Shown one piece after another: positions 1-64,000 of a stretch of 64,000 nucleotides of DNA. The notes below the pieces were generated by a model that saw only the letters and a program-made list of their open reading frames with translations, did not search any database and was not told where the DNA came from. Origin of the DNA: Gemmatimonadales bacterium (GTDB lineage Bacteria > Gemmatimonadota > Gemmatimonadetes > Gemmatimonadales > GWC2-71-9); NCBI GenBank assembly GCA_050733075.1, contig JBOHSD010000002.1, positions 174,649 to 238,648 on the forward strand. The letters run 5' to 3'. Every line of letters starts with the position of its first letter. Position 1 is the stretch's first letter. A program made the translations under genes and the position numbers.

Positions 1-525
1 GAGTGCCAGCCAGTCAGGCGTCGGGTCGGACCGCGCCACGTCACATAGCGGGCGCCCGATGTTTCCCGCCGCCTCGGCTCGGAACCCCGCGCTGCTCAAC
101 ACATGCGCGACCAGGGAGGTGGTGGTGGTCTTCCCGTTGGTTCCCGTGATGCCCACACACCGCGTGCCCCGAAGCGCCAGGAACCCAACGTCTATTTCGG
201 CGTGGATGGCGAGGCCGGCGTGGCGTGCTGCCTCCAGGGCGGGCGCATTCGGAGGTACGCCAGGTGCCACCACCACGGCCACCGCCCGCCCGATCCGCGC
301 CAGGTCGTGCCCACCAAGATCGACCTCGGCTCCCGCCTGCCGCAGGGTCCGGGCCCAGCCCTCGAAGCCCGGTCCGGACCCGCTATCGGACGCGTACACC
401 GGAACCCCGTGGTCCCGCAGGAGCAGCGAGGCCGAGACGCCGCTCTTGCCCAGACCGATTACCGCGACCTCCTGCCCGCTGGCCGCCCAGCGATCGAGGA
501 GCCGGGAGTCGGTGGCCGGGGTCAT
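1..525 (-). CDS. murD: UDP-N-acetylmuramoylalanine--D-glutamate ligase MurD, first 175 codons (3' end runs off the window start)
   Basis: Not in the ORF track because it leaves the window. Translating down from ATG 525-523 gives MTPATDSRLLDRWAASGQEVAVIGLGKSGVS...CVGITGTNGKTTTTSLVAHVL, with a GxGxSG dinucleotide fold and the Mur-ligase P-loop. ATGA overlap with the mraY stop. Position after mraY matches dcw order. Confidence 0.85.
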   Translation of the reverse strand, partial: MTPATDSRLLDRWAASGQEVAVIGLGKSGVSASLLLRDHGVPVYASDSGSGPGFEGWARTLRQAGAEVDLGGHDLARIGRAVAVVVAPGVPPNAPALEAARHAGLAIHAEIDVGFLALRGTRCVGITGTNGKTTTTSLVAHVLSSAGFRAEAAGNIGRPLCDVARSDPTPDWLAL

Positions 526-1649
526 CGCACCTTGAGGGTCGAGAGAGCCACGAGCGCGCACAAGAGTCCGAGGATGTAGAACCGGGTCACGACTGTCGTC
601 TCCGCCCAGCCGAGCTTTTCGAAGTGGTGGTGAAGTGGGGCCATGCGAAAGACCCGGTGGGCGTCGGCGAACTCGCGCCCTCTGGTTCGCTTGAACCACC
701 GATAGGTCCCGGTCTGAATCAGGACCGAAATGGCTTCCGCCGCGAACACCCCGCCGATGACCAGCAGGAGGAACTCGGCCTTGAGCAGGATGGCCACGGT
801 CCCCAGAGCGCCACCGATCGCCAGGCTGCCGGTATCTCCCATGAAGACCTCGGCAGGATGCGCGTTGAACCAGAGAAAGCCTACGGTGGCACCCATCAGG
901 GCGGCACAGAACACCGCCAGCTCGCCGGCGCCGGGAAGATAAAAGACGTTGAGATAAGTGGTGACATCCACCCGGCCGAACAGATAGGCAAACACCGCGA
1001 ACGCCGCGGCTGCGATACCGGCCAACCCGGTGGCCAGCCCGTCCAGGCCATCGGTCAGATTGACCGCGTTACTGCTTCCGGTAATCACTACCGTTACGAA
1101 GACCACGAACAGCCAGGGCGCGAAGTTGATCACCAGATATTTGAAGAAGGGGAGAGTCGTGGCCGTGGCCGGTATCGTATCGGTGGGGACCACCGGATTA
1201 AATGCGAGAAAGAGACCCAGCAGCAGGCCGAAGCTGCACTGGCCGGCGAGCTTCCACCTGGCCACCAGGCCCCGGGACTTCCCCTGGACGATCTTGAGGT
1301 AATCGTCCAGAAAGCCGATGCAGCCCATCCAGAGGGTGGACAACATTGCCACCACCACAAAGCGATTGGTGAGCGGCGCCCACAAAAGAGTCGGGACGAC
1401 GGTGGCGAGCAGGATGATGAGACCGCCCATGGTGGGCGTTCCCCGCTTACTCTGATGGCTCGCCGGGCCTTCCGCCCGGACCACTTGCCCCACCTTCCGT
1501 GCCCGAAGCCGCCGGATTACTGGCGGCCCGACCACGAACGCGAGCAGCAGCGCGGTGACGGTGGCGCCCGCCGCGCGAAAGCTGATGTAGTTGAAGAGGT
1601 TGAAGATGATGTACTGCTTGCCGAGCGGGGCCAGCAAGTGATAAAGCAT
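522..1649 (-). CDS. mraY: phospho-N-acetylmuramoyl-pentapeptide transferase MraY
   Basis: 375-aa polytopic membrane ORF with NLTDGLDGLA, FMGDTGSLAIGGALG and PLHHHFE motifs. Sits between murF and murD. Confidence 0.95.
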   Translation of the reverse strand: MLYHLLAPLGKQYIIFNLFNYISFRAAGATVTALLLAFVVGPPVIRRLRARKVGQVVRAEGPASHQSKRGTPTMGGLIILLATVVPTLLWAPLTNRFVVVAMLSTLWMGCIGFLDDYLKIVQGKSRGLVARWKLAGQCSFGLLLGLFLAFNPVVPTDTIPATATTLPFFKYLVINFAPWLFVVFVTVVITGSSNAVNLTDGLDGLATGLAGIAAAAFAVFAYLFGRVDVTTYLNVFYLPGAGELAVFCAALMGATVGFLWFNAHPAEVFMGDTGSLAIGGALGTVAILLKAEFLLLVIGGVFAAEAISVLIQTGTYRWFKRTRGREFADAHRVFRMAPLHHHFEKLGWAETTVVTRFYILGLLCALVALSTLKVR

Positions 1650-1655
1650 CGATCC

Positions 1656-3071
1656 TCAGCGGGAACGGAAAGGTGCCGGGGGAGCACCTTGACTCCTCGC
1701 GCGGGCCGCGAGCGTGGGAAGTATACGCTCCAGCGCCACCCCGCGGGATGCCTTCAGCACCACGATCTCATCCCCCTGGATGCGCGGAGCCAGGAGCGGC
1801 GCAAGGGCCAGCGGGTCGGGTGCCGTCACCAGCCGGTCGCCCAGCACCCTGGTGTGTGGCTCGAGCGCGGGAACAAAATCGCCAACCACCGCAAGAAGAT
1901 CGGGTCGAAGCTCGAGCAACGCCTCGGCCACCTCCCGGTGGAGCGCCGCCGAGTCCTCACCCAGCTCGCGCATGGTTCCCGCTACGAAGATCAGGCGGCG
2001 GTCTCCCCGGAGCTCCGCCGCGGTTGCAATGGCAGCCCGAAAGGATTGGGGATTGGCGTTGTAGCAATCGTTCAGGATGGTGAGTCCGGCCTCCTGCAGC
2101 AGCTCGCCGCGACCGGCCGGTATGGAGAATCCTTCCAGCGCGTGCGCCGCCGCCCCTGGGTCGAGGCCCAGCTCTTCGACAACCGCCCACACCCGGATTG
2201 CATTGTCGGCCTGGTGCAGCCCGCGTGCGGCCAGGACGAAGGTGGTGCCCCCAATGCTGATCACCGGCCGGGCCGAGTCGTCCAGGACGACCCGGTCAGG
2301 GGTCAGATCGGCCCCGCGCAGGGCGGCGGTGCGCACCCGGCGGGCCCGCTTTCTGGCGGCCGCAGCGAGCTCTGTCGGCTCGACACCGACCACTGCCAAC
2401 GCCACGTCATCGGTGAGGGAAAGCTTCTCTTCCACCACGCCGGCCAGTGAACCGAAGCCTTCCAGGTGGCCGGCGACGGCATTGGTCACCACCGTCAGGG
2501 AGGGCTCGATGATCTCCCGAGAGCGGGCGATCTCTCCGGGCAGGTTAGCCCCGGCCTCCACAATCAGCGCCTCGGTGTCCGCGGGAGCCTCCAGAATAGT
2601 CAGAGGAACCCCCACCAGGTTGTTGAGATTGGCGCGAGTGGCGTGGGTCGTGTACCCGGTGCCGAGCACGGCGGCGAGCATCTCCTTGGTGCTCGTCTTG
2701 CCGTTGGTTCCGGTAATGGCGATCACCGGGCCCTTGATGGTGCGCCGCCGGGCGCGCGCGAGCAGGCCGAAGGCACGCAGAGTGTCGCCCACCTCGAATA
2801 ACGTGAGCCCCGGCACCGGCGCCGTACCCGCGCACACGACCGCCCCTTTCGCCCCACCGGCGGCAACGGCCGCCAGGTAATCATGCCCGTCGAAACGCTC
2901 ACCCTGGAGCGCAACGAACAGTGCTCCAGGCCGTATGGCACGACTATCGGTGGAAATGCTCGAGAAGGTGACCGCCCCGCTGCCGGTCTCCGGAAGCCCC
3001 AGTGTCTCCCGCACCACCGTCCCGGACCAGGTGGCGGTGTCGAGCCGGATCCGCTCACCGGCCACGCTCAC
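1656..3071 (-). CDS. murF: UDP-MurNAc-tripeptide--D-alanyl-D-alanine ligase MurF
   Basis: 471 aa with Mur-ligase P-loop ITGTNGKTSTKEML. dcw position between murE and mraY. Confidence 0.9.
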   Translation of the reverse strand: MSVAGERIRLDTATWSGTVVRETLGLPETGSGAVTFSSISTDSRAIRPGALFVALQGERFDGHDYLAAVAAGGAKGAVVCAGTAPVPGLTLFEVGDTLRAFGLLARARRRTIKGPVIAITGTNGKTSTKEMLAAVLGTGYTTHATRANLNNLVGVPLTILEAPADTEALIVEAGANLPGEIARSREIIEPSLTVVTNAVAGHLEGFGSLAGVVEEKLSLTDDVALAVVGVEPTELAAAARKRARRVRTAALRGADLTPDRVVLDDSARPVISIGGTTFVLAARGLHQADNAIRVWAVVEELGLDPGAAAHALEGFSIPAGRGELLQEAGLTILNDCYNANPQSFRAAIATAAELRGDRRLIFVAGTMRELGEDSAALHREVAEALLELRPDLLAVVGDFVPALEPHTRVLGDRLVTAPDPLALAPLLAPRIQGDEIVVLKASRGVALERILPTLAARARSQGAPPAPFRSR

Positions 3072-4521
3072 CCCTTACCGCCCTCAGCACGATCTCGCGC
3101 TCGTCGAATGGGAGCTTGTCCGTCCCGATGATCTGGTAGGTCTCATGTCCTTTGCCCGCCAGCAGAATCGTGTCACCCGGCCGACCCTCGTCCAGGGCGG
3201 CGTAAATCGCGGCCAGCCGGTCTTTGATGCGGAGGTGGGGGAGCCCGGCCATTCCTCGCTCGATGTCGTCTATGATGGCGTCCGGGTCCTCCTTACGCGG
3301 ATTGTCCGAGGTCGCTATGGCCAGGTGGGAATGCTCGGCGGCTATGCGGCCCATGAGTGGACGCTTGCCCCGATCCCGGTCTCCGCCGCAACCGAACACC
3401 ACGATCAACCGCCCCTGGGTCAGCGGTCGAAGCGACGTCAATGCCCGCTCGAGTGCGTCGGGGGTGTGCGCATAATCACGCAGCACGATACAGGGAGTGT
3501 CGCTGATCCGCTCCATCCGTCCCGGCACCTGCGGCGCCGAGCCCAGCCGCTCGGCCACCTTCGGCAGCGGCATGCCGAGCCCCAGCCCAGCAGCAGCCGC
3601 AGCCAGTGCGTTGGCAACGTTGAAGTCTCCCAGCAGGGGGAGGTGGATGTTGGCGCAACCAAACCGGCCGCTCACCTGAAAGCGAGATCCGCCGGCGTCC
3701 AGCAGGATCTCGGTTGCGCGGACATCGGCTGCGGGGTGGACTCCGAACGTGAGCCGGGACGCGCGTGACGGCAGCGTCTGCCAGTTGTCCTCGTCGAGGT
3801 TCACGACCTCGATGCCGCTCAGCCCGAGCAGCGAGCTCAGCCGGAGCTTGGAAGCGAGATAGGCGTCCATGGTGCCGTGATAGTCGAGATGGTCACGGGT
3901 GAGGTTGGTGAACACACCGGCCGCAAAGGTGAGCCCGTCCAGCCGGCGCTGATCCAGACTATGAGAGGATGCTTCCATGGCCACGTGGGTGGCGCCCCGG
4001 GCGACCATCACCGCGAGCGTCGCCTGAAGATCAACCGGGCCCGGCGTCGTCAGAGATCCGGCCGTCGACGGGATCGCCTCGCCCCGGCCATCGAAGGCAC
4101 CCAGGGTCCCGATGCTTCCAGCGGTCTCCCGCTCGTTGAACAGATGGCGAATCAGCCCAGTCGTGGTGGTCTTTCCGTTGGTTCCGGTAACTCCGACCAG
4201 GGTCAGGCGCCGGGCTGGGTACCCGTACCAGGCGCTCCCCAGCACCAGCGCCGCGCGGTGGCTGTCTCGAACCACGACCTGAGGAACTGGGGTTTCCTGC
4301 GGCAGCTCGACCAGCACGGACGAGGCCCCGCGGCTTACCGCATCGGACACATAACTGTGTCCGTCCACCTGCGACCCACGGAGCGCAACGTACAGCATCC
4401 CGGGACCGATAGACCGGCTATCCACTCCGATGCCTGTTGGATCGGATGCGATTGCCGGAGCCGAATCGAGGAGCTCGGCCTGGCGAAGCTCGTGGAGAAC
4501 GGCGGCCCAGGTCAGCGGCAC
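3055..4521 (-). CDS. murE: UDP-MurNAc-L-Ala-D-Glu--2,6-diaminopimelate ligase MurE
   Basis: 488 aa with VGVTGTNGKTTTT P-loop and TSDNPRKEDP (DNPR) motif. 17-nt overlap with murF. Confidence 0.9.
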   Translation of the reverse strand: MPLTWAAVLHELRQAELLDSAPAIASDPTGIGVDSRSIGPGMLYVALRGSQVDGHSYVSDAVSRGASSVLVELPQETPVPQVVVRDSHRAALVLGSAWYGYPARRLTLVGVTGTNGKTTTTGLIRHLFNERETAGSIGTLGAFDGRGEAIPSTAGSLTTPGPVDLQATLAVMVARGATHVAMEASSHSLDQRRLDGLTFAAGVFTNLTRDHLDYHGTMDAYLASKLRLSSLLGLSGIEVVNLDEDNWQTLPSRASRLTFGVHPAADVRATEILLDAGGSRFQVSGRFGCANIHLPLLGDFNVANALAAAAAGLGLGMPLPKVAERLGSAPQVPGRMERISDTPCIVLRDYAHTPDALERALTSLRPLTQGRLIVVFGCGGDRDRGKRPLMGRIAAEHSHLAIATSDNPRKEDPDAIIDDIERGMAGLPHLRIKDRLAAIYAALDEGRPGDTILLAGKGHETYQIIGTDKLPFDEREIVLRAVRGERGR

Positions 4522-4534
4522 CGAGGCTCCGGGC

Positions 4535-6499
4535 CTACTCCGCCCACACGATCACCGCAGTGCCCGGGGTGCCCGTCTTGCCGCCGGACGGCTGGGTGCG
4601 ATTCACCAGCCCGAGACCCCGGAGCTTCACCCGAAAGCCGCGGCGATGGAGGGCGAGTGCGGCCTCGCGGGCCGGTCTTCCCGCTACGTCCGGGACTACA
4701 ACGGGAGCCGCCTTTGCCAGGGGAGGAGCATAGGGCCACGAAAGGACCACCGGAGGTATTCCGGCCGTACCGGCGAGGGCAGGCTGCCCCGGAGGAATCG
4801 TGCCAGGGTGCGGGGTGAGACGGCTGCGGTCGATGGCGATGCGACGGGAAGCGAGTGCCTGCTGGAGCATGGCCCGGGTTACCGGGGCGGCTGTAAGTCC
4901 GCCGTAGTAAGGACCTTTGGGGTTGTCGATCTTCACGATCACTACCAGCTGCGGATCGTCAGCCGGAAAGAGCGCAGCAAACGAGGCGGTATACTCGCCG
5001 CGCACGTAGCGTCCCCTCTCGAAGCGAACCGCTGTTCCCGTCTTCCCCAGGAGCGAGTACCTGGCCAGTTGCCCCTCCTCGCCAGTGCCGCCATCACCTA
5101 CGGCTTCCCTCATGAAGCTCCGCAGCTTTGCCGCCACCGCCGGGGTGACCACCTGCCGAACCGGCTCCGGCCGATGGCGATACAGCAGATCGCCCGCCGG
5201 ACCCCGGATCTCTCGCACCAGCGTCGGAGTCAGAAGCAGCCCATCGTTCGCGATAGCGCCGTAAGCCGCCGCGAGTTGGACTGGAGTGACCCCGAGCTCG
5301 TATCCCATCGCCATGCTCGCCCTGGTATACATGGGCTGCCATCGGTCGGGATGGGCCAACCGGCCTCGTGATTCCGAGGGAACCTCGGCCCCCGTCGGAG
5401 TCCCGAAGCCGAAGTCTCGCAGGACCTCGAACTGCTCCTCGGGAGAGAGCCGGGACGAGAACTTCGCCATGCCGACGTTGCTGGAAACCTGGATCGTACG
5501 GGCCAGAGTGAGATTGCCCTTCGTCTGGTGCGCATCGCTGATCATCCGGGTCCGCCCACTGCTGGTGGTCGGCATACGCCATTGACCACCCTCGGCGAAT
5601 ACCACGTCGTTGCTATCCACCCGGCGGTACCTGAGCAGCGCGGCGGCGGTGAACAGTTTGGCGGTAGATCCGGGCTCGAAAGGGTCGGTAAAGGTGGAAG
5701 CCCGATACGAACCCAGTCCATTACGCCCCGACTGGCGGGAGGCCAGCGCGAGCAGCTCGCCGTTGGTCGGGTCGAGGAAAACCACGTCGCCACCCTCGGC
5801 CTTCATCCCCTCCAGCGCCTCGTCCAGGCCACGCTCGGCTATCTCCTGAAGTTCAGCATCCAGGGTCAGGATGATGTCGTTGCCCGGCACCGGCTCCCGA
5901 ATCAGGCGAGCGGGCGAGTTGTACCGCCGCCCTGCCCTGTCCTTGAGCAATACCGCTTCGCCTGGCTTGCCCTTGAGAATTGAGTCGAGTGAAAGCTCGA
6001 GCCCTGCCGTCCCGAACGGCTGATCGGGCGAGAGCCCGCCGATGATGGGCCGGGCCAGAGCGCGGGAGGGATAGATTCGGTGGAAATCGCCGGTGAGGTG
6101 AACCCCTCCGAGTGGACGGAGGGGTTGCACCTGGGTGGCCGTGAATGGCCCGTTGTAATAGATCCACCGTTTCGATCGGAGATCGCGCTCCAGAACCCGC
6201 AGTGAAACACGGAGATGCCGGCTGATCAGCCGGGCGGCGCGCCCGCGGTCGGGCAGCTCATTCGGCGCCACCCCCACATGGTACAACTCCTGGCTGACCG
6301 CGAGCGGCACGCCATTGCGGTCATAGAGAGCTCCTCGGCGGGCGGGAAGGACGGTCAGCTCGGTTCGCTGACGGAGAGCCTGCTCTGCCCAGCGGTCGCC
6401 CTGCACGAGTTGGAGCTGCGCCGCACGGGCGAGAATGGCGATGACGCCCAGGGCAAAGCAAAACTGCACAACCGCGATGCGCACCGCCGGCTTTGCCAT
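4535..6499 (-). CDS. ftsI: class B penicillin-binding protein / septal transpeptidase FtsI with C-terminal PASTA-like domain
   Basis: 654 aa. N-terminal membrane anchor. Transpeptidase motifs STAK (SxxK), SSN (SxN) and KTGTA (KTG). C-terminal VPDVAGRPAREAALALHRRGFRVKLRG resembles a PASTA unit. Confidence 0.88.
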   Translation of the reverse strand: MAKPAVRIAVVQFCFALGVIAILARAAQLQLVQGDRWAEQALRQRTELTVLPARRGALYDRNGVPLAVSQELYHVGVAPNELPDRGRAARLISRHLRVSLRVLERDLRSKRWIYYNGPFTATQVQPLRPLGGVHLTGDFHRIYPSRALARPIIGGLSPDQPFGTAGLELSLDSILKGKPGEAVLLKDRAGRRYNSPARLIREPVPGNDIILTLDAELQEIAERGLDEALEGMKAEGGDVVFLDPTNGELLALASRQSGRNGLGSYRASTFTDPFEPGSTAKLFTAAALLRYRRVDSNDVVFAEGGQWRMPTTSSGRTRMISDAHQTKGNLTLARTIQVSSNVGMAKFSSRLSPEEQFEVLRDFGFGTPTGAEVPSESRGRLAHPDRWQPMYTRASMAMGYELGVTPVQLAAAYGAIANDGLLLTPTLVREIRGPAGDLLYRHRPEPVRQVVTPAVAAKLRSFMREAVGDGGTGEEGQLARYSLLGKTGTAVRFERGRYVRGEYTASFAALFPADDPQLVVIVKIDNPKGPYYGGLTAAPVTRAMLQQALASRRIAIDRSRLTPHPGTIPPGQPALAGTAGIPPVVLSWPYAPPLAKAAPVVVPDVAGRPAREAALALHRRGFRVKLRGLGLVNRTQPSGGKTGTPGTAVIVWAE

Positions 6500-6801
6500 C
6501 AGGGTCTCCGCGATCCCGGTGCCGGCGGCATCGGAAAGAGAACGAATTCGGAGTCAGCCGGCTCGTGCAATCCGAACGCCCGCTCCGCCCTGGGCACGAG
6601 CACCTTGCGGCTGGAGGCGACCCGTATCCGGCGCTCGAGCTCGGCGCGGCGCGCCTCCAGGCTGCTCCGCTCCTCACGCAGGTGATGGACCCGCCGCGCG
6701 GTCCGGAGGCCAGCCGTCTGACGGGCGACCACTGCCAGGGCGGCCCCTAGGAAGATCAGGAGCCACAGCAGGATCCAGTGCCGTCCCTTAAGCCGCATCA
6801 T
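6499..6801 (-). CDS. ftsL: FtsL-like cell-division protein
   Basis: 100 aa with one TM helix (WILLWLLIFLGAALAVV) followed by a coiled-coil-like REERSSLEARRAELERRI. Sits between rsmH and ftsI with overlaps at both ends. Confidence 0.7.
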   Translation of the reverse strand: MMRLKGRHWILLWLLIFLGAALAVVARQTAGLRTARRVHHLREERSSLEARRAELERRIRVASSRKVLVPRAERAFGLHEPADSEFVLFPMPPAPGSRRP

Positions 6802-7729
6802 CTACGACGAAGGTCCGCAGTTTGGCGCTCCTTGCTCGAGGGTTAGCCGCCAGCTCCGCCGCATCGGGCACCACCGGCTTCCGCGGCTCGGTACGCCCCA
6901 GGGGTCGGCCGCGGCAGCTGCAAACCGGGAGCTCTGGCGGGCAAACACAGCTTCGGGCCCAATCCCTGAACGCCCGCTTTACCAAACGATCCTCGCCCGA
7001 GTGATAGGTGATGACCGACAGTCGTCCGGCCGGGCCGAGCGCGTCTCTGAACGCAGGCAGCGCTCGCTCGAGCTCTCCCAGCTCGTCGTTCACGGCCACG
7101 CGTACCGCCTGAAACAGCCTGGCGAACTCCGAGGGGCCCGCTCTGGCTCCTAGTGTGGCCCGAATCGCGTTTACCAGATCCTCGCTGATCTCGAAAGGCC
7201 GCTGGGCTCGCCGCCGCACAATCTCTGACGCCAGGCGACGGGCCCGGCGCTCGTCTCCGTAATCCCTGAAGATGGTCTCCAGCGTCCTGACCGATGCCTG
7301 GTTCAGAAGATCGGTAGCGGCGCTGCCGCTGGACGCCATCCGCATGTCGAGGGGCGCACCTGGACGGAAGGTAAATCCCCGTGCCTCCTGGTCCAGTTGC
7401 CGGGAGGAAACCCCCAGGTCGAGCAGAATGAAGTCAGGCCGGAACCGGGCAATGGCCGCGAGCGCCTCAGGGGAGGCATACGGCGCTTCAATGTAGTGTA
7501 TCCGGCTATGGCCGAGCCGGGCCCGGCTAACGGCGAGCGCCTCGGGATCGCGGTCGATGCCGAGCACCTCGAGCCCATGATCCCGTAGGGACGCCGCATG
7601 CCCGCCGTCACCCAGCGTAGCATCCACCGCCCGGCGAGCTCCCCGCGCAGCGGCCAGAACCGGCTCCAGGAGCACGGGCAGGTGGTAGACTGCTGGATCA
7701 GACATTGACAGCTCGAATGTCGGAAACAC
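6788..7729 (-). CDS. rsmH: 16S rRNA (cytosine1402-N4)-methyltransferase RsmH
   Basis: 313 aa with HLPVLLEPVL, DATLGDGGHA, GIDRDPEA and LDLGVSSRQLD motifs. First gene of the dcw block. Confidence 0.93.
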   Translation of the reverse strand: MFPTFELSMSDPAVYHLPVLLEPVLAAARGARRAVDATLGDGGHAASLRDHGLEVLGIDRDPEALAVSRARLGHSRIHYIEAPYASPEALAAIARFRPDFILLDLGVSSRQLDQEARGFTFRPGAPLDMRMASSGSAATDLLNQASVRTLETIFRDYGDERRARRLASEIVRRRAQRPFEISEDLVNAIRATLGARAGPSEFARLFQAVRVAVNDELGELERALPAFRDALGPAGRLSVITYHSGEDRLVKRAFRDWARSCVCPPELPVCSCRGRPLGRTEPRKPVVPDAAELAANPRARSAKLRTFVVDDAA

Positions 7730-7776
7730 AACACCCCGTCCGGGGGGACGGGGTGAGGGATCATACCAAGGAAGAG

Positions 7777-7851
7777 CGGGGCTGACGGGGCTCGAACCCG
7801 CGACCTCCGCAGTGACAGTGCGGCACTCTAACCAAGCTGAGCTACAGCCCC
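7777..7851 (-). tRNA. tRNA-Asp (GTC)
   Basis: Reverse complement GGGGCTGTAGCTCAGCTTGGTTAGAGTGCCGCACTGTCACTGCGGAGGTCGCGGGTTCGAGCCCCGTCAGCCCCG folds as a cloverleaf. Anticodon loop is CTGTCAC. T-loop is TTCGAGC. No encoded CCA. Confidence 0.9.
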
Positions 7852-7876
7852 CTGACGGAGGGCGGAATATATCAGG

Positions 7877-7906
7877 GCCATTGGCTATTGGCCAATAGCC
7901 AATGGC
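7877..7906. repeat. perfect 30-bp palindrome of tandem heptamers, abutting the stop of the TPR gene (possible terminator or REP-like element)
   Basis: GCCATTGGCTATTGGCCAATAGCCAATGGC equals its own reverse complement. It starts 1 nt after the TGA at 7907-7909. It shares the GGCTATTGG/CCAATAGCC core with the element at 59043-59155. Confidence 0.8.
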
Positions 7907-9706
7907 TCATCTTCCTTTACAATACGCCTTCAGCATCGAGGCGATCCGCGGCTTGTACTTCTTGATGATGCCGAGGTTCTTGTCCACGGCCTCGGGGTTG
8001 ACGGACCGGCCGGCGGTAAGGGCCGAATCGGACGCGAGCAACAGCGCCTCCTCCTGCCTGGCCAGCTCACAGGACTTCTGCTTCTCGGCCAGAGGATCGA
8101 TCTTGGGCACCTGGAACAGCGTGGCAAGACCGAGCATGTAGTTGGCGGCAGGATAGACCCTTCCCGATGGGTTGGCGGCCGCGATGGACATCCTCAGCAA
8201 CTCCTCGGCGCCTTCGAGATCCTGCGGCTCCTGCAGCAGTGGGACAGCGGCCGAGTAGAGCAGCGCCGCGGCGTTTTCCTTGGCCTGCGGGTCGCCGTGG
8301 TTTATGGCAAACTCGAGAAACGGCACGGCTTCCTTAGGTCGCGGCGTAAACTTGACCGAGTCGGTCTTCAGTGGAGCGGCTCCCACTGAGACCCCAGCGG
8401 TATCGCGCCGGGGTTGCTCCGGCGGCAGGAGCAGCGCCTTCGCTGCGGACAGGGCGGCCACTACGCCGGTTTCCGTAGTGTCTTTGGCGATGATCCGGTT
8501 GGTGACGGAAATAACGCTGTCCACCTGGCCGGTCATGGAGTACGCCCGATTCAGGTATCCCAGGAGGGTGAGGTTGCCGGGGTACTTGCGCACCCCGATC
8601 TGCGACCACTTGAGCAACCTGACTGCGTCGGGGTTCTCGCCCTCGGCTGCTGCTGCCGAGATCTTGGTGAAGAAGAGAGTGTCTGCCTTGGTGGAGTCGG
8701 TGGCGTACATCGTCTCGAGCGCGTCCACCGCGCACTTGAAGTCACCCAGGAAAAGACAGGCGTTGCTCTTGAGATCGTAGAGATCGGCGTTGTAGGGGTC
8801 GATTTTCAGGCCCTCGTCCGCTACTTCGCGAGCGGTCTCCGGATGGCCCGACTGGAGGAAGTACTTGAACAGCTCCTCACGCAGCCTCTGGTTGGTGGGC
8901 GCAACGCGGAGCATCTGCTTGAAGGCTACCAGAGTGTTGGCGGTGTCGTTGGCCTGCTGATACTGGCTGGCGAGCGCGGTCCATACCGGCAGACTCAGCG
9001 GATCGCCCTTTACCGAGGCTTGCAGATGTTTCACTACCTCGGAACGAGGAGCCTTCCGGTCCATGGCGAGCTGAGCCAGACAGAAGTGGGCCAGGCCATG
9101 ATTGGGGAGCGTCCTGATGGCCTTCCGGGCGGCCTCGGCTGCCTTGTCGGGCTTGCTGGGCCGCTGATCTATGCAGGCTTTCGCCTCAGGGAGCGATTTG
9201 ACCGCTGGGGCAAGCGCCTGAGCCATCTTCTTTCCGAAATCCTCGAGACTCTGTCCCTGCTGGGTGAGGGTCACGACATTTCCGGCATCGTCGTTAACGC
9301 CGACGAGACGGGCGGTCACCGTGAGGCGGCCCCCCTCGCCGCGAGCCATGGTCCCGGTCATCAGCACCCGGGCCTGGATGTTCTTTGCCAGGGTGGTGGC
9401 CAGCGGCGGGCTCAGGATGGCGTCGGTAGGGTAGCCGTACTGCTGCAACGCGTCATTCATCTGGGACTGCTCGATGACGCTGAAGTTACGGCCGACGATG
9501 CTCTTCATTTGCTCCCGCGCCGCAGTGCCGATCTTGACGGCGTCGGCCGAATCGGTGGCGGCAAAGGCAAAGGGGTTGGCCACCATCAGTCGCGGGGCGG
9601 CGACTACAGTCTGGGTCCGGGCACCGCGGGGTATGCCCTGCGCCCACAGCGGCGCGGCAGAAGTCACACCGGCAAGCGCGATCAGAATCACACGGGACAG
9701 GTACAT
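7907..9706 (-). CDS. secreted TPR-repeat protein
   Basis: The ORF track starts at 9769, but those codons overlap tRNA-Val. The internal ATG gives MYLSRVILIALAGVTSAAPLWAQ, a signal peptide. The rest is TPR-like helical repeats. Confidence 0.7.
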   Translation of the reverse strand: MYLSRVILIALAGVTSAAPLWAQGIPRGARTQTVVAAPRLMVANPFAFAATDSADAVKIGTAAREQMKSIVGRNFSVIEQSQMNDALQQYGYPTDAILSPPLATTLAKNIQARVLMTGTMARGEGGRLTVTARLVGVNDDAGNVVTLTQQGQSLEDFGKKMAQALAPAVKSLPEAKACIDQRPSKPDKAAEAARKAIRTLPNHGLAHFCLAQLAMDRKAPRSEVVKHLQASVKGDPLSLPVWTALASQYQQANDTANTLVAFKQMLRVAPTNQRLREELFKYFLQSGHPETAREVADEGLKIDPYNADLYDLKSNACLFLGDFKCAVDALETMYATDSTKADTLFFTKISAAAAEGENPDAVRLLKWSQIGVRKYPGNLTLLGYLNRAYSMTGQVDSVISVTNRIIAKDTTETGVVAALSAAKALLLPPEQPRRDTAGVSVGAAPLKTDSVKFTPRPKEAVPFLEFAINHGDPQAKENAAALLYSAAVPLLQEPQDLEGAEELLRMSIAAANPSGRVYPAANYMLGLATLFQVPKIDPLAEKQKSCELARQEEALLLASDSALTAGRSVNPEAVDKNLGIIKKYKPRIASMLKAYCKGR

Positions 9707-9768
9707 TCCTCGACCTCCAACAGGACGGCCCTCACGAGCCAGGAACAGCCGCGCAGGCGCGGTACACA

Positions 9769-9843
9769 TGGGCGAAGAGGGATTCGAACCCCCGACATCC
9801 TGCGTGTAAGGCAGGCGCTCTGAACCAACTGAGCTATTCGCCC
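9769..9843 (-). tRNA. tRNA-Val (TAC)
   Basis: Reverse complement GGGCGAATAGCTCAGTTGGTTCAGAGCGCCTGCCTTACACGCAGGATGTCGGGGGTTCGAATCCCTCTTCGCCCA. Anticodon loop is CTTACAC. T-loop is TTCGAAT. Confidence 0.9.
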
Positions 9844-9912
9844 GGGATCGGCGCCCCGACTACGGTTTTTAGCGATATTGCAGGGACCGTGCCGTGATGA
9901 CCGACACTCTAG

Positions 9913-10104
9913 CTACGATGCGATACCGATCGGAAACAGCACGCAATAGCCCAGGACCAGGATCACCGCGGCCGCGCTGGGATGGCCGGCGCGCAGGGTG
10001 AGGTACCCCGCTACCAACACCATGACCGCCACAGCGAGAATGATCAAGTTGCGTGGCGCCAGTAAAAAGTGCCGCGGTGGAGGAGAAGGGCGAGAATTTG
10101 GCAT
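9913..10104 (-). CDS. small two-TM membrane protein (DUF3098-like pattern)
   Basis: 63 aa with two hydrophobic helices (LIILAVAVMVLVAGYL and AVILVLGYCVLFPIGI). Lies 15 nt downstream of the peptidase gene. Family assignment is from memory only. Confidence 0.4.
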   Translation of the reverse strand: MPNSRPSPPPRHFLLAPRNLIILAVAVMVLVAGYLTLRAGHPSAAAVILVLGYCVLFPIGIAS

Positions 10105-10119
10105 AGACCATGGACGCTA

Positions 10120-11106
10120 TCACCGTTCCTTGCTGGGGTCAAGTTCAGGCGTTTCTGTGAGTTCGGGGGCAATCTCCCAGCCCTGATCGAGGGCGGCTCG
10201 GCGCACCCGGTCCGCCTTGCGCCGCCGCCGCAGCACTGCCCAAAGCACCAGGGCCAGTATGCCCCATCCTCCCCCAGCCAGGAGCCAGGTGGCCAGGCTG
10301 TAGCGCCGGCGAACCGCTCGCCGCCATTCTTCGTCGAATCGATCCACCGTGAGTCCGGTGGTACCGAGTACCGCCGCGTCGAAGTCCTCCCCGGCGGTTA
10401 ACCGCTCCAGGAGCGGGGTGAGCGTGCGGGACGGGTTTCGTCTCGCCAGCTCGGCTACCGCCGAAACCGCCAGCGCGTAGGCGGCGTCGGCCGTGCTCTC
10501 CGAGCCCCGCAGTGCTCCGTCCAGGGCACGGAGATCCGGCACCACACCACGCACTACTGCCAGGTTCAGCTCGAGCGAGCCCAGGCGCTCCCATTCGCCG
10601 GCGGCCCACGCGGCGTATCCCTCGTCGAACCACAATGGCACCCGGACCCGCACCGCCTGGTGTAACGCCAGGTGGGCGAGCTCGTGCCGCAAGGTGGCGT
10701 AGATATCTCCCCGGTCGGCGCGCAGCAGGATTGTTCGTGCACCAGGAACTGCAATGCCGGCACCCCAAGAGGGAGCGCGACCCGAGGTCAGGGAGTCGAG
10801 ATAGCGGCCGTCGGGAACGACGATGAGTCTCAGCGGGCCGGGATCCCGGCGGCCCAGGCCGGGCCACTCGGCAGGGCGGTCGGCACGTGCCGCAAGATCG
10901 CCCGCCAGCTTCATTTGGCCGGGCCAGGCGAGCACGGTCACCTGCCCTACCCTCATCACGGCGGCCTCGCCTTGCAGTGCCGCCAGATTCGATGCGGGGA
11001 GAAACAGCCAGAGAAGCCGAAGCACCAACCTGGGAAACAACGCTACGTGAGGGGACTGCGCGGGACTTCGCCTCCTGCTGAAGCAACGTCCAGCATCTCC
11101 TGGCAC
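10120..11106 (-). CDS. peptidase MA-type zinc metalloprotease with C-terminal TM anchor
   Basis: HELAHLALH (HExxH) followed by WFDEGYAAW (third-ligand Glu), as in gluzincins. C-terminal helix WLLAGGGWGILALVLWAVL. The true start is probably a TTG/GTG near 11040, just after the upstream stop. The ORF-track start overlaps the TPR gene by 64 nt. Confidence 0.65.
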   Translation of the reverse strand: MPGDAGRCFSRRRSPAQSPHVALFPRLVLRLLWLFLPASNLAALQGEAAVMRVGQVTVLAWPGQMKLAGDLAARADRPAEWPGLGRRDPGPLRLIVVPDGRYLDSLTSGRAPSWGAGIAVPGARTILLRADRGDIYATLRHELAHLALHQAVRVRVPLWFDEGYAAWAAGEWERLGSLELNLAVVRGVVPDLRALDGALRGSESTADAAYALAVSAVAELARRNPSRTLTPLLERLTAGEDFDAAVLGTTGLTVDRFDEEWRRAVRRRYSLATWLLAGGGWGILALVLWAVLRRRRKADRVRRAALDQGWEIAPELTETPELDPSKER

Positions 11107-11912
11107 CGTTTGGCCCAGGGGTTGAACTTGTTGGCCTTGTAACCTTCGGTCCAGACCTGTACCGCCTCTTCCCGCGCTCCACCCAGCCAGAGCGCCCGCC
11201 CCAGCTCGAAGTACGCCTCGATCAGATTGGGGCCCAGCTTGAGCGTCTTGCGCAGAAACGTTTGGGCATCCTCGTACATCTCCCGCTCCAGATAGACCAG
11301 CCCCAGGTAATAGTGCGCGTAGAGCGTGGCCTTTCGGTCGTTATCGAGTCGAATGGCCTTGGAGAGATGCTCGATAGCTTCGCCGAAAATCTGCTTCTTG
11401 AGACAAATGTAACCGACATTGATGCGGGCCAGCGCATTGGCCGGCTCCTTCATCAGCACCTTGGAGAAATTACCCAGGGCTTCATCATAGTCTTCGTTGA
11501 GCATCTGGGCCCAGCCCAGCAGAGACGTCGCCTGTACCGCGCCGGGTGAGAGCGCCAGCGCCTTCTCCAGTGCCTGAATGGCGGCCGGATGGTCGCCCAG
11601 CGAGATCAGGCTCCAGCCCTTCTCTATGTAGGTGGAAGCGCCGAGATGGTCGGCGTGCACTGCGGGAGCGGCTCCATTGAACTGGGGTGCCGGGCTGGTG
11701 TCGGCAACGCCGCTCGCCTGCTTGTAGCGCTCGACCAGGCTCCGGATCTCGTCCTTCATCTGCCCGAGGTCGGAGAGGGCCCCGTCCACCCGCTTGAACA
11801 GCGCGATGATATCGCGCTTCACCGCCTCCCGTTCCGCCGGGGCCGTGGCACCGACCCGGCCGGCAAGGTCCTGGAGCTGAGTCCGCATGGCGGTGAGCCA
11901 CTGATCGTTCAT
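11043..11912 (-). CDS. TPR-repeat protein (last TPR gene of the che operon)
   Basis: 289 aa with an N-terminal coiled-coil-like segment followed by TPR units (AIQALEKALALSPG, ALGNFSKVLMKEP, AIEHLSKAIRLDN, AQTFLRKTLKLGP). Its start abuts the cheW stop with zero gap. Confidence 0.75.
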   Translation of the reverse strand: MNDQWLTAMRTQLQDLAGRVGATAPAEREAVKRDIIALFKRVDGALSDLGQMKDEIRSLVERYKQASGVADTSPAPQFNGAAPAVHADHLGASTYIEKGWSLISLGDHPAAIQALEKALALSPGAVQATSLLGWAQMLNEDYDEALGNFSKVLMKEPANALARINVGYICLKKQIFGEAIEHLSKAIRLDNDRKATLYAHYYLGLVYLEREMYEDAQTFLRKTLKLGPNLIEAYFELGRALWLGGAREEAVQVWTEGYKANKFNPWAKRCQEMLDVASAGGEVPRSPLT

Positions 11913-12377
11913 CTACGCGGCCCCGAGGTTGTCCAGCGCCAGCCGCTCGGTAGATGAGAGCAGCTTGCGGGCGTTGAGGATGATGATGGTTCGCCCCGGA
12001 CGGGTGATGATACCCGAGATGTAAGCCGCAGCCAGGCCGCTGACCATGGGTCCGGGTGCCGCGATGGTCGTGGTATCGATCCGCATCACCTCGCGGACCT
12101 CGTCCACCAGCACCGCCACCCGCTGCGCCTCGAGCTCCAGCACCATGACTCGGGTCTCCTCCCGGATGACCGCCTCGACCTCGAACCGCTTGCGGAGGTC
12201 GATGACCGGCACGGCGCCGTCGCCGTAAGGCATCACGCCCTCCAGAAAATGCGGTGCCTTCGGTAGCGGCGAGGGTGCCGCATAGCGCAGAATGCGCTCG
12301 ACCTGGAGGATGTCCAGCGCGAACTCCTGCCGGCCGACCCGGAAGGTCACGACCTGGATATCGTCGCCGGTGTTCAT
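11913..12377 (-). CDS. cheW: CheW coupling protein (copy 3)
   Basis: 154 aa. VVTFRVGRQEFALDILQVERIL ... PHFLEGVMPYGDGAVPVIDLRKRF is a typical CheW fold sequence. Confidence 0.88.
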   Translation of the reverse strand: MNTGDDIQVVTFRVGRQEFALDILQVERILRYAAPSPLPKAPHFLEGVMPYGDGAVPVIDLRKRFEVEAVIREETRVMVLELEAQRVAVLVDEVREVMRIDTTTIAAPGPMVSGLAAAYISGIITRPGRTIIILNARKLLSSTERLALDNLGAA

Positions 12378-12805
12378 GCCGATATGGCCTCCGAGAAGCG
12401 GGAGCTGAGCGCGGCCAGATCCAGAAGCGGGACCAGCCCGTCGGGGTGGCGGGCAACGCCGATGGCCCAGGGAAGGGTTGAGCCGGGAGGGACCGGCAGC
12501 GCGGGCTCCCGGATAAGCACTTCGGCGTCGTCTATCTCGAGACAGACGGGCCGCCCGCCCAGGATCACCACGACAGCGAGATCTCCCACCACCGGCGGAC
12601 AGGCGGCCGCGTCCAGCAGGGCACCGAGATGAACGACCGGGACGAGCCGCCCGTGCAGCGCCACCACTCCACGCACTGCCGGTTCCATCGCCGGCACCGG
12701 GTGTACCCGGCCTATTTGGCTGACCTCGACCACATGGGCCAGCTCCAGCCCCACCCGCCGGCTGCCGGTTCGAACCAGCAGAAATCCGCTCCCAGCGCGA
12801 CTCAT
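12374..12805 (-). CDS. cheW: CheW-like protein (copy 2, divergent)
   Basis: 143 aa. [21 protein letters not shown] ... [21 protein letters not shown] has the CheW pattern. 4-nt overlaps on both sides. Confidence 0.75.
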
Positions 12806-13899
12806 CGAGGACTCAGCCGGGCCAACTCGGCCGCTACTCGGCCAGCGATTTCACTAACGGGGAGCACATATCGGGCGCCTCCGGCCTGAAAGGCGGCGCC
12901 CGGCATTCCGTAGATGGTGGCGGTCTCGCGGTCCTGCGCGATGCCGATACCGCCCGCATCGTGGATCTGCCGCAAGCCCTCGGCGCCGTCCCTCCCGATG
13001 CCGGTCAAGACCACGCCGATGGCGCGGGCGCCGAAGTGGCGCGCGACGCTGCCGAACAACGGATCCGCGGCCGGACGCACTCCCCACATGGTAGGCTCCT
13101 GGTTGAGGGCCACCCGGGCTCCTTGCGGTCCCGGGACGACGCGCATGTGGAAGTCACCCGGGGCCACATACGCAGTATCGGCCAGGACCGGCATCTCGTC
13201 GCGCGCCTCCACCACTCGGAAACGGCCCTGAGAGGCCAACCGGTCGGCCAGGCTCTGGGTGAACTTGGGAGGCATGTGCTGTACGATGAGCACCGTCGCC
13301 TCGAGCCCCGTAGGCAGATTCGGCACGATCTCGGCGAGCGCGCGAGGACCTCCAGTCGAGGCAGCCATGGCAACGCAGAGCCGCGCCTGACCGGGGGACT
13401 CGATTGGAGCATCCGGAGTCTCCTCGCGCTGGCGCCGTGACGACACCGCTAAACGCTTGACATCAGCCGAGCGGGCGGTTCGGAGCACGCCCAAGAGCCG
13501 TTCGGTGAAGCGAGCGGTGGCCGCTGGACCCCTCTCCTCTTCCTTGGCGACGAGATCTACCGCGCCCAGCTCCAGGGCCCGGATTGCGGCAGCGGCTCCG
13601 GCGCCAACGTGGGCGCTCACCACCACGATCGGGCGGGGGGACTCGGCCATGATGTATCCGATCGCGCCCAGTCCATCGAGCTCCGGCATCTCGAGATCCA
13701 TCAGCACCACGTCGGGCGCGTGGGCCCGCACTTTCCGGAGAGCGTCCATCCCGTCGCGCGCTGTGGCCACCACCCTGAACTCGCCCGATCCATCCACCAC
13801 TTCGGTAAGGAGACGGCGGAAGAACGGGCTATCGTCCACCACCAGCACCCGGCCCGGGTCAGAGCTGCTGAACACCGTGCGCCACCGTAATGACCTCAA
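12802..13899 (-). CDS. cheB: chemotaxis response regulator protein-glutamate methylesterase CheB
   Basis: 365 aa. Receiver domain ([23 protein letters not shown]) plus methylesterase domain ([25 protein letters not shown]). Confidence 0.92.
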
Positions 13900-14347
13900 C
13901 CCGCCCGTCGGAGACGCGGAGGCGGACAGTACGTCCGTAATCGCCCCCCACCGCTTCCCCCACGAGGGGAACGCCGTTCGTGCTCAGCACCTGGCGTGCC
14001 GCCACCAGATTGCGCTCACCCATTTGAACCGTCCCGGGAGGCGCCAGGGCCGAGAACATGCTGGCCCCGCCCGCCAGCCGAGCCGTGATGCGCTCGACCT
14101 GCGCACCCTCGGCGACCATCAGCTCCACCAGACGCGGCACCGCAGACTGGGGGAATTTGGCGGGGTTGCCTCCCCTCCGGCTCAACGCCGGTGACGGGAG
14201 CAGGACGTGCGCCAGGCCGCCCACCCGAGCTTCCGCATCGTACAGCAGAATGGCCACGCAGCTCCCCAGACCGACCGTGACGAGCGTGTCATCGGCCCCG
14301 CCGGTGCGGAGGTCCGCCACTCGCACCAGGACGTCCCGGCCGCTCAC
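13859..14347 (-). CDS. cheD: chemoreceptor glutamine deamidase CheD
   Basis: [30 protein letters not shown] is the CheD catalytic-Cys region. I place the start at GTG 14347-14345, which overlaps the cheR TGA as GTGA. The longer ORF-track start (14527) lies inside cheR. Confidence 0.85.
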
Positions 14348-15165
14348 GCCGTCCGCCGGTAGACCCGCTCGCGCGGGTCCAACAGGGTGAGCCGCTCGCG
14401 GGCCGGCCCGAACAGCGACTCGACCTTTCCCAGGACCAGAATGCCACCCGGCGCAAGCGCGTCGGCAAAGGCGAGGAACACCCGCTCCTGGGCCGCACGC
14501 CCGAAGTAAATGACGACGTTGCGGCAAAGGATGAGCTGATAGTGCTGCCGGGGCGGCGGCGCGCTGCAGAGATCGAGCACCCGCGGGAAGACCCGGCGGC
14601 GGACCCGCTCTATGACCCTATACCCCGCGCCGTCTTGCTCGAAATACCGGCCGACCAGGTCGGCCGGGAGATCGGCCAGAGCCTCCCTACGGTAGCGACC
14701 GTCCTGCACCCGCTGGAGGCATTCACGGTCGATGTCCGTGGCGTCCACGGTCACCCGCTCCAAGCGGTCGCCCAGGCCCTGGCGGTCCAGGTAATCGGCG
14801 ATCAGCACTGTGAGAGTATAGGGCTCCTCTCCCGAGGAGCAGCCCGCGCTCCAGGCGCGCACCTCGCCGCCGCTCGGGTCGCAGACCTCGTGCAGCAGTT
14901 TGGCGCGGAGCAGGTCCCAGGTCTCGGCGTTGCGATAGAACCTGGTGACGTTGATCGTGATGGCATCTTTGAGCAGCTCGTACTCGGCCGGACTGCGGTC
15001 CAGCAGGGCCTGGTAGTCGGGGTAGGTATGCACGCCGCACGCGCGCATCCTGACCGCTATGCGGCGGCGCAGACACTTGTCCTTGTAGGCATCGAGGCTG
15101 AGCCCGGCCTCTCGCGAGATCTTTCGCGTGAGGTCTGCAAACGCTGCTTCATCCGCGGAGCTCAC
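14344..15165 (-). CDS. cheR: chemotaxis protein methyltransferase CheR
   Basis: 273 aa. NVTRFYRNAETWD and RAWSAGCSSGEEPYTL are SAM-binding CheR signatures. Confidence 0.92.
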   Translation of the reverse strand: MSSADEAAFADLTRKISREAGLSLDAYKDKCLRRRIAVRMRACGVHTYPDYQALLDRSPAEYELLKDAITINVTRFYRNAETWDLLRAKLLHEVCDPSGGEVRAWSAGCSSGEEPYTLTVLIADYLDRQGLGDRLERVTVDATDIDRECLQRVQDGRYRREALADLPADLVGRYFEQDGAGYRVIERVRRRVFPRVLDLCSAPPPRQHYQLILCRNVVIYFGRAAQERVFLAFADALAPGGILVLGKVESLFGPARERLTLLDPRERVYRRTA

Positions 15166-16778
15166 TGGGCCAGGTCCAGCATCTCGAGATTGGCCCGGGC
15201 CAGCTGATGGCCCGGATTGAGCGAGGTGGCCTGGGCCCAGCTTTCCCGGGCTCGCGTGTGATCCCTCTTCTTGTAGGCGATGTTGCCCAGCTTGAAATAC
15301 AGATCGTCGCCCAGCTCCGGGTTGAGCTTGGCCGCTCGCTCGTAGGCTTCCGCCGCCTCTTCGTAACGCCCGTTCCGGTAGAGGATGTCCGCCAGGTTTT
15401 TGGAGACCTGGGGCAAGGTGGGGTCCTCGGACAGTGCGGTGCGAAGCATGGCCTCGGCGGCCTCGATATCGCCGGCCAACTCCAGCAGCACCGCCAGGTT
15501 GTTCTGCAACACCGCGTTGTTGGGAAAGGCGGCCACTCCCTCCCGGGCTGACTTCAGCGCCCCTTCGGCATCGTCCAATCCCGCGCTGGCCAGGCTGGCG
15601 GCCCAGTACCAGAGTGCAGGCCTGGGCTTGCCGTTGAGCAGCTCGCAGGCGCGGGTCAGACGCGCCAGCGCCACCTTGTGATCGCCCCGCTTCAAGGCAA
15701 CGATGCTCCAGCCCAACATGATGCGGGCGTCGTCGCGCGCCCGTCCGGCAGCGTCGCCGTACGCGGCTTCGGCCTCATCCAGCCGGCCAAGCTGCTCCAG
15801 AGCAAACCCGAGATTGTGCAGCGCCGCCGGCTTGGGGACGCCCGAATCCGACGCCTGGCGCAGCGCCCCGGCAGCCTCGTCCCACCGCGCCTGCCGGATA
15901 GCGATGAGTCCCAGAAACAGCGGCGCGCTGCTGTCGGAGGGCCGCAGATCCGTCACCCGGCGGAACTCGCGCAGCGCTTCCTCCAGCATCCCCGCCTTGT
16001 AAAAGGCTATCCCCAGGTTGCGGTGTTCTTCCACCCGGCTGTCGTTGGCCTTGGGTGCGGCGGCAGTGGACGTGCCCACCCGGTGGGCAAACCCTGCCGT
16101 GATGAGGCCGTACAACGCCTTGCCCACCTCGAACTCGACCAGCCCTGATTCCTCGATGAGCTGCTGGACGTCGCGGGTGCCGTCGATCAGCGGCAGGAGC
16201 CGCTGCTGCTCGGACGAAAGGGTGGGCGCCGACTGTCCGATGTGATCCTGGTCGACCGAGAAGATCAGATCGAACGAGGGGACCTTCTTCTCTATGAGAC
16301 TCCACTCGTCCACTCGCCGGGCCCCCTCGAGGAGAAGCGCCTCGGGACTGATCCGGACCAGGAAATCCTCGCTCTCCGGCCGGACGCCAGCCTCGAAGTT
16401 GAAGGTTCCCGAGGTCCAGGTGAACAGGTAGTAGACCGCCTCCTCGATCTGAATGCGCATGTACTCCTCGAGCTCGGCGCGGGTCAGCGTTCCCTTGCCG
16501 ACGAGGATCTCCCCCAGCTTGTGCTCCCGATCGTCTTCCTGGGCGGCGATTGCCTGTTGCAGCTGCTCCGCGGTGATGCGGCCCTTGCGGATCAACAGGT
16601 CGCCCAGCCGGTCACGGCGATTGACGATGGAGGCGAACGTGATGAGACCTTCATCCAGATAGATGGTCCCGAAGTTGTGCCGGTCGGCGAGAGCCAGGCA
16701 CCCGGTGCGGCGACCCAGAAAGAGGAGCTGGATCACGTCCGGGAGACTGGCCTCCTTGAGGCTGCCCTTGATGGCCAT
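15162..16778 (-). CDS. PATAN/DUF4388-domain protein with C-terminal TPR repeats
   Basis: Start taken at [30 protein letters not shown] (TGATG junction with the upstream stop at 16778). This N-terminus is the DUF4388/PATAN signature. The C-terminal half has about 8 TPR units. Confidence 0.8.
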   Translation of the reverse strand: MAIKGSLKEASLPDVIQLLFLGRRTGCLALADRHNFGTIYLDEGLITFASIVNRRDRLGDLLIRKGRITAEQLQQAIAAQEDDREHKLGEILVGKGTLTRAELEEYMRIQIEEAVYYLFTWTSGTFNFEAGVRPESEDFLVRISPEALLLEGARRVDEWSLIEKKVPSFDLIFSVDQDHIGQSAPTLSSEQQRLLPLIDGTRDVQQLIEESGLVEFEVGKALYGLITAGFAHRVGTSTAAAPKANDSRVEEHRNLGIAFYKAGMLEEALREFRRVTDLRPSDSSAPLFLGLIAIRQARWDEAAGALRQASDSGVPKPAALHNLGFALEQLGRLDEAEAAYGDAAGRARDDARIMLGWSIVALKRGDHKVALARLTRACELLNGKPRPALWYWAASLASAGLDDAEGALKSAREGVAAFPNNAVLQNNLAVLLELAGDIEAAEAMLRTALSEDPTLPQVSKNLADILYRNGRYEEAAEAYERAAKLNPELGDDLYFKLGNIAYKKRDHTRARESWAQATSLNPGHQLARANLEMLDLAQ

Positions 16779-18727
16779 CAGCGCCACTCCTCGACGATGC
16801 GGTCGCCAACATCGGGCCAGTCCCATACGATCTTTTCGCGGCTTCGGGCACCGCTGGCAGGAGCGACCACCCCACTCGAGCGGGTCGCGGTGGGACGCCG
16901 CGCCGGCCTGGGAGCGGGCGGCTCGAGCACTTCGCGCGCCAGAGCGCCAGAGGGAGTTGCGCCCCGGGACTCGGCCGCGTTCAGCACCCGCTGGAGCAAT
17001 CCATGCACCGCTCTGACCGAATCCGCCGGCCGGGAGCCGAGGTAATCCACCAGTTCCGGGTCCACGGCTCCCAGCTTCGTCTGAAGCAGCCGCTCGAGCA
17101 CGTGATGGCGGATCTCCCGATCCGGTGCCGGCAGGTCCACCACCAGCCCACCTTCCAGGCGGGTGCGGAGCCGGGCCTCGACTCCCTTGAGCTCCGAGAG
17201 CGGCACCGCCGAGCTGAAGGCCATCTGGCGGCCGGACTCCATCAGGTGGTTGAACAGAACGAATAGCTCGTCCTGGGTGCGTTCCTTATCGGTTACCAGG
17301 TGCACATCATCGAGCAAGAAGGCGGAGGCTGACCGGTACCTGGCCCGCCAGACTCCCACCGCGTCCCGACCTATTGCCTCGATGAGCTCGTTGGTGAACT
17401 CGTGGGCACTGAGACATGCCACCGGGCCCTTGCCGGACGAGGCGAGGGCGTTGCCGACCGCATGCAGAAGATGGGTCTTGCCCACGCCGCTCGCCCCCAC
17501 GATCACGAGGGGGTTGTAGCGGCCGGCCGGCTCAGCCAGCACGGTGCGCGCGGCCTGAAGGGCCATCCGGTTTCCAGCAGCCTCGACAAGGTCCTCCAGT
17601 TTCCAGAGCGGCGAGGGGGGCGGCGGCGGGTGGGCACCCTCCCGCGCGCGCCGGGTCAGGGCCTCGGCGCCGGCGATGTCATCGGGATCTCGGAAGGCGG
17701 TGGAGCCAGCCAGGTCCGGAGCCAGCTCCGCGGCCTCGGCTTGCAGAGTCTGGAGCTGCTTGACGTCGGCCTCGAACCGCTGCAGCACCTGCTCGGGATC
17801 GGTTGCCATCTCCTGCTGGAGCAGCGCCTCGATGCGAGTGGTGCGATATCCTTCGCCCTCCCACCGCAGGATGGCGGCGGCGACTTTGGTGCGCCAGGAA
17901 TCCACCTGCTGGGCCACGGTGGCAGAGACCTCGGAGAGGAAATCGCTGAACTCGTCCGGGGTACCCTCGCGTCCGGTCGAGGCATGCGTCTCCGCCGCCT
18001 GCACCTTCTCATTGCCGCCCGCCAGCAGCCGAGCCTGGTCCGGTTGCAGCGGCGTATCGCTCACGGCCTGAAAGGCGACCAGCCGGTTGAGCGCACCCAG
18101 CAGCTCGCGCACGTTGTCGATTGCCAGCGAAGCCACCGCCTCGAGCACGCCCTTGCCGAAGCTCGCCCGCCGTTCCTCCGCCTTCCGCTGCAGGATGGCC
18201 ACCCGAGTCTCATAGTCCGGGGCCGCGACGTCGATCACGAGGCCGCCGGCAAAGCGGCGGATAAGCCGCTCGTCGAGCGCCTCGATATCGGCCGGAGGCC
18301 GGTCGCTGGTGAGCACGATCTGGCGGTTGGCGGTCTGAAGCGTGTCGGTGAGTCGAAGGAGCTCGGCTTGCATCTCCCGGCGGTGGGTGAGGAATTGCAC
18401 GTCGTCCACCAGGAGAAGATCCACATCGATGAATCGCCGGCGATACGCTTCCCCTTGCCCCGCGGCAATGGCGGCGTGGAACGACTCCACGAACTCATCC
18501 AGCGTGAGATACTCGACCGCCAGGCCGGAGTTGATCGCGCGGGCGGCGTGGCCGATTCCCATGAGCAAATGGGTCTTTCCCAGCCCCGGGCGGGCATAGA
18601 TGAACAGCGGGTTGTAGACCGTGCCGGGCGACTCCGCCACCGCCTTGGCCGCGGTGAACGCCAGCCGGTTCGCCGCGCCGACAACCAGGGTGTCGAAGCG
18701 GTAGAGCGGGTTCAGTGTGGCGGTCAT
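16778..18727 (-). CDS. tandem DnaA/Hda-like AAA+ ATPase (two domain-III modules, no DnaA domains I or IV)
   Basis: Module 1: [12 protein letters not shown] (Walker A), [10 protein letters not shown] (Walker B), [31 protein letters not shown] (box VII). Module 2: [53 protein letters not shown]. There is no RDHTTV-type DNA-binding signature. ATGA overlap with the mglA stop. Confidence 0.85.
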
Positions 18728-19326
18728 GCGGCCGGGCTCCCCAGGGCCAACTTCTTCAGGACCAGCTCGGACACACCTTTCAGGGTCTCGAACACTCCGG
18801 TCCCATGAAGAGCATCCGCCGAGAAGCTTTGGACCGCACGGAAGTTCAGCGCATCATCCATCTCGTCCTGAGTGAGGATCAGATCGCGAGGCAGGTCCTG
18901 TTTGTTGTACTGTAAGACCACCGGCAGCTGGCGAATGTCCACCCCCTGCCCCAGAAGATTGTCCTGCAGGTTCTGGAGGCTCTCCAGGTTGTCGTCGAAC
19001 CGCCGGGCCTGGCTGTCGGCAACGAAGACCACACCATCGGCACCCTGGAGCACCAGCTTGCGGGTAGCGTTGTAGTAGCTCTGACCGGGGACGGTGTAGA
19101 GCTGAAACCTGGTAGTGAAGCCTGAGATCGTTCCCAGCTCGAGGGGCAGAAAATCGAAGAAGAGGGTCCGGTCCGTCTGGGTAGCCAGCGACACCATGCG
19201 GCCCCGGCGAACCTCGGGCACGCGGCCGTAAACGTATTGCAAGTTCGTCGTCTTGCCGGACCGCCCCGGTCCGTAATAGACGATCTTGCAGGTGATCTCA
19301 CGCGCGGTGAAGTTGACGAGGGACAT
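18724..19326 (-). CDS. mglA: Ras-like polarity GTPase MglA
   Basis: 200 aa. [52 protein letters not shown]. Collinear with my recollection of Myxococcus MglA over its whole length. Confidence 0.93.
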
Positions 19327-19331
19327 TCCAG

Positions 19332-19793
19332 TTACCGTCCGAAAAGCTCTTTGAGGCTCGCATCGAGCTCGTGCTCGAAGTTCTCCGCCACCAGCGGCGG
19401 CGACGGCCGTTCCCGGGGCGCCGCGCCCACCAGCTCCTCCACCATCTGGTCAAAGAAGAGCTGCACGAGACCGACCGAGGTTTCCGGCCCGAAGACGACG
19501 AGACCGATCCACCGGCCGCGGGGAGTGCCGAAGGCCGACAGCATGCAGCTCTGCCGGTTGCCGCCGTGCACCAGGGCCCCAAACCGGGGTGCGCCCATGA
19601 TTCGGGCCAGCTCCTCGGTCGACGCTACGATGGCCGAGCCCAGCGCGGCCGCCGTCATCACCTCGAAGGAGCGGGCGAATCCGTGCTGGGCGACCACCTG
19701 ACCCGAAGTGGTCATCAGCAGGATCAACCGGGCTGAAGACTCGGTGAGGAAGGTCTCCAGCGGTCCCAGCACCCAGGGCTCGAGCGCGCGCAT
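19332..19793 (-). CDS. mglB: MglB-like Roadblock/LC7 protein (putative MglA GAP)
   Basis: 153 aa. Roadblock-type core ([18 protein letters not shown]) with an acidic or helical C-terminal tail. Lies immediately upstream of mglA (5-nt gap). Confidence 0.82.
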
Positions 19794-20140
19794 CAGGCGA
19801 GGCGGCCGATGGCATCGAGCATCTCCAGACGGGCGAGCCCCAGATTGGCATCCAGCCCCACCAACGCCACCAGCACGAGATCGTTGGTCCCTGGTGCCGC
19901 GAGCACCGACCCCGCATTGCCCCGCAGGTGCACGAAGGTGGGGATCTGCATCCCCGCCCCGAGGGTGGCACGGACCAGCCGTTGAATCAGATTGGCGGCC
20001 AGGGCGGCGATCGCCCGACCATCGATCCCATCCATCAGCCGTTCCGCGACCACCAGGCCGTCGCCGGCTGAGATCAGCAGCGAGCCCCGGACTCCCGCTA
20101 CCTGGGTTACCCGCTCGAGCGCGACGTGTGCGGCGCTCAT
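19793..20140 (-). CDS. Roadblock/LC7-domain protein (MglC-like paralog)
   Basis: VAGVRGSLLISAGDGLVVAE ... LVLVALVGLDANLGLARLEM has the Roadblock pattern. Start set at the second ATG, which forms an ATGA overlap with the upstream stop (20137-20140). Confidence 0.72.
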   Translation of the reverse strand: MSAAHVALERVTQVAGVRGSLLISAGDGLVVAERLMDGIDGRAIAALAANLIQRLVRATLGAGMQIPTFVHLRGNAGSVLAAPGTNDLVLVALVGLDANLGLARLEMLDAIGRLA

Positions 20141-21003
20141 CCGTGCCGCCCCAGCCATTCGCGCGCCTCCTTTGCCCCGCGTTCGGCCATCAGGCCGAGC
20201 CGTGCCATTGGCAGCGAGGGATCGCCCACCGTGAGCAGGACCGTGTCGGAGGTGGGCGCAACCAGGAACAGGTTTCCTGCGGGCGACTCAACGGCGATCG
20301 CCTGCCAGGCACCCAGGCCCAACAAGCGACTCGTCCTCGAGGCCTCTTTCGAGACACCGGCGAGCTCGGCGGCCACCCGGTCGCCCACATCTTCCCGGCC
20401 GGGGCTGCTCAGCGTGCCGGTAAGCCGGAGTCCGTTGGCGTCAACCAGCATCGATGCCTGGTTCCCGCTCTCCAGGGTCGGAAACTCCGCGGTGGCGACG
20501 GCGCCACTTTCCAGGGGAGTGGCAGCCGGTAGCGTCGGAGCAGCCCCGGCCGTAGCGCTCACCGGTTCGTTTCGAGCCGGCGACCGGTCATGGCGGGCCT
20601 CGCGGCCCTCGGCTCTGACGCGCTCCAGGGCCTGAACGATCGACTGGTCGTCGGGGTCGATCTCGGCCGCGCGCTCCAAGTGCTCCAGTGCCGCCGCCAC
20701 ATCACCCGCGCGGAAATACAGGAAGGCAATTCCCTTGAGGGCTCCGAGGTGCATCGGGTCGAGGCGGAGAGCCTCGACCAGGGCGTCGAAGGATCCGGCC
20801 AGGTCGCCTTGATCGCTCAGGATTCGGCCGACCAGATCGTGGGCATCGGCGAGTCCGGGATACCTGCTCAGGCCTCCACGCGCCACCTTGTAGGCCGCAT
20901 CCAGCTGCCCGCGCCGGCGCAAAGCTTCCCCCAGCTCCAGAAAGGCGAGGCTGGAGGGCTCATCGGCCAGTCGGGCCGTCAGTGCGCGTATGGGGTCAGT
21001 CAC
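20137..21003 (-). CDS. TPR - Roadblock/LC7 fusion protein
   Basis: N-terminal TPR units (AAYKVARGGLSRYPG, SFDALVEALRLDP, AALEHLERAAEIDP), then a linker. The C-terminal part, ASMLVDANGLRLTG...AIAVESPAGNLFLVAPTSDTVLLTVGDPSLPMARL, resembles Roadblock. Confidence 0.65.
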   Translation of the reverse strand: MTDPIRALTARLADEPSSLAFLELGEALRRRGQLDAAYKVARGGLSRYPGLADAHDLVGRILSDQGDLAGSFDALVEALRLDPMHLGALKGIAFLYFRAGDVAAALEHLERAAEIDPDDQSIVQALERVRAEGREARHDRSPARNEPVSATAGAAPTLPAATPLESGAVATAEFPTLESGNQASMLVDANGLRLTGTLSSPGREDVGDRVAAELAGVSKEASRTSRLLGLGAWQAIAVESPAGNLFLVAPTSDTVLLTVGDPSLPMARLGLMAERGAKEAREWLGRHG

Positions 21004-22042
21004 GGTAACTCTCGAGCTCCTCGGCCAGGGTTTCCGCCGCCTCTCTCAGGCGCTCGACTTCCGGCGCCAGCGCCTCCTCGCCGGGCGTTCGCGTGCCCAG
21101 CCGAGCCCAGCTGCTCCAGGTTTCCGCGGCGCTGCGGAAGCGGCCCAGCGACGCCTGGCACAGGCCGAACAAGCGCCGCGCCTCCGGCATTAGCGGATCC
21201 GAACGCAACACCTCCTGGAGTACATTGGCCGCCTTCTGGTACTCCCCCGCGGCCAATGCCCGGCGGACCGGGGCAAGCGAGGTAGCCTGATCCGACGCGT
21301 GGTCACGCGGGGCCGCGGCGGGTCCGCCGTCCAGGACGACCACGCCGGCGGCGGACAGCGCATATACCGTCCGGGCGACGTCGAACTCCGAGCGCCCGAG
21401 GGCTGCGGCAAGCGCATGGAGGTCGCGCTGGCCGTCCACCGCAGCGAGCACCTCCCACTCGAACGGCACCAGGTCGAGCCTTCCGCCCGCCGCGCTGTCG
21501 GACGGTGGCAGTCGCGGGACCAGGCGCAGGTGGGGAACTTTGGCTTCGATCCGAGACCACTCGTCCATGCGGCGGGCGGCCTCCATGAGGAGCACCTCGG
21601 TGGGAATCCGAACCGGGGCCTGCACCATCGCCTCGCACGGGGCCCCCTCCTCGAAACGGAAGTACCCCTCCGACCAGTTCATCAGCTCGAAGATCGCCTC
21701 CTCGATCTGGGCCTTGAGTTGCCGGTCGAGCTCGCGCCGCGCGATGGCCCCGGTGGAGACCAGGATGTCTCCTAGGCGCCGGGAGTCTCCGGATTCCTGG
21801 AGGGCGAGCGCCTGCTCGAGCTGCTGCGCGGTGATCTTTCCGGAGCGAACCAGTCGGCCGCCGAGAGGTTGCGGGTCCCTTCCCAGCGCCGCAGCCACCA
21901 CCCCACCCCGTTCGAAGGACACCGTTCCGCCGGTCTGACGCAGCTCGGAGGTGATCCGCAGCACCCCGCTCTTCCGGCCGAGGTCGAGCAGCTGGAAGAC
22001 GTCCTGAATGTGCAGCTCCTTGAGAGGCCCCTCGAGCGCCAC
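20996..22042 (-). CDS. PATAN/DUF4388-domain protein with C-terminal TPR-like region
   Basis: MALEGPLKELHIQDVFQLLDLGRKSGVLRI ... GDILVSTGAIARRELDRQLKAQIEEAIFELMNWSEGYFRFEEG parallels the N-terminus of the 15162-16778 protein. Confidence 0.8.
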   Translation of the reverse strand: MALEGPLKELHIQDVFQLLDLGRKSGVLRITSELRQTGGTVSFERGGVVAAALGRDPQPLGGRLVRSGKITAQQLEQALALQESGDSRRLGDILVSTGAIARRELDRQLKAQIEEAIFELMNWSEGYFRFEEGAPCEAMVQAPVRIPTEVLLMEAARRMDEWSRIEAKVPHLRLVPRLPPSDSAAGGRLDLVPFEWEVLAAVDGQRDLHALAAALGRSEFDVARTVYALSAAGVVVLDGGPAAAPRDHASDQATSLAPVRRALAAGEYQKAANVLQEVLRSDPLMPEARRLFGLCQASLGRFRSAAETWSSWARLGTRTPGEEALAPEVERLREAAETLAEELESYRD

Positions 22043-22045
22043 GGC

Positions 22046-24778
22046 TCAGCCCGCCGCCGCAAAGATGTGTTGCAGATCGCGGGCGGAACGGGCCCGGCTT
22101 CGGGCTTCGGTGGCGAACGGCCCGTCCGGGTCGAGCTGGATGACACGCTCCCAGACCTGCACCGCCCGATCGAACTGCCGTTGCCGCGCGAAGCACGTGC
22201 CCTGGTGGTAGAGCGCAGCCGCGTGCTCGGGATCGAAACGCAGCACCCGGGAAAAGGCCTCGAGCGCCTGGGTGGTTCGTCCGTCTTCGAGCAGGGCCTG
22301 GCCCAGCGCCGTCAGCGCCTCCAGCTCGTAGGGATCGGCTTCCAGGATCCGTACCAGCACCGGGATCGCCGCCCGGGGAGCCTCGGTGCGGCGGATCAGA
22401 TCGGCGAGTGCGAGCGCGGCCGGGCCATAGGTCGGCAGCAGATCGAGCGCACGCTCATACGCCGAACGCGCGGCCGCCCAGTTGTGCCGCTCCTCCTCCA
22501 TCTCTCCGAGCTCACACCATACGCGAACCAGCGACGGATCGAGCTGAAGGGCGGCGTTGAAGGCGGCCAACGCGGCGGCCCGGTCGCCCAGGCGGACCGA
22601 GGCCTGGGCCTGGAGATGGAAGAGGTCGGGCCGCCCCGGCGCGAGTGACTGCGCCTCTCGAATGCAGTCGAGCGCACCGATGGCATCTCCCACAGCCAAC
22701 CGGACCCGCGCCCGGGCTAGGAGCACCTCGATGTCGCCCCGTACCCGGGAAGCGAGATCGTCCGCCAGCGAGACAGCGTCCTTGGCCCAACCAAGAGCGA
22801 GCAGGGCCCGAATCTCGCCCAGGGTAGCGTCGGGGTCGGTGGGTACCAGGGCTCGCGCTTCGCGGTAGCGCTCGAGCGCCTCCCCGTATAGCCCGCGCCT
22901 GGCGAAGATGTCGCCCTTAAGAACCACCGTCGCTCCCCGGGGCGCGCCCCTTGCCGCCGCCCGGGACAGCTCGGAGCCCGCGAGATCCAGCAGGCCTTTG
23001 GCGATGAGCTCGCGCGCGGAGTCGAGCGATTCGTCGGTCTGGTCTATGGCAGCCGCCGTCTGAGGTGGGGCGAGCTCCTCGAAAAGGCGATCGAGCGCGG
23101 GCGAATCGAAGCTGAACTCGCCGGCGAGCTCCTCCCCGCTGACCTCGGCCGTCAGCTCCGGCGCGATCGCGATGGTCGGATCTTCGTACTGCAGGTCTAT
23201 CGTCAACGCGAATTTCTGCGGCACGTACAAGGGCTCCAGCTCCAGGGCTCGCCGGGTTTCCCGCAACGCGGCATCGAAGTCGCCCAACTGGCTGAGCACG
23301 AAGCTCAGGTTGTAGTGGGCCGCCGCGAAGTCCGGCTCGGCATCCACCGCGCGCCCGAAAGCGTTGCGCGCGTCCTCGTAGCGTTTCAGCTCCATGAGAA
23401 CCAGGCCCACCCCGTTCCAGCCGACCGCACTGGACGGCTGCTCGGCGAGGGCGCGTTGATACTCTTCCAAAGCGCTCTTGTGCTGGCGGCGCTGGAGTAG
23501 AAGGAGGGCCAGATTGAGCCGGGCCGTGAACAGCGGCCGGGAGCCTCCCAGCGCCTGGCGGAACGCGGCCACTGCTCCATCGCTGGATGGCTCGCTTGCC
23601 CGGATGACTCCCAGGTTGTTCCAGGCGAGCTGGTATGCAGAATCGGCGCCGACGGCTTTTTCGTAGGAGTCTAGCGCTTCGGCGCGCCTGCCCGCCTGGT
23701 GGAGGCATACGCCGCGCTCGTTCCAGAGCTTGGGCGAATCGGAGTCCTCAGCCACCAGAGCGTCGTATAGCTCGAGCGCAACCGTGAGATCCCGCCTCAG
23801 CAGGTGAACCTCGGCCATCGCCTGCAGGTTGAGGCGCCGGTCCTCGCCGGCGTCCAGCGCCTGCTGGTACTCGCGGAGCGACTCCTCGTGATAGCCCTTC
23901 TGACGGAGGGCCACGCCGAGGTTGTAGTGCGCCAGCGGGGCACCCGCGACCGGCTGCGGGGCAGCGGGGCAGCGGGGCAGCGGGGAGGTTGACTCATACC
24001 TGGGATGTGGCATGCCATTCCGTCCTGTTGCCCCGCTGCCCTGCTGCCCTGCTTGCGAGCGGTCCAGCGCCAGGTTGGCCTGAGCGCGCGCCAGCATCGG
24101 ATTGAGCCCTATGGCTCGCTTGGTCGCCGCCCGGGCTGCCTCATGCTGGCCCAGGTCGCCGTAGACGAAGGCCAGCAGATAGTGCGCTTCGGCGTAATCG
24201 GGGTTTCGGGCAATGGCTTCCTGCAGTGCGGCGAGCGCGGGCTCGTTGAGACCGCGGTTGTAGAGCACTTCACCGTACTGGAAGCGGGCGACCGGGTTGG
24301 CGGGATCCTGAGTGCAGGCCCGGCTCAGCCACTCGCTGGCTGCGTCGAGCCGCCCGCGAGCCTTGTGGGCGAGGCCCAGCTGAAGCATGGCCGGAACATC
24401 TTCAGGGTGGCTCGCGAGCAACGCCTCGAACTCGGCCACTGCCTCTTCGTGCCGGCCTATGGTAGCGTAGGCCCTGCCGAGCTCCCACCGGGCTTTGCGA
24501 TCGTTGGGACGGCGGCGGGCTTCCTGGACGAGATCGGCGATCCGCCGATCGTAGTGACCGCTGTCGCGGTACGCGATCTCCAGGTTGGTTTGCGCCACCT
24601 GCATCCTCGAGTCGAGCTCGAGCGCCCGGGCAAACTCGGCGATGGCCTCTTCTACCAGCCCTTTTTGATAGTAGAGAACGCCGAGGTTGTTGTGGGCTCC
24701 CGCGTCGGAAGGATCGATCCGGCGGGCAAACGAGCGGAGCACCGTGAGGTCGCGCTCCGACAGTGCAGGGGCCGGCAT
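22046..24778 (-). CDS. large TPR-repeat protein (910 aa) carrying an in-frame repeat element
   Basis: TPR units run through the whole ORF. There is a low-complexity linker (SQAGQQGSGATGRNGMPHPRYESTSPLPRCPAAPQPVAG) encoded by the 23954-24056 palindromic element. 3-nt gaps to cheC and to the PATAN gene. Confidence 0.75.
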   Translation of the reverse strand: MPAPALSERDLTVLRSFARRIDPSDAGAHNNLGVLYYQKGLVEEAIAEFARALELDSRMQVAQTNLEIAYRDSGHYDRRIADLVQEARRRPNDRKARWELGRAYATIGRHEEAVAEFEALLASHPEDVPAMLQLGLAHKARGRLDAASEWLSRACTQDPANPVARFQYGEVLYNRGLNEPALAALQEAIARNPDYAEAHYLLAFVYGDLGQHEAARAATKRAIGLNPMLARAQANLALDRSQAGQQGSGATGRNGMPHPRYESTSPLPRCPAAPQPVAGAPLAHYNLGVALRQKGYHEESLREYQQALDAGEDRRLNLQAMAEVHLLRRDLTVALELYDALVAEDSDSPKLWNERGVCLHQAGRRAEALDSYEKAVGADSAYQLAWNNLGVIRASEPSSDGAVAAFRQALGGSRPLFTARLNLALLLLQRRQHKSALEEYQRALAEQPSSAVGWNGVGLVLMELKRYEDARNAFGRAVDAEPDFAAAHYNLSFVLSQLGDFDAALRETRRALELEPLYVPQKFALTIDLQYEDPTIAIAPELTAEVSGEELAGEFSFDSPALDRLFEELAPPQTAAAIDQTDESLDSARELIAKGLLDLAGSELSRAAARGAPRGATVVLKGDIFARRGLYGEALERYREARALVPTDPDATLGEIRALLALGWAKDAVSLADDLASRVRGDIEVLLARARVRLAVGDAIGALDCIREAQSLAPGRPDLFHLQAQASVRLGDRAAALAAFNAALQLDPSLVRVWCELGEMEEERHNWAAARSAYERALDLLPTYGPAALALADLIRRTEAPRAAIPVLVRILEADPYELEALTALGQALLEDGRTTQALEAFSRVLRFDPEHAAALYHQGTCFARQRQFDRAVQVWERVIQLDPDGPFATEARSRARSARDLQHIFAAAG
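23954..24056. repeat. inverted tandem-octamer element inside the TPR ORF
   Basis: Left arm is CTGCGGGGCAGCGGGGCAGCGGGGCAGCGGGGA. A less GC-rich core of about 40 nt follows. Right arm is TGTTGCCCCGCTGCCCTGCTGCCCTGCTTGC, an imperfect reverse complement. Confidence 0.8.
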
Positions 24779-24781
24779 GGA

Positions 24782-25402
24782 TCAGCTTAGGCGGATAGCG
24801 TCGAAAATAGACCGCAGCGAGGCCACGTCGGGCAGCAGCAGGAAATGGCCTCCCAGCGATTCGGCGGCGCCTTCCACCCGGAACGAAGTTTCGACACAGA
24901 AGGCATGGTCCCGGTCATGACCGAAGTTCAGGTGAGCCGACATGAGGATGGCCCCACTCAGGTCGATCACCAGACTGGGCACCGAAGGTACCAGCATCAT
25001 CCCCATGAAGTCGCTGAGCGCGTTCAGATACGCGCTGGCCAGGATGTTGCCGGCCTCCTTCAGGCTGGACTGCTCCATCGGGTCGAAGGATTGGGTGGTA
25101 CCGGGCTCGCGCCGCAGCAGGAAGTCGCAGAGCGTTCGCGCGGCAGGCTCCGGGAACAGCAGCAGGGCCCGGCCGGTGAGATCGCCCATCATGTGCATGA
25201 GGATCGCGGCGGTGACGCTATCGGGGGGGCCGACCATGTCGCGGGCGTCTTCCAGCGGACGCACGTTGACCCGGGGCACAGTGATCATGATGGTGCGATT
25301 GGTCATCTGGGACAGGGCGGTGGCAGCGTGCCCGGCGCCGATGTTGGCGACCTCGCGCATGGCGTCGAGCTGCGACTCCTTCAGGTCACGCACGTCTTCC
25401 AT
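24782..25402 (-). CDS. cheC: CheY-P phosphatase CheC
   Basis: 206 aa. LDAMREVANIGAGHAATALSQM and SLKEAGNILASAYLNALS are the duplicated CheC motifs. Confidence 0.88.
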   Translation of the reverse strand: MEDVRDLKESQLDAMREVANIGAGHAATALSQMTNRTIMITVPRVNVRPLEDARDMVGPPDSVTAAILMHMMGDLTGRALLLFPEPAARTLCDFLLRREPGTTQSFDPMEQSSLKEAGNILASAYLNALSDFMGMMLVPSVPSLVIDLSGAILMSAHLNFGHDRDHAFCVETSFRVEGAAESLGGHFLLLPDVASLRSIFDAIRLS

Positions 25403-25411
25403 GCTTTCCTC

Positions 25412-27298
25412 CTACAGGAGCGCCGCGGCGTCCAGGATGAGCGCCGGCGCACCATCCGCGAGAATCGTCGCCCCCCCGACGAAGGGCGGCAGTCCCTCAG
25501 GGGCATCGAACGGCTCGACTACGATGTCCTGCTGGCCCAGCAGGGCGTCTACCACCAGAGCGGCGCGGCGTTCTCCGACTTCCAGGATGACTGTCGGCCG
25601 CTTGGCCGGCGTGCCGTTGGATCGGGCCGAGACCAGGTGACGGAGGTGGACCGTAGGAATCACCTGCTCCCGGACGACCAGGGCCTCGCGGTCCCGCAAC
25701 GAGGTGACCGCCCGCGCGTCGAACTCGACCGTCTCGGCGACGTAGGCCAGCGGCACCGCGTAACGCTCGCCCCCGGCCTCGGCCAGCAACGCCCGCACGA
25801 TCGCCAGGGTGAGGGGCACCCGGATCAAAAAGGTGCTCCCGCGGCCCATCTCGCTGCGCACTTCCAGGGTTCCGCCCAGCGCCCGGACCCGCGTCATGGC
25901 CACATCCACTCCCACGCCCCGCCCCGATACGCCGCTGACCGCCTTGGCGGTGCTGAACCCAGGCCGGGCCAGGACCCGGACCAGCAGGTCGTCGGTCAGG
26001 GCCTCCACGTCCTGGGGTGCCGCGCCCTCCCGGCGAGCCTGGTCGAGAATTCGCTCCCGGTCGATCCCCCGACCGTCGTCCGTCACCCGAAGCGCGACAG
26101 TGTTGCGTTCCCGGGTAGCGGAGAGGAGGATCCGGGCTTCTGCCGGCTTACCCGCTGCCATGCGCTGTTCCGGCGACTCGATCCCGTGATCGGCAGCGTT
26201 GCGGATCAGGTGCAGCAGCGGGTCGCCGATCTCGTCCAGAATCGAGCGGTCGAGCTCGATCTCCTCGCCTTCCATGTCGAACCGGATCCGCTTTCCCAGA
26301 TCACGCGCCAGGTCGCGCACCAGCCGGGGGAACCGCTCGAACACCTCACCCACCGGAGTCATCCGGGCGGCCAGGACCTCGCCTTGCATTGCCGACACCA
26401 GCCGGGAGATGCGCTCGCTCAGCTCGGTAAGGGTGGGATCCGCCGCCTCGCTCGAGAGCACGACGAGGCGGTTCTTGGCGACCACGAGCTCGCCGACCTG
26501 CTTCATCAGCGCGTCCAGCCGGCGGAGAGCCACCCGGATCTGCCGGCCCTGCGACGCGCCGTTGGCCTCCGCCACGGCTTCCCCAAACTGCACCGCTTCG
26601 ACGTCTCCGACGGCAGCGAGCGTCGCTGCTATCTCCGCGTCCGGACGCCGGGTGTGAAGCCGGAAGCTGAACCGGCCATCGAACTCGTCTCGTTCCAGTT
26701 GAGCCGCGGGTGGCCGTAGACCGCTCACGGCACCCAGGCCTTCGGCGCGCCGGAGCACCAGCGCAGCTCTAGCTCCTCGCATCACGGCACCGGGCCGGAT
26801 GACTACCTGAACCGGCCGCAAGCGAGCGGCGTCGGAGGCTCGCCGATTCCTGGCACCCTCGGGATCAGCCGCCGCGGCGGACGGCCCGGGCCGGCTCGGC
26901 ACCGCGGCGGCATCGGCTTCCTTACCGGAGGCAGCGGAGTCGAGCTCGGCGATCAGCTCGTGGTCGGGCTCCTCGTCGGTTCCTGCCGCAGCCGCCTCGA
27001 CCGATTCACCCAGCCGGTCCACCGCACGGAACAGGAGCTGGAAGACGGTGGGCGTGGCCGGCGCTCGGCCATGCCGGAGCCCGTCCAGCAGGTTCTCGGT
27101 GGCGTGCGCGAGCTGGGCGACGGCGCCATACCCCATGGTCGCCGCCATCCCCTTGATGGTATGGATAGCGCGGAAAAGGCGGCCCACCGGCTCGAGCGAC
27201 GCCGGCTCCCGCTCCCATTCCAGCAGCGACCCGTTACACGCACTGAGATGCTCACGACTCTCGGCAAGAAAGAGAGCGGCGTACTGGGACAGGTCCAT
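25412..27298 (-). CDS. cheA: chemotaxis histidine kinase CheA
   Basis: 628 aa. Hpt domain (LFRAIHTIKGMAATMG), dimerisation region, HATPase (HLIRNAADHGIE, DDGRGID, GRGVGVDV) and a C-terminal CheW-like domain. Confidence 0.95.
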   Translation of the reverse strand: MDLSQYAALFLAESREHLSACNGSLLEWEREPASLEPVGRLFRAIHTIKGMAATMGYGAVAQLAHATENLLDGLRHGRAPATPTVFQLLFRAVDRLGESVEAAAAGTDEEPDHELIAELDSAASGKEADAAAVPSRPGPSAAAADPEGARNRRASDAARLRPVQVVIRPGAVMRGARAALVLRRAEGLGAVSGLRPPAAQLERDEFDGRFSFRLHTRRPDAEIAATLAAVGDVEAVQFGEAVAEANGASQGRQIRVALRRLDALMKQVGELVVAKNRLVVLSSEAADPTLTELSERISRLVSAMQGEVLAARMTPVGEVFERFPRLVRDLARDLGKRIRFDMEGEEIELDRSILDEIGDPLLHLIRNAADHGIESPEQRMAAGKPAEARILLSATRERNTVALRVTDDGRGIDRERILDQARREGAAPQDVEALTDDLLVRVLARPGFSTAKAVSGVSGRGVGVDVAMTRVRALGGTLEVRSEMGRGSTFLIRVPLTLAIVRALLAEAGGERYAVPLAYVAETVEFDARAVTSLRDREALVVREQVIPTVHLRHLVSARSNGTPAKRPTVILEVGERRAALVVDALLGQQDIVVEPFDAPEGLPPFVGGATILADGAPALILDAAALL

Positions 27299-27301
27299 GA
27301 A

Positions 27302-27664
27302 TCAGGCCAGGACGCGCTGAACCGCCTCGAGCACCCGGGATGGTTGGAACGGCTTGACCACGAAGTCCTTGGCTCCTGCCTGGATCGCCTCGACCACCAG
27401 AGCCTGCTGTCCCATCGCGCTGCACATCAGAATCCTGGCTTCGGGATCGTCCTTGCAGATCTCGCGCACCGCCTCGATCCCGCCCATGTCCGGCATGACG
27501 ATGTCCATGGTGACGAGGTCAGGCTTGAGCACCCGGTACTTCTCGACCGCCTGCAAACCCGACTCCGCCTCACCCACGATCTCGAACCCGGCCTGGCTCA
27601 GGATGTCGCTGATCATCGTGCGCATGAAGATGGCGTCGTCGCACACCAGCACAGTTTGGTTCAC
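27302..27664 (-). CDS. cheY: single-domain response regulator CheY
   Basis: 120 aa. VLVCDDAIFMR, LVTMDIVMPDMGG and KDFVVKPF. 3-nt gap to cheA. Confidence 0.92.
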   Translation of the reverse strand: MNQTVLVCDDAIFMRTMISDILSQAGFEIVGEAESGLQAVEKYRVLKPDLVTMDIVMPDMGGIEAVREICKDDPEARILMCSAMGQQALVVEAIQAGAKDFVVKPFQPSRVLEAVQRVLA

Positions 27665-27701
27665 GGACTTCCTCCGGGCATGTTAGCGGGGCGGCGACCA
27701 T

Positions 27702-28139
27702 CTAGGCTCCGATGATCGGCGCGAACAGTGCGTCCACATCGAGCAGAATGAAATGCCGATCCGCTGCGAGGCCGACCGCCTTCACCAGCCGGGGGTCTAC
27801 CCCGGGAAGGTCCCGGCGCTCGACTACCGAGCCACCGGGTAGCTCCAGGAAGTCGAGGACCTGTCCGACTCCGAGACCGTAGCTCCGGCCCTTGACCTCG
27901 AGCACCACGATGGCGCCCTCATCGGCCTGGCGCCGCGGCTGCTGAAGCAGCAGGTGGCCATCGAGTACGGTCAGCAGGCTGCCGCGAACGTTGACCAGAC
28001 CTTCCACCGCCTCGGACACACCCGGAATCCGGGTGGCCGTCAGGCGAGGGAGGATCTCACGCACGATCCCTGCCGGGGCCGCGCAAACGACCTCACCGAT
28101 CCGAAAGATGACGGCGTGAAGCGCGGGAGGGTTAGCCAT
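27702..28139 (-). CDS. cheW: CheW coupling protein (copy 1)
   Basis: 145 aa. AVIFRIGEVVCAAPAGIVREIL ... VEGLVNVRGSLLTVLDG. Its start overlaps the rluD stop by 8 nt. Confidence 0.85.
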   Translation of the reverse strand: MANPPALHAVIFRIGEVVCAAPAGIVREILPRLTATRIPGVSEAVEGLVNVRGSLLTVLDGHLLLQQPRRQADEGAIVVLEVKGRSYGLGVGQVLDFLELPGGSVVERRDLPGVDPRLVKAVGLAADRHFILLDVDALFAPIIGA

Positions 28140-29208
28140 CTCTATTAAAGAAACGAAGATAGCTCAGAGGGTCAGATCGAGCAACCAGTTCTTCGCCACC
28201 TGCGACACCAAGTGCATCCCTTAAATCCGAGGGCCACTCGGCATGAAACTCAAGTTGTGCTCCGCTCACAGGATGGCGGAATGCCAGAGCCGCCGCGTGG
28301 AGTGCCTGCCGCGGGGTGGATCGCTCCAGGAGCCCGGCCGCTCGGCGCGGCGAGCCGGAGATTCGCCGGCTCCCACCGCCGCCATAGACCGGATCTCCCA
28401 CGATCGGGTGGCCCAGATGCTCCAGATGAACCCGGATCTGGTGGGTGCGGCCGGTATGCAGCTCCAGTCTCAGCAGGTCTACGACCTCGAAGCGGGCGAC
28501 CACCGTGGCGTGGGTCCGTGCCGGTCTGCCCTGGGGGGAAACGGTCATGCGCTTCCGGTCCTGCCGATGCCGGGCGAGCGGGGCATCGATGCGCACCGAG
28601 CCGGAGTCCAGGTGGCCCCAGACCAAGGCGGCGTAGACGCGCCGCACCCGGCGGGCAGCGATGGCAGCCCCTAACCTCCGATGGGCCAGGTCGGTCTTGG
28701 CCACTATCATGAGGCCGGAGGTGTCCCGGTCGAGCCGATGCACGATCCCGGGACGTCCCTCGGCGCCGCCTGCCAGCGTGGTGCCCCGGGCCACGAGGGC
28801 GTTCACGAGGGTGTCGCCCCAATGTCCGGGAGCCGGATGCACCACCAGCCCGGCAGGTTTGTCGATGATGGCTAGGTGCTCATCCTCGAACACCACTGCC
28901 AGGGGGATGGCAGCGGGTTGGATGGTGCGGGGCGGCTGATGGGCGGGGATTCGAATGGTTACCCGTTCGCCGCGCACCAGGAGCCGCGAGGCACGGGCGG
29001 GCTTGCCCTCCACCGCCACCAGCTTGTCGGCCACCAGCCGAGCGGCCTGGGTGCGAGACACCGCCAACTGGTCGGCCAGGAACCGGTCGAGACGCTCGGT
29101 TTGTGAGCTGAGAACGGTAAGGTCGATCTCGTGAGCGGCCGAGGTACCGGGAGCGTCAATCGGGCAGTCCTTCCCGCCTTCCCCGCTTCCCCGCTTCCCC
29201 GCTGTCAT
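28132..29208 (-). CDS. rluD: 23S rRNA pseudouridine synthase RluD family
   Basis: S4 domain (RLDRFLADQLAVSRTQAARLV) and catalytic HRLDRDTSGLMIVAKT. Start set at ATG 29208 (MTAGKRG), 1 nt after the lspA stop. The ORF-track start lies inside lspA. Confidence 0.88.
   Translation of the reverse strand: MTAGKRGSGEGGKDCPIDAPGTSAAHEIDLTVLSSQTERLDRFLADQLAVSRTQAARLVADKLVAVEGKPARASRLLVRGERVTIRIPAHQPPRTIQPAAIPLAVVFEDEHLAIIDKPAGLVVHPAPGHWGDTLVNALVARGTTLAGGAEGRPGIVHRLDRDTSGLMIVAKTDLAHRRLGAAIAARRVRRVYAALVWGHLDSGSVRIDAPLARHRQDRKRMTVSPQGRPARTHATVVARFEVVDLLRLELHTGRTHQIRVHLEHLGHPIVGDPVYGGGGSRRISGSPRRAAGLLERSTPRQALHAAALAFRHPVSGAQLEFHAEWPSDLRDALGVAGGEELVARSDPLSYLRFFNRDG
29170..29201. repeat. tandem octamer array (CTTCCCCG x3 plus a degenerate unit) in the first 13 codons of rluD
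   Basis: cttcccg-c-cttccccg-cttccccg-cttccccg read directly on the plus strand. On the coding strand this is CGGGGAAG repeats encoding GKRGSGEGGK. Confidence 0.85.
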
Positions 29209-29209
29209 A

Positions 29210-29740
29210 TCATGCAGTCGAGACCGACTCCGAGTCTGCCCGGCGGGTGTCCTCCCTCCAGAGCGAGACGGCGAGAGCAATGGCGCCGCAGCTCACGGCG
29301 ATATCTGCGACGTTGAAGGTGGGCCAGCGCAGGGCACCGATGCCCACATCGAGAAAGTCGACTACGCCCCGGGCGCTCCGTACCCGGTCGATCAGGTTTC
29401 CGGCGGCGCCACCCGCAACCAGGCCGAGGGCCAGCTGGCGGAAACGGTCGCCGATAGGGCTGGTGCGCGACATCCGGGCCAGGACGAACACGGCGACCAG
29501 CGCCACCGCGAAGAAGATCCAGCGGGAGTAGGGCCCCACATGGAGCCCGAACGCGGCGCCCTGGTTGTAGACCAGGCGAAGCTGGAACCAGTCGCCGAAT
29601 ACCGAGACCCCCGGGGTGCGGAGCAGGGTGGCCTCGGCGATCAGCTTGGTGATGAGATCGAGCACCAGGGTGGCCAGCGCCGTCAGCACGAACAGCCGGC
29701 GCGGGGAGCCCGCTCCAGCGGCCTCAACGTCGCTTGCCAT
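29210..29740 (-). CDS. lspA: lipoprotein signal peptidase II
   Basis: 176 aa, 4 TM helices, with NQGAAFG and GAAGNLIDR / FNVADIAV motifs. Confidence 0.92.
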   Translation of the reverse strand: MASDVEAAGAGSPRRLFVLTALATLVLDLITKLIAEATLLRTPGVSVFGDWFQLRLVYNQGAAFGLHVGPYSRWIFFAVALVAVFVLARMSRTSPIGDRFRQLALGLVAGGAAGNLIDRVRSARGVVDFLDVGIGALRWPTFNVADIAVSCGAIALAVSLWREDTRRADSESVSTA

Positions 29741-30107
29741 CTTCCTCTCTCTCTTTGCAGGTGATACACAGCCGGGCGTGCGGCAATGCGTCCAGCCGCT
29801 CGAAGTTGATCTCCTGGCCGCACTGCTGGCAATGTCCGAACTTGTCGGGGCTGCCGTAGAGACGCCGGAGCGCCTCGTTCACGTGCCAAAGATAGCGGCC
29901 TTCCTGCGACGCGAAGAGGAACTGCTTTTCCCGCTCCATCGCATCGGTACCCTGATCCGCCATGTGGAACGAATAGGAGGAGAGATCGCCGTCGGAGGAC
30001 TGCAGCGTTGCATTGAAGGACTCGTCGTAGTAGCCCAGCTCCTTCATCACGCGGGCGCGCTCCTCCATCAGGCGCTTCTCCAGATGAGCCAGTTGTTTCT
30101 TGTTCAT
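29724..30107 (-). CDS. DksA/TraR-family C4 zinc-finger protein (YlyA-like position)
   Basis: 127 aa. CQQCGQEINFERLDALPHARLCITCK is the C4 zinc finger. Sits between ileS and lspA, as ylyA does in Bacillus. Confidence 0.85.
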   Translation of the reverse strand: MNKKQLAHLEKRLMEERARVMKELGYYDESFNATLQSSDGDLSSYSFHMADQGTDAMEREKQFLFASQEGRYLWHVNEALRRLYGSPDKFGHCQQCGQEINFERLDALPHARLCITCKEREEDGKRR

Positions 30108-30121
30108 TACTCGTCCATTGG

Positions 30122-33100
30122 TTAAGGGCCGACTCCATCCCGGCCGTCTTGATGACGTTGCACTCCCACCACCACCCCGTACCCGTCGATGTCCAGCTGC
30201 TGCTCCAAGTCAGGCGCGGGAGCGCGGGCGCCGACCTCCAGACACCGCGCAAGCGTCTCGGTACGAATGAATCCGGCATGTGCCCGAACCCCGTCGAGCA
30301 CCCGCCCGTCACCGTCGATCCACAGCCCGATGCGGTCGCTGTACTGGTACCCCGCCTCTTTGCGAATGCGCTGTACCCGGTTCACAACCTCGCGAGCCAG
30401 CCCTTCGCGGACGAGCGCCTCGTCCAAATGAGGGTTCAGCGCTGCCACGAACGGCCCACTGCTCTGCACCAGCCAGTCGCTGGCGACCTCCCGCTCCACG
30501 GCGACGTCTTCCGGAAGGTAGGTCACCGGCTCCCCTTCCAGCTCGAGGGTGGCGGGACTGCCGTCCTCGAGATTCCTGAGCTGCCCCGGCGTGAGGGCGG
30601 AGGCTGCCGCCGCCACAGCCGGGGTGCGGCTGCCGTAGCGCTTGCCCAGGGTGCGAAAGTTGGGCCGCGGTCGCAGCCGCACCAGGTCGGTGTCGGAGGC
30701 GACGATGTCGATCTCCTTCACGTTGACCTCCAGGCGCAGCAGATCCAACAGCTCGTCCAGCATGGGCCCGCGGACCGCCGCCGGCACCGCGACCTGCATT
30801 CGGCCCAGCGGCTGCCGTACCCGGAGATTTCGCTCTTCGCGAGCCGAACGGGCCAGCGAAGCCAACCGCCGCACGGCGTCCATGGCGGCCTCCAGCTGGG
30901 CCGAGCGGAGCCCACGAGGTAGCGGAAACCGTGCAAGATGCGCAGATGTTCCCGCCAGCGCCCGGTGGAGCCAGTCGCTTACGAACGGTGCGGCCGGCGC
31001 AAGCAGGCGACTGACGGTGGTCAGGGCTTCATGAAGCGTGGCGAGGGCGCTCCGATCAGCGACCGTATCTGGAGCCCAGAAGCGGGACCGGTTCACCCGC
31101 ACGTACCACTGGGAAACGTCATCCACCACGAAGTCCATGATGGCCCGGACCCCCGCGGTCACGTCATACCCATTCCACGCGGCTCCCACCGTTTCCACCG
31201 TGGCATCGAGGCGGCTCAGCAGCCATCGGTCCACCAGTGGCCGCTCGCTGGCGGGAGGCGACTCCGCCGGGCTCCACTCGCCGGCGTAGTCGGCAAAGAA
31301 CTTGTAGCTGTTCTTGAGGGCGTTGAGGAACTTGCCGGCGACCTCCGGAATGGTCCGGGGATCGAACCGTTTGGGCAGCCAGACCTGGCTGGACGCCAGA
31401 AGATACAGCCGGATCGTGTCGGCCCCGAACTGCTCGATCATACTCCAGGGGTCAACCACGTTTCCCCTGCTCTTCGACATCTTCTGGCCCTCGGGGTCGA
31501 GCACCAGCTCGTTCACGATCACGTGCCGGTAGGCCAGGTCATCGAAGACGCCGGCCGCAATTGCCAGGAGCGAGTAGAACCAGCCCCGGGTCTGGTCCAC
31601 ACCCTCGCAGATGAAGTCCGCCGGGAAATGGCGCTCGAACTCGCCCTGGTGCTCGAACGGGTAATGCCACTGGGCGTAGGGCATGGAGCCCGAGTCAAAC
31701 CAGGCGTCGATCACCTCGGGGGTGCGACGCATCACTCCGCCGCAGCGACACGCCCAGGTGAATTGATCGATGAACGGCTTATGGGGATCGAAGCCTTCAG
31801 GCAACGCGCGGCCCCAACGTTCGGCAAGCTGGGCATAGCTCCCGATCACCTCGACATGGGCAGGGTCCGCCTGGCACACCCATACCGGAAGCGGCGTCCC
31901 CCAGTAACGATCGCGCGAGAGCGCCCAGTCGACGTTGTTCGCCAGCCACTCGCCAAACCGCCCTGCCCCCACCTCGGCGGGATGCCAGTCCACCTGGCGA
32001 TTGAGCTCCAGCATCCGCTCCTTGAGGGACGAGGTGCGGACGAACCAGGAGTCGCGGGCGTAATAGATCAGCGGACTGGAGCAGCGCCAGCAGTGCGGGT
32101 AAGCGTGAGTATAGGGTGCGGTGAGATGCCAGCGGCCTTCCTGCTTGAGGCGCCGTACGATCAGGTCGTTGGTCTCTCGGGCAGTCACCAGGCGGCCCTC
32201 GATCTCAGGCCAGGTGGTGCCGGCGAAGGTGCCGTCGGGGCCCACCGGCCGCACCAGCCCGAGCCCATGCTCCAGGCCGGTCTGGTAGTCGTCGGAGCCG
32301 AATGCCGGTGCCAGATGCACCAGACCCGAACCGTCGTCCGCGGTCACGAAGGCGCCGAGCACCACCAGCCGGGATGGCCGGTCTTCGGGAAGCGGAACCA
32401 CCTCGAGCGGGCGCTGGTAACGGAGGCCGATCAGGTCGCGCCCCTTGAAGGTGCGGGTAGCGCCGATCTCGCCGAAGCTGGGGGCGCCCGGCTGGGGGCC
32501 GCTCGGCAGCGATGATCTAGAGGTGGCCAGGATCAGCCGGCGACCGTCTACCGGGTACTCGCCATACTCCAGATCAGGGTGCACCGCCACCGCGACGTTG
32601 GAGAGCAGCGTCCACGGCGTGGTGGTCCAGACCAGGAGCTGGCGGCTGGGATCATCCGCTGTCGGGAAGGTCACATAAACCGAGTTGGTCGTGACCGTCT
32701 CGTAGCCCAGGGCCAGCTCATGGCTCGACAACACGGTTCCGCAACGGGGGCAGTACGGCAAGACCCGGTGGCCGCGATGGAGCAGGTCGCGCTGGTGCAG
32801 CCGGCTGAGCAGCCACCATACGGTTTCGATGTAGTCGTTGGTGAAGGTGACGTACGGGTGCTCGTAGTCCAGCCAATAGCCGATGCGATCCGACAGGTTT
32901 TCCCACTCGGCCTTGTACCTGAAGACGCTCTCGCGGGCCCGGGCGTTGAACCTCTCGACCCCATACTTCTCGATATCCTTTTTCCCGCTGAGCTGGAGCT
33001 CCTTCTCGACCTCGATCTCCACCGGCAGGCCGTGGGTGTCCCACCCCGCTATCCGGGTCACCGATTTGCCCTGCATGGAGTGAAACCGGCAGACCAGATC

Positions 33101-33295
33101 CTTGATCGTCCGGGAGAAGACGTGATGGATCCCGGGGCGGCCGTTGGCGGTAGGAGGCCCCTCATAGAAGACGAACGGGGGCTGATCCCGCCCAGCCTCA
33201 ATGGTCTGGCGAAAGAGTCCCTCGGTCTTCCAGAGCTCGAGCTGCCGCTGCTCGAGGGCATCGGCGGTGAGATCGGGCCAGGACGGGTACGACAT
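30122..33295 (-). CDS. ileS: isoleucine--tRNA ligase (long, type-2-like)
   Basis: PPTANGRPGIHHVFSRTIKD (HIGH region) and KMSKSRGN (KMSKS). Start set at MSYPSWPDL, with a TGATG junction to the PNP stop at 33295. Confidence 0.95.
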   Translation of the reverse strand: MSYPSWPDLTADALEQRQLELWKTEGLFRQTIEAGRDQPPFVFYEGPPTANGRPGIHHVFSRTIKDLVCRFHSMQGKSVTRIAGWDTHGLPVEIEVEKELQLSGKKDIEKYGVERFNARARESVFRYKAEWENLSDRIGYWLDYEHPYVTFTNDYIETVWWLLSRLHQRDLLHRGHRVLPYCPRCGTVLSSHELALGYETVTTNSVYVTFPTADDPSRQLLVWTTTPWTLLSNVAVAVHPDLEYGEYPVDGRRLILATSRSSLPSGPQPGAPSFGEIGATRTFKGRDLIGLRYQRPLEVVPLPEDRPSRLVVLGAFVTADDGSGLVHLAPAFGSDDYQTGLEHGLGLVRPVGPDGTFAGTTWPEIEGRLVTARETNDLIVRRLKQEGRWHLTAPYTHAYPHCWRCSSPLIYYARDSWFVRTSSLKERMLELNRQVDWHPAEVGAGRFGEWLANNVDWALSRDRYWGTPLPVWVCQADPAHVEVIGSYAQLAERWGRALPEGFDPHKPFIDQFTWACRCGGVMRRTPEVIDAWFDSGSMPYAQWHYPFEHQGEFERHFPADFICEGVDQTRGWFYSLLAIAAGVFDDLAYRHVIVNELVLDPEGQKMSKSRGNVVDPWSMIEQFGADTIRLYLLASSQVWLPKRFDPRTIPEVAGKFLNALKNSYKFFADYAGEWSPAESPPASERPLVDRWLLSRLDATVETVGAAWNGYDVTAGVRAIMDFVVDDVSQWYVRVNRSRFWAPDTVADRSALATLHEALTTVSRLLAPAAPFVSDWLHRALAGTSAHLARFPLPRGLRSAQLEAAMDAVRRLASLARSAREERNLRVRQPLGRMQVAVPAAVRGPMLDELLDLLRLEVNVKEIDIVASDTDLVRLRPRPNFRTLGKRYGSRTPAVAAAASALTPGQLRNLEDGSPATLELEGEPVTYLPEDVAVEREVASDWLVQSSGPFVAALNPHLDEALVREGLAREVVNRVQRIRKEAGYQYSDRIGLWIDGDGRVLDGVRAHAGFIRTETLARCLEVGARAPAPDLEQQLDIDGYGVVVGVQRHQDGRDGVGP

Positions 33296-34128
33296 CAGGG
33301 AAGGCGCTCCACCACCAGCCTGATCAGCCGGGTCAGCGACGGCTCGGCTCGCGCGGCAGTGGCGATGATCCGGCCGATATCGGCGGGCTCCAGCGCGTCG
33401 GGCAGGCACTGATCGGTTATGATCGAGATTCCCAGCGTCCGCATTCCGGCATGCGCCGCCACGATTACTTCGGGCACCGTTGACATGCCAACGACATCGG
33501 CCCCCATGCCCCGGAGCATGCGGTACTCGGCCCGGGTCTCCAGGCTGGGGCCGGGCACCGCCACATATACTCCCTCGCGCAGCACTATGCCGAGCTCCAG
33601 CGCGGCCGCTCTGGCGACCGCCCGCAGTGCGGCGTCGTAGGGGTCCGACATATCGGGAAATCGAGAGCCCAGCCGCTCGTCATTGGGCCCCACCAGCGGA
33701 TTGTCACCCAGCAGGTTGATGTGATCGCTGAGAAGAACCAGATCGCCCGGACTCCAAAGCGGGTTCATGCCGCCGCAGGCATTGGAGACGACCAGTGTGC
33801 TGGCTCCGAGGGCACGCATCACGCGAACGGGAAAGGTCACTGCGGCGAGATCATAGCCCTCGTAGCGGTGAAATCGGCCCTGCATTGCAACCACGGGCCG
33901 CCCTCCCAGCCGGCCGAGCAGCAGCCGGCCGGCATGGCTCTCGACGGTTGAAAGCGGAAAGCCGGGGATCTCCTCGTATGAAACAGACGCTTCGGCGGCG
34001 ATCTCCGCGGCGAGACCACCGAGGCCGGTTCCCAGAATGATGCCTGCCTCCGGCGTCATTCGAGCATGCTCGCGCACGACCTCTACAGCGGCCTGGACCC
34101 GTTCGAGCAGCGCCGGAGCGGCGGTCAC
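33295..34128 (-). CDS. purine nucleoside phosphorylase (trimeric PNP/MTAP family)
   Basis: 277 aa. GIILGTGLGGLA, GFPLSTVESHAGRLLLG, QGRFHRYEGY, VSNACGGMNP and VGMSTVPEVI. Confidence 0.88.
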   Translation of the reverse strand: MTAAPALLERVQAAVEVVREHARMTPEAGIILGTGLGGLAAEIAAEASVSYEEIPGFPLSTVESHAGRLLLGRLGGRPVVAMQGRFHRYEGYDLAAVTFPVRVMRALGASTLVVSNACGGMNPLWSPGDLVLLSDHINLLGDNPLVGPNDERLGSRFPDMSDPYDAALRAVARAAALELGIVLREGVYVAVPGPSLETRAEYRMLRGMGADVVGMSTVPEVIVAAHAGMRTLGISIITDQCLPDALEPADIGRIIATAARAEPSLTRLIRLVVERLP

Positions 34129-34646
34129 TGGGGACCTCCGGTCGTCCGATCGGGTGGCGGGGTGGCGCCGCCGGGACCAGTCCGTCGCTGAAGGCCGTCC
34201 ACCTCGCCCAGGTGTCGCTCCAGCAGGGTTCGGAAGCTCGCCACGTAGGCGGCGAATTGGCGTGCGGCTCCGTCGGCGCGCTCTCGCACCACGGCCTCAT
34301 CCTGGCGCGCCCATTCAATGATCCGCTCGGCCTCGGCCTTGGCCTCACGCAGCAACAACTCCGCCTCACGCTCGGCCTGTGCCTTGCTGTCCACTCTCAG
34401 TTGCTGGGCCGCAATCAGCGCCTCGTTCATGGCTCGTTCCCGGTCGCGGAACGCCCGCAGCTGGTCCTGTGCCCCCCGGAGTCGCTCCTCGTATTGGGCG
34501 CGATCACGCAGCAGCCTTTCGAGCTCGTCGGAGATCGCGAGCTTGAACTCGTTCACCTGGTTTCGGTCGAACCCGCGAAACGCGTGGGTGAACTCCTGCG
34601 ACCGCACATCCAGTGGGGTGAGATGGAAGGCGTGATCGTCGCTCAT
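34125..34646 (-). CDS. divIVA: DivIVA-domain protein
   Basis: Start at MSDDHAFHLTPLDVRSQEFTHAFRGFDRNQVNEF (DivIVA N-terminal signature), then coiled coil. ATGA overlap with the yggS stop. The ORF-track extension to 35099 is antisense noise within yggS. Confidence 0.85.
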   Translation of the reverse strand: MSDDHAFHLTPLDVRSQEFTHAFRGFDRNQVNEFKLAISDELERLLRDRAQYEERLRGAQDQLRAFRDRERAMNEALIAAQQLRVDSKAQAEREAELLLREAKAEAERIIEWARQDEAVVRERADGAARQFAAYVASFRTLLERHLGEVDGLQRRTGPGGATPPPDRTTGGPQ

Positions 34647-35326
34647 GAGCCTCGCTCGCCGAACAGGACCGTACCCAGCCGGATCATCGTTGCGCCCTCC
34701 TCTACCGCGATGGGATAGTCTCCCGACATGCCCATCGACAGCTCGGGCAGCCGGTGTCCCGAGCGCTCTGCCGAGTCCCGGAGCTCCCGCAGGACCCGGA
34801 AGGCACGGCGCTGTTCGGCCTGGTCTTCGGTCAGCGCGCTCATCGTCATCAGGCCTTGTACCTCGATTCGCTCGAGTCGCTGGAGCTGGTCCAAAAGGCC
34901 CGGAAGCGCTTCGGGCGAGATGCCACCCTTCTGGGGCTCGCCCGAGCAATTGACTTGCACCAGTACACTCTGGCTGCTGCCCGGTGGAAGCCGCCGCTCC
35001 ACCTCGGCAGCGAGATCCAGCCGATCGATCGAGTGAATGAGCGCAAACCGCGAGGCATGGCGGGCCTTGTTGCGTTGCAGGGTGCCGACCAGGTGCCATT
35101 CGAGCTTCAGATCCGACAGCGCTTCCTGCTTCTGAAGCGCCTCCTGGACCCGGCTCTCGCCGATATCCCGAAGACCGGCCGCCACAGCCGCCCTCACGGC
35201 GGCGGGGCCATGGGTTTTAGTGACCCCCACAATCCGCACCGGGTGCCGCCACCCCCGTGCGGCCTGGCATCGGGCCACCGTCTCGCGCACCACGGCGAGT
35301 CGGGCCGGGAGGCCTGGGAAATCCAT
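34643..35326 (-). CDS. yggS: YggS-family pyridoxal-phosphate homeostasis protein
   Basis: 227 aa. VRIVGVTKTHG (PLP-binding Lys), WHLVGTLQRNK and LSMGMSGDY. Confidence 0.9.
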   Translation of the reverse strand: MDFPGLPARLAVVRETVARCQAARGWRHPVRIVGVTKTHGPAAVRAAVAAGLRDIGESRVQEALQKQEALSDLKLEWHLVGTLQRNKARHASRFALIHSIDRLDLAAEVERRLPPGSSQSVLVQVNCSGEPQKGGISPEALPGLLDQLQRLERIEVQGLMTMSALTEDQAEQRRAFRVLRELRDSAERSGHRLPELSMGMSGDYPIAVEEGATMIRLGTVLFGERGS

Positions 35327-35439
35327 AACCCTTTAATTTACCGTGGGATGCTCCGTTATTGAAGCTATGGACCATGGTCAACCGCACACCGGCAAAGTTC
35401 GCAGCCAGGTGGTGGGCTGTTCATTGCCGACCGCGCGAC

Positions 35440-37800
35440 TTATTCCGTCGCAGTATCCGGAGTGCGGATTCTCAGTTCGGTCAGCGCGGCCTGCAGTGCG
35501 GGATTGGGAGACAGTCTGAGCGCATAGTCCAGCGCACGCTGCAGCTTCTCTTCCTCGCCGCGATCGCTGTAGGCATATGCAAGCTGCACGAAGGGGAAGG
35601 ACAACGTGGCGGCGATGCTGGCGCTGGTGCTCTCCAGCCGGGTGACGTCACCCTGAAGCAAGCCGCCATAGCGGTAAGTACCCCAGACCAGCCGTTCGGT
35701 GGTCGGCACATCGAGCGGCGCTCCGGCCAGGCGGCGCAGGTCGAGCGAGGGTGAGGTGGTGTCGGGTCGAGCGGTTTGCAGCGCGAACCCCAGCGCCTGC
35801 TGGACCACGTACTCGCCGAGACCGGCAAACTCGCGCCCGGCGGTAATGGCCCACACGATAGGCCGGCGCCCGACGTTCCGCTGGACGATACTCAGCGAGA
35901 CGATCTCGTTGGGAAGCAGATACGTTCTTGCTTCCAGAGTCCGACGCAACGGTCCCAGCCTGAGCTCCTGACTCTGGGGGACTACGTACCCCATCATGGC
36001 GCTCGCGATCACCGAGTCCGACATGGTGTGGAGTGGCCAGTCGGGCGGAGGACCGGTTTCGTTCTGCCAGATGGCCGGAAGCGCCGAGCGATCTACCGGG
36101 CGTACCGGTGTGTCCCGCAGCTGCCGCATGTACCAGTGGGTGTTGGCCAGCGCGAGACAGACGACCGTCACATCCTGCCGGATTCCCGCGACCTCCTGAG
36201 CCCACCAGAGAGGAAAGGTGTCGTTGTCTCCGTAGGTAAAGAGAATGCCGTAAGGCGGCGCGGTGTTCAGGAGGTCGTAGGCAAAGTCAGCCGCCAGCCG
36301 GGCGTCCGGCCCATGGCGCCTCGATGCGGCCGACCAGTTGAGCACGAACGGAACCAGCGCGAGCACGAGAGCAGTCGGAGCCACGCGGCGTACCATGCCC
36401 CGCTGCTCGAGCAGCGCACGCGCCAGCACCACCAGGCCCATGCCGGCCCAGATTCCCCACACGATGAAGCTCACCACGAAGAAATAGTCCCGCTCGCGGA
36501 CCTCGTGTGTGCCCGGCAGCGGGTATTCATCGAACCAGCGGCCGAATCCCGGCCTGAAGTTCATGTAGATCACCAGACCGACGCCGGTAACCAGGAACAG
36601 GCCGGCGAGCAGCCACCAGGCGGATCGGTCGGACCGGCGCTGGGCCAACGAGCCGCGCAGCCCGAGCCCGGCGTAGAGCACAGCGATCGAAGCCTGCATC
36701 CAGGCTGCGGCCGACTTGGCCCACTGCCAGGTGAAGTACACCACGTAATCGGCCAGCTGGATGCCGAGAAGCGGGAGCGTCCTGCCCGGGTTATCCGGTC
36801 CGTGAGCCACCGTAGGATCGTCGAACGGGGTGCGGGGCGGATACTGGGCCCGGCGGATTACCTCGAGTAGTGCGTCGAGGGTTGCCGGGGCGGCCTCGTT
36901 GATCGGCGGATTCTGTGCCGATCTGATATACAGATAGAGGTAGGGGGTGATGCCGATACAGGCGACGAACAGGGTGAGAAGCGCAAACCCGCCGGCCTTG
37001 CCCAAGGTGGCATATATGGCCGCCGCCGCGAAGCAGAGGCTGCCGATCAGGATCAAGCCGGTGCTGCCGAGGCCGGTGCCGATGAGTAACGCCCACACCC
37101 CCGCCACGACAGCTACCTGCCCCCACTCGGCCCGGCGATCCATGGCGTCGACGGCCGGAGCGGCCCGCAGCGTCGTCACCATGAACATGACGATCGCAGG
37201 ACCCGCCAGAAGGGCCAGCAGGTGGTTACCGATCGAGATGCCGGCGAGGTATACGATCAGCAGCAGCACGCGGGGTGCTCTATCGGTCCCACGCTCCCGG
37301 CGCCACACGTGCGCCAGCCAGCTCATCGCCGCGATGGTGAAGGTGGCGACCGTGTAAACCTCGGTCTCGTTCGAGTTCTGCCAATTGGTGAAGGTGAAGG
37401 CGCCGAGCAAGACCGCCGCAGCCGACCCACCCAGCGCGAGCACCCGGGCAGTCGGATCGGCGAGACCGTAGGTGAATCGCTGGATTGTCGCGTGGGCCAC
37501 CAGGAAGAAGAAGCCGCCGGCGGCGGCGCTCAGCACCGCGCTGAGGAGGTTGGTCCGGACCGCGTATTCCCCCACCGGAACCAGCAGCGCCCAGACGTGA
37601 GCGATCAGGACGAAGAGGGGAGTGCCCGGCGGGTGAGGAATCCCCAGCGTCTTGGCCGCGGCGATGAACTCGCCGGCGTCCCAGAACGTGACGGTCGGAG
37701 CGAGCGTGAGGACGTAGCCGAGAAGGACCAGCGTGGCGACCGCGAAGGCCAGACGGTAAGGCGGGCGGGCAGGCGGATCGTCGAGCGCGGAACCGGCCAC
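35440..37800 (-). CDS. DUF2723-type polytopic membrane glycosyltransferase-like protein with C-terminal TPR-like tail
   Basis: 786 aa. N-terminus LAPTVTFWDAGEFIAAAKTLGIPHPPGTPLF is as I recall for DUF2723/TMEM260-like proteins. More than 10 TM helices. Confidence 0.7.
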   Translation of the reverse strand: MAGSALDDPPARPPYRLAFAVATLVLLGYVLTLAPTVTFWDAGEFIAAAKTLGIPHPPGTPLFVLIAHVWALLVPVGEYAVRTNLLSAVLSAAAGGFFFLVAHATIQRFTYGLADPTARVLALGGSAAAVLLGAFTFTNWQNSNETEVYTVATFTIAAMSWLAHVWRRERGTDRAPRVLLLIVYLAGISIGNHLLALLAGPAIVMFMVTTLRAAPAVDAMDRRAEWGQVAVVAGVWALLIGTGLGSTGLILIGSLCFAAAAIYATLGKAGGFALLTLFVACIGITPYLYLYIRSAQNPPINEAAPATLDALLEVIRRAQYPPRTPFDDPTVAHGPDNPGRTLPLLGIQLADYVVYFTWQWAKSAAAWMQASIAVLYAGLGLRGSLAQRRSDRSAWWLLAGLFLVTGVGLVIYMNFRPGFGRWFDEYPLPGTHEVRERDYFFVVSFIVWGIWAGMGLVVLARALLEQRGMVRRVAPTALVLALVPFVLNWSAASRRHGPDARLAADFAYDLLNTAPPYGILFTYGDNDTFPLWWAQEVAGIRQDVTVVCLALANTHWYMRQLRDTPVRPVDRSALPAIWQNETGPPPDWPLHTMSDSVIASAMMGYVVPQSQELRLGPLRRTLEARTYLLPNEIVSLSIVQRNVGRRPIVWAITAGREFAGLGEYVVQQALGFALQTARPDTTSPSLDLRRLAGAPLDVPTTERLVWGTYRYGGLLQGDVTRLESTSASIAATLSFPFVQLAYAYSDRGEEEKLQRALDYALRLSPNPALQAALTELRIRTPDTATE

Positions 37801-38968
37801 TATCCCGCTCCGACCGCGTGGGTGAGCGCGAGTGCCTCACGCGCGGACCCTACATCATGCACCCGGAAAAGGCGGGCCCCTCGCTCGTACGCCAGGGCAC
37901 ACGTCATTGCGGTGGCGCGGTCGCGCTCTTCCGCCGTGAGACCGGCAGCAGATCCGAGAAACCGCTTACGGGACGGCCCCACCAGGATGGGGCGGCCGAG
38001 CGCCTGGAGAGCCGCGAGCTGATCGAGCAGTACCAGGTTCTGTTCGACGGTCTTGGAGAAGCCGTAGCCGGGATCGATGACGGTGGCGTCGGGGCCGATG
38101 CCCGCCCCGGCAGCCACTGCAAGCGTGTCTCGCAGCTCCGACACGACCCCGCCGACCACATCGCCGCCGTAGTCGGCGTGCTGGTATGAGGCCAGCTCGA
38201 GGATGGATCCGCGCGAATGCATCAGGATGACTCCGGCACCGGCAGACGCCACCGTCCTGGCCATGGCAGGGTCCAGGCGGAGCGCGGATACGTCGTTGAC
38301 GACCGCGGCACCCAGGTCGAGCGCGGCACGGGCGACGCCCGCCTTTACCGTGTCGATCGAGATGATCAGGTCCGGGTAACTGCGGGCGAGCGACTCCACC
38401 ACCGGCACCACCCGGCGGAGCTCCTCCTCGGCCGGCACGTCTTCGGAACGGCCCGGTCTGGTAGACTCACCGCCGACATCCACTATCGTCGCGCCAGCCT
38501 CGAGCAGCCCTGCGGCGTGCGCGAGCGCCGCGTCCTTATGGGCAAAGCGGCCCCCGTCGCTGAAGCTGTCCGGGGTGACGTTGAGAATTCCTACCAGGAT
38601 GGGACCATCGAGAAAGACGGGGCCGCGCGCCGTCTGCCACAGGGTGGCCGGTGCGGGAGGCAGAGCGCTGCCGATCTGGAGGGCCAGCTGGGCCAGAGCC
38701 TCTGGAACCGTCCAGGGACGCGCCAGCGCGCTCAGCCGTGACCGGCTGCCCGCCAGAATCGCCCAGGAATCGCCGGTAAGAACCTCGAGGCCGAGCCCGC
38801 CGGCAAAGGGAACCAGGGCTTCGATGGAGTCCTGGTTCAGCCCGGTCAGGTGAAATGCGGCGGTTTGAATTCCTTGAGCGGCCGTGTCCGCCAGCGCCTC
38901 CTCCCAACCGTGGGAGCGGAGCGCGTCTCGCACCGCTCGCGGCGAGTGAAGCGCCAGCGGCGTGACAT

Positions 38969-38972
<4 letters not shown>
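37800..38972 (-). CDS. folP: dihydropteroate synthase with an N-terminal extension of about 115 aa
   Basis: [35 protein letters not shown] and VNDVSAL form the DHPS core. It begins about 120 residues into the ORF. Confidence 0.88.
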
Positions 38973-40954
<1,982 letters not shown>

Positions 40955-41509
40955 TTATTCCAAGTCCGCAATGAACGGGAGATGACGAAAATTCTCGGCA
41001 TGATCGAGCCCGTACCCGACCAGAAAAGCCGGCGGCGCCCGGAACCCCACGAAGTGGAGCTCGGGACGCGGCTCGGGCGCCAGTTGCTTGTCGAGGAGAG
41101 CGCAAATGGCCAGGCTCCGCGGCCGCCGCGCCTCCAGCAGCCCCATCAGGCGCTGCAGGGTTTTCCCCGTATCAATTATATCCTCAACCAGGAGGATATG
41201 TTTGCCTTCCAGCCGGGTCTCGGGATCGTACAGCAGGCGGACCGTGCCTCCTGACACCTTTCCATCGCCGTACGAGCTGGCCACGAGAAAATCGATCTGG
41301 ATCGGCCGCTGGATGTTGCGGACCAGATCGCTCAGAAAGATGAAGCTCCCCTTGAGAAGCCCCAGCACCAGCAGCTCGCCGTCGGGGTAGGCCCGGGTGA
41401 TCTCTCCGCCGAGCGCCTGGACCCGGGCGGCGATCGTCGGCTCGTCGAAAACGATCGACTTGACCGGCCGCCCCCCGGTACGGCGCAACACCTCAGGCGT
41501 ACTCAGCAT
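40955..41509 (-). CDS. hpt: hypoxanthine phosphoribosyltransferase
   Basis: 184 aa. ILLVEDIIDTGKTL PRPP motif. Conserved tilS-hpt-ftsH order. Confidence 0.92.
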   Translation of the reverse strand: MLSTPEVLRRTGGRPVKSIVFDEPTIAARVQALGGEITRAYPDGELLVLGLLKGSFIFLSDLVRNIQRPIQIDFLVASSYGDGKVSGGTVRLLYDPETRLEGKHILLVEDIIDTGKTLQRLMGLLEARRPRSLAICALLDKQLAPEPRPELHFVGFRAPPAFLVGYGLDHAENFRHLPFIADLE

Positions 41510-42815
41510 CGATCCGCAGCGCCTCCGTTCCCTCGGCGGGGAGCAAGGCGTCGGAACGGCAGACGCCTGGGATCCATACGATCTCTTCGTCTCGCGCCAG
41601 CACCGGCCAGGACCCCCGCCGGCTACGGGGAACCTCGAGCTCCTGAAAGCAACGGACGATCAGCCGGCGTCCCGCGCGGCCCAGGGGTTTGACCTTCTCG
41701 CCGGGAGACCAACCGCGAACGGTGAGGCTGCCGGAGGTGAACCAGGCGCTCATAGCGGTTCGGTCTTGCCGCCCCGGGGCGATGTCCGGCCCCCAGCGCA
41801 ACACCCACCGCCCCCAGACGCCCTGCCCCGCCTTCCCCTGCAGCTGCCAGGGCACCGGTTCGGAGGACTCGGTGTCGCTGCAAATTCTCAGCCGGCCGAA
41901 TGCCATCTCTGCCGACCAGGTACCGCCCAGCGGCACCCGCGAGCCGCTGGACCCGCTGTTCAGCAGATCGATCACACGCCCTACTCGTGCCGGACCAGGC
42001 CGGCATCCGGTGCGCCGCGCTGCTGCCAGAATCACCGCCTGTGCCAGGGGTGAATCATACCCCCTGAGGGGGTGGGCAGCAACGGAAATTCCGTCACTTT
42101 CGACCCGTAAATCCAGGTCGGGCAACGCCTCGAGGACAGAGTCCCAGGCGGCTCTATCGCGGGCCGCGTGGCGGGACACCTGAAGCAGCTTTGCGTCCAC
42201 CTCCGGGAGCCGTTTTCGGAGCGCCGGCAGCAGGCCGGTTCGGATCCAGGAGCGCAGATGCCTGGGGTCGCGGTTGGCAGGATCGTCCCAGGGGTGCAGC
42301 CCGGTATCCTCCAGATGGCGTACCAGCTCCGCCCGGGAGAAAGGCAGAAGCGGCCGGACCAGCCTCCCGCTTACCGGGCTCATCGCGGAGAGACCGGCGG
42401 GTCCCGAGCCTTCGAGCACCCGCATCAGCACCGTTTCCACCTGGTCGTCGGCGTGATGCGCAGTGAGCACCAGGCCCGCCTCGAGCCGCGTGCGCGTCTC
42501 CTCCAACCAGGCGTACCGCTCGGCTCTAGCGATGGTCTCGCTGGTACCGGGGCCGAGTGCCAGCCGACCGATCTCGACAGGAAGCCCATACCCGGTCGCG
42601 AGCGCCCGCACCTGCTCAGCCACCCCGGCGCTGTCGGCGTGAATTCCATGGTCGGCGTGAGCGACCACGAGATCCAGCCGATGGACGTCCCGGCTATGGA
42701 CCAGAAGGTCGAGCAGGGCGAGCGAATCGGGGCCGCCGGAAACGGCGACGAGCGCCCGGCCCGCCGGGAGCTTCAGTTCCGCGAGATGACGGCGAAAAGC
42801 TTCGAGCAGGGGCAT
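41493..42815 (-). CDS. tilS: tRNA(Ile)-lysidine synthase
   Basis: 440 aa. VAVSGGPDSLALL PP-loop. Lies upstream of hpt-ftsH. Confidence 0.9.
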   Translation of the reverse strand: MPLLEAFRRHLAELKLPAGRALVAVSGGPDSLALLDLLVHSRDVHRLDLVVAHADHGIHADSAGVAEQVRALATGYGLPVEIGRLALGPGTSETIARAERYAWLEETRTRLEAGLVLTAHHADDQVETVLMRVLEGSGPAGLSAMSPVSGRLVRPLLPFSRAELVRHLEDTGLHPWDDPANRDPRHLRSWIRTGLLPALRKRLPEVDAKLLQVSRHAARDRAAWDSVLEALPDLDLRVESDGISVAAHPLRGYDSPLAQAVILAAARRTGCRPGPARVGRVIDLLNSGSSGSRVPLGGTWSAEMAFGRLRICSDTESSEPVPWQLQGKAGQGVWGRWVLRWGPDIAPGRQDRTAMSAWFTSGSLTVRGWSPGEKVKPLGRAGRRLIVRCFQELEVPRSRRGSWPVLARDEEIVWIPGVCRSDALLPAEGTEALRIDAEYA

Positions 42816-42984
42816 GGATCGAAGCTAACGTGCCCAGAGGGTGCCGCGGCAAGCCAGGTGTACTTATACTAGGGTCTCTTCTAACCTGCCCGGACCTCTC
42901 CCCGCCCGGGCCCTGCCCCTGTCGCCGTTGCCGCTCATCCCTCGTCGTTGTGGCGACGATGCTGCGAGCCGTCCTGGAGGCCGC

Positions 42985-45726
42985 ATGATGTGCCCTGCAC
43001 TTTTCTCGCGCCTGCGGTCGGGGGCGCTGGTTCTCCTCGCACTGCCCCTAACCGGGCTCGGCTGTGGTGGCAACGGCGGCACTGATATCGTGTTGCCGTC
43101 GCTGACGATCACCACGTCCACTACCGGTGTGGAGCTCGACCCTGACGGCTACAGCTTCTCCGTCGACGGACAGGCAGCCCAGCCGATTGGCGCGCAGGCG
43201 ACGGTTACCGTCGATCGACTGGGAGACGGGCAACACACGATCGAGCTCTCCGGTATGGCCCCCAACTGCGCCGTGGAGGGCGAGAACCCAAGAACGGTGA
43301 CGGTTGCGAGCGGTGCTACGGCTACGGTGGCGTTCGCGATCGTCTGTGGCGCGGGGACCGGTGCGGTTCGAGTGGTCACGGCGACGAGCGGACCCGGCAC
43401 CGACCCCGATGGGTTCATTCTGTTGCTCGACGGAGCCGATCGGGGGACTACCGGACCGAGTGCCACGACGACGCTCAGCGGGATCGAGCCCGGACCACAC
43501 ACGGTCGGCCTTGCGGGGCTGGCCGGGAACTGTCAGGCTGCCGGCGAAAACCCGCGGGAGGTGACGGTCGTCGCGGGGCAGACTGCCGAGCTCAGCTTCG
43601 CCGTCACCTGCACCGCACCCGGGCCAACTACCGGCAGCCTCGAGATCAGCGTCACGACCACCGGTACGAATCAGGATCCCAACGGCTACCAGGTGAGCGT
43701 GGATGGGGGAGCAAGCCAGCCGATCGGGACCAACGCTACCGTTACGCTCGCCAACGTCTCCGCCGTCCAGCACACGGTGCAGCTCCTTGGCCTTGCGGCT
43801 AACTGCGCGGTCACCGGCGATAACCCGATTGGCGCGGCGGTACCGGCCGGGGGGACGGCGACAGTCGCATTTAGCGTCAACTGTGTTGCGACAGCAGGCG
43901 AGCTTGCGGTCACTATCTCCGGCCTGCCCAGTGGGGCCCAGGCAGCGGTCACGGTCTCGGGACCGAACAATTTCTCACAGATCCTCGCCGCAACTCAGAC
44001 GCTGACCGGCCTTGCTCCCGGCCGCTACACCGTGAGCGCGTCCAACGTGGTGTCTGGCGGGACCACGTATACCCCGAGCATCGGCCGGCCCAACGTCGAT
44101 GTTGTAGCCGGCGGCACCGCGGAGGTCGCTGTCAGCTACACCGCGGTTGCCCCCGTCACCCTCAACCTTCGTATCGACGGTCTCTATCTGACGCAAAGCA
44201 CGCAAACGTATGAGTCCGACGTTCCGCTGGTAGCCGATCGCCCAGGATATCTCCGGGTCTTCGTTGTCGCCAACGAGAGCAATACGGCAAGGCCAAGTGT
44301 GCGGGTGCGGCTCCGCAACGGATCCGGGACGACCACCCGCACCCTTGTCGCTCCGGGCGGATCTACACCAACCATCGTGAGGGAGGAGGTGCTGGAGAGC
44401 TCCTGGAACCTGGCGGTCGAGGCCGAACTGGTCCGGCCAGGTCTGTCGATCGAGGCAGAGGTCGATCCCGGCAACACGATCGAAGAAAGCAACGAGGGTG
44501 ACAACCGATTTCCGGCATCGGGCACCAAGCCGCTGACCGTGCGGACGGTGCCCGTGGCCGCAATTCGGTTCGTCCGGGTGTTGCAGACCGCAAATGGCCT
44601 CGAGGGAACCATCGGAAGCACTAGCGAGCTCATGGGGCTGGCCCGGCGGGTATACCCGCTGAACGAAATTCAATCCGAGGTTCGCTCGGAGGTTTTTTCC
44701 ACGGCCGGGCCGTTGCATCGCGATGGTAGCAGCGGCTGGAATCAACTTCTGAGCGATCTCGAGGCCGCGCGGGTGGCGGAAGCTCCGGATCGCACGTACT
44801 TCGGCATAGTCAAGCTGGACTACGGACGCTCCGATGGAGTAGTCGGCCTGGCATTCCAGGCAGTCCCCACCGCGGTAGGCTGGGACGATCCCTCAGATGC
44901 GAGCCGGGTCGTTGCCCACGAACTGGGCCACACCTGGGGACGGAGACACTCACCTTGCGGCAATCCTCCGGCTAGCACCCTGGACGATCTCTACCCCTAC
45001 CCAGGCGGCCAAATCGGGGTCTTTGGTATGGATGTGACGCCCAAGACCCTCAAGGCTCCTTCGTCTCCGGACATCATGGGATACTGTTTTCAGAGTCCCT
45101 GGATCAGCGACTACACCTACCAGAACGTGATGACGTTTCGGGAATCGAGCGCCGCCGCTATACGAGTCGCCGCGCTGCCGCAGCCTTCCATGCTCATCCG
45201 GGGACGCGTCGTAAACGGCCGGCCCGTGCTCGAGCCCACCTTCCAGATCGTGGCCCGGCCCAGCTTGCCCACCCGACCCGGCCCTTATTCTGTAATCGGC
45301 ACGGCTGTAGACGGTGCGCAGCTCTTTGCAATTTCGTTTGAGGCGACGCCAGTGGCAGACGACCCGCAGGATAGCCGCCATTTCGCCTTTGCCGTGCCTC
45401 TGGATCCCACTCAGGCGGCGCGACTGAGCAGCGTGCAGTTGGCCGGGCCAGGCGGCCTGGTGGCCAATTCCCGGGCGCCTGCTCAGCTGCAGGTGAAGCC
45501 GGCGGAGGAATCGATCGTCGCGCGCCGGGAAGGACAGAGCGTCGTCCTCCAGTGGAACGCGTCCGCACACCCCACCATCATGGTTCGAGATCCGGATACG
45601 GGGCAGGTACTTTCTTTCGCCCGGGGCGGAATCGCCCGGGTGTGGACTACCAGAAACGAGCTCGACCTCGAACTATCTGACGGGGTACAGAGTCAGCGGC
45701 TACGCCTGGCCATCAGGCGTTCGTAA
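42985..45726 (+). CDS. secreted or lipoprotein metzincin-type zinc metalloprotease with three tandem Cys-pair modules of about 85 aa
   Basis: Start set at MMCPALFSRLRSGALVLLALPLTGLGCGG (signal peptide plus lipobox-like GC). Three repeats at 43099-43887, each with DP(D/N)G(Y/F)...DG...NC...G(E/D)NP...F.(I/V).C. HELGHTWGRRH (HExxHxxGxxH) at 44917-44949. Confidence 0.75.
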   Translation: MMCPALFSRLRSGALVLLALPLTGLGCGGNGGTDIVLPSLTITTSTTGVELDPDGYSFSVDGQAAQPIGAQATVTVDRLGDGQHTIELSGMAPNCAVEGENPRTVTVASGATATVAFAIVCGAGTGAVRVVTATSGPGTDPDGFILLLDGADRGTTGPSATTTLSGIEPGPHTVGLAGLAGNCQAAGENPREVTVVAGQTAELSFAVTCTAPGPTTGSLEISVTTTGTNQDPNGYQVSVDGGASQPIGTNATVTLANVSAVQHTVQLLGLAANCAVTGDNPIGAAVPAGGTATVAFSVNCVATAGELAVTISGLPSGAQAAVTVSGPNNFSQILAATQTLTGLAPGRYTVSASNVVSGGTTYTPSIGRPNVDVVAGGTAEVAVSYTAVAPVTLNLRIDGLYLTQSTQTYESDVPLVADRPGYLRVFVVANESNTARPSVRVRLRNGSGTTTRTLVAPGGSTPTIVREEVLESSWNLAVEAELVRPGLSIEAEVDPGNTIEESNEGDNRFPASGTKPLTVRTVPVAAIRFVRVLQTANGLEGTIGSTSELMGLARRVYPLNEIQSEVRSEVFSTAGPLHRDGSSGWNQLLSDLEAARVAEAPDRTYFGIVKLDYGRSDGVVGLAFQAVPTAVGWDDPSDASRVVAHELGHTWGRRHSPCGNPPASTLDDLYPYPGGQIGVFGMDVTPKTLKAPSSPDIMGYCFQSPWISDYTYQNVMTFRESSAAAIRVAALPQPSMLIRGRVVNGRPVLEPTFQIVARPSLPTRPGPYSVIGTAVDGAQLFAISFEATPVADDPQDSRHFAFAVPLDPTQAARLSSVQLAGPGGLVANSRAPAQLQVKPAEESIVARREGQSVVLQWNASAHPTIMVRDPDTGQVLSFARGGIARVWTTRNELDLELSDGVQSQRLRLAIRRS

Positions 45727-46451
45727 GCAGAAGCCGGCGGCCTCTTCGGCACCTTGGAAGTGGCGCCGGCGCGCGAACCGGCCCTAGGCCGAGGCTTCTG
45801 TTGGTCCACACGGTTCGATCGCCAGACCCGGCTCTTTCCCTGGGCGATCTCCTCCATCGTGCGGCCGGTAGCCACCGAGGTCTGGTAGTCGGCTGTGACG
45901 TCGGAGCCCGGAGCGGCGTGCTCGTCGCGATGCTTGATCAGAAGCCACTGCGGCTTCCCGCCCTGGTCACGCCGCATGCGCACCAGAGCCCACGACCCCT
46001 TCAACCGTTTGCCGTTGAGGACGAACTTGAAGTCGCCCTTCTGAAAGCCCCGCCGCAGTCCCTCCTCCGGATCGGGATCGTCACCACCGTAACGGTACGT
46101 TCCCCGGTCCCACAGCATGACCGTACCGCCGCCGTACTCACCCTGAGGTATCGTCCCCTCGAACTTGTTGTACTCGATAGGGTGATCCTCCACCTCCATA
46201 GCCAGGCGCTTGACCGCGGGGTCCAGACTGGGACCCTTGGGTACGGCCCAACTCTTCATGACGCCGTCGTGCTCCAGGCGCAGGTCGTAATGCATGTGAC
46301 TGGCCGCATGCTTCTGAATCACGAAGGCGCGCTTCCTGGCCTTGCGCTCGCTGCCGCCCTTCGGCTCCGCCGTGCGGGTGAAGTCGCGCTTGCGCCGGTA
46401 CTCGGCGAGCTGGGATTCTGGTCTCCGCCGCCGGCCGGTCTTCTTGGCCAT
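45693..46451 (-). CDS. LigD-type 3'-phosphoesterase (PE) domain protein, stand-alone
   Basis: Start at MAKKTGRRRR. FVIQKHAASHMHYDLRLE, WAVPKGPS, VEDHPIEY and GEYGGGTVMLWDRG are PE-domain signatures. The ORF-track 5' extension overlaps the DUF3175 gene in another frame. Confidence 0.85.
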   Translation of the reverse strand: MAKKTGRRRRPESQLAEYRRKRDFTRTAEPKGGSERKARKRAFVIQKHAASHMHYDLRLEHDGVMKSWAVPKGPSLDPAVKRLAMEVEDHPIEYNKFEGTIPQGEYGGGTVMLWDRGTYRYGGDDPDPEEGLRRGFQKGDFKFVLNGKRLKGSWALVRMRRDQGGKPQWLLIKHRDEHAAPGSDVTADYQTSVATGRTMEEIAQGKSRVWRSNRVDQQKPRPRAGSRAGATSKVPKRPPASAYERLMARRSR

Positions 46452-46822
46452 CAGCTTCTCCGGCTGCCGCGCTTCTCGCCGGTAGGGCGATTGAACACCT
46501 TTCGCAGCTCCGTCTTTGCCTGGGTCAGGACTCGCTTGCGTTCCGGGCTCAGCTTCCTGCCGGCGCGGTTGATGTAGAGATTCAGCATCGACATGGCCGA
46601 CCGGAACGGCTCCGACTTGCGGCGCCGGCTCCGCTCGGCCGACCGCTTGAGCGAGAGAGCCACTCGCTTCGCGCTGCGTTGGCTGAATACCCCCTGCTCG
46701 AGGTCGAGTGCGTCGCTGGTTCGGGTAACCCGGCGCGACCAGCGCTGCTGACCGGATGCTCCGCTGGTTCCCCGGGCGGCCTTCTTGGATCTCTTGGGCG
46801 TGCGGCGAGGCTTTGCGCTCAT
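46451..46822 (-). CDS. DUF3175-like basic protein
   Basis: SDALDLEQGVF ... SLKRSAERSRRRKSEPFRSAMSMLNLYINRAGRKLSPERKRVL matches my memory of DUF3175. Start could be 46876 or 46822. Confidence 0.6.
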   Translation of the reverse strand: MSAKPRRTPKRSKKAARGTSGASGQQRWSRRVTRTSDALDLEQGVFSQRSAKRVALSLKRSAERSRRRKSEPFRSAMSMLNLYINRAGRKLSPERKRVLTQAKTELRKVFNRPTGEKRGSRRS

Positions 46823-46945
46823 TTTGCCCACCTCCGGGAAGGCGCGCGGCGCTTTGGCACTGCTCCTTACCTCCATTCTTCCGAGGCATCCGGCTGCTGC
46901 CAGGCGTACTTTGGGCCCTCCGCCCTCACCCCGCGGTGCCCGGAA

Positions 46946-47947
46946 TCACCGCAATTGATCCATGGTGCACTGCTCCGGCGCCTTATCCGGTCGCCAGCGG
47001 AGAAACCGGGTTCCGTGCCTGAACCTCCCGCCCGAGACGTGGTCGTAGCCGACCTCCACCACAAGCCTGGGCGCCAGGGGCTGCCACTCACCCGAGCGCT
47101 CCGTACTCCACCGGCTGGGCCCCCCGGGAGCCTTCCCGGTGAACCCCGGTGGCTGAATCAGGCGCTCCAGCTTCCCAGTGAGCCCCTTGCGCTCCTCGGC
47201 GCGGAGGCTCGAGGTGAAGCCCACGTGGTTGAGCCGGCCCTCGTCGTCGTACAGCCCCAGCAGGAGGGAGCCCACGACACCGCCCCTGGAGGCGTAGCGA
47301 AATCCACCCACGACGCATTCCGCTGTCCGCTGCCGCTTGACCTTCTGCATGCCATTGCGCTCGCCCGAGCGATACGAAAAATCCAGCCGCTTGGCGATGA
47401 CCCCGTCGAGGTCGCCCTTACCCCCGCCTTCCAGCCACGAGCGCGCGGTCTCCAGCCGGCGGGTCGCGTCTGAGAGCACGATCGAGCCGGATGGCGGGAA
47501 GTACTTTTCCGCGAACGCCTCGAGCCGCGGCCGCCGCTCGGCCAGAGGGAGGTGCACCAGCGGCTTTCCCCGCTCATCCACCAGGAGATCGAACACCACC
47601 AGCCGGGCCGGGTGAGCCTCGACCAGGGCACGTACCCGGCTCGCGGCCGGATGCACCCGGAGCAACAGCTCGTCGAACGAGAGACGTCCACCGACCGGGA
47701 TCACGATCTCGCCGTCCAGGACGAACCGCTTGGGGTCGAGGGCAGCCAGAGCTCCGACTACATCGGGGAAGTACCGCTCCAGCGGCTTCCCCGACTTGGA
47801 TTGGATCCGTACCGACGCACCGTCCTTGAACGCCAGGCTGCGAAAGCCATCCCACTTGGGCTCGTACAACCAGTCGGAGCCATCCGGAAGGGTACTGGCT
47901 GAATCGGCTTCCATGGGAGGATAGGGAAACTCCAGCGGGAGACTCAC
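46946..47947 (-). CDS. ATP-dependent DNA ligase (LigC / LigD-ligase-domain type, stand-alone)
   Basis: 333 aa. WLYEPKWDGFR (KxDG adenylation Lys), LDGEIV, and an OB-fold C-terminus. 4-nt overlap with the Prim-Pol gene. Confidence 0.9.
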   Translation of the reverse strand: MSLPLEFPYPPMEADSASTLPDGSDWLYEPKWDGFRSLAFKDGASVRIQSKSGKPLERYFPDVVGALAALDPKRFVLDGEIVIPVGGRLSFDELLLRVHPAASRVRALVEAHPARLVVFDLLVDERGKPLVHLPLAERRPRLEAFAEKYFPPSGSIVLSDATRRLETARSWLEGGGKGDLDGVIAKRLDFSYRSGERNGMQKVKRQRTAECVVGGFRYASRGGVVGSLLLGLYDDEGRLNHVGFTSSLRAEERKGLTGKLERLIQPPGFTGKAPGGPSRWSTERSGEWQPLAPRLVVEVGYDHVSGGRFRHGTRFLRWRPDKAPEQCTMDQLR

Positions 47948-48888
47948 AGCACCCCCTCCAGGCGAAAGCGTCCCCTGGAGGCAAGCAGCGGCTTCCAGAG
48001 ATCGCCGACCTCACGTAGCCGCTTGGGAACGTTGTCAATCCTGAAATCTTCGATCTCGAAGCCCGATTCCACCTCTTCCCAGGTCACTGGGGTTGACACC
48101 GTGGCTCGGACGGTGGGGCGAACCGAATAGACCGATGCCAACGTGCGCCCCCAGGCGTTCTGGTTGTAATCCACCAACACCCGTCCCCGGGGTCGCCTGG
48201 CGATGCGGTACTCGGCCGTGATGAGCTCGGGATAGAGCTTGTCCAGCTGCTTGGCGAGAGCCTTCGCGAACCGCCATACGTCTTTTTGGACCGGTCCGCG
48301 GACGATCGGGACGTACACATGAAGCCCCTTCGAGCCGCTCGTCTTGACCAGTGGCTGCATGTCCAGGGCTCTCAGCGCGTCCCGGACTACCAGCCCGGTG
48401 CTCAGGACCCGGTCGAACCCGGCCCCCTCGACCGGATCGAGATCGAAGTGGAGATAATCAGGGCGATCGACGTCGTCACAGCGGGCGTACCATGGGTTGA
48501 GGTCGATGCAGCCGAGATTCACGACCCAGAGCAGCGAGGCAAGGTCCTGCACCATGGGGAAGGCGATCAGGTTCTGCGATTTGTGCATGATCTCGCAGGT
48601 CTCCAGCCACTCCGGACGGGGCGACGGAGTTCGCTTCATGAAAAAGCACTTCCCGTGAATGCCGTTGGGGTAGCGCTTCATCACCATGGCCCGGTCCTCG
48701 AGGTGGGGCAGAAGGGCCTGGGAGACGTCGGCGTAATACTGGAGCAGATCCCGCTTGGTGAGCCCGAGCTCGGGCCAGAACACCTTCTCCAGATTGGTGA
48801 GCTGCACCTTGTGGCGACCGGCCTGAACCACAGCGTTCTCGGCCGAGGGGATACGCAGGCGTCCTGGCGCCGCCTTGGTGGCGGTCAT
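47944..48888 (-). CDS. LigD-polymerase-domain / Prim-Pol (AEP) protein, stand-alone
   Basis: 314 aa. LTNLEKVFWPELGLTKRDLLQYY, MKRYPNGI, DYLHFDLDP and SGSKGLHVYVP are AEP primase-polymerase motifs. Confidence 0.88.
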   Translation of the reverse strand: MTATKAAPGRLRIPSAENAVVQAGRHKVQLTNLEKVFWPELGLTKRDLLQYYADVSQALLPHLEDRAMVMKRYPNGIHGKCFFMKRTPSPRPEWLETCEIMHKSQNLIAFPMVQDLASLLWVVNLGCIDLNPWYARCDDVDRPDYLHFDLDPVEGAGFDRVLSTGLVVRDALRALDMQPLVKTSGSKGLHVYVPIVRGPVQKDVWRFAKALAKQLDKLYPELITAEYRIARRPRGRVLVDYNQNAWGRTLASVYSVRPTVRATVSTPVTWEEVESGFEIEDFRIDNVPKRLREVGDLWKPLLASRGRFRLEGVL

Positions 48889-49496
48889 CTCTCGACTCTC
48901 ATTCTCCTGGACCGCCGGGCACGCCGGACGGCGCCGATAACAGGCTGGTACTCCAGCTCGAAACCATCCCGGGCCGCCCGAAGCAGCAGCGCACCTCGAC
49001 TCATGTCGCCCCGGCCCACGAACTCGGCCGGGAAGACCAGCCGCTCGCCCAGGCTACCGAGCAGCACGTCGACGTATTTCCCGGTGGCAACGCTTCCCAG
49101 CAGGACTACCTCGACATCGGGGGCTTGCCCCAGGTGGGCTCCGTCGCGCTCGAGCGGCAGGCGATAGCCAAGGTGATCCGAGCGGATATCCACGGCCCCG
49201 AAATCCAGCAGGTCACGCTGTCCAACCGGCGTACTGGCGGGCAGCAGCCCCCGGTTGGTGGTGATCACTTGCACGCCGCATTTGCCGGCCGGTGGGCGGG
49301 CAAAGCGGTCGGCGTACGCCAGCTTGCCCCGGAAATAGAGGCCGCTGAGAAAGCTGAACGCTTCACCCAGGGTTATGCCGGAGGAGGAGCGAAGCCGGAG
49401 GGCGAGGGAGAACGCGGCCTGCCGGTTAAGCAGGAGCTCGGCGCGCTTCCCTCCGCAAAGAGCTGGGGAAAGGAGAAAGACTCTGAATGGCAGCAT
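48885..49496 (-). CDS. uncharacterised 203-aa protein translationally coupled to Prim-Pol
   Basis: ATGA overlap with the Prim-Pol start. No motif I can assign. Conserved-looking strings are FSFLSGLYFRGKLAYA, VVLLGSVATGKYVDVL and FPAEFVGRGDMSRGALLL. Confidence 0.55.
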   Translation of the reverse strand: MLPFRVFLLSPALCGGKRAELLLNRQAAFSLALRLRSSSGITLGEAFSFLSGLYFRGKLAYADRFARPPAGKCGVQVITTNRGLLPASTPVGQRDLLDFGAVDIRSDHLGYRLPLERDGAHLGQAPDVEVVLLGSVATGKYVDVLLGSLGERLVFPAEFVGRGDMSRGALLLRAARDGFELEYQPVIGAVRRARRSRRMRVER

Positions 49497-49502
49497 GACA
49501 GC

Positions 49503-50003
49503 TCAAGTCGATTGCCTCGTACGGTCGCGGTAGCGGACCCGATCGTTCGCGCGGCGGCCTCTCGAGTGGGGCGCCGGCCCCAGCAGAGGCGTGAGCACCC
49601 GGGACAGACCTTCTGTGGTGAAGGGCTTCTCGAGAAAGGGCAGCTCGGGATAGCCCGCGATCAGCTCTGCGACTTCTCCTTCGGGATACGCCGACATCAG
49701 CACGATAGGGAGCCGCGGATGAAGGTCCCGCGCACGTTCGGCCAGCTCACCCCCATCCATGTAGGGCATCACGAGGTCGGCCAGGACCAACCTGACTTCG
49801 CCGGGATGCTGCTGGAGGTAACGTAAGGCTTCGCGCCCGTCTCGAGCGGACCGTGCCTCGTAGCCGAGGCCCCGGACCATGCGGCACGCGACCGAACGGG
49901 GGGTCTCTTCATCGTCAACGATCAACACCGTGGGCTCGGCTGCGAAGCGGGACCGGCGGTCTCTTCGTTGGGGCATACGGGCTCCCGGCAGCAATTTTGC
50001 CAC
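49503..50003 (-). CDS. receiver-only response regulator
   Basis: VLIVDDEE, LVLADLVMPYMDG and EKPF. No output domain. Ends 6 nt upstream of the 203-aa ORF. Confidence 0.8.
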   Translation of the reverse strand: MAKLLPGARMPQRRDRRSRFAAEPTVLIVDDEETPRSVACRMVRGLGYEARSARDGREALRYLQQHPGEVRLVLADLVMPYMDGGELAERARDLHPRLPIVLMSAYPEGEVAELIAGYPELPFLEKPFTTEGLSRVLTPLLGPAPHSRGRRANDRVRYRDRTRQST

Positions 50004-50372
50004 CTTGGGCCCTCCCCACGAAGAGGGTGTCGAGTTGTGGGCCTAGCCTACCCGGCCAGAATAGGACGCCGCTGTGAGCTGCGTCAACACGCCCTGATGT
50101 CGCAGCGGCCTGGCGAGCGGCCATTCACTTGACATCTTACCTGAGATCGTTCTTGCAACATATGCTGCCGCAGCCCCTTATGCTACCTAGACTACGCCGC
50201 ACGCCCGGACCGGTCAGCCCCACGTTATATTTGCCGCGGCCTGGAGGCCTGGTCCGCCCGGGTTGGTAGACTGGATCTGCATTCCTGTCTCCATCTATTT
50301 CAGCTGCCACGACATCTCATATAGGCTATCGCGCATTTTGTCGATCGGCGAGCGCCTGCCCTCTGAAGAGCG

Positions 50373-51296
50373 ATGAACATGGATTGGCTGCTGGTCGTAG
50401 CCTCCTTCGGCATCGGCATTGTGGTGGGCCTCACCGGCATGGGCGGCGGAGCACTGATGACTCCGGTGCTCGTGCTCTTCTTCAATGTGCCGCCTCTCAC
50501 CGCAGTGTCCTCTGACCTGGTGGCCAGTGCCGTGATGAAGCCGGTAGGCTCGGTCGTTCATCTGCGGCGGGGGACCGTCCATCTCGGTTTGGTCAAGTGG
50601 CTTTGCGTCGGGTCGGTTCCCGGGGCTTTCAGTGGGGTCGTCATCGCGCGATCTCTTGGAACCGGCCAACAGGTCCAGGACGTCATCCGCCTCGCGCTAG
50701 GCCTTGCGCTGCTCCTGGCGGCCGCGGGGCTGACGGTCCGCGCTTATCTCCGGCTGGTCGAGTATGCGCGCCGCCGCGACGGGCGTGCGGAGCCGCTCCC
50801 CCAGGGCCGGCCGTCGGTCACTCTCCGGCTGCTGCCCACGGTTACCGTCGGAGCGCTCGGGGGCGTCGTTGTAGGTCTGACGTCGGTCGGTTCAGGGTCG
50901 CTCATCATAATTGCGTTGATGGCCCTGTATCCAACCCTCAAGGCCAGCGAACTGGTCGGTACGGACCTGGTCCAGGCCGTCCCACTGGTCGTTTCGGCCG
51001 CCCTGGGCCACATCCTTTTCGGCGACTTCCAACTGGACCTGACGACATCGCTGCTGGTGGGATCTATCCCGGGTGTCTGGCTGGGGGCTCACCTATCGGC
51101 GCGCGCCCCGGGTGGCCTGGTGCGCCGGGCGCTGGCGTTCGTCTTGCTCGCCTCGTCGCTCAAGCTCCTCAATGTATCTACGGCGCACACCGGCATCATC
51201 CTGGCGCTGGTAGCCGCCGTTGCCCCTCTCCTATGGATGCAGGTGCGTCGCCGCCACGGCTTCCCGGCCCTGGCCTCGCGGAGTCGCCGGTCGTAA
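50373..51296 (+). CDS. TauE/SafE (TSUP) family anion permease
   Basis: 307 aa, about 8 TM helices. FGIGIVVGLTGMGGGALMTP and the duplicated half GLTSVGSGSLIIIAL. Confidence 0.85.
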   Translation: MNMDWLLVVASFGIGIVVGLTGMGGGALMTPVLVLFFNVPPLTAVSSDLVASAVMKPVGSVVHLRRGTVHLGLVKWLCVGSVPGAFSGVVIARSLGTGQQVQDVIRLALGLALLLAAAGLTVRAYLRLVEYARRRDGRAEPLPQGRPSVTLRLLPTVTVGALGGVVVGLTSVGSGSLIIIALMALYPTLKASELVGTDLVQAVPLVVSAALGHILFGDFQLDLTTSLLVGSIPGVWLGAHLSARAPGGLVRRALAFVLLASSLKLLNVSTAHTGIILALVAAVAPLLWMQVRRRHGFPALASRSRRS

Positions 51297-51330
51297 GCCC
51301 AACCGACCCCGGCCCCCGAGTGGACCGTCC

Positions 51331-52407
51331 TCAATCGACGTTGAATGGATTGCTGAACAAATAAGGCTCCGGCCCGTGAGGTCCCAGCGCGGGCAGCTCA
51401 TCGGAGAGGGCGCGGAAGCGGTAAGGCCCCTCTCTGGTGACCCGAAGGGTGAATGCGGCAACCCCCCTCTCAGTATCTCGAAACCGGTCGCCCAGCAGGA
51501 AGTTGTTGGAGGGCACGTCGCTCCCTTCAGGGAACAGGCCCAGGTAGATCTCGATGCCGGACAGGGGAACTATGTGACCCGAGGCGTCCACCAGGGCCAC
51601 CTCGATCGAGAACGGCTCGTCCTCCTCTACGCTCCTGGGTTGCACGAGGAAAACGAAGTGGTGAGGCTCGGATATGCCCGGCCTGGCCGTGGCCTCGAAT
51701 ACGACGGGGCTTCCGCTGAGCGAGCCGGCGCGTGCCTCGAGGGTGTTCGGGCCGGGCGAGCCCAGGGTCCAGCTTTCCACCCGCGCGATGCCATCCACAT
51801 CGGTCGGCTGCAAGGCGCCGGTGACAGCTCCTCCCCCCCGTGTGACGAGGAACGTCACCTCGAAGCCGGCGACCGGTTGACCCTGGGCGTCGGTCACCCG
51901 GACGGCCGGACGCACCGGCACTTCGGTGCCGGGCGCGGCACTCTGGTCGTCGCCCTCCACCAGCTCTATCCGGCTGGCCGGCACGAGCGATACCGACACC
52001 TGCGCAGTCTGATCTATCCGCGTGGAGCCGTTCACCGTCGCGGTAACATCCTTGGTTCCGGGGATGGTGGATTGGAGTGCGCCGGTCGCGACGCCGTCGG
52101 AACCGGTGGGCCCGGCAGGCTGGGTCACCGTGTTGCCGCTGCCGCTCGCGGAGAGCTGCACGGTGGCGCCGGCCAGCGGGGCTCCCGCCCGGTCGCGCAC
52201 CGTCACCCTGATGGTAGAGGTGCCGGTCTCCGCCGGTATCGATGCCGGGTCCGCCGAAACCGTGGAGCGGCTGGCGCTGGGGCTGGTATCACCAGCTTCA
52301 TCCCCTGGCGCCGGGCCGGAAGGGAGGACCAGATCTTCATTCCCGCACCCGAAGGCGGCGAGCGTTGCTAGCGTCACACCCAGGTGGCGGAGGAACTGCG
52401 AGTGCAT
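51331..52407 (-). CDS. lipoprotein with tandem bacterial Ig-like domains
   Basis: MHSQFLRHLGVTLATLAAFGCGNE is a lipobox. Two Ig-like units (TIRVTVRDRAGAPLAGATVQLSASG... and AVRVTDAQGQPVAGFEVTFLVTRGGG). Confidence 0.7.
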   Translation of the reverse strand: MHSQFLRHLGVTLATLAAFGCGNEDLVLPSGPAPGDEAGDTSPSASRSTVSADPASIPAETGTSTIRVTVRDRAGAPLAGATVQLSASGSGNTVTQPAGPTGSDGVATGALQSTIPGTKDVTATVNGSTRIDQTAQVSVSLVPASRIELVEGDDQSAAPGTEVPVRPAVRVTDAQGQPVAGFEVTFLVTRGGGAVTGALQPTDVDGIARVESWTLGSPGPNTLEARAGSLSGSPVVFEATARPGISEPHHFVFLVQPRSVEEDEPFSIEVALVDASGHIVPLSGIEIYLGLFPEGSDVPSNNFLLGDRFRDTERGVAAFTLRVTREGPYRFRALSDELPALGPHGPEPYLFSNPFNVD

Positions 52408-52474
52408 GTGGGGAGTTTAGTGAACGCGAGAGGCACCGCTGTGATTCCGGCCACAGGACCGTTGCCTTCGTCCT

Positions 52475-52870
52475 TCAGCGCTCCGGCTGGTCCCCGGGAT
52501 TGAGCGCGCGCTTCACAGCTTCCAGCAGCTCGGCTGCAGCAAACGGCTTCGTGATCGATCGCACCGCCCCCAGGAGCCTGGCGTCTCCGAGCAGATCTAG
52601 CCTATTGCCCTCCTTGCCTCCTCCAGACATTGCGATGATCAGGACCCCGGGACTGTGTGCCCGGAGCTCCGTGATCGTCTCAATGCCATCCTTTTCCGGC
52701 ATGAAGAGATCCAGGATGACGAGGTCTCCTCCGGACTCCCGCCACACGCGGACGGCCTCGGCTCCGTTGCTCGCCTGAGTTACCCGGTACCCGGCTTTTG
52801 TGAGCAACTGGCTGAGGGAGGCTCTGGTGCCCGCGTCGTCATCGACAACCAGGATCCTCGGCTGAGTCAT
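52475..52870 (-). CDS. receiver-only response regulator
   Basis: 131 aa. ILVVDDDAGTR, LVILDLFMPEKDG and TKPF. Confidence 0.85.
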   Translation of the reverse strand: MTQPRILVVDDDAGTRASLSQLLTKAGYRVTQASNGAEAVRVWRESGGDLVILDLFMPEKDGIETITELRAHSPGVLIIAMSGGGKEGNRLDLLGDARLLGAVRSITKPFAAAELLEAVKRALNPGDQPER

Positions 52871-52901
52871 GGCTAGCCCTTAGAATGCGACAGCTGAATG
52901 C

Positions 52902-53120
52902 TTACCTCCGCCTCGAATACCATTCCATCAGTGCCAGAGCGATCAACGCCAACACTAGCGATTTCATGGTAAGTTGCTTTGGATACCGTGCCATCCGATC
53001 GGAGGCATGCCGCAAACTGAATCGCGATGTTCCCTCGTCCCGCCCCGCCCAAAGACTGCCGAGTATGATGATGCCAGGTATGAGAAACCAGGTGAGATAT
53101 GCCGCGGAACTTATTGTCAT
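52902..53120 (-). CDS. possible small two-TM membrane protein
   Basis: 72 aa with hydrophobic YLTWFLIPGIIILGSLWAG and LVLALIALALMEWY. Lies in a visibly less GC-rich 240-nt patch next to tRNA-Met. No homology evidence. Confidence 0.3.
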   Translation of the reverse strand: MTISSAAYLTWFLIPGIIILGSLWAGRDEGTSRFSLRHASDRMARYPKQLTMKSLVLALIALALMEWYSRRR

Positions 53121-53125
53121 GCGAG

Positions 53126-53199
53126 TAGCAGGGGCGGGACTCGAACCCGCGACCCCGGCATTATGAGTGCCGTGCTCTAACCACCTGAGCTACCCTGCC
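53126..53199 (-). tRNA. tRNA with CAT anticodon (elongator Met or lysidine-dependent Ile2; not initiator)
   Basis: Reverse complement GGCAGGGTAGCTCAGGTGGTTAGAGCACGGCACTCATAATGCCGGGGTCGCGGGTTCGAGTCCCGCCCCTGCTA. Anticodon loop is CTCATAA. The 1:72 position is paired, so this is not tRNA-fMet. Confidence 0.85.
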
Positions 53200-53215
53200 A
53201 TCTTCTCAATACTGC

Positions 53216-53295
53216 GTGAACCGTAAACAGTGAACGGGAACTACTCTCGAGCGAGTGATACCGTGTCAGGCCATAAAAATAACCCGGTTCACAGT

Positions 53296-53313
<18 letters not shown>
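53216..53313. repeat. inverted tandem-heptamer element at the 3' end of ftsB
   Basis: Left arm is GTGAACCGTAAACAGTGAACGGG (53216-53238). Right arm is CCCGGTTCACAGTTTACCGTTCACCGTTCAC (53283-53313). The arms are near reverse complements. The ftsB stop TAA (53296-53298) lies in the right arm. Confidence 0.8.
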
Positions 53314-54887
<1,574 letters not shown>

Positions 54888-54910
54888 CTAGCGGACCTGA
54901 CCAGACCCCG

Positions 54911-55891
54911 TCAACGGAAGTGATCGAAGCCGTGAAGCTCGATGGTGTGGCCGGCCAGCTGGAAGCGCACACCGCTCCCCGGTACCACCGATCCGACCGG
55001 GGTCAGAATGGTGCCGCAATCGTTGGCGAACGCCTCCCGAGCGGCGAACTCCGGTGGCATTGCCACCAGGAGCTCGTAATCCTCTCCCCCTTCCGCGGCA
55101 AACTGCTGGGGAGCCAGGCCGAGACGGGCGGCCTCCTGGTGGGCCTCGGGCGCGAGTGGAATCGAATTCAGATCGATCTCGAGAGCTACGTTGGAGGCGG
55201 CGGCCAGATGTCGCGCATCGCCGCCGAGACCGTCGCTCAGGTCGAGCATGGCGCGTGCGCCATGACGGGCGAGCCAGCGCCCGGCCGCGATCCTTGGCTC
55301 CGGATGGGCGAATCGTGCGCGCGCTCCCGGCAAAGGCATCTCACCACGCCGCCACGCCTCCAGGGCTGCGCGGGCGCCACCGAGGCTTCCGGTAACCCAG
55401 AGCCGATCACCCGCCCCCGCCCCGGCCCGAGTGACCGGTGCCGGGGTGCGCCCGAGGACGGTGAGAGCGAGGCTCCACAATGGGCCCGACGAGAGATCGC
55501 CACCCAGCACCAGCGCGCCCGCAGACCCGGCTGCCGCTCTCACCCCCGACATCAGCTCCAACAGCTGGGCCTTGGCAGCCGACAGCGGCACGGTCACCGC
55601 ACACAAGAGGCCGATCGGCTCGGCGCCCTCGGCGGCGAGATCTGACAGGGCTCCGGCCGTCGCGCGCCAGCCTGCCTCCTCCAGACTGATCCACTCGGTA
55701 CGAAAGTGTACCCCCTCCACACTCACATCGGTGCTCAGAGCCAGGAACCCCTCTCCCTCCTGCACGAGTCCGCAGTCATCACCGATTCCAGACCCCTGTT
55801 CGTCCAACACGTGAACGATTTCCCGGATCCGATCGAACTCAGGGCCGGGACCGAGTGCCAGCGTTCGCCGCCGGAGGGAAGACCGGCTCAC
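54911..55891 (-). CDS. thiL: thiamine-monophosphate kinase
   Basis: 326 aa. IGDDCGLV, LSTDVSVEGVHFR and the AIR-synthase-like fold GGEDYELL. Confidence 0.85.
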   Translation of the reverse strand: MSRSSLRRRTLALGPGPEFDRIREIVHVLDEQGSGIGDDCGLVQEGEGFLALSTDVSVEGVHFRTEWISLEEAGWRATAGALSDLAAEGAEPIGLLCAVTVPLSAAKAQLLELMSGVRAAAGSAGALVLGGDLSSGPLWSLALTVLGRTPAPVTRAGAGAGDRLWVTGSLGGARAALEAWRRGEMPLPGARARFAHPEPRIAAGRWLARHGARAMLDLSDGLGGDARHLAAASNVALEIDLNSIPLAPEAHQEAARLGLAPQQFAAEGGEDYELLVAMPPEFAAREAFANDCGTILTPVGSVVPGSGVRFQLAGHTIELHGFDHFR

Positions 55892-57453
55892 GGGCGCAGG
55901 ATCTCGAGCCGGAAACGCACCAGGCCCCCGTCAGTGGCCACCCAGAGATAGTCCTCGTCCACGGCGAGATCGTTTACGGTGCCTGGCAGGTCACCCTCTC
56001 GCAGCTGCCGAAGCGGAGGCGTGCTCAGCCGGGCGTAGCCCAGCCCGCGATCTCCTGCCACCCAGAACCCGGGGCCATCCGCCACGAAGCGGCGGAGCCG
56101 GCCGAGGAGCGCGGAGAGATTGGGACCCAGGGTCCAACGTCCGGTCTTCGGGTTTTGCCACAGGAGCTGATCGCGAGTCAGCGCCACCAGGGTATCGCCC
56201 AGGGCGGCCAGGTCCATCACCGGACTCTGAAGGCTGGGTGAGGCGAGGGCCTCGGGCCTGACCAGGGTCGCCCGCCCAGGGAGCGCCAGCAACAGGCCGG
56301 CAGTGGATCCAACCCAGACAGAGTCGCCCGCTGGAAGCACCGCGTATACCGGGTCGCTGAAGGCGGGGGCAAGCCGCTCGACCTCGAGGGAGTCGCTGAT
56401 GCGGACCAGTCCCCGTGCGGTACCCGCTGTGATCCGGCCCTGCCGGGATACGACGGAGTAGACTCGGCTGTCGGGTAAACCGCCATGGTAATCAATCAGC
56501 TGGATGCGCCCTTCGGGTGGCTCGACTCGGGCCACCCCGAGATCGGTGGCCGCCCAGAGTGCCTTCCCCTGCCCCACCAGTTCACGTGCCTGGTTGAAGG
56601 GGGTTCCCAGCGCCGAAGGGCCGGGGATGGTCTCGAACTCCTCCAGCTCCGGATCGACGAAAGTGAACGCCGCATCGGCTTGAGGAGTGCGGTTGGTTGC
56701 CACCCACACCCCGCCCGGCCAACTGAAAACGGCTCCGACGGCATCGGACGAGAGTCCGAAGCTCAGGCGCTGCGGGAGGGCCGCTCCATCTGCCAGGTAG
56801 AGTGCCCCAATACCGGAGGTACCGAGATACCAGCCGCTGTTGTCGAACGCACGCGCTGCGGCAGTGTAGCGTACCGTCCGCAGGCGAGAGTCGGTCAGGA
56901 TGGCTGCGGCGTTAGCCTGGAGTGTCGGGTTGTCGCGGATGGCCTGCTCGGCCGTCGCAGGCATCTGAGGGCGGGCCGGAGCGCGGCCGGGGATGGGCAC
57001 GGCGCCACCTCGCGGCAGCAACTGCCATCCCCTCCGGGTGCGTAGAAAAAGGCCGGCGGCGAGATCGTCCTGGTCGAAGGCAATGCCGACGATACCCTCC
57101 GGAGCGATACCCTGATCCCAGAGATCGATGTCGGGCTGGTAATGCACCCAGCCGTCGGGGCGGGCCAGCCAAACCGAGTTATCGAGTGGATCGGTGAGTG
57201 CGGTGAACACCCGGGCGAGAAGGGTCCGGTCCGGCGGATCGAAGGCTCCTTCCCAGCGGCGGAACTGCGGGTTCCAAATGAGCAAAGCGGTGGGCGAGCT
57301 GATGAACACACGTTCGGCGGAGGTGGCGATCGCGGTGATCCGGCTGAAGTCTCCGATCACCGTGCGATCCTCCGGTCGCCAGTCCCGGGTGGATTGAGCG
57401 GCAGCGTGAGATGCCAGGCACAGAGCCGCCAGCACCACGAGAGGACGACGCAT
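55888..57453 (-). CDS. secreted beta-propeller repeat protein
   Basis: Signal peptide MRRPLVVLAALCLASHAAAQ. Recurrent units of about 45 aa with W/G/V patterns (VWLARPDGWVHY, GVWVATNRT, LWAATDLGVARV, VWVGSTAGLL, FWVAGDRGLGY, LWVATDGGLVRF). Function unknown. Confidence 0.65.
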   Translation of the reverse strand: MRRPLVVLAALCLASHAAAQSTRDWRPEDRTVIGDFSRITAIATSAERVFISSPTALLIWNPQFRRWEGAFDPPDRTLLARVFTALTDPLDNSVWLARPDGWVHYQPDIDLWDQGIAPEGIVGIAFDQDDLAAGLFLRTRRGWQLLPRGGAVPIPGRAPARPQMPATAEQAIRDNPTLQANAAAILTDSRLRTVRYTAAARAFDNSGWYLGTSGIGALYLADGAALPQRLSFGLSSDAVGAVFSWPGGVWVATNRTPQADAAFTFVDPELEEFETIPGPSALGTPFNQARELVGQGKALWAATDLGVARVEPPEGRIQLIDYHGGLPDSRVYSVVSRQGRITAGTARGLVRISDSLEVERLAPAFSDPVYAVLPAGDSVWVGSTAGLLLALPGRATLVRPEALASPSLQSPVMDLAALGDTLVALTRDQLLWQNPKTGRWTLGPNLSALLGRLRRFVADGPGFWVAGDRGLGYARLSTPPLRQLREGDLPGTVNDLAVDEDYLWVATDGGLVRFRLEILRP

Positions 57454-57492
57454 CAGGAGAATCTACCTGGATCGGGCCGAGTGCGAGCTTCC

Positions 57493-59046
57493 CTACGTCG
57501 TCTGCGGCCTTGACAGCTCGAACAGGACCGGTGGGTGTGGCGCCGGCGGCGCGGTTCGCAGGGACTCCCATTCGCGCCAGAGGTCGGGCAAGGCGTTCAC
57601 GACATCCATCGGCCGGAGACTCCGCGCGGTGTGGCGCCGCGCGGCCAGGTCCCCGGCGCGTCCGAGCATCTGCGCTCCCAGTGCCGCGGCGACATCCGGC
57701 TCGAGCCCGCCCGCCAGGTTGGTGCCGACCAGGCCACTCAGAACGTCTCCGCTCCCTCCCGTGCCCAGGCCGGGGTTGCCGGCCACGACGGTGAGGAGCT
57801 GCCTTCCGGGCGAGGCCACCACGGTCGGCACGCCCTTGAGCAGAACCGTGGCGCCGGTTTGCTCGGAGGCGGCTGCTGCGGCCGCCCAGGGATCGAGCTC
57901 ACGCTCCGCCGCCAGTGCCGGGAACAGCGCGCGGAACTCTCCGGGGTGGGGAGTGAGGACCAATCGGCGACCTGCCGCCAGGGGCGCGAGCTCGGCGGCT
58001 GCTCCGGCAAACGCCACCAAGGCATCGGCATCGAGCACGACCGCCCGGGCCGCCTCGACCAGCGGCGTAATGAGCGCGCGCCGTCCGGGATCCCGTCCCA
58101 GGCCCGGTCCGATCACCACGGCATCCGCTCGCGCGATAAGCTCGAGCAGCGCCGAAGCCGGGGGCTGGTCGAAACGCTGGGCCAGAGTCTGGACATCCGG
58201 CTCGGCCTGCATCAGCGCCGCAACCGTGTCCGGCGGCGCCACCGCGTGAACCAGGCCCGCGCCCGCACCGAAAGCAGCGCGAGCGGCCATCCTGAGAGCG
58301 CCACTCATGGCGCCGTCGCCCCCGACCACCACCACCCGGCCGCGGTTGCCCTTGTGATCGACGGCACGCAGCCGCCGCATCCCGAGTGCGGCCTGGATGT
58401 CGGTGACCACCGCCGGCCAGCCGGGGTCGGGTGGCGGGTGGCCGATGTCAACCACTACGAGATCGCCGACTTCATCGCGCGCCAGGAGGTGACCACGCCG
58501 CAATCCGCCGAAGGTGACCGTTAGGTGGGCTGCGGCGGCGCCGTGAACGATGCCGGACATGAGGTCCAGGCCGGTGGGCCCATCCACGGCCACGATTGGT
58601 ACGTCGAGGTCGTGGACCCGCCCGAGCAACCTCGCCAGGTCCGGCCGGGGCGCTCCGGCGGCACCGGTGCCGAGCAGCGCGTCCACCGCGACCGCCACGG
58701 TGGGCCACGGGCCGTCGGGTGCGACCTCGCGAACTCCCTCGGCTCGAGCGAGCGCCGCCATCCGCTCCCGTAACTCCGAACCCGGACCGGGCGAGGTCAC
58801 CCAGACGGGAACCTCGACTCGATGCAGCGCCCGGGCGACCACCCAGCCATCGCCGCCGTTATTTCCGGGACCGGCGGCCACCAGCACCCCGGTGCGGAGT
58901 AGATGGGAATAGCGATTCGCCATTACAACGGCAACCGCCCGCCCGGCGGTCTCCATCAGCGTGGCGAGCTCGACGCCGGCGCTGACGGCGATACGGTCCC
59001 ACTTGTTGGATTGATCGGGTGTGAGGACTGGAATGTTGGAGGCCAT
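57493..59046 (-). CDS. nnr: bifunctional NAD(P)H-hydrate repair enzyme Nnr (epimerase/dehydratase)
   Basis: 517 aa. YjeF_N domain (VLVAAGPGNNGGDGWV) plus the C-terminal ADP-dependent dehydratase (GGDGAMSGALRMA, GTGGSGDVLSG). Confidence 0.9.
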   Translation of the reverse strand: MASNIPVLTPDQSNKWDRIAVSAGVELATLMETAGRAVAVVMANRYSHLLRTGVLVAAGPGNNGGDGWVVARALHRVEVPVWVTSPGPGSELRERMAALARAEGVREVAPDGPWPTVAVAVDALLGTGAAGAPRPDLARLLGRVHDLDVPIVAVDGPTGLDLMSGIVHGAAAAHLTVTFGGLRRGHLLARDEVGDLVVVDIGHPPPDPGWPAVVTDIQAALGMRRLRAVDHKGNRGRVVVVGGDGAMSGALRMAARAAFGAGAGLVHAVAPPDTVAALMQAEPDVQTLAQRFDQPPASALLELIARADAVVIGPGLGRDPGRRALITPLVEAARAVVLDADALVAFAGAAAELAPLAAGRRLVLTPHPGEFRALFPALAAERELDPWAAAAAASEQTGATVLLKGVPTVVASPGRQLLTVVAGNPGLGTGGSGDVLSGLVGTNLAGGLEPDVAAALGAQMLGRAGDLAARRHTARSLRPMDVVNALPDLWREWESLRTAPPAPHPPVLFELSRPQTT

Positions 59047-59155
59047 GGGCTATTGGCTATTCGCTATGGCTGGTGCGTCCTTCTGAGAAGGGCTCCGCGT
59101 TAGCAACGAACAGTGGCCTTGACCCGGTCACAGCCCATAGCCAATAGCCCATAGC
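59043..59155. repeat. inverted tandem-heptamer element between the zinc-ribbon gene and nnr
   Basis: Left arm is GGGCTATTGGCTATTCGCTATGGCTGG. Right arm is CAGCCCATAGCCAATAGCCCATAGC. The right arm starts immediately after the TAA at 59156-59158. Same core as the palindrome at 7877-7906. Confidence 0.8.
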
Positions 59156-59350
59156 TTACTTATAGCTCTGCCCTATCGCCCGCCCGAAGCTGATCTCGCC
59201 GTTGTCGATGCGCAGGTTGAACCCGCAGTCGGGATTGGTGCAGACCCAGGCCTTGTAAGTGATGGGTGCGCCTTCGCGGCCGTAGTCGGACAGCGGAATC
59301 AGGGTTCCCTTGGAGCACTTCTGACAACCCGGCAGCTCTTGTATTTCCAT
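59156..59350 (-). CDS. small zinc-ribbon protein
   Basis: 64 aa with CQKC ... CTNPDC, two Cys pairs. Confidence 0.55.
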   Translation of the reverse strand: MEIQELPGCQKCSKGTLIPLSDYGREGAPITYKAWVCTNPDCGFNLRIDNGEISFGRAIGQSYK

Positions 59351-59371
59351 CTCCCCCTCCCCGCCACGAGG

Positions 59372-59758
59372 CTACGCGCCGCGCAGACCCTGCCACTCGT
59401 AGGAATCGCCGAAGGCATCGGCAAACTGGTAGACCGCCTCGAAATCGAATTCCGCGTCGCCCGGTTGGGTCACCAGCAGCCCCACCTCCACCAGGATATA
59501 GACGATGCGGCCGATATCCTCGGTCCGGGTAATTCCCCAGTGGGCGAGGACCACGCGGGCGAGGAGACCGTACTGCTGCCGGGCGAAATCCCGGCAGGCC
59601 CAGCAGAGCTCGGCGCCAGTCACGTGACGCCGCGCCTCGAGGCGCGACTGAAGAAATTCGATAGTGCCGAGCACGAAGAGGTAGCCGCGCTCGTGGTATC
59701 GCCCTCCCCGCGAGCGGATGCGAGCCATGATGTCGTCGGCGAACTGAAGCTCGCTCAC
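59372..59758 (-). CDS. conserved hypothetical helical protein
   Basis: 128-aa ORF with good coding appearance and tight spacing. It possibly belongs to the Minf_1886-like family, recalled from memory and unverified. Confidence 0.5.
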   Translation of the reverse strand: MSELQFADDIMARIRSRGGRYHERGYLFVLGTIEFLQSRLEARRHVTGAELCWACRDFARQQYGLLARVVLAHWGITRTEDIGRIVYILVEVGLLVTQPGDAEFDFEAVYQFADAFGDSYEWQGLRGA

Positions 59759-59790
59759 CGGGACACTCCGGGTTGACGGGCGACCCGCAT

Positions 59791-61074
59791 TCAGGCGCTC
59801 CGCCGGACCCGGCTCGGGGTCCGTCTGGGTTGGTATAGGGGGAAGGCTGCCGCCAGCTCTTCCGCTTCGGCCCTGACCCGTGCCAGGGTCTCCTCTTCCG
59901 GATGAGTGAGCGCCTGGTCGATGAGCTCTGCAACCTGAACCATTTCCGAGACACCCATACCCCGGGTAGTGGCCGCGGGCGTGCCGATCCGGATGCCGCT
60001 GGTCACGAAGGGAGACTGCGGATCGTCGGGAATGGTGTTCTTGTTGACCGTGATGCTCGCCTGGCCCAGCAGCTTCTCCGCCGCCTTCCCGGTCAGATTC
60101 TTGGGCCGCAAGTCGACCAGCATGAGATGCGAGTCGGTCCCGCCCGAGACGATGGCAAAGCCGCGCTCGGACAGGGCACCGGCGAGGGCCCTGGCATTCT
60201 CCACGATTCGGCGGGCGTAGGCCTTGAAGTCGTCGGTCAGTGCCTCGCCGAACGCCACCGCCTTGGCGGCGATCACGTGTTGCAGCGGACCGCCCTGGGT
60301 TCCTGGAAACACCGACTTGTCGATCGCCTTGGCGTGCTCGGCGGTGGAGAGGATCAGACCGGCGCGGGGCCCCCGCAGGGTCTTGTGGGTGGTGCTGGTG
60401 ACGACCTGCGCGTGGGGCACCGGCGAAGGGTATACGCCGCCGGCAACGAGGCCGGCGAAGTGAGCCATGTCTACCAGCAAGAAGGCGCCCACCTCGTCGG
60501 CGATCGACCGGAAGGCGGCGAAGTCGATGATGCGGGCGTAGGCGCTACCCCCGGCGATGATCAGCCTGGGTCGCTCCTGCCGGGCCTGGTCGCGCACCTT
60601 GTCGTAATCGATCCGGCCGGTAACCGGATCCACCCCGTAGTGAGTCGCCCGCCAGACCACCCCGCTATGGTTGACCGCGGCTCCATGCGACAGGTGGCCT
60701 CCGTGGGGCAACGACATGCCCATCAGCAGCTCACCGGGCCGGATGAGCGCCATGAAGGCCGCGAAGTTGGCCTGCGCGCCCGAATGCGGCTGCACGTTGG
60801 CGTGCTCGGCACCGAAGAGCTGCTTGAGTCGGTCGATTGCGAGCTGCTCCACCTCGTCCACTACCTCGCAGCCGCCGTAATACCGCCGGCCGGGATAGCC
60901 TTCGGCGTACTTGTTGGTCAAGGGCGTGCCCATGGCGTCTATCACTGCCCGGCTGGCGAAGTTCTCGCTGGCAATGAGCTCCAGCCCGCGCTGCTGGCGG
61001 CGCAGCTCGGCGTCGACCAGTCGCGCGACAGTCGGGTCTACTTCGCGGAGAGCGGCATTGTGATCGAGGCTCAT
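59791..61074 (-). CDS. glyA: serine hydroxymethyltransferase
   Basis: 427 aa. [18 protein letters not shown] and [13 protein letters not shown] (PLP-binding Lys). Confidence 0.98.
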
Positions 61075-61514
61075 TCGTGCTCCTGGTCGATCTTCTCTAC
61101 TCGGCGGCTGTGCCGGCCACCGGCGAACGCGGTATTCAGCCAGGTCTTCAGGATCTCGACTCCCTCGTCCTCACTCACGAAACGCGCCGGCAGAATGAGC
61201 ACGTTGGCGTCGTTGTGCTCCCGGGCGAGCCTGGCGAGCTCGGGTGACCAGACCACGGCGGCGCGGACGCCCGGGTGGCGGTTGGCTGCGTACGACATCC
61301 CCAGTCCGGTGCCGCAGAGCAGGACGCCTCGGTTGGCGTCGTGATGCTCTACCTTGGACGCCACGCCGTGGGCGTAATCCGGATAGTCGGTGGATTCGGG
61401 ACTGTGGGTGCCGAGGTCCAGCGGCTCGTAACCCAATGCCCGCAGCTCCTCAACCAGCCGCTCCTTGAGCTGAAAGCCGGCATGGTCCGACCCGATGGGA
61501 ATGACTTCGGCCAT
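61071..61514 (-). CDS. rpiB: ribose-5-phosphate isomerase B
   Basis: Start at [35 protein letters not shown]. 4-nt overlap with the glyA start. Confidence 0.9.
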
Positions 61515-61536
61515 TGGGTTTAAGGTAAGAGATGGT

Positions 61537-61627
61537 GGGAAGGACGGAAAGGACGGCAAGGCTGGTGGCCTGAGGGTCTAGAAGTTGCAGCCTCTGCGGA
61601 CCTTCCCGTCATTCCCGTCTTGCCCGT
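61537..61627. repeat. inverted tandem 8-9-mer element at the 3' end of the dehydrogenase gene
   Basis: Left arm is GGGAAGGACGGAAAGGACGGCAAGG (61537-61561). Right arm is CCTTCCCGTCATTCCCGTCTTGCCCGT (61601-61627). The dehydrogenase TGA (61609-61611) lies in the right arm. Confidence 0.8.
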
Positions 61628-62667
61628 GGCGCCATCCACATCCTGTCGAGCCCCGCCACCGCCGAGATCCGCTGCTCGGCGAGCCGGTCGGCGGCGCGGT
61701 AGGTGGGGATCCGCTCCCGGCGGGCGATCTCGAAGATGCGGAGCAAGGTCTCATAAATCTCGCCGGCTTTGCGTTTGGCCCGCTCCACCGGCCAGCGGTG
61801 AAGCTCGCCGTAAACATTGATGACCCCACCACCGTTGATGACGTAATCGGGCGCGTAGAGAATCCCCCGCCTCTCCAGCTCGTCCCCGTGACGGTCTTCA
61901 GCCAACTGGTTGTTGGCTCCGCCGGCGATGATCTGGACCTTGAGCCGCGGCAGGGTGTCGTCATTGATCGTCGCCCCCAAGGCACAGGGGGCGTAGATCT
62001 CGGCTTCCTGATCGTAGATGGCGTCGGGTGGCACGTCTCGGGCACCGAACTCCTGCACTACCCGTCTGACCTTCTCGGCGTCGATATCGGTGACGATGAG
62101 CTTGGCGCCCTCGGCGTGCAGATGCTGGATCAGGTGATAGGCCACCTTACCGCAGCCTTGTACCGCTACCGTTTTGCCCGACAGGCTGTCGCTTCCCCAG
62201 CGAACCTTGGCCGCCGCCTTCATGCCCACATACACTCCGTAGGCGGTGACCGGTGAAGGATCTCCCGACAGACCGAGCAGGCCCGCGACGTGATCAGTCT
62301 CCAGCTTGATGTACTCCATGTCTGAAGGACTGGTGCCGATGTCTTCCGCCGTTATGTAGCGGCCACCCAGCGTCTCGATGAACCGGCCGTGGGCGCGGAA
62401 CAGCGCTTCCCGGTCCGGCCGCTTGTTATCGCCGATGATGACCGACTTGCCGCCTCCCAGGTTGATTCCGGCAACCGCCGACTTGTAGGTCATGCCCCGG
62501 GCCAGCCGCAGGGCGTCGGTAACGGCTTCCTCGGTGCTGGCGTACTCCCAGAAGCGGGTGCCCCCGAGCGCCGGGCCCAAAGTCGTGTCATGGATGGCGA
62601 TGATGCCAAAATACCCACACGAGGGGTCGTGCGAGAGCAGGACCTGCTCGTGGCCCATCGCCTGCAT
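61609..62667 (-). CDS. leucine/valine/phenylalanine dehydrogenase family (Glu/Leu/Phe/Val DH)
   Basis: [42 protein letters not shown] and [13 protein letters not shown]. Start uncertain: ATG 62667 (MQAMGHEQ) is used here. An ATG at 62805 would add about 45 residues encoded by the repeat element. Confidence 0.85.
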
Positions 62668-62706
62668 GGCCGCGAAGATGTCGGACCCTGCTCCAGGAGC
62701 GGAAAC

Positions 62707-62776
62707 GGCGAGAGGTGAGCGGTGAGCGGGGCCGTTGGTTGGGTCCGCCGAAACACTCCCGCTTACCGCTGACCGC

Positions 62777-62789
<13 letters not shown>
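62707..62789. repeat. inverted tandem-heptamer element at the 3' end of hbd
   Basis: Left arm is GGCGAGAGGTGAGCGGTGAGCGGGG. Right arm is CCCGCTTACCGCTGACCGCTTACCGCTCACGC. The hbd stop TAA (62777-62779) lies in the right arm. Confidence 0.8.
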
Positions 62790-63633
<844 letters not shown>

Positions 63634-63637
<4 letters not shown>

Positions 63638-64000
63638 CTCGGCTCCTTGCGAGACCAGCGCAGAGCAACCAGCAGGGCAATCGTGATAGCCACTGTCGCC
63701 ATGAGGCCGCCCTCGGGTCCGAACTGTCCTCCCGACAACCACACCGGGTCGCCGGCGCAGTAGTCGAGCAGCGGTATGTCGAAGGGTAGTCCACTTACCG
63801 GCGCGTCCAGCGCGGCCAGGGTTGCATTCCAGCCCAGGTGGGCGCCGAACGCGGTCCACAGGCCGCCCGGGGCATAGAAGGCCACTCCCAGGAAAATGCC
63901 GGCGAGGGCGATGTTCCCCAGACCCAGGGGAGTGATCCCGGGGTTGAGGCTGTGAAAGAGTGCGAAGACCAGTCCGGCGACGAGCACGAGGGCCGTGCCA
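63634..64000 (-). CDS. CPBP-family (CAAX/Abi) intramembrane protease, C-terminal part (5' end beyond the window)
   Basis: [11 protein letters not shown] ... [12 protein letters not shown] are hydrophobic helices with the conserved His motifs of CPBP proteases. The reading frame stays open to the window edge. Confidence 0.6.

Follow-up and report, generated by a model that had tools for sequence, protein, structure and literature searches.

A chemosensory gene cluster from Gemmatimonadales that encloses an MglA/MglB module, with a gene order conserved across phyla

The Frz chemosensory pathway of Myxococcus xanthus acts on MglA/MglB polarity (PMC3441718), and type IV pili are activated by SgmX, a 14-TPR protein that binds MglA-GTP as well as a CheY-like domain (PMC9811614). 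The system formed by Frz and MglA/MglB, with RomR-RomX and MglC, resembles the locus described here in combining a chemosensory pathway with a Group-1 MglA and a Roadblock GAP, in its extra Roadblock paralogues (compare MglC) and in its TPR effectors, such as SgmX. However, M. xanthus encodes Frz and the mgl genes at different loci, whereas all parts lie in one predicted operon here. Frz uses a CheA-CheY fusion (FrzE), FrzZ and FrzCD; in this cluster, CheA and CheY are encoded as individual proteins and are accompanied by CheC and CheD. The cluster lacks RomR, RomX, FrzS and AglZ and has, in addition, two PATAN-TPR proteins and an AAA+ protein derived from DnaA.

Other described systems share further parts. 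In Synechocystis, PilB and PilC are binding partners of the PATAN domain, which is the output of chemotaxis-like systems (bioRxiv 10.1101/2021.06.11.447907). Cyanobacterial Tax/Pix systems (PatA-type PATAN-REC, type IV pili) likewise carry PATAN proteins inside a che-like operon, with a PATAN insertion similar to the motif at the N-termini of PilB and MshE, but these are PATAN-receiver proteins; here we find PATAN-TPR proteins, an MglA/MglB module, and CheC, CheD, CheR and CheB. F1 systems (Thermotoga, Bacillus, Archaea) have the same CheA, CheW, CheY, CheR, CheB, CheC and CheD, a closely similar CheY and 44H-like MCPs. They differ in that eight non-Che genes separate cheC from cheR in our cluster, a TPR gene follows cheB, and flagellar or archaellar genes are not adjacent. 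Actinobacterial conservons (CvnA-D) unite a histidine kinase, Roadblock protein and MglA-family GTPase in one operon, but their GTPase is Group 2 and lacks the arginine finger, their kinase is a membrane sensor kinase rather than CheA, and they have no Che, PATAN, TPR or AAA+ parts. PATAN genes are only occasional neighbours of Group-1 MglA, Gemmatimonas aurantiaca being among the cases (Wuichet & Sogaard-Andersen 2014). A full-text literature search found no paper describing the che-mgl composition or the nested order, in line with a preliminary description that knew of no such system.

Gene content and layout of the cluster

The window, a 64,000-nt stretch from a Gemmatimonadota soil bacterium (a Gemmatimonadales MAG), contains a tightly packed array of 18-19 minus-strand genes (Table 1). 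The order runs cheW-cheY-cheA-cheC, TPR910, PATAN/TPR, TPR/Roadblock, Roadblock, MglB, MglA, DnaA-like AAA+, PATAN/TPR, cheR-cheD-cheB-cheW-cheW-TPR289. We recovered all 18 minus-strand ORFs of the preliminary description (18/18) and verified its order, with the GTPase block between the kinase and adaptation halves. Its largest gap, 37 nt between cheW and cheY, also held when measured with the best start codons, which give 9-10 overlapping junctions (1-22 nt; ATGA, GTGA or TGATG) for the ten it had counted. Longest-ORF starts are too long for several genes. The corrected starts are 16778 (ATG) for PATAN2, in agreement with the orthologue N-terminus MAIKGS, 14347 (GTG) for cheD, creating a 4-nt overlap with cheR, and 13875 or 13848 for cheB.

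The proposed borders, 11043-28139, enclose all the ORFs, but the tight co-directional array continues past both. Upstream, the end of rluD and the start of the first cheW share 8 nt, and a gene for a Peptidase_MA_2-like membrane protein follows TPR289 after 2-17 nt. Terminator-like hairpins are fewer in the cluster than in shuffled sequence, and none is convincing. Together with the overlapping junctions, this is compatible with a single transcript, from which we infer co-transcription.

Table 1 Features of the cluster, with supporting profile matches.
Feature	Coordinates	Strand	Description	Match
cheW-1	27702..28139	-	145 aa, first cluster gene	Pfam CheW E 3e-21
cheY	27302..27664	-	120 aa, single-domain response regulator	Pfam Response_reg E 2e-30
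cheA	25412..27298	-	628 aa, histidine kinase	Pfam Hpt, P2, H-kinase_dim, HATPase_c, CheW
cheC	24782..25402	-	206 aa, CheY-P phosphatase	Pfam CheC E 5e-21; NCBIfam CheC_Thermotogales E 1e-49
TPR910	22046..24778	-	910 aa, multi-TPR	many TPR families (Pfam)
PATAN1	20996..22042	-	348 aa, DUF4388/PATAN + TPR	Pfam DUF4388 E 2e-32
TPR + C-terminal Roadblock	20137..21003	-	288 aa	TPR_2 E 2e-13
Stand-alone Roadblock/LC7	19793..20158	-	121 aa	Pfam Robl_LC7 E 1.4e-8, 34.8 bits
mglB-like	19332..19793	-	153 aa, candidate Roadblock GAP; conserved C-terminal helix	
mglA	18724..19326	-	200 aa, Group-1 MglA small GTPase	
DnaA-derived double AAA+	16778..18727	-	649 aa	Pfam Bac_DnaA x2 E 5e-92
PATAN2	15162..16778	-	538 aa, DUF4388/PATAN + TPR	DUF4388 E 6e-35
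cheR	14344..15165	-	273 aa, methyltransferase	Pfam CheR E 5e-44 + CheR_N
cheD	13859..14347	-	162 aa	Pfam CheD E 6e-25
cheB	12802..13875	-	methylesterase + receiver domain	CheB_methylest E 4e-62, Response_reg
cheW-2	12374..12805	-	143 aa	Pfam CheW E 8e-17
cheW-3	11913..12377	-	154 aa	Pfam CheW E 6e-33
TPR289	11043..11912	-	289 aa, coiled-coil N-terminus + TPR	TPR families (Pfam)
Peptidase_MA_2-like	10120..11028	-	signal peptide, HELAH motif, C-terminal TM helix	Pfam Peptidase_MA_2 E 6e-11

Domain calls hold at profile level in sequence searches of Pfam, NCBIfam and PDB. By sequence, the Che core is F1-like, as CheC and CheD are both present, CheY is close to T. maritima CheY (1tmy, E 5e-50, PDB sequence search) and the MCP arms span ~22 heptads. 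CheY is the best conserved cluster protein (82-93% identity within the phylum, 74-77% in other phyla); cheW-2 is missing from several related lineages. No MCP gene lies within the window.

Proteins of the embedded block and its neighbours

The MglA, Roadblock and PATAN assignments were confirmed, the mglB and TPR-Roadblock calls requiring evidence beyond Pfam. MglA matches M. xanthus MglA (5ymx, E 1.3e-73, PDB sequence search) and retains the P-loop GPGRSGKT, the RT arginine finger and the TVPGQ G3 motif. By the criteria of PMC4316618, these motifs mark it as a true Group-1 MglA with all Group-1 catalytic features. The mglB ORF gave no match in the Pfam search, and its only PDB matches are MglB structures (6h5b, E 1.4e-7). 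It matches the NCBIfam MglB family at E 6e-8, far under the family cutoff, its orthologue profile aligns to the Roadblock profile at 92.5% (hhalign), and residues F139, L147 and F151 are nearly invariant. The TPR-Roadblock protein scores slightly under the Pfam cutoff for Robl_LC7 (21.9 against 23 bits); its orthologue profile reaches 98% against the Roadblock profile (hhalign), and positional orthologues in other phyla (L081-L086) match Robl_LC7 confidently. The stand-alone Roadblock protein matches PDB 7f8m (E 3e-5), with a strong Shine-Dalgarno sequence, AAGGAGG, ahead of its ATG at 20158.

Conserved c-di-GMP motifs of the MshEN type occur in PATAN1 and PATAN2 alike. PATAN1 has one inside the PATAN insertion, RLGDILVSTGAIARRELDRQLKAQ (46 bits against the NCBIfam c-di-GMP_motif profile, cutoff 38), and this insertion aligns with V. 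cholerae MshE-N (5htl) and the PilB N-terminus (5tsg). PATAN2 has tandem motifs, two of 24 residues each, which are also conserved in other phyla (47.5 bits against the same profile).

TPR910 has full-length positional orthologues in other phyla (28-33% identity over ~900 aa). Its conserved N-terminal peptide, LSERDLxVLRSFARRIDPSDAGAHNNLGV, is kept between a lineage of 33% GC and this lineage of 67% GC; a resemblance of the peptide to that of FliM is low in information. TPR289 is ~40% identical to its positional orthologue, found between cheB and cheW-MCP in other phyla. The Peptidase_MA_2-like gene lies directly 3′ of TPR289, or of cheW-3 in loci lacking TPR289, in 30 Gemmatimonadota loci and was not found in related loci of other phyla. 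We regard it as a lineage-specific 19th gene whose cluster membership is uncertain.

The DnaA-derived protein shares with DnaA and Hda the AAA+ fold of DnaA domain III, Walker A/B, the box VII arginine and sensor II. It comprises a first AAA+ domain, a private helical domain, a second AAA+ domain, a disordered linker and a C-terminal WP..R..E helix (AF2 model, pLDDT 84). In contrast to DnaA and Hda, it has this helical domain and tail, is duplicated in Gemmatimonadales, and lacks domain I, the DNA-binding domain IV (Bac_DnaA_C; Pfam) and a clamp-binding motif. The N-terminal half is close to domain III of B. subtilis DnaA in sequence (E 1e-54) and in structure (TM 0.93, rmsd 1.5 Å), and Walker A/B, R158 and R207 are invariant or near-invariant. 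The middle domain is limited to 242 representative clusters. The protein is a member of a small dedicated family with a conserved WP..R..E tail, and its doubled form is a Gemmatimonadales-specific elaboration of a single-AAA+ ancestor. Where encoded, the gene always lies between mglA and PATAN2.

Conservation of the nested order

The nested order is collinear in 29/29 Gemmatimonadota loci with enough sequence on either side of mglA. It recurs in at least three phyla, with the same order and position-specific orthologues in Candidatus Edwardsbacteria, Zixibacteria and further MAGs; PATAN1 pairs with PATAN1 and PATAN2 with PATAN2. In TA06, part of the right half is present. MglA identity falls from 96% to 66% within Gemmatimonadota and is 63-64% in Edwardsbacteria-like loci, while CheA drops to ~36% and TPR910 to ~28% across the compared loci. 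Given the collinearity within Gemmatimonadota and the recurrence elsewhere, the arrangement is far beyond chance.

The surroundings change. An Edwardsbacteria-like locus (L088) likewise opens with cheW, downstream of unrelated genes, so the cluster begins with cheW in two phyla with differing upstream genes. In the other phyla, 44H-like MCP genes lie downstream of the cluster where the contig is long enough (cheW-MCP-MCP in four loci). A locus from the lineage of 33% GC (L090) has the kinase half with TPR910, PATAN and three Roadblock proteins and no adjacent mglA, indicating that the left half does not strictly need a neighbouring MglA. The functional coupling of che and mgl parts suggested in the preliminary description is supported by this deep, position-specific conservation of order.

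A possible polarity switch and its alternatives

Beside the observed gene content, domain identities, intact motifs and deep synteny, we propose, as a moderately probable reading, a cross-phylum, operon-encoded supermodule in which a complete chemosensory pathway of F1-like type is wired directly to a polarity switch built on a Group-1 MglA. Several observations weigh against it. In none of the loci examined were pilus, gliding or flagellar genes found close to the cluster. CheY belongs to the classical flagellar/archaellar F1 type, the receiver domain through which PATAN is connected to CheA in cyanobacteria is missing from the PATAN proteins, and L090 has the left half with no mglA adjoining.

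Gemmatimonas aurantiaca is flagellated and swims with its flagella. With an F1-type CheY, the Che core could therefore be an ordinary swimming chemotaxis system, the embedded block acting in parallel or upstream and not as the target of CheY~P, for example by placing or passing on a chemoreceptor array or flagellum at the pole (compare ParC/ParP, FlhF/FlhG). CheY is about as near the T. maritima flagellar protein as F1 CheYs usually are, CheC, CheD and 44H-like MCPs are typical of F1, and in other phyla TPR289 sits among cheB, cheW and MCP genes, as an array-associated protein might. We nevertheless consider this explanation unlikely: flagellar genes are absent from the window and all related loci, all characterised Group-1 MglA and PATAN proteins act on type IV pili, gliding or polarity and not on flagella, and rewiring of this CheY type to a type-IV-pilus-like motor is possible, as the archaeal F1 systems demonstrate.

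Cell division in Gemmatimonas is reported to occur by budding in addition to fission, and the module might instead link environmental signals to the cell cycle, polar growth, division or budding, with the DnaA-derived ATPase contacting DnaA through its AAA+ domain, as Hda does, and MglA setting division or budding polarity. In favour of this, the N-terminal AAA+ domain shares 43-50% identity with domain III of genuine DnaA and keeps an intact Walker A/B and arginine finger, and in Gemmatimonadota the cluster lies between divIVA-ileS-lspA-rluD and mraW-ftsI-murE-murF-mraY. In other phyla, however, the cluster is flanked by efflux genes, MCPs and a Ser/Thr kinase instead of this dcw/divIVA setting; 13 residues of the initiator-specific motif have been lost from the single-AAA+ relatives there; the DnaA-like gene is absent from four Gemmatimonadota lineages that keep the remaining cluster; and the protein has neither a clamp-binding motif nor a DNA-binding domain. 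We regard such a role as doubtful. That the che genes and mgl block are functionally unrelated same-strand neighbours is very improbable. Unrelated genes can be packed as tightly here, as rluD and the peptidase gene show, but the nested, position-specific order outlasts divergence to 28-40% identity in at least three phyla with differing neighbourhoods.

Under the proposed polarity switch, 44H-type MCPs encoded elsewhere in the genome would control CheA via CheW, with receptor adaptation by CheR, CheB and CheD. CheA would phosphorylate the single-domain CheY, and CheC would dephosphorylate it. By analogy with Frz, the signal would pass from Che to the GTPase; we infer the CheY target, the output machine and the role of the AAA+ protein. 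CheY~P may act on the embedded module, and not on a flagellar switch, or not on that alone. It might dock on the conserved N-terminal peptide of the SgmX-like TPR910, or on the Roadblock or PATAN-TPR proteins, and thereby shift the GTP/GDP state or location of MglA. MglB would be the GAP, and the TPR-Roadblock and Roadblock proteins MglC-like adaptors or co-GAP/GEF partners. The MshE/PilB-type c-di-GMP motifs in the PATAN alpha-clip insertions may provide a second-messenger input, and the DnaA-derived ATPase might serve as an ATP-dependent oligomeric scaffold or timer that docks by its acidic C-terminal tail. MglA-GTP, with the TPR and PATAN-TPR proteins, would activate or relocate a polar motility machine, which the switch most likely steers and which is probably the type IV pilus. 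The switch would then most likely be a functional analogue of the Myxococcus Frz-to-MglA/B pathway rather than a member of the Frz system.

Gene content and packing of the putative operon

The preliminary description proposed a chemosensory operon with a polarity-GTPase module nested inside it, and the 18 co-directional minus-strand open reading frames of that operon are present, with domain labels that profile searches bore out. In transcriptional order, cheW, cheY, cheA and cheC are followed by a 910-amino-acid multi-TPR protein (TPR910), a PATAN/TPR protein (PATAN1), a TPR-Roadblock protein, a 121-aa Roadblock protein, MglB, MglA (200 aa), a DnaA-like double AAA+ protein and a second PATAN/TPR protein (PATAN2), and then by cheR, cheD, cheB, two cheW genes and a 289-amino-acid TPR protein (TPR289). 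The GTPase block thus lies between the kinase half and the adaptation half of the che genes as described, in an order repeated in other loci. When the likeliest start codons are used, the widest intergenic gap is 37 nt, as described, and the count of overlapping junctions comes to 9–10, each of 1–22 nt, close to the ten first given.

Packing runs past the borders first assigned. The rluD stop codon overlaps the start of the first cheW by 8 nt, and a gene for a Peptidase_MA_2-like membrane protein follows TPR289, occupying the same cluster-end position in 30 Gemmatimonadota loci (34–71% identity). The longest ORF in that interval (10145–11182, 345 aa, no Pfam match) was rejected as the downstream neighbour because it lies in the wrong frame. 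Beyond the peptidase gene are tRNA-Val, a TPR protein, tRNA-Asp and mraW-ftsI-murE-murF-mraY; upstream of the cluster are rluD, lspA, ileS, a phosphorylase gene and divIVA. The TPR protein between the two tRNAs has a weak FlgO-like N-terminus, and its true start lies further downstream, since tRNA-Val overlaps the nominal one. The interval from tRNA-Asp to mraW showed no mraZ ORF.

A pattern scan of 9500–29400 found no sigma-70-like promoter, and the same interval holds three weak terminator-like hairpins against 7.9 expected from shuffled sequence, both results being uninformative for this phylum. The sole Rfam match in the region is tRNA-Val, with no c-di-GMP or other riboswitch. A defence system was rejected, as PADLOC returned generic TPR and P-loop matches only. 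No MCP, pilus or flagellar genes were found within the 64-kb window. Elsewhere in the window, LigD is split into three adjacent genes (45693–48888); no Ku was recognised, and the ORF next to these genes has no Pfam match.

Coordinates of the operon, its less familiar components and other features of the window
Feature	Position	Strand	Remarks
tRNA-Asp(GTC)	7776-7851	-	
TPR protein	7907-9769	-	620 aa
tRNA-Val(TAC)	9769-9843	-	
Peptidase_MA_2-like membrane protein	10120-11028	-	signal peptide, HELAH motif, C-terminal TM helix; 2-17 nt after TPR289
18-ORF cluster	11043-28139	-	
TPR289	11043-11912	-	289 aa
PATAN2	15162-16778	-	538 aa
DnaA-like protein	16778-18727	-	649 aa, double AAA+
PATAN1	20996-22042	-	348 aa
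TPR910	22046-24778	-	910 aa
TPR910 N-terminal peptide	24700-24778	-	
ORF	42841-45726	+	961 aa; weak DUF7363 match only
LigD 3'-phosphoesterase	45693-46889	-	
LigD ATP-dependent ligase	46946-47947	-	
LigD primase-polymerase	47944-48888	-	
ORF next to LigD genes	48885-49496		
Stand-alone receiver protein	49503-50003		
ORF	55888-57453	-	521 aa; no Pfam match

Conservation within and beyond Gemmatimonadota

Searching one genome per species with the MglA probe gave 80 loci, which were then compared with the 18 window proteins by tblastn. Che genes lie on both sides of mglA, in the same order, in 29 out of 29 Gemmatimonadota loci with enough flanking sequence; shorter loci follow that order as far as their contigs reach, and no cluster-bearing locus shows a break in collinearity. 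The cluster-bearing loci, shorter ones included, span MglA identities of 96% down to about 63%, with the other proteins dropping to 30–50%. Where MglA identity lies under about 62% (Acidobacteriota, Eisenbacteria, Myxococcota and others), loci contain no more than the ordinary mglB-mglA pair.

Within the conserved order, gene content varies. Four loci from Gemmatimonadota/Gemmatimonadaceae MAGs (L054, L055, L057 and L060) lack the DnaA-like gene, PATAN2 beginning ~200 nt after mglA; cheD is also missing from the first three, and L060 ends before that position. In L054 the orthologue of the TPR-Roadblock protein consists of Roadblock alone (124 aa). From three loci, cheB is missing along with two cheW genes. 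Four loci (one named Longimicrobium) and an Edwardsbacteria-like locus, L063, encode the DnaA-like protein in a single-AAA+ form. Two loci labelled Acidimicrobiia and Alphaproteobacteria carry cluster genes 70–82% identical to the Gemmatimonadales ones and are probably mis-binned contigs; fragmented matches in the latter suggest frameshifts.

Comparison of mglA/DnaA-like neighbourhoods across phyla established that the nested order repeats beyond Gemmatimonadota. A search with the single-AAA+ protein of L063 retrieved a family of 435–532 residue proteins, with Bac_DnaA as the only recorded Pfam match, from Candidatus Edwardsbacteria, candidate division TA06 and Zixibacteria. The left part of these loci encodes CheY-CheA-CheC, a ~900-aa protein, PATAN/TPR, TPR/Roadblock and Roadblock proteins, a 182-aa protein and a 197-aa protein; the right part encodes the DnaA-like protein, PATAN/TPR, CheR-CheD-CheB, a ~284-aa TPR protein and CheW. 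Two MCP genes then follow in four of the loci, two of which add CheW and a Ser/Thr kinase after the MCPs. BLAST identities between window proteins and these orthologues are 61–65% for MglA, ~36% over the full length for PATAN2 against PATAN2, ~40% for TPR289 and 28–33% over ~900 residues for TPR910, which shows that orthology between the clusters is position-specific.

On an Edwardsbacteria-like metagenome contig the cluster starts with cheW-cheY-cheA, and upstream lie unrelated efflux and T9SS-substrate genes. The true 5′ border is therefore cheW, and the rluD/dcw neighbourhood is specific to Gemmatimonadota; because of this restriction to one phylum, a functional link with the dcw/divIVA neighbourhood was rejected as a general feature.

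Two partial variants suggest that the supercluster consists of two sub-modules. L090 (metagenome contig LDZT01008347.1, 5846–19059), from a lineage with a GC content of 33%, comprises the left half only: MCP (SBP_bac_5), CheW, CheY, CheA, CheC and a TPR910 orthologue, followed by PATAN, TPR/Roadblock, Roadblock, MglB-like Roadblock and lipoprotein TPR genes and then ribosomal genes; mglA, the DnaA-like gene, PATAN2 and cheR/D/B are all absent from the vicinity. Although the organism is very different, its CheY shares 77% identity with that of the window. In a TA06 MAG (GCA_016208585.1, 140–7597), a 986-aa AAA_16 and TPR protein, rather than mglA, precedes the DnaA-like-PATAN2-CheR-CheD genes; the contig being short, mglA may lie further upstream.

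Che core, GTPase module and associated proteins

The cluster encodes CheA, CheW, CheY, CheR and CheB together with the auxiliary proteins CheC and CheD. CheA has the architecture Hpt-P2-dimerisation-HATPase-CheW in profile searches. CheY matches Thermotoga maritima CheY with an E value of 5e-50, archaeal CheYs also match, and the best NCBIfam models are haloarchaeal (F1-derived) for CheA and CheY and Thermotogales for CheC. The MCPs that end the clusters of other phyla have ~167–174 residues between the hairpin-tip motif and the C-terminus, a length that fits an estimated ~22 heptads per arm. By resemblance, then, the Che core looks F1-like, a class of chemosensory systems reportedly described by Wuichet and Zhulin in 2010, and the in-cluster MCPs of other phyla look 44H-like. 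The Frz system of Myxococcus has a FrzE-type CheA-CheY fusion, the dual receiver FrzZ and the cytoplasmic receptor FrzCD and lacks CheC and CheD, whereas the window system has a CheA without receiver, a single-domain CheY, no dual-receiver protein, and both CheC and CheD. The window system would work like Frz-to-Mgl, yet it is not a member of the Frz type.

The preliminary assignments of MglA, MglB and the TPR-Roadblock protein stand up to closer comparison. Group-1 MglA proteins are recognised by a TVPGQ G3 motif and by an intrinsic arginine finger that adjoins the G2 threonine (Wuichet & Sogaard-Andersen 2014, PMC4316618). The window protein has the P-loop, the arginine finger (DRT, in TDRTLFFDF) and the TVPGQ motif, and only 5 nt separate the end of the MglB-like gene from mglA, the adjacency characteristic of Group 1. 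The window MglA matches M. xanthus MglA (E 1.3e-73) and T. thermophilus MglA (2.5e-65), is 58–61% identical to MglA of Myxococcota and Acidobacteriota loci and, by these motifs, is unambiguously a Group-1 MglA. The 153-aa MglB-like protein has no Pfam match, and its NCBIfam score is far under the model's cutoff; even so, its sole PDB matches are MglB structures (E 1.4e-7), and its orthologue profile aligns with the Roadblock profile at 92.5% in hhalign. Combining a predicted Roadblock fold with similarity to MglB, it is a candidate GAP. Its orthologues keep a C-terminal amphipathic helix (DFExELxxxLxxLF), which may be comparable to the C-terminal helix that has a regulatory role in M. xanthus MglB. 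In the 288-aa TPR-Roadblock protein the Roadblock part falls just under the Pfam cutoff, and the orthologue profile matches Roadblock at 98%.

DUF4388 matches of E 2e-32 and 6e-35 support the PATAN labels of PATAN1 and PATAN2, respectively. Both have an N-terminal PATAN domain in common with PatA-type (PATAN-REC) regulators, which end in a C-terminal receiver, but carry TPR repeats instead and have no Response_reg match. The c-di-GMP motif model NCBIfam NF053729 scores above cutoff in both. An MshEN-type 24-residue motif lies in the PATAN insertion, once in PATAN1 and as a tandem pair in PATAN2, and is conserved in other phyla; the insertion aligns to V. cholerae MshE-N (5htl) and the PilB N-terminus. 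The consensus of this motif, which is tandem in MshE, is RLGxx(L/V/I)(L/V/I)xxG(L/V/I)(L/V/I)xxxxLxxxLxxQ. By motif, the two proteins are putative c-di-GMP receptors.

The N-terminal peptide of TPR910 is strongly conserved, reading LSERDLxVLRSFARRIDPSDAGAHNNLGV in Gemmatimonadota, SPEEQxILRSFRxRIDPxDAxAHNNLGV in the other phyla and ISEAEKKVLKSFAQRIDPKDAGAHNNL in the GC-33% lineage. It resembles the N-terminal CheY~P-binding peptide of FliM/FliY, LSQEEIDxLL; since the pattern is short and of low information, we treat the resemblance as a lead, not a result. A precedent for TPR910 is M. xanthus SgmX, a 14-TPR protein whose binding partners are MglA-GTP and a CheY-like domain and which is an activator of type IV pili (PMC9811614).

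The DnaA-like protein of the window is 100% identical to a protein from a Gemmatimonadales MAG and represents a small family of its own. In the 52 sequences compared, drawn from several phyla, Walker A, Walker B and sensor II (R207) never vary and at least 90% keep the box VII arginine (R158), so that all the hallmarks of DnaA/Hda domain III are present. Pfam searches and inspection of family members found no domain I, domain IV (Bac_DnaA_C) or Hda-type clamp-binding motif. The NCBIfam DnaA match spans model positions 102–330 only, and Bac_DnaA is the sole precomputed Pfam entry of family members, whereas true DnaA also has PF11638 and PF08299. Conserved residues of a private helical domain include E259, F260, F263, W289 and G293, and the second AAA+ domain is inserted between this domain and the C-terminal tail. 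The middle domain alone matched 242 clusters among 1.84 billion representatives. The AF2 model (pLDDT 84) predicts two AAA+ domains separated by a helical bundle, plus a helix at the C-terminus, with the first AAA+ domain superposing on B. subtilis DnaA domain III (TM 0.93, rmsd 1.5 Å). Foldseek returned DnaA and generic double-ring AAA+ proteins (p97, Rix7) only and was uninformative on the middle domain. The C-terminal helix (W637-P638...R643..E646) ends in acidic residues and is plausibly a ligand of a cluster TPR domain. Single-AAA+ members from Edwardsbacteria, Zixibacteria and TA06 lack 13 residues of the initiator-specific motif that are kept in the Gemmatimonadota double-AAA+ proteins (window residues 87–99). 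This loss argues against a conserved ssDNA-binding role and for a role in ATP-dependent oligomerisation or switching.

A probable Che-to-MglA polarity switch

The che genes make up a complete pathway. In different phyla and different neighbourhoods the che and embedded sets keep one interleaved order, and we therefore conclude that they work together. It is probable that the che and embedded genes are functionally integrated as a Che-to-MglA polarity switch. The embedded genes would provide a complete GTPase switch (MglA, its GAP and further Roadblock partners) together with candidate scaffolds and effectors. By analogy, CheY~P would act on this block, MglA-GTP with the TPR and PATAN-TPR proteins would control a polar motility machine, and c-di-GMP would serve as a second input. 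The analogies are the control of MglA/MglB by Frz (PMC3441718), SgmX/FrzS (PMC9811614) and PATAN-PilB/PilC (bioRxiv 10.1101/2021.06.11.447907).

By the same analogies type IV pili are the leading candidate for the output, though only a tentative one. The lack of nearby pil genes, the classical F1-type CheY, the PATAN proteins without receiver and L090 without an adjacent mglA weigh against pili, as does the fact that Gemmatimonas aurantiaca is flagellated. A less likely rival is a flagellar chemotaxis operon of the ordinary kind that also encodes a placement module. Less likely still is cell-cycle or division coupling by way of the DnaA-like protein, which some Gemmatimonadota loci lack, and least likely is mere adjacency of che and mgl genes, which sits poorly with their shared order in different surroundings.

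Beyond the polarity switch itself, an improbable extension is an ancient 'Che-Mgl' supermodule of Gemmatimonadota, Zixibacteria and Edwardsbacteria, in which a classical F1 CheY~P would dock directly on the SgmX-like TPR scaffold through the FliM-like peptide (LSERDLxVL / SPEEQxIL) and the DnaA-derived ATPase would couple polarity switching to nucleotide or replication state. If true, this would be a direct, unrecognised bridge between chemotaxis, a Ras-like polarity GTPase, c-di-GMP and the replication-initiator family.

The preliminary description knew of no such system, and full-text searches, mainly of freely accessible papers, and the 2014 survey yielded no description of one. For G. aurantiaca, Table S2 of that survey (Wuichet 2014) lists MglB>MglA> at GAU_1115 and PATAN>MglA>-PATAN> at GAU_1409, with no mention of che or DnaA-like neighbours (PMC4316618); neither locus maps unambiguously onto the window cluster. 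The components are of known kinds (F1 Che, Group-1 MglA/MglB, Roadblock paralogues, PATAN, TPR and DnaA-type AAA+), and the Che-to-MglA logic is that of Myxococcus. As far as these searches and the survey show, three things are new: the nested single-operon architecture, which is conserved in Gemmatimonadota, Zixibacteria and Edwardsbacteria and of which TA06 has part of the right half; the presence within a che operon of PATAN-TPR adaptors with c-di-GMP motifs; and the dedicated DnaA-derived AAA+ family.

Chemosensory-to-small-GTPase coupling has been studied mainly in Myxococcus, where the components are encoded at separate genomic sites and their connectors (FrzX, FrzZ, RomR, MglC, SgmX and FrzS) were identified one by one. 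Here a full set of candidate components sits in one apparent operon that is kept across phyla: kinase, CheY, phosphatase, GTPase, GAP, two extra Roadblock proteins, two PATAN-TPR adaptors with c-di-GMP motifs, a large TPR scaffold and a DnaA-derived ATPase. It also brings to light a small family, new as far as known, of DnaA-derived AAA+ proteins that would act outside replication origins, and provides a compact model of Che-to-GTPase coupling that can be tested in cultivable Gemmatimonas. Its distribution suggests that the Che-MglA link predates the myxobacterial case and occurs more widely.

Follow-up and report, generated by a model that had tools for sequence, protein, structure and literature searches.

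The window, meaning the whole 64,000-nt stretch of Gemmatimonadales DNA that was analysed, carries an operon on the minus strand (positions 11913-28139) that reads CheW-CheY-CheA-CheC, then eight inner genes, then CheR-CheD-CheB-CheW-CheW. The unusual feature of this locus is that the che genes surround an MglA/MglB small-GTPase polarity switch and its partner proteins. The inner eight genes comprise mglB and mglA, which form a pair, and encode besides them two additional Roadblock proteins, a TPR protein of 910 aa, two proteins that combine PATAN with TPR, and an AAA+ ATPase with DnaA domain III in tandem. The first-pass annotation described the large non-enzymatic ORFs as TPR or PATAN proteins. 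Such proteins are indeed present, but MglA, MglB, the two Roadblock proteins and the 649-aa tandem AAA+ ATPase lie among them as well. The genes are listed from the cheW1 end.

27702..28139, minus strand: cheW1, first gene of the che block (Pfam CheW, E 3e-21)
27302..27664, minus strand: cheY, single-domain response regulator (Pfam Response_reg, E 2e-30)
25412..27298, minus strand: cheA, full P1-P5 (Pfam Hpt, P2, H-kinase_dim, HATPase_c and CheW)
24782..25402, minus strand: cheC, predicted CheY-P phosphatase (Pfam CheC, E 5e-21)
22046..24778, minus strand: 910-aa all-TPR protein (many TPR families, e.g. Pfam TPR_2, E 4e-80)
20996..22042, minus strand: 348-aa PATAN (DUF4388)-TPR protein (Pfam DUF4388, E 2e-32)
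20137..21003, minus strand: 288-aa protein, N-terminal TPR and C-terminal Roadblock-like (Pfam TPR_2, E 2e-13)
19793..20158, minus strand: 121-aa Roadblock/LC7 protein (Pfam Robl_LC7, E 1.4e-8; PDB 7f8m (Robl_LC7), E 3e-5)
19332..19793, minus strand: mglB, GTPase-activating partner of MglA, directly upstream of mglA
18724..19326, minus strand: mglA, Ras-like polarity GTPase (PDB M. xanthus MglA, E 1.3e-73, residues 1-196)
16778..18727, minus strand: 649-aa tandem DnaA-domain-III AAA+ ATPase (Pfam Bac_DnaA twice, E 5e-92)
15162..16826, minus strand: 554-aa PATAN (DUF4388)-TPR protein (Pfam DUF4388, E 6e-35, and TPR)
14344..15165, minus strand: cheR, methyltransferase (Pfam CheR, E 5e-44, and CheR_N, E 1e-11; aligned with E. 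coli CheR)
13859..14527, minus strand: cheD, deamidase (Pfam CheD, E 6e-25)
12802..13899, minus strand: cheB, methylesterase with receiver (Pfam CheB_methylest, E 4e-62, and Response_reg)
12374..12805, minus strand: cheW2 (Pfam CheW, E 8e-17)
11913..12377, minus strand: cheW3, atypical CheW (Pfam CheW, E 6e-33)
11043..11912, minus strand: 289-aa TPR protein (Pfam TPR families), starting 0 nt after the cheW3 stop
10120..11106, minus strand: Peptidase_MA-superfamily protein (Pfam Peptidase_MA_2, E 7e-11), overlapping the stop of the 289-aa TPR gene

Operon layout and Che proteins

From rluD through the Peptidase_MA gene, intergenic gaps do not exceed 37 nt and several genes overlap by 1-8 nt, the cheW1 start overlapping the rluD stop by 8 nt; this spacing suggests co-transcription. 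The 289-aa TPR gene, probably co-transcribed with the che operon, comes after the cluster in every locus extending that far and also in the related lineage L086. The Peptidase_MA gene probably ends the transcription unit, because a 350-nt gap comes next. The complete gene set was found in all 37 Gemmatimonadales loci spanning rluD to mraW, which suggests stable linkage. However, these housekeeping flanks are conserved as strongly as the cluster itself, and a shared gene order among Gemmatimonadales therefore says little about functional coupling.

CheB (D11, D56, S164, H190, D286), CheY, CheC and CheD retain every catalytic or phospho-acceptor residue that was examined. CheY, with a mean identity of 92% over 58 sequences, keeps D12, D13, D57 and K109, and has S at 87 and F at 106. 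CheA matches the PDB entries of E. coli CheA (E 2e-88) and T. maritima CheA P3-P5 (E 3e-85). CheC, whose top NCBIfam match is Thermotogales CheC (E 1e-49, under the model's cutoff), has both copies of the active-site motif [DS]x3Ex2Nx(20-24)P. The conserved CheD segments GLGSCV and GGLAHVLLP hold a Cys and a His, presumably the catalytic residues. The listed TTG start of cheD overlaps cheR by 184 nt; the true start is probably further downstream, because conservation starts only near residue 66.

The three CheW proteins differ at the positions aligned with E38 and R62 of E. coli CheW. Both are invariant in CheW1 (55 of 55 orthologues), and the P5 domain of the window's CheA retains the aligned residues too. 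Most CheW2 orthologues likewise retain them, the E38 equivalent in 52 of 57 sequences, with R (34) or H (17) at the R62 equivalent. In CheW3, all 62 of 62 sequences carry Arg where E38 aligns, and the R62 position is taken by G, E or A. As the canonical pair is lost, CheW3 may, judging by its residues, couple to something other than an MCP.

Receptors and methylation substrates

The first-pass annotation reported a full CheR/CheB/CheD set and three CheW proteins but no MCP gene in the operon, which Pfam and six-frame searches confirmed, and no MCP hairpin or HAMP sequence in ORFs in or beside the cluster, which profile and hairpin searches bore out. No MCPsignal or HAMP match was obtained by Pfam among the 17 cluster products or the three genes next upstream (E<=0.01), or among 28 further flanking products (E<=1e-4). 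With E. coli Tar and Tap as queries, six-frame phmmer (--max) reached no better than E 2 anywhere in the 64 kb window. A fuzzy search with a 35-residue MCP hairpin consensus, which recovered the Tar and Tap controls at 6 substitutions, found no match with up to 20 substitutions tolerated. The ~10 kb past the window's left end hold dcw genes only and neither MCP nor HAMP. Further, MCP signalling and HAMP domains are absent from 80 orthologous Gemmatimonadales loci (1.39 Mb), and no MCP is present in the loci from three distant lineages. Neither an MCP domain in the cluster ORFs nor an MCP gene just outside the operon, both of which were looked for, was found.

An MCP-less che operon is ordinary, since receptors are usually encoded elsewhere in the genome. 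The alpha and beta che groups of Geobacter lack an MCP gene (PMC2577667), as does Che8 of M. xanthus, where 13 of the 21 MCPs are orphans (PMC3945109), and the MCP-less CheW/CheA pair EsnB/EsnC of G. sulfurreducens works with the unlinked orphan MCP EsnA (PMC5585712). In these systems cheA, cheW (often two), cheB and cheR are clustered without mcp, as here, and receptors come from outside the cluster, as two-hybrid data and concordant mutant phenotypes indicate for Geobacter and a phylogenetic assignment for Myxococcus. The available text of these reports mentions no mglA, mglB, PATAN or tandem DnaA-type ATPase in those clusters, which belong to Deltaproteobacteria rather than Gemmatimonadota and are compared here by gene content, not Che homology. 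The sole direct indication of a cognate MCP comes from annotation of a cultured Gemmatimonas genome, where an annotated MCP gene is distant from the annotated cheA (PMC9862903). Based on these precedents, the canonical CheW1 and CheA P5, and the Gemmatimonas annotation, the earlier suggestion of receptor genes at other loci has the best support, and the pathway would have its cognate MCP genes elsewhere in the genome.

The alternative put forward at first, that a TPR or PATAN protein is a non-canonical methylation substrate or scaffold, fared unevenly. The substrate half finds no support: no TPR or PATAN protein contains a conserved [ASTG]2-x2-[EQ]2-x2-[ASTG]2 site or the C-terminal xWxxF pentapeptide that tethers CheR, and L086 keeps the proteins without CheR, CheB and CheD. 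The scaffold half survives in that the proteins appear to be output-side adaptors, but around MglA and MglB, which had gone unrecognised.

The MglA/MglB block

MglA (mean identity 90% over 75 sequences) carries the G1 motif GPGRSGKTT, the MglA-specific G3 motif TVPGQ and NKQD. The MglB ORF has no match in a Pfam search; it is matched near full length by NCBIfam MglB (Thermus) (E 6e-8, under cutoff) and by the PDB MglB of M. xanthus and T. thermophilus (E 1e-7 to 6e-6). By these similarities, mglB-mglA is a genuine Mgl pair. The 121-aa Roadblock protein, seen as an extra MglB paralogue, occupies an MglC-like position, and residues 181-259 of the 288-aa protein match Robl_LC7 slightly below cutoff (E 1.4e-4, 21.9 bits against 23).

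The 910-aa TPR protein may serve MglA as effector or scaffold and may partner the ATPase; its orthologue adjoins the ATPase gene, or lies one gene away, in the lineages L083, L084 and L086. Both PATAN-TPR proteins, neither fused to a REC domain, contain a tandem MshEN-type c-di-GMP motif, located in the alpha-clip of the 348-aa protein (NCBIfam NF053729, 46.1 bits for the 348-aa and 47.5 bits for the 554-aa protein, cutoff 38), and going by this motif both probably bind c-di-GMP. An MshEN domain is fused to the same ATPase in one family representative (P0207), so that MshEN-type domains are seen linked to the tandem DnaA-type ATPase family.

Walker A and B are intact in both halves of the 649-aa ATPase, which aligns in Foldseek with B. 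subtilis DnaA domain III (43% identity, rmsd 1.5 A) and whose AF2 model has a mean pLDDT of 86. Besides the two AAA+ halves it comprises a helical linker and a disordered tail, and a C-terminal peptide, SREKxVW[DE]WP..[DE]Rxx E[ED]WR, is conserved; Bac_DnaA_C was not matched in Pfam and no DNA-binding domain is present.

Direction of signalling and known counterparts

Loci in other lineages indicate the direction of signalling. L086, whose ATPase is 36% identical to the window's, keeps CheY-CheC-TPR-PATAN-TPR/Robl-Robl-MglB-MglA-ATPase-PATAN in the same genomic slot, without CheW, CheA, CheR, CheD or CheB. Since CheY and CheC persist there and CheA does not, the module is placed downstream of CheY, not upstream of CheA. 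The distant lineage L083 has CheW-CheY-CheA-AAA-CheW-CheC-TPR-PATAN-ATPase in a different genomic context, and L084 only the TPR-ATPase pair. Given L086, and the CheW-CheY-CheA-CheC-TPR-PATAN-ATPase set of L083, the inner module is most likely the output of the pathway rather than a substitute receptor.

Collectively, a conventional MCP-dependent chemosensory pathway with unlinked receptors and the embedded MglA/MglB block as its output is judged fairly probable. By analogy, the operon is best read as working like Frz acting on MglA, but within one operon. Unlinked MCPs would control CheA via CheW and be adapted by CheR, CheB and CheD; CheA would phosphorylate the single-domain CheY, and CheC would reset it, steps for which the domains and catalytic residues are in place. 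CheY-P could then act on the PATAN, TPR and Roadblock proteins and alter the MglA-GTP/MglB balance, as Frz and MglA/MglB of Myxococcus suggest. The shifted balance would in turn change cell polarity or how active some polar machine is, with type IV pili as the most plausible candidate by analogy with PATAN-PilB/PilC in cyanobacteria. The choice of machine is a guess, because the window (flanking products checked) contains neither type IV pilus genes nor genes of another motor. More speculatively, the PATAN proteins might integrate c-di-GMP, and the ATPase might remodel or assemble the complex, its acidic Trp-rich C-terminal tail perhaps docking on a TPR protein.

It is doubtful that two unrelated systems, a chemotaxis operon (possibly flagellar) and an MglAB/PATAN polarity operon, are merely frozen in synteny with no signalling link. 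Synteny in Gemmatimonadales does run unchanged into housekeeping genes on both sides, which makes co-linearity alone uninformative, cultured Gemmatimonas species have flagella, and the module occurs without CheA in L086 and its TPR-ATPase pair without che genes in L084. However, the che genes are split over both sides of the module with reading frames that overlap or nearly abut, CheY and CheC stay with the module where other che genes are missing, and the contiguous set recurs in L083, distant and in another context. The output could also be dual, with CheY-P driving a flagellar motor (F1-like, compare Bacillus and Thermotoga with CheC and CheD) while the module positions or regulates the array or flagellar pole instead of type IV pili, which is rather unlikely. 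CheC, CheD and a P2-containing CheA do resemble the Bacillus/Thermotoga type, although the Che class was assigned without class-specific models; the top NCBIfam matches are Thermotogales CheC and haloarchaeal CheA, both under cutoffs. Pilus genes are absent nearby and cultured Gemmatimonas species bear a single polar flagellum, but flagellar genes are likewise absent from the window, and the known PATAN and MglA roles are in type IV pili and gliding polarity.

Very improbable is a receptor-free array, in which TPR, PATAN and ATPase proteins stand in for MCPs as the input scaffold coupled to CheW, for instance by sensing c-di-GMP, and include the substrate of CheR, CheB and CheD. The lack of an MCP in all loci examined despite three stand-alone CheW proteins, the atypical CheW3 and the possible sensor function of the PATAN c-di-GMP-type motifs agree with such an array. 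Further, a methylation-like ATVAQQVD[SA]W segment lies on a predicted 33-residue helix of the ATPase (residues 259-291), its second Gln invariant in 79 sequences, and in Salmonella CheR can methylate PhoP, which is not an MCP (PMC8546571). However, the first Gln is replaced by R, H or D in 13 of the 79 Gemmatimonadales sequences, which retain che genes, and distant relatives have G, S, A, E or T there. The missing motif and pentapeptide in the TPR/PATAN proteins, the canonical-looking CheW1 and CheA P5, and L086, which retains the whole module with CheY and CheC, also count against it.

The preferred reading, an MCP-dependent pathway acting on MglA/MglB, has one of its closest counterparts in Frz of Myxococcus. 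In Frz, CheA and CheY are fused as FrzE, FrzZ/FrzX are also used, and RomR/RomX connect the system to MglA. Here, stand-alone CheY, CheC, CheD, three CheW, PATAN-TPR proteins and the tandem DnaA-type ATPase instead share an operon with mglBA, an MCP is absent and no RomR-like gene was seen. Both systems pair a Che-type kinase/response-regulator pathway with a genuine MglA/MglB switch (PMC3441718; PMC4316618), and the likeness extends to the additional Roadblock paralogues (cf. MglC) and the TPR proteins (cf. SgmX). In Myxococcus, however, the frz genes are unlinked to mglBA and come with a gene for a cytoplasmic MCP of their own, FrzCD; here the che pathway and the mglBA module lie in one operon.

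The cyanobacterial Tax/Pix systems with PatA-type (PATAN-REC) regulators share a Che-like pathway, a PATAN (DUF4388) output and the alpha-clip insertion, and their PATAN is an output domain binding PilB1 and PilC (bioRxiv 10.1101/2021.06.11.447907). There PATAN and a receiver form one protein, whereas here PATAN is joined to TPR repeats and CheY supplies the receiver separately. In Bdellovibrio, MglA, the TPR protein Bd2492, RomR and the c-di-GMP receptor CdgA form a polar hub (PMC3983030), and MglA binds the TPR protein SgmX in M. xanthus (PMC7519303). In both, MglA and TPR partners at the cell pole control type IV pili, with a c-di-GMP receptor in Bdellovibrio, but they have no linked che genes, and neither report describes a PATAN or AAA+ partner. 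Unlike the operon here, Bdellovibrio is without MglB.

Finally, each half of the 649-aa ATPase corresponds to domain III of the DnaA/Hda AAA+ family and shares a DnaA-like Arg-rich box VII-type segment. The ATPase differs from DnaA/Hda in its tandem AAA+ modules without domains I, II and IV, its added helical linker and conserved C-terminal WxWP peptide, and its place in a signalling context rather than replication.

Gene content and extent of the operon

The window has a G+C content of ~66%, and nearly every gene from ~33.7 kb down to 0.5 kb lies on its minus strand. Within this run, a set of che genes encloses an inner gene block (hereafter the module) that includes MglA, a small GTPase, with its partner MglB, and the presumed output module of the pathway would thereby be encoded inside the operon itself.

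Gene layout of the cluster, from Pfam scans of 17 consecutive minus-strand ORFs between 28139 and 11913 (supporting source in brackets)
27702-28139, minus strand: CheW, here CheW1 (Pfam)
27302-27664, minus strand: CheY (Pfam)
25412-27298, minus strand: CheA with Hpt, P2, dimerisation, HATPase_c and CheW domains (Pfam)
24782-25402, minus strand: CheC (Pfam)
22046-24778, minus strand: TPR protein, 910 aa (Pfam)
20996-22042, minus strand: PATAN/DUF4388-TPR protein (Pfam)
20137-21003, minus strand: TPR-repeat protein with a weak Roadblock match (Pfam)
19793-20158, minus strand: Roadblock/LC7 protein (Pfam)
19332-19793, minus strand: 153-aa ORF, MglB, with zero Pfam match (NCBIfam, PDB)
18724-19326, minus strand: small GTPase, MglA (Pfam, PDB)
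16778-18727, minus strand: 649-aa protein with two Bac_DnaA ATPase domains (Pfam)
15162-16826, minus strand: second PATAN-TPR protein (Pfam)
14344-15165, minus strand: CheR (Pfam)
13859-14527, minus strand: CheD (Pfam)
12802-13899, minus strand: CheB (Pfam)
12374-12805, minus strand: CheW, here CheW2 (Pfam)
11913-12377, minus strand: CheW, here CheW3 (Pfam)

The adaptation set of CheR, CheB and CheD and the three stand-alone CheW proteins, all named in the first-pass annotation, proved to be real in these scans. From the rluD stop codon to a Peptidase_MA gene, the gaps between genes are ≤37 nt throughout and several neighbours overlap by 1-8 nt; the only larger gaps are those between ileS and lspA (381 nt) and downstream of the Peptidase_MA gene (350 nt). 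As the small gaps and overlaps continue past cheW3, the likely transcription unit exceeds 11913-28139, and it probably takes in a gene for a 289-aa TPR protein (11043-11912) and the Peptidase_MA gene (10120-11106). Across this stretch (10120-11912, minus strand) the TPR gene abuts cheW3 with a 0-nt gap and the Peptidase_MA-superfamily gene then overlaps, an arrangement that is kept in relatives, a distant locus (L086) included, and both genes may share one unit with the che cluster. Simple promoter and terminator scans at both cluster ends returned 0 or 1 site, no more than the shuffled expectation; these scans are uninformative, so the operon limits are set by gene spacing only.

The Che proteins have the features expected of their families. 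A single protein combines Hpt, P2, H-kinase_dim, HATPase_c and CheW domains, has the P1, P3, P4 and P5 regions of a CheA and matches CheA structures in the PDB (E 2e-88). CheY retains D12, D13, D57 and K109, CheB its receiver D56 and the S164/H190/D286 triad, CheC both active-site motifs, and CheD the conserved segments GLGSCV and GGLAHVLLP. As mechanically listed with a TTG start, the cheD ORF (13859-14527, minus strand) shares 184 nt with cheR; CheD orthologues are conserved only from about residue 66 on, so that the true start probably lies at ~14330-14350. Judged by their sequences, neither the kinase nor the adaptation enzymes show signs of having been retooled.

The three CheW proteins are not alike. 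The E38-R62 salt bridge of E. coli CheW supports its receptor-binding site, and the residues aligned to this pair are invariant in CheW1 (55/55 orthologues) and mostly retained in CheW2; the P5 domain of CheA has both in the window. CheW3 (11913-12377, minus strand), which has the strongest Pfam CheW score among the three, carries Arg at the E38 position in all 62 of 62 orthologues, and its R62 position is G, E or A. The site looks charge-altered or charge-swapped, and CheW3 may couple to another partner than CheW1 and CheW2 do. Marks of the F1 class of Wuichet and Zhulin are CheA/CheW/CheR profiles specific to the class, CheC and CheD as components, and 44H MCPs. CheC and CheD are both present here, and the best NCBIfam matches are a Thermotogales CheC and a haloarchaeal CheA, both below cutoff and from models that are not class-specific; assignment to an F class, and of the MCP heptad class predicted from it, is a weak guess.

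Proteins of the embedded module

The GTPase contains the motifs GPGRSGKTT, the MglA-specific TVPGQ and NKQD, has Thr for Asp in G3 (TxxGQ) and matches M. xanthus MglA over its full length (E 1.3e-73). By its sequence, tested for Group 1 membership, it is a genuine MglA. The 153-aa product directly upstream of mglA is MglB by its matches to NCBIfam (E 6e-8, below cutoff) and to PDB MglB (E 1e-7). An mglB-mglA pair is present on these matches, with GAP function and polar localisation or oscillation as predicted properties, and two further Roadblock-type proteins precede mglB. Gemmatimonadetes are known to have MglA Group 1, with PATAN genes sometimes near mglA (PMC4316618); a supplementary table of the same study contains GAU_1115 (MglB>MglA>) and GAU_1409 (PATAN>MglA>-PATAN>), che genes being unmentioned. 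Further, two studies describe TPR proteins bound by MglA, one of them within a c-di-GMP-linked hub (PMC3983030; PMC7519303).

In the alpha-clip insertion of both PATAN proteins, a 24-residue motif of the RLGxxLLxxGxIxxxxLxxALxxQ type occurs twice in tandem, with ~5 residues between the copies. The MshEN consensus, RLGxx(L/V/I)(L/V/I)xxG(L/V/I)(L/V/I)xxxxLxxxLxxQ in tandem 24-residue motifs, was used for the comparison.

MshEN-type motifs in the two PATAN-TPR proteins
20996-22042, minus strand: residues ~59-112
15162-16826, minus strand: residues ~73-124

Both proteins also exceed the cutoff of NCBIfam NF053729 ('cyclic di-GMP-binding domain, MshE-related'). The PATAN-TPR proteins may thus be regarded as putative c-di-GMP receptors, and the motifs suggest c-di-GMP input through the PATAN alpha-clips. 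In cyanobacterial regulators of the PatA type, PATAN serves as the output domain, with PilB1 and PilC as its binding partners (bioRxiv 10.1101/2021.06.11.447907). The two proteins studied here have TPR repeats and no Response_reg domain in Pfam, and are not of the PatA-type PATAN-REC architecture.

The 649-aa ATPase consists of two AAA+ modules of the DnaA-domain-III type, each with intact Walker A, Walker B and Arg-rich box. Besides the two modules, the AF2 model (mean pLDDT 86) has a helical linker at 259-364, a disordered tail at 602-639 and a short helix at the terminus. Among solved structures, domain III of B. subtilis DnaA matches best (43% identity, rmsd 1.5 A), and the disordered tail takes the place of domain IV. 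Pfam gave no Bac_DnaA_C match and the protein has no DNA-binding domain, so it does not have the make-up of a DnaA/Hda replication protein, which for DnaA is domain III plus a DNA-binding domain IV. Public sources name relatives of this ATPase (P0001-P0120) 'chromosomal replication initiator protein DnaA' or 'DnaA/Hda family protein'. Given the missing DNA-binding domain and the setting in a signalling operon, these names are probably wrong, and this family of DnaA look-alikes points to signalling-associated ATPases, not replication proteins.

Two features of the family bear on its partners. The C-terminal peptide SREKxVW[DE]WP..[DE]RxxE[ED]WR is conserved down to ~34% identity and sits after a disordered stretch of ~35 residues (relatives P0125-P0264). 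A tethered acidic peptide encoded beside several TPR proteins suggests a docking tail, perhaps for a neighbouring TPR protein. Further, one relative (P0207, 1876 aa, from a JGI metagenome) joins in one chain a c-di-GMP-binding MshEN domain, a DnaA-type AAA+ module and a second AAA+ module, the two modules being separated by ~1200 aa of charged coiled-coil repeats; this fusion ties the ATPase family to domains of the MshEN/PATAN type. P0181, P0200, P0202 and P0264 form a subfamily whose second Walker A motif is degenerate.

Conservation and distant relatives

A scan of one genome per species with the tandem ATPase as query gave 204 relatives, and the best 80 loci were analysed. By title these are Gemmatimonadales, Gemmatimonadaceae or Gemmatimonadota MAGs, with one Solirubrobacterales, and they are phylogenetically close, the ATPases being 57-86% identical to that of the window. 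An origin in Myxococcota was considered and dropped, the locus being Gemmatimonadales. Each of the 37 loci spanning rluD to mraW has the full gene set, and gene order is the same everywhere; contig or locus ends truncate the remaining loci of the 80. Conservation is just as strong in the flanks, with ileS-lspA-rluD upstream and TPR, Peptidase_MA, TPR and the dcw cluster downstream, so conservation within the order alone is no proof of functional linkage.

More distant relatives were sought among 1.84 billion representative proteins. Full-length two-module relatives of the ATPase reach down to ~34% identity, the named ones belonging to Gemmatimonadota and to 'Ca. Cloacimonetes bacterium 4572_55', and genomic context was read in three distant lineages (L083, L084 and L086/L087). 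The ATPases of L086/L087 are 36% identical to that of the window. L086 occupies the same ileS-lspA-rluD ... mraW slot, with the order CheY-CheC-TPR-PATAN-TPR/Robl-Robl-MglB-MglA-ATPase-PATAN-TPR-Peptidase_MA, and L087 is a 7.8-kb contig with part of the module only. Neither locus contains CheW, CheA, CheR, CheD or CheB.

Module locus in a divergent Gemmatimonadota lineage
L086 3024-13563, plus strand: CheY-CheC and the whole module

The 4572_55 lineage (L083) has a different genomic context, CheW-CheY-CheA-AAA_22-CheW(310 aa)-CheC-TPR-PATAN-ATPase, with no MglA/MglB and no CheR, CheB or CheD at the locus. Between its cheA and cheC (3743-5493, plus strand) lie genes for an AAA_22 ATPase of 272 aa and for a 310-aa CheW whose N-terminus is extended by 150 aa. 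L084 contains the TPR-ATPase pair only.

Receptors, methylation substrates and the direction of signalling

The first-pass annotation had described a cluster with no MCP gene, and this was confirmed. Pfam gave no MCPsignal or HAMP match in the cluster products or those of the three genes next upstream (E≤0.01), nor among 28 further flanking products (E≤1e-4). With E. coli Tar and Tap as queries, phmmer --max against the open stretches of ≥30 aa in all six frames of the window returned a best E of 2. A fuzzy search with a 35-residue signalling-hairpin consensus, allowing ≤20 substitutions, found no hairpin in the window and recovered the controls Tar and Tap at 6 substitutions. An MCP gene immediately outside the operon, a possibility also raised at that stage, was absent from the flanks, including ~10 kb past the left window end, where murD, ftsW, murG, murC, ftsQ, ftsA and ftsZ are found. 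Further, no MCP signalling domain was detected in the 80 orthologous loci (1,386,949 bases), and no MCP was found in the distant loci L083 to L088.

A linked MCP is no strict requirement of the canonical pathway, many members of which have unlinked MCPs. In G. phototrophica, an annotated MCP (RS00390) lies far from the annotated cheA (RS15835) (PMC9862903). As described in PMC5585712, EsnB (CheW) and EsnC (CheA) interact with the unlinked MCP EsnA (GSU1704); the genes esnB and esnC (GSU2220, GSU2222) lie apart from esnA, and the mutants share phenotypes. Similarly, a study of M. xanthus reports a Che8 cluster without an MCP and counts 13 of the 21 MCPs of this species as orphans (PMC3945109), and che clusters without mcp genes are documented for the alpha and beta groups of Geobacter (PMC2577667). 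A che operon without a receptor gene thus has known explanations and carries little weight taken alone; the receptors are likely encoded elsewhere in the genome, which would be unremarkable.

The other reading would dispense with MCPs: the CheW proteins, CheW3 with its altered site in particular, would couple CheA to the TPR, PATAN and AAA+ proteins, and CheD, CheR and CheB would deamidate and methylate a non-MCP protein. If true, this would mean a chemosensory array that senses c-di-GMP, works independently of receptors and has a new class of methyl-accepting protein. The consensus [ASTG][ASTG]xx[EQ][EQ]xx[ASTG][ASTG], with 3 of the 4 flanking residues sufficient, was searched in 20 cluster and flank proteins, and conservation of the sites was scored over 50-79 aligned orthologues per protein. 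Among the nine matches, the sole well-conserved one, ATVAQQVD[SA]W, is in neither a TPR nor a PATAN protein; it lies in a linker helix of the ATPase, a predicted long helix (residues 259-291), and is the sole candidate for a non-MCP site. Its first Gln is replaced by R, H or D in 13 of 79 Gemmatimonadales sequences, and distant relatives have G, S, A, E or T there; the match is weak evidence for a methylation site. The match in the PATAN-TPR protein encoded at 15162-16826 is part of its MshEN-type c-di-GMP motif. No TPR or PATAN protein has a conserved methylation site across its 50-79 orthologues, which leaves the earlier proposal of a TPR/PATAN methyl-acceptor unsupported; the CheR-binding pentapeptide suggested as a further mark of such proteins was also missing, no xWxxF-type CheR-tethering C-terminus being found in the proteins checked. 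The distant loci bear on the same question. The module keeps CheY (the diffusible signal) and CheC (its phosphatase) as stable partners, but not CheA, CheW or the methylation enzymes. This pattern is expected of a CheY-P target and is hard to reconcile with a module that substitutes for a receptor. Collectively, we consider the reading without MCPs very improbable.

With receptors likely encoded elsewhere and the module probably downstream of CheY, the locus invites comparison with the Frz system of Myxococcus. The Frz cluster contains a cytoplasmic MCP (FrzCD), a CheA-CheY fusion (FrzE) and the dual-receiver protein FrzZ, whereas the window cluster has no MCP, its CheA has no receiver, and receivers are confined to the single-domain CheY and the N-terminus of CheB. 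By analogy, the locus is best described as one that would work like Frz acting on MglA; it is placed outside the Frz family because it has no FrzCD-type MCP, CheA-CheY fusion or FrzZ. We infer both the CheY-P target and the machine under control, be it type IV pili, the flagellar pole or another. Homology to the Geobacter beta ('Dpc') cluster was considered and dropped; the available parts of the sources do not mention the embedded module genes for that cluster or for Che8. No description of a che operon enclosing mglBA, PATAN-TPR genes and a tandem DnaA-type ATPase was found in the open-access literature, of which coverage was incomplete. While the route from Frz to MglA/MglB in Myxococcus was pieced together from unlinked genes, the present locus, from a separate phylum abundant in soil (Gemmatimonadota), packs the genes for the kinase, response regulator, phosphatase, adaptation enzymes, MglA, MglB and candidate connectors tightly into a single unit, which is kept in every orthologous locus examined. 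The candidate connectors are two PATAN-TPR proteins, one TPR protein, two Roadblock proteins and the tandem DnaA-type AAA+ ATPase, a short list of parts on which a link from Che signalling to a small GTPase can be tested.

Elsewhere in the window, a gene ~24 kb away from the che genes (52475-52879, minus strand) encodes an orphan single-domain response regulator (Response_reg E 2e-25) and adjoins the gene of a Big_1/invasin-like protein. A 524-aa ORF (55888-57462, minus strand) has zero Pfam match, and a 965-aa ORF (42829-45726, plus strand) has a weak DUF7363 match only. An NHEJ LigD set is present as three adjacent genes (45693-49053, minus strand) encoding a 3'-phosphoesterase (LigD_N), an ATP-dependent ligase and a Prim-Pol.
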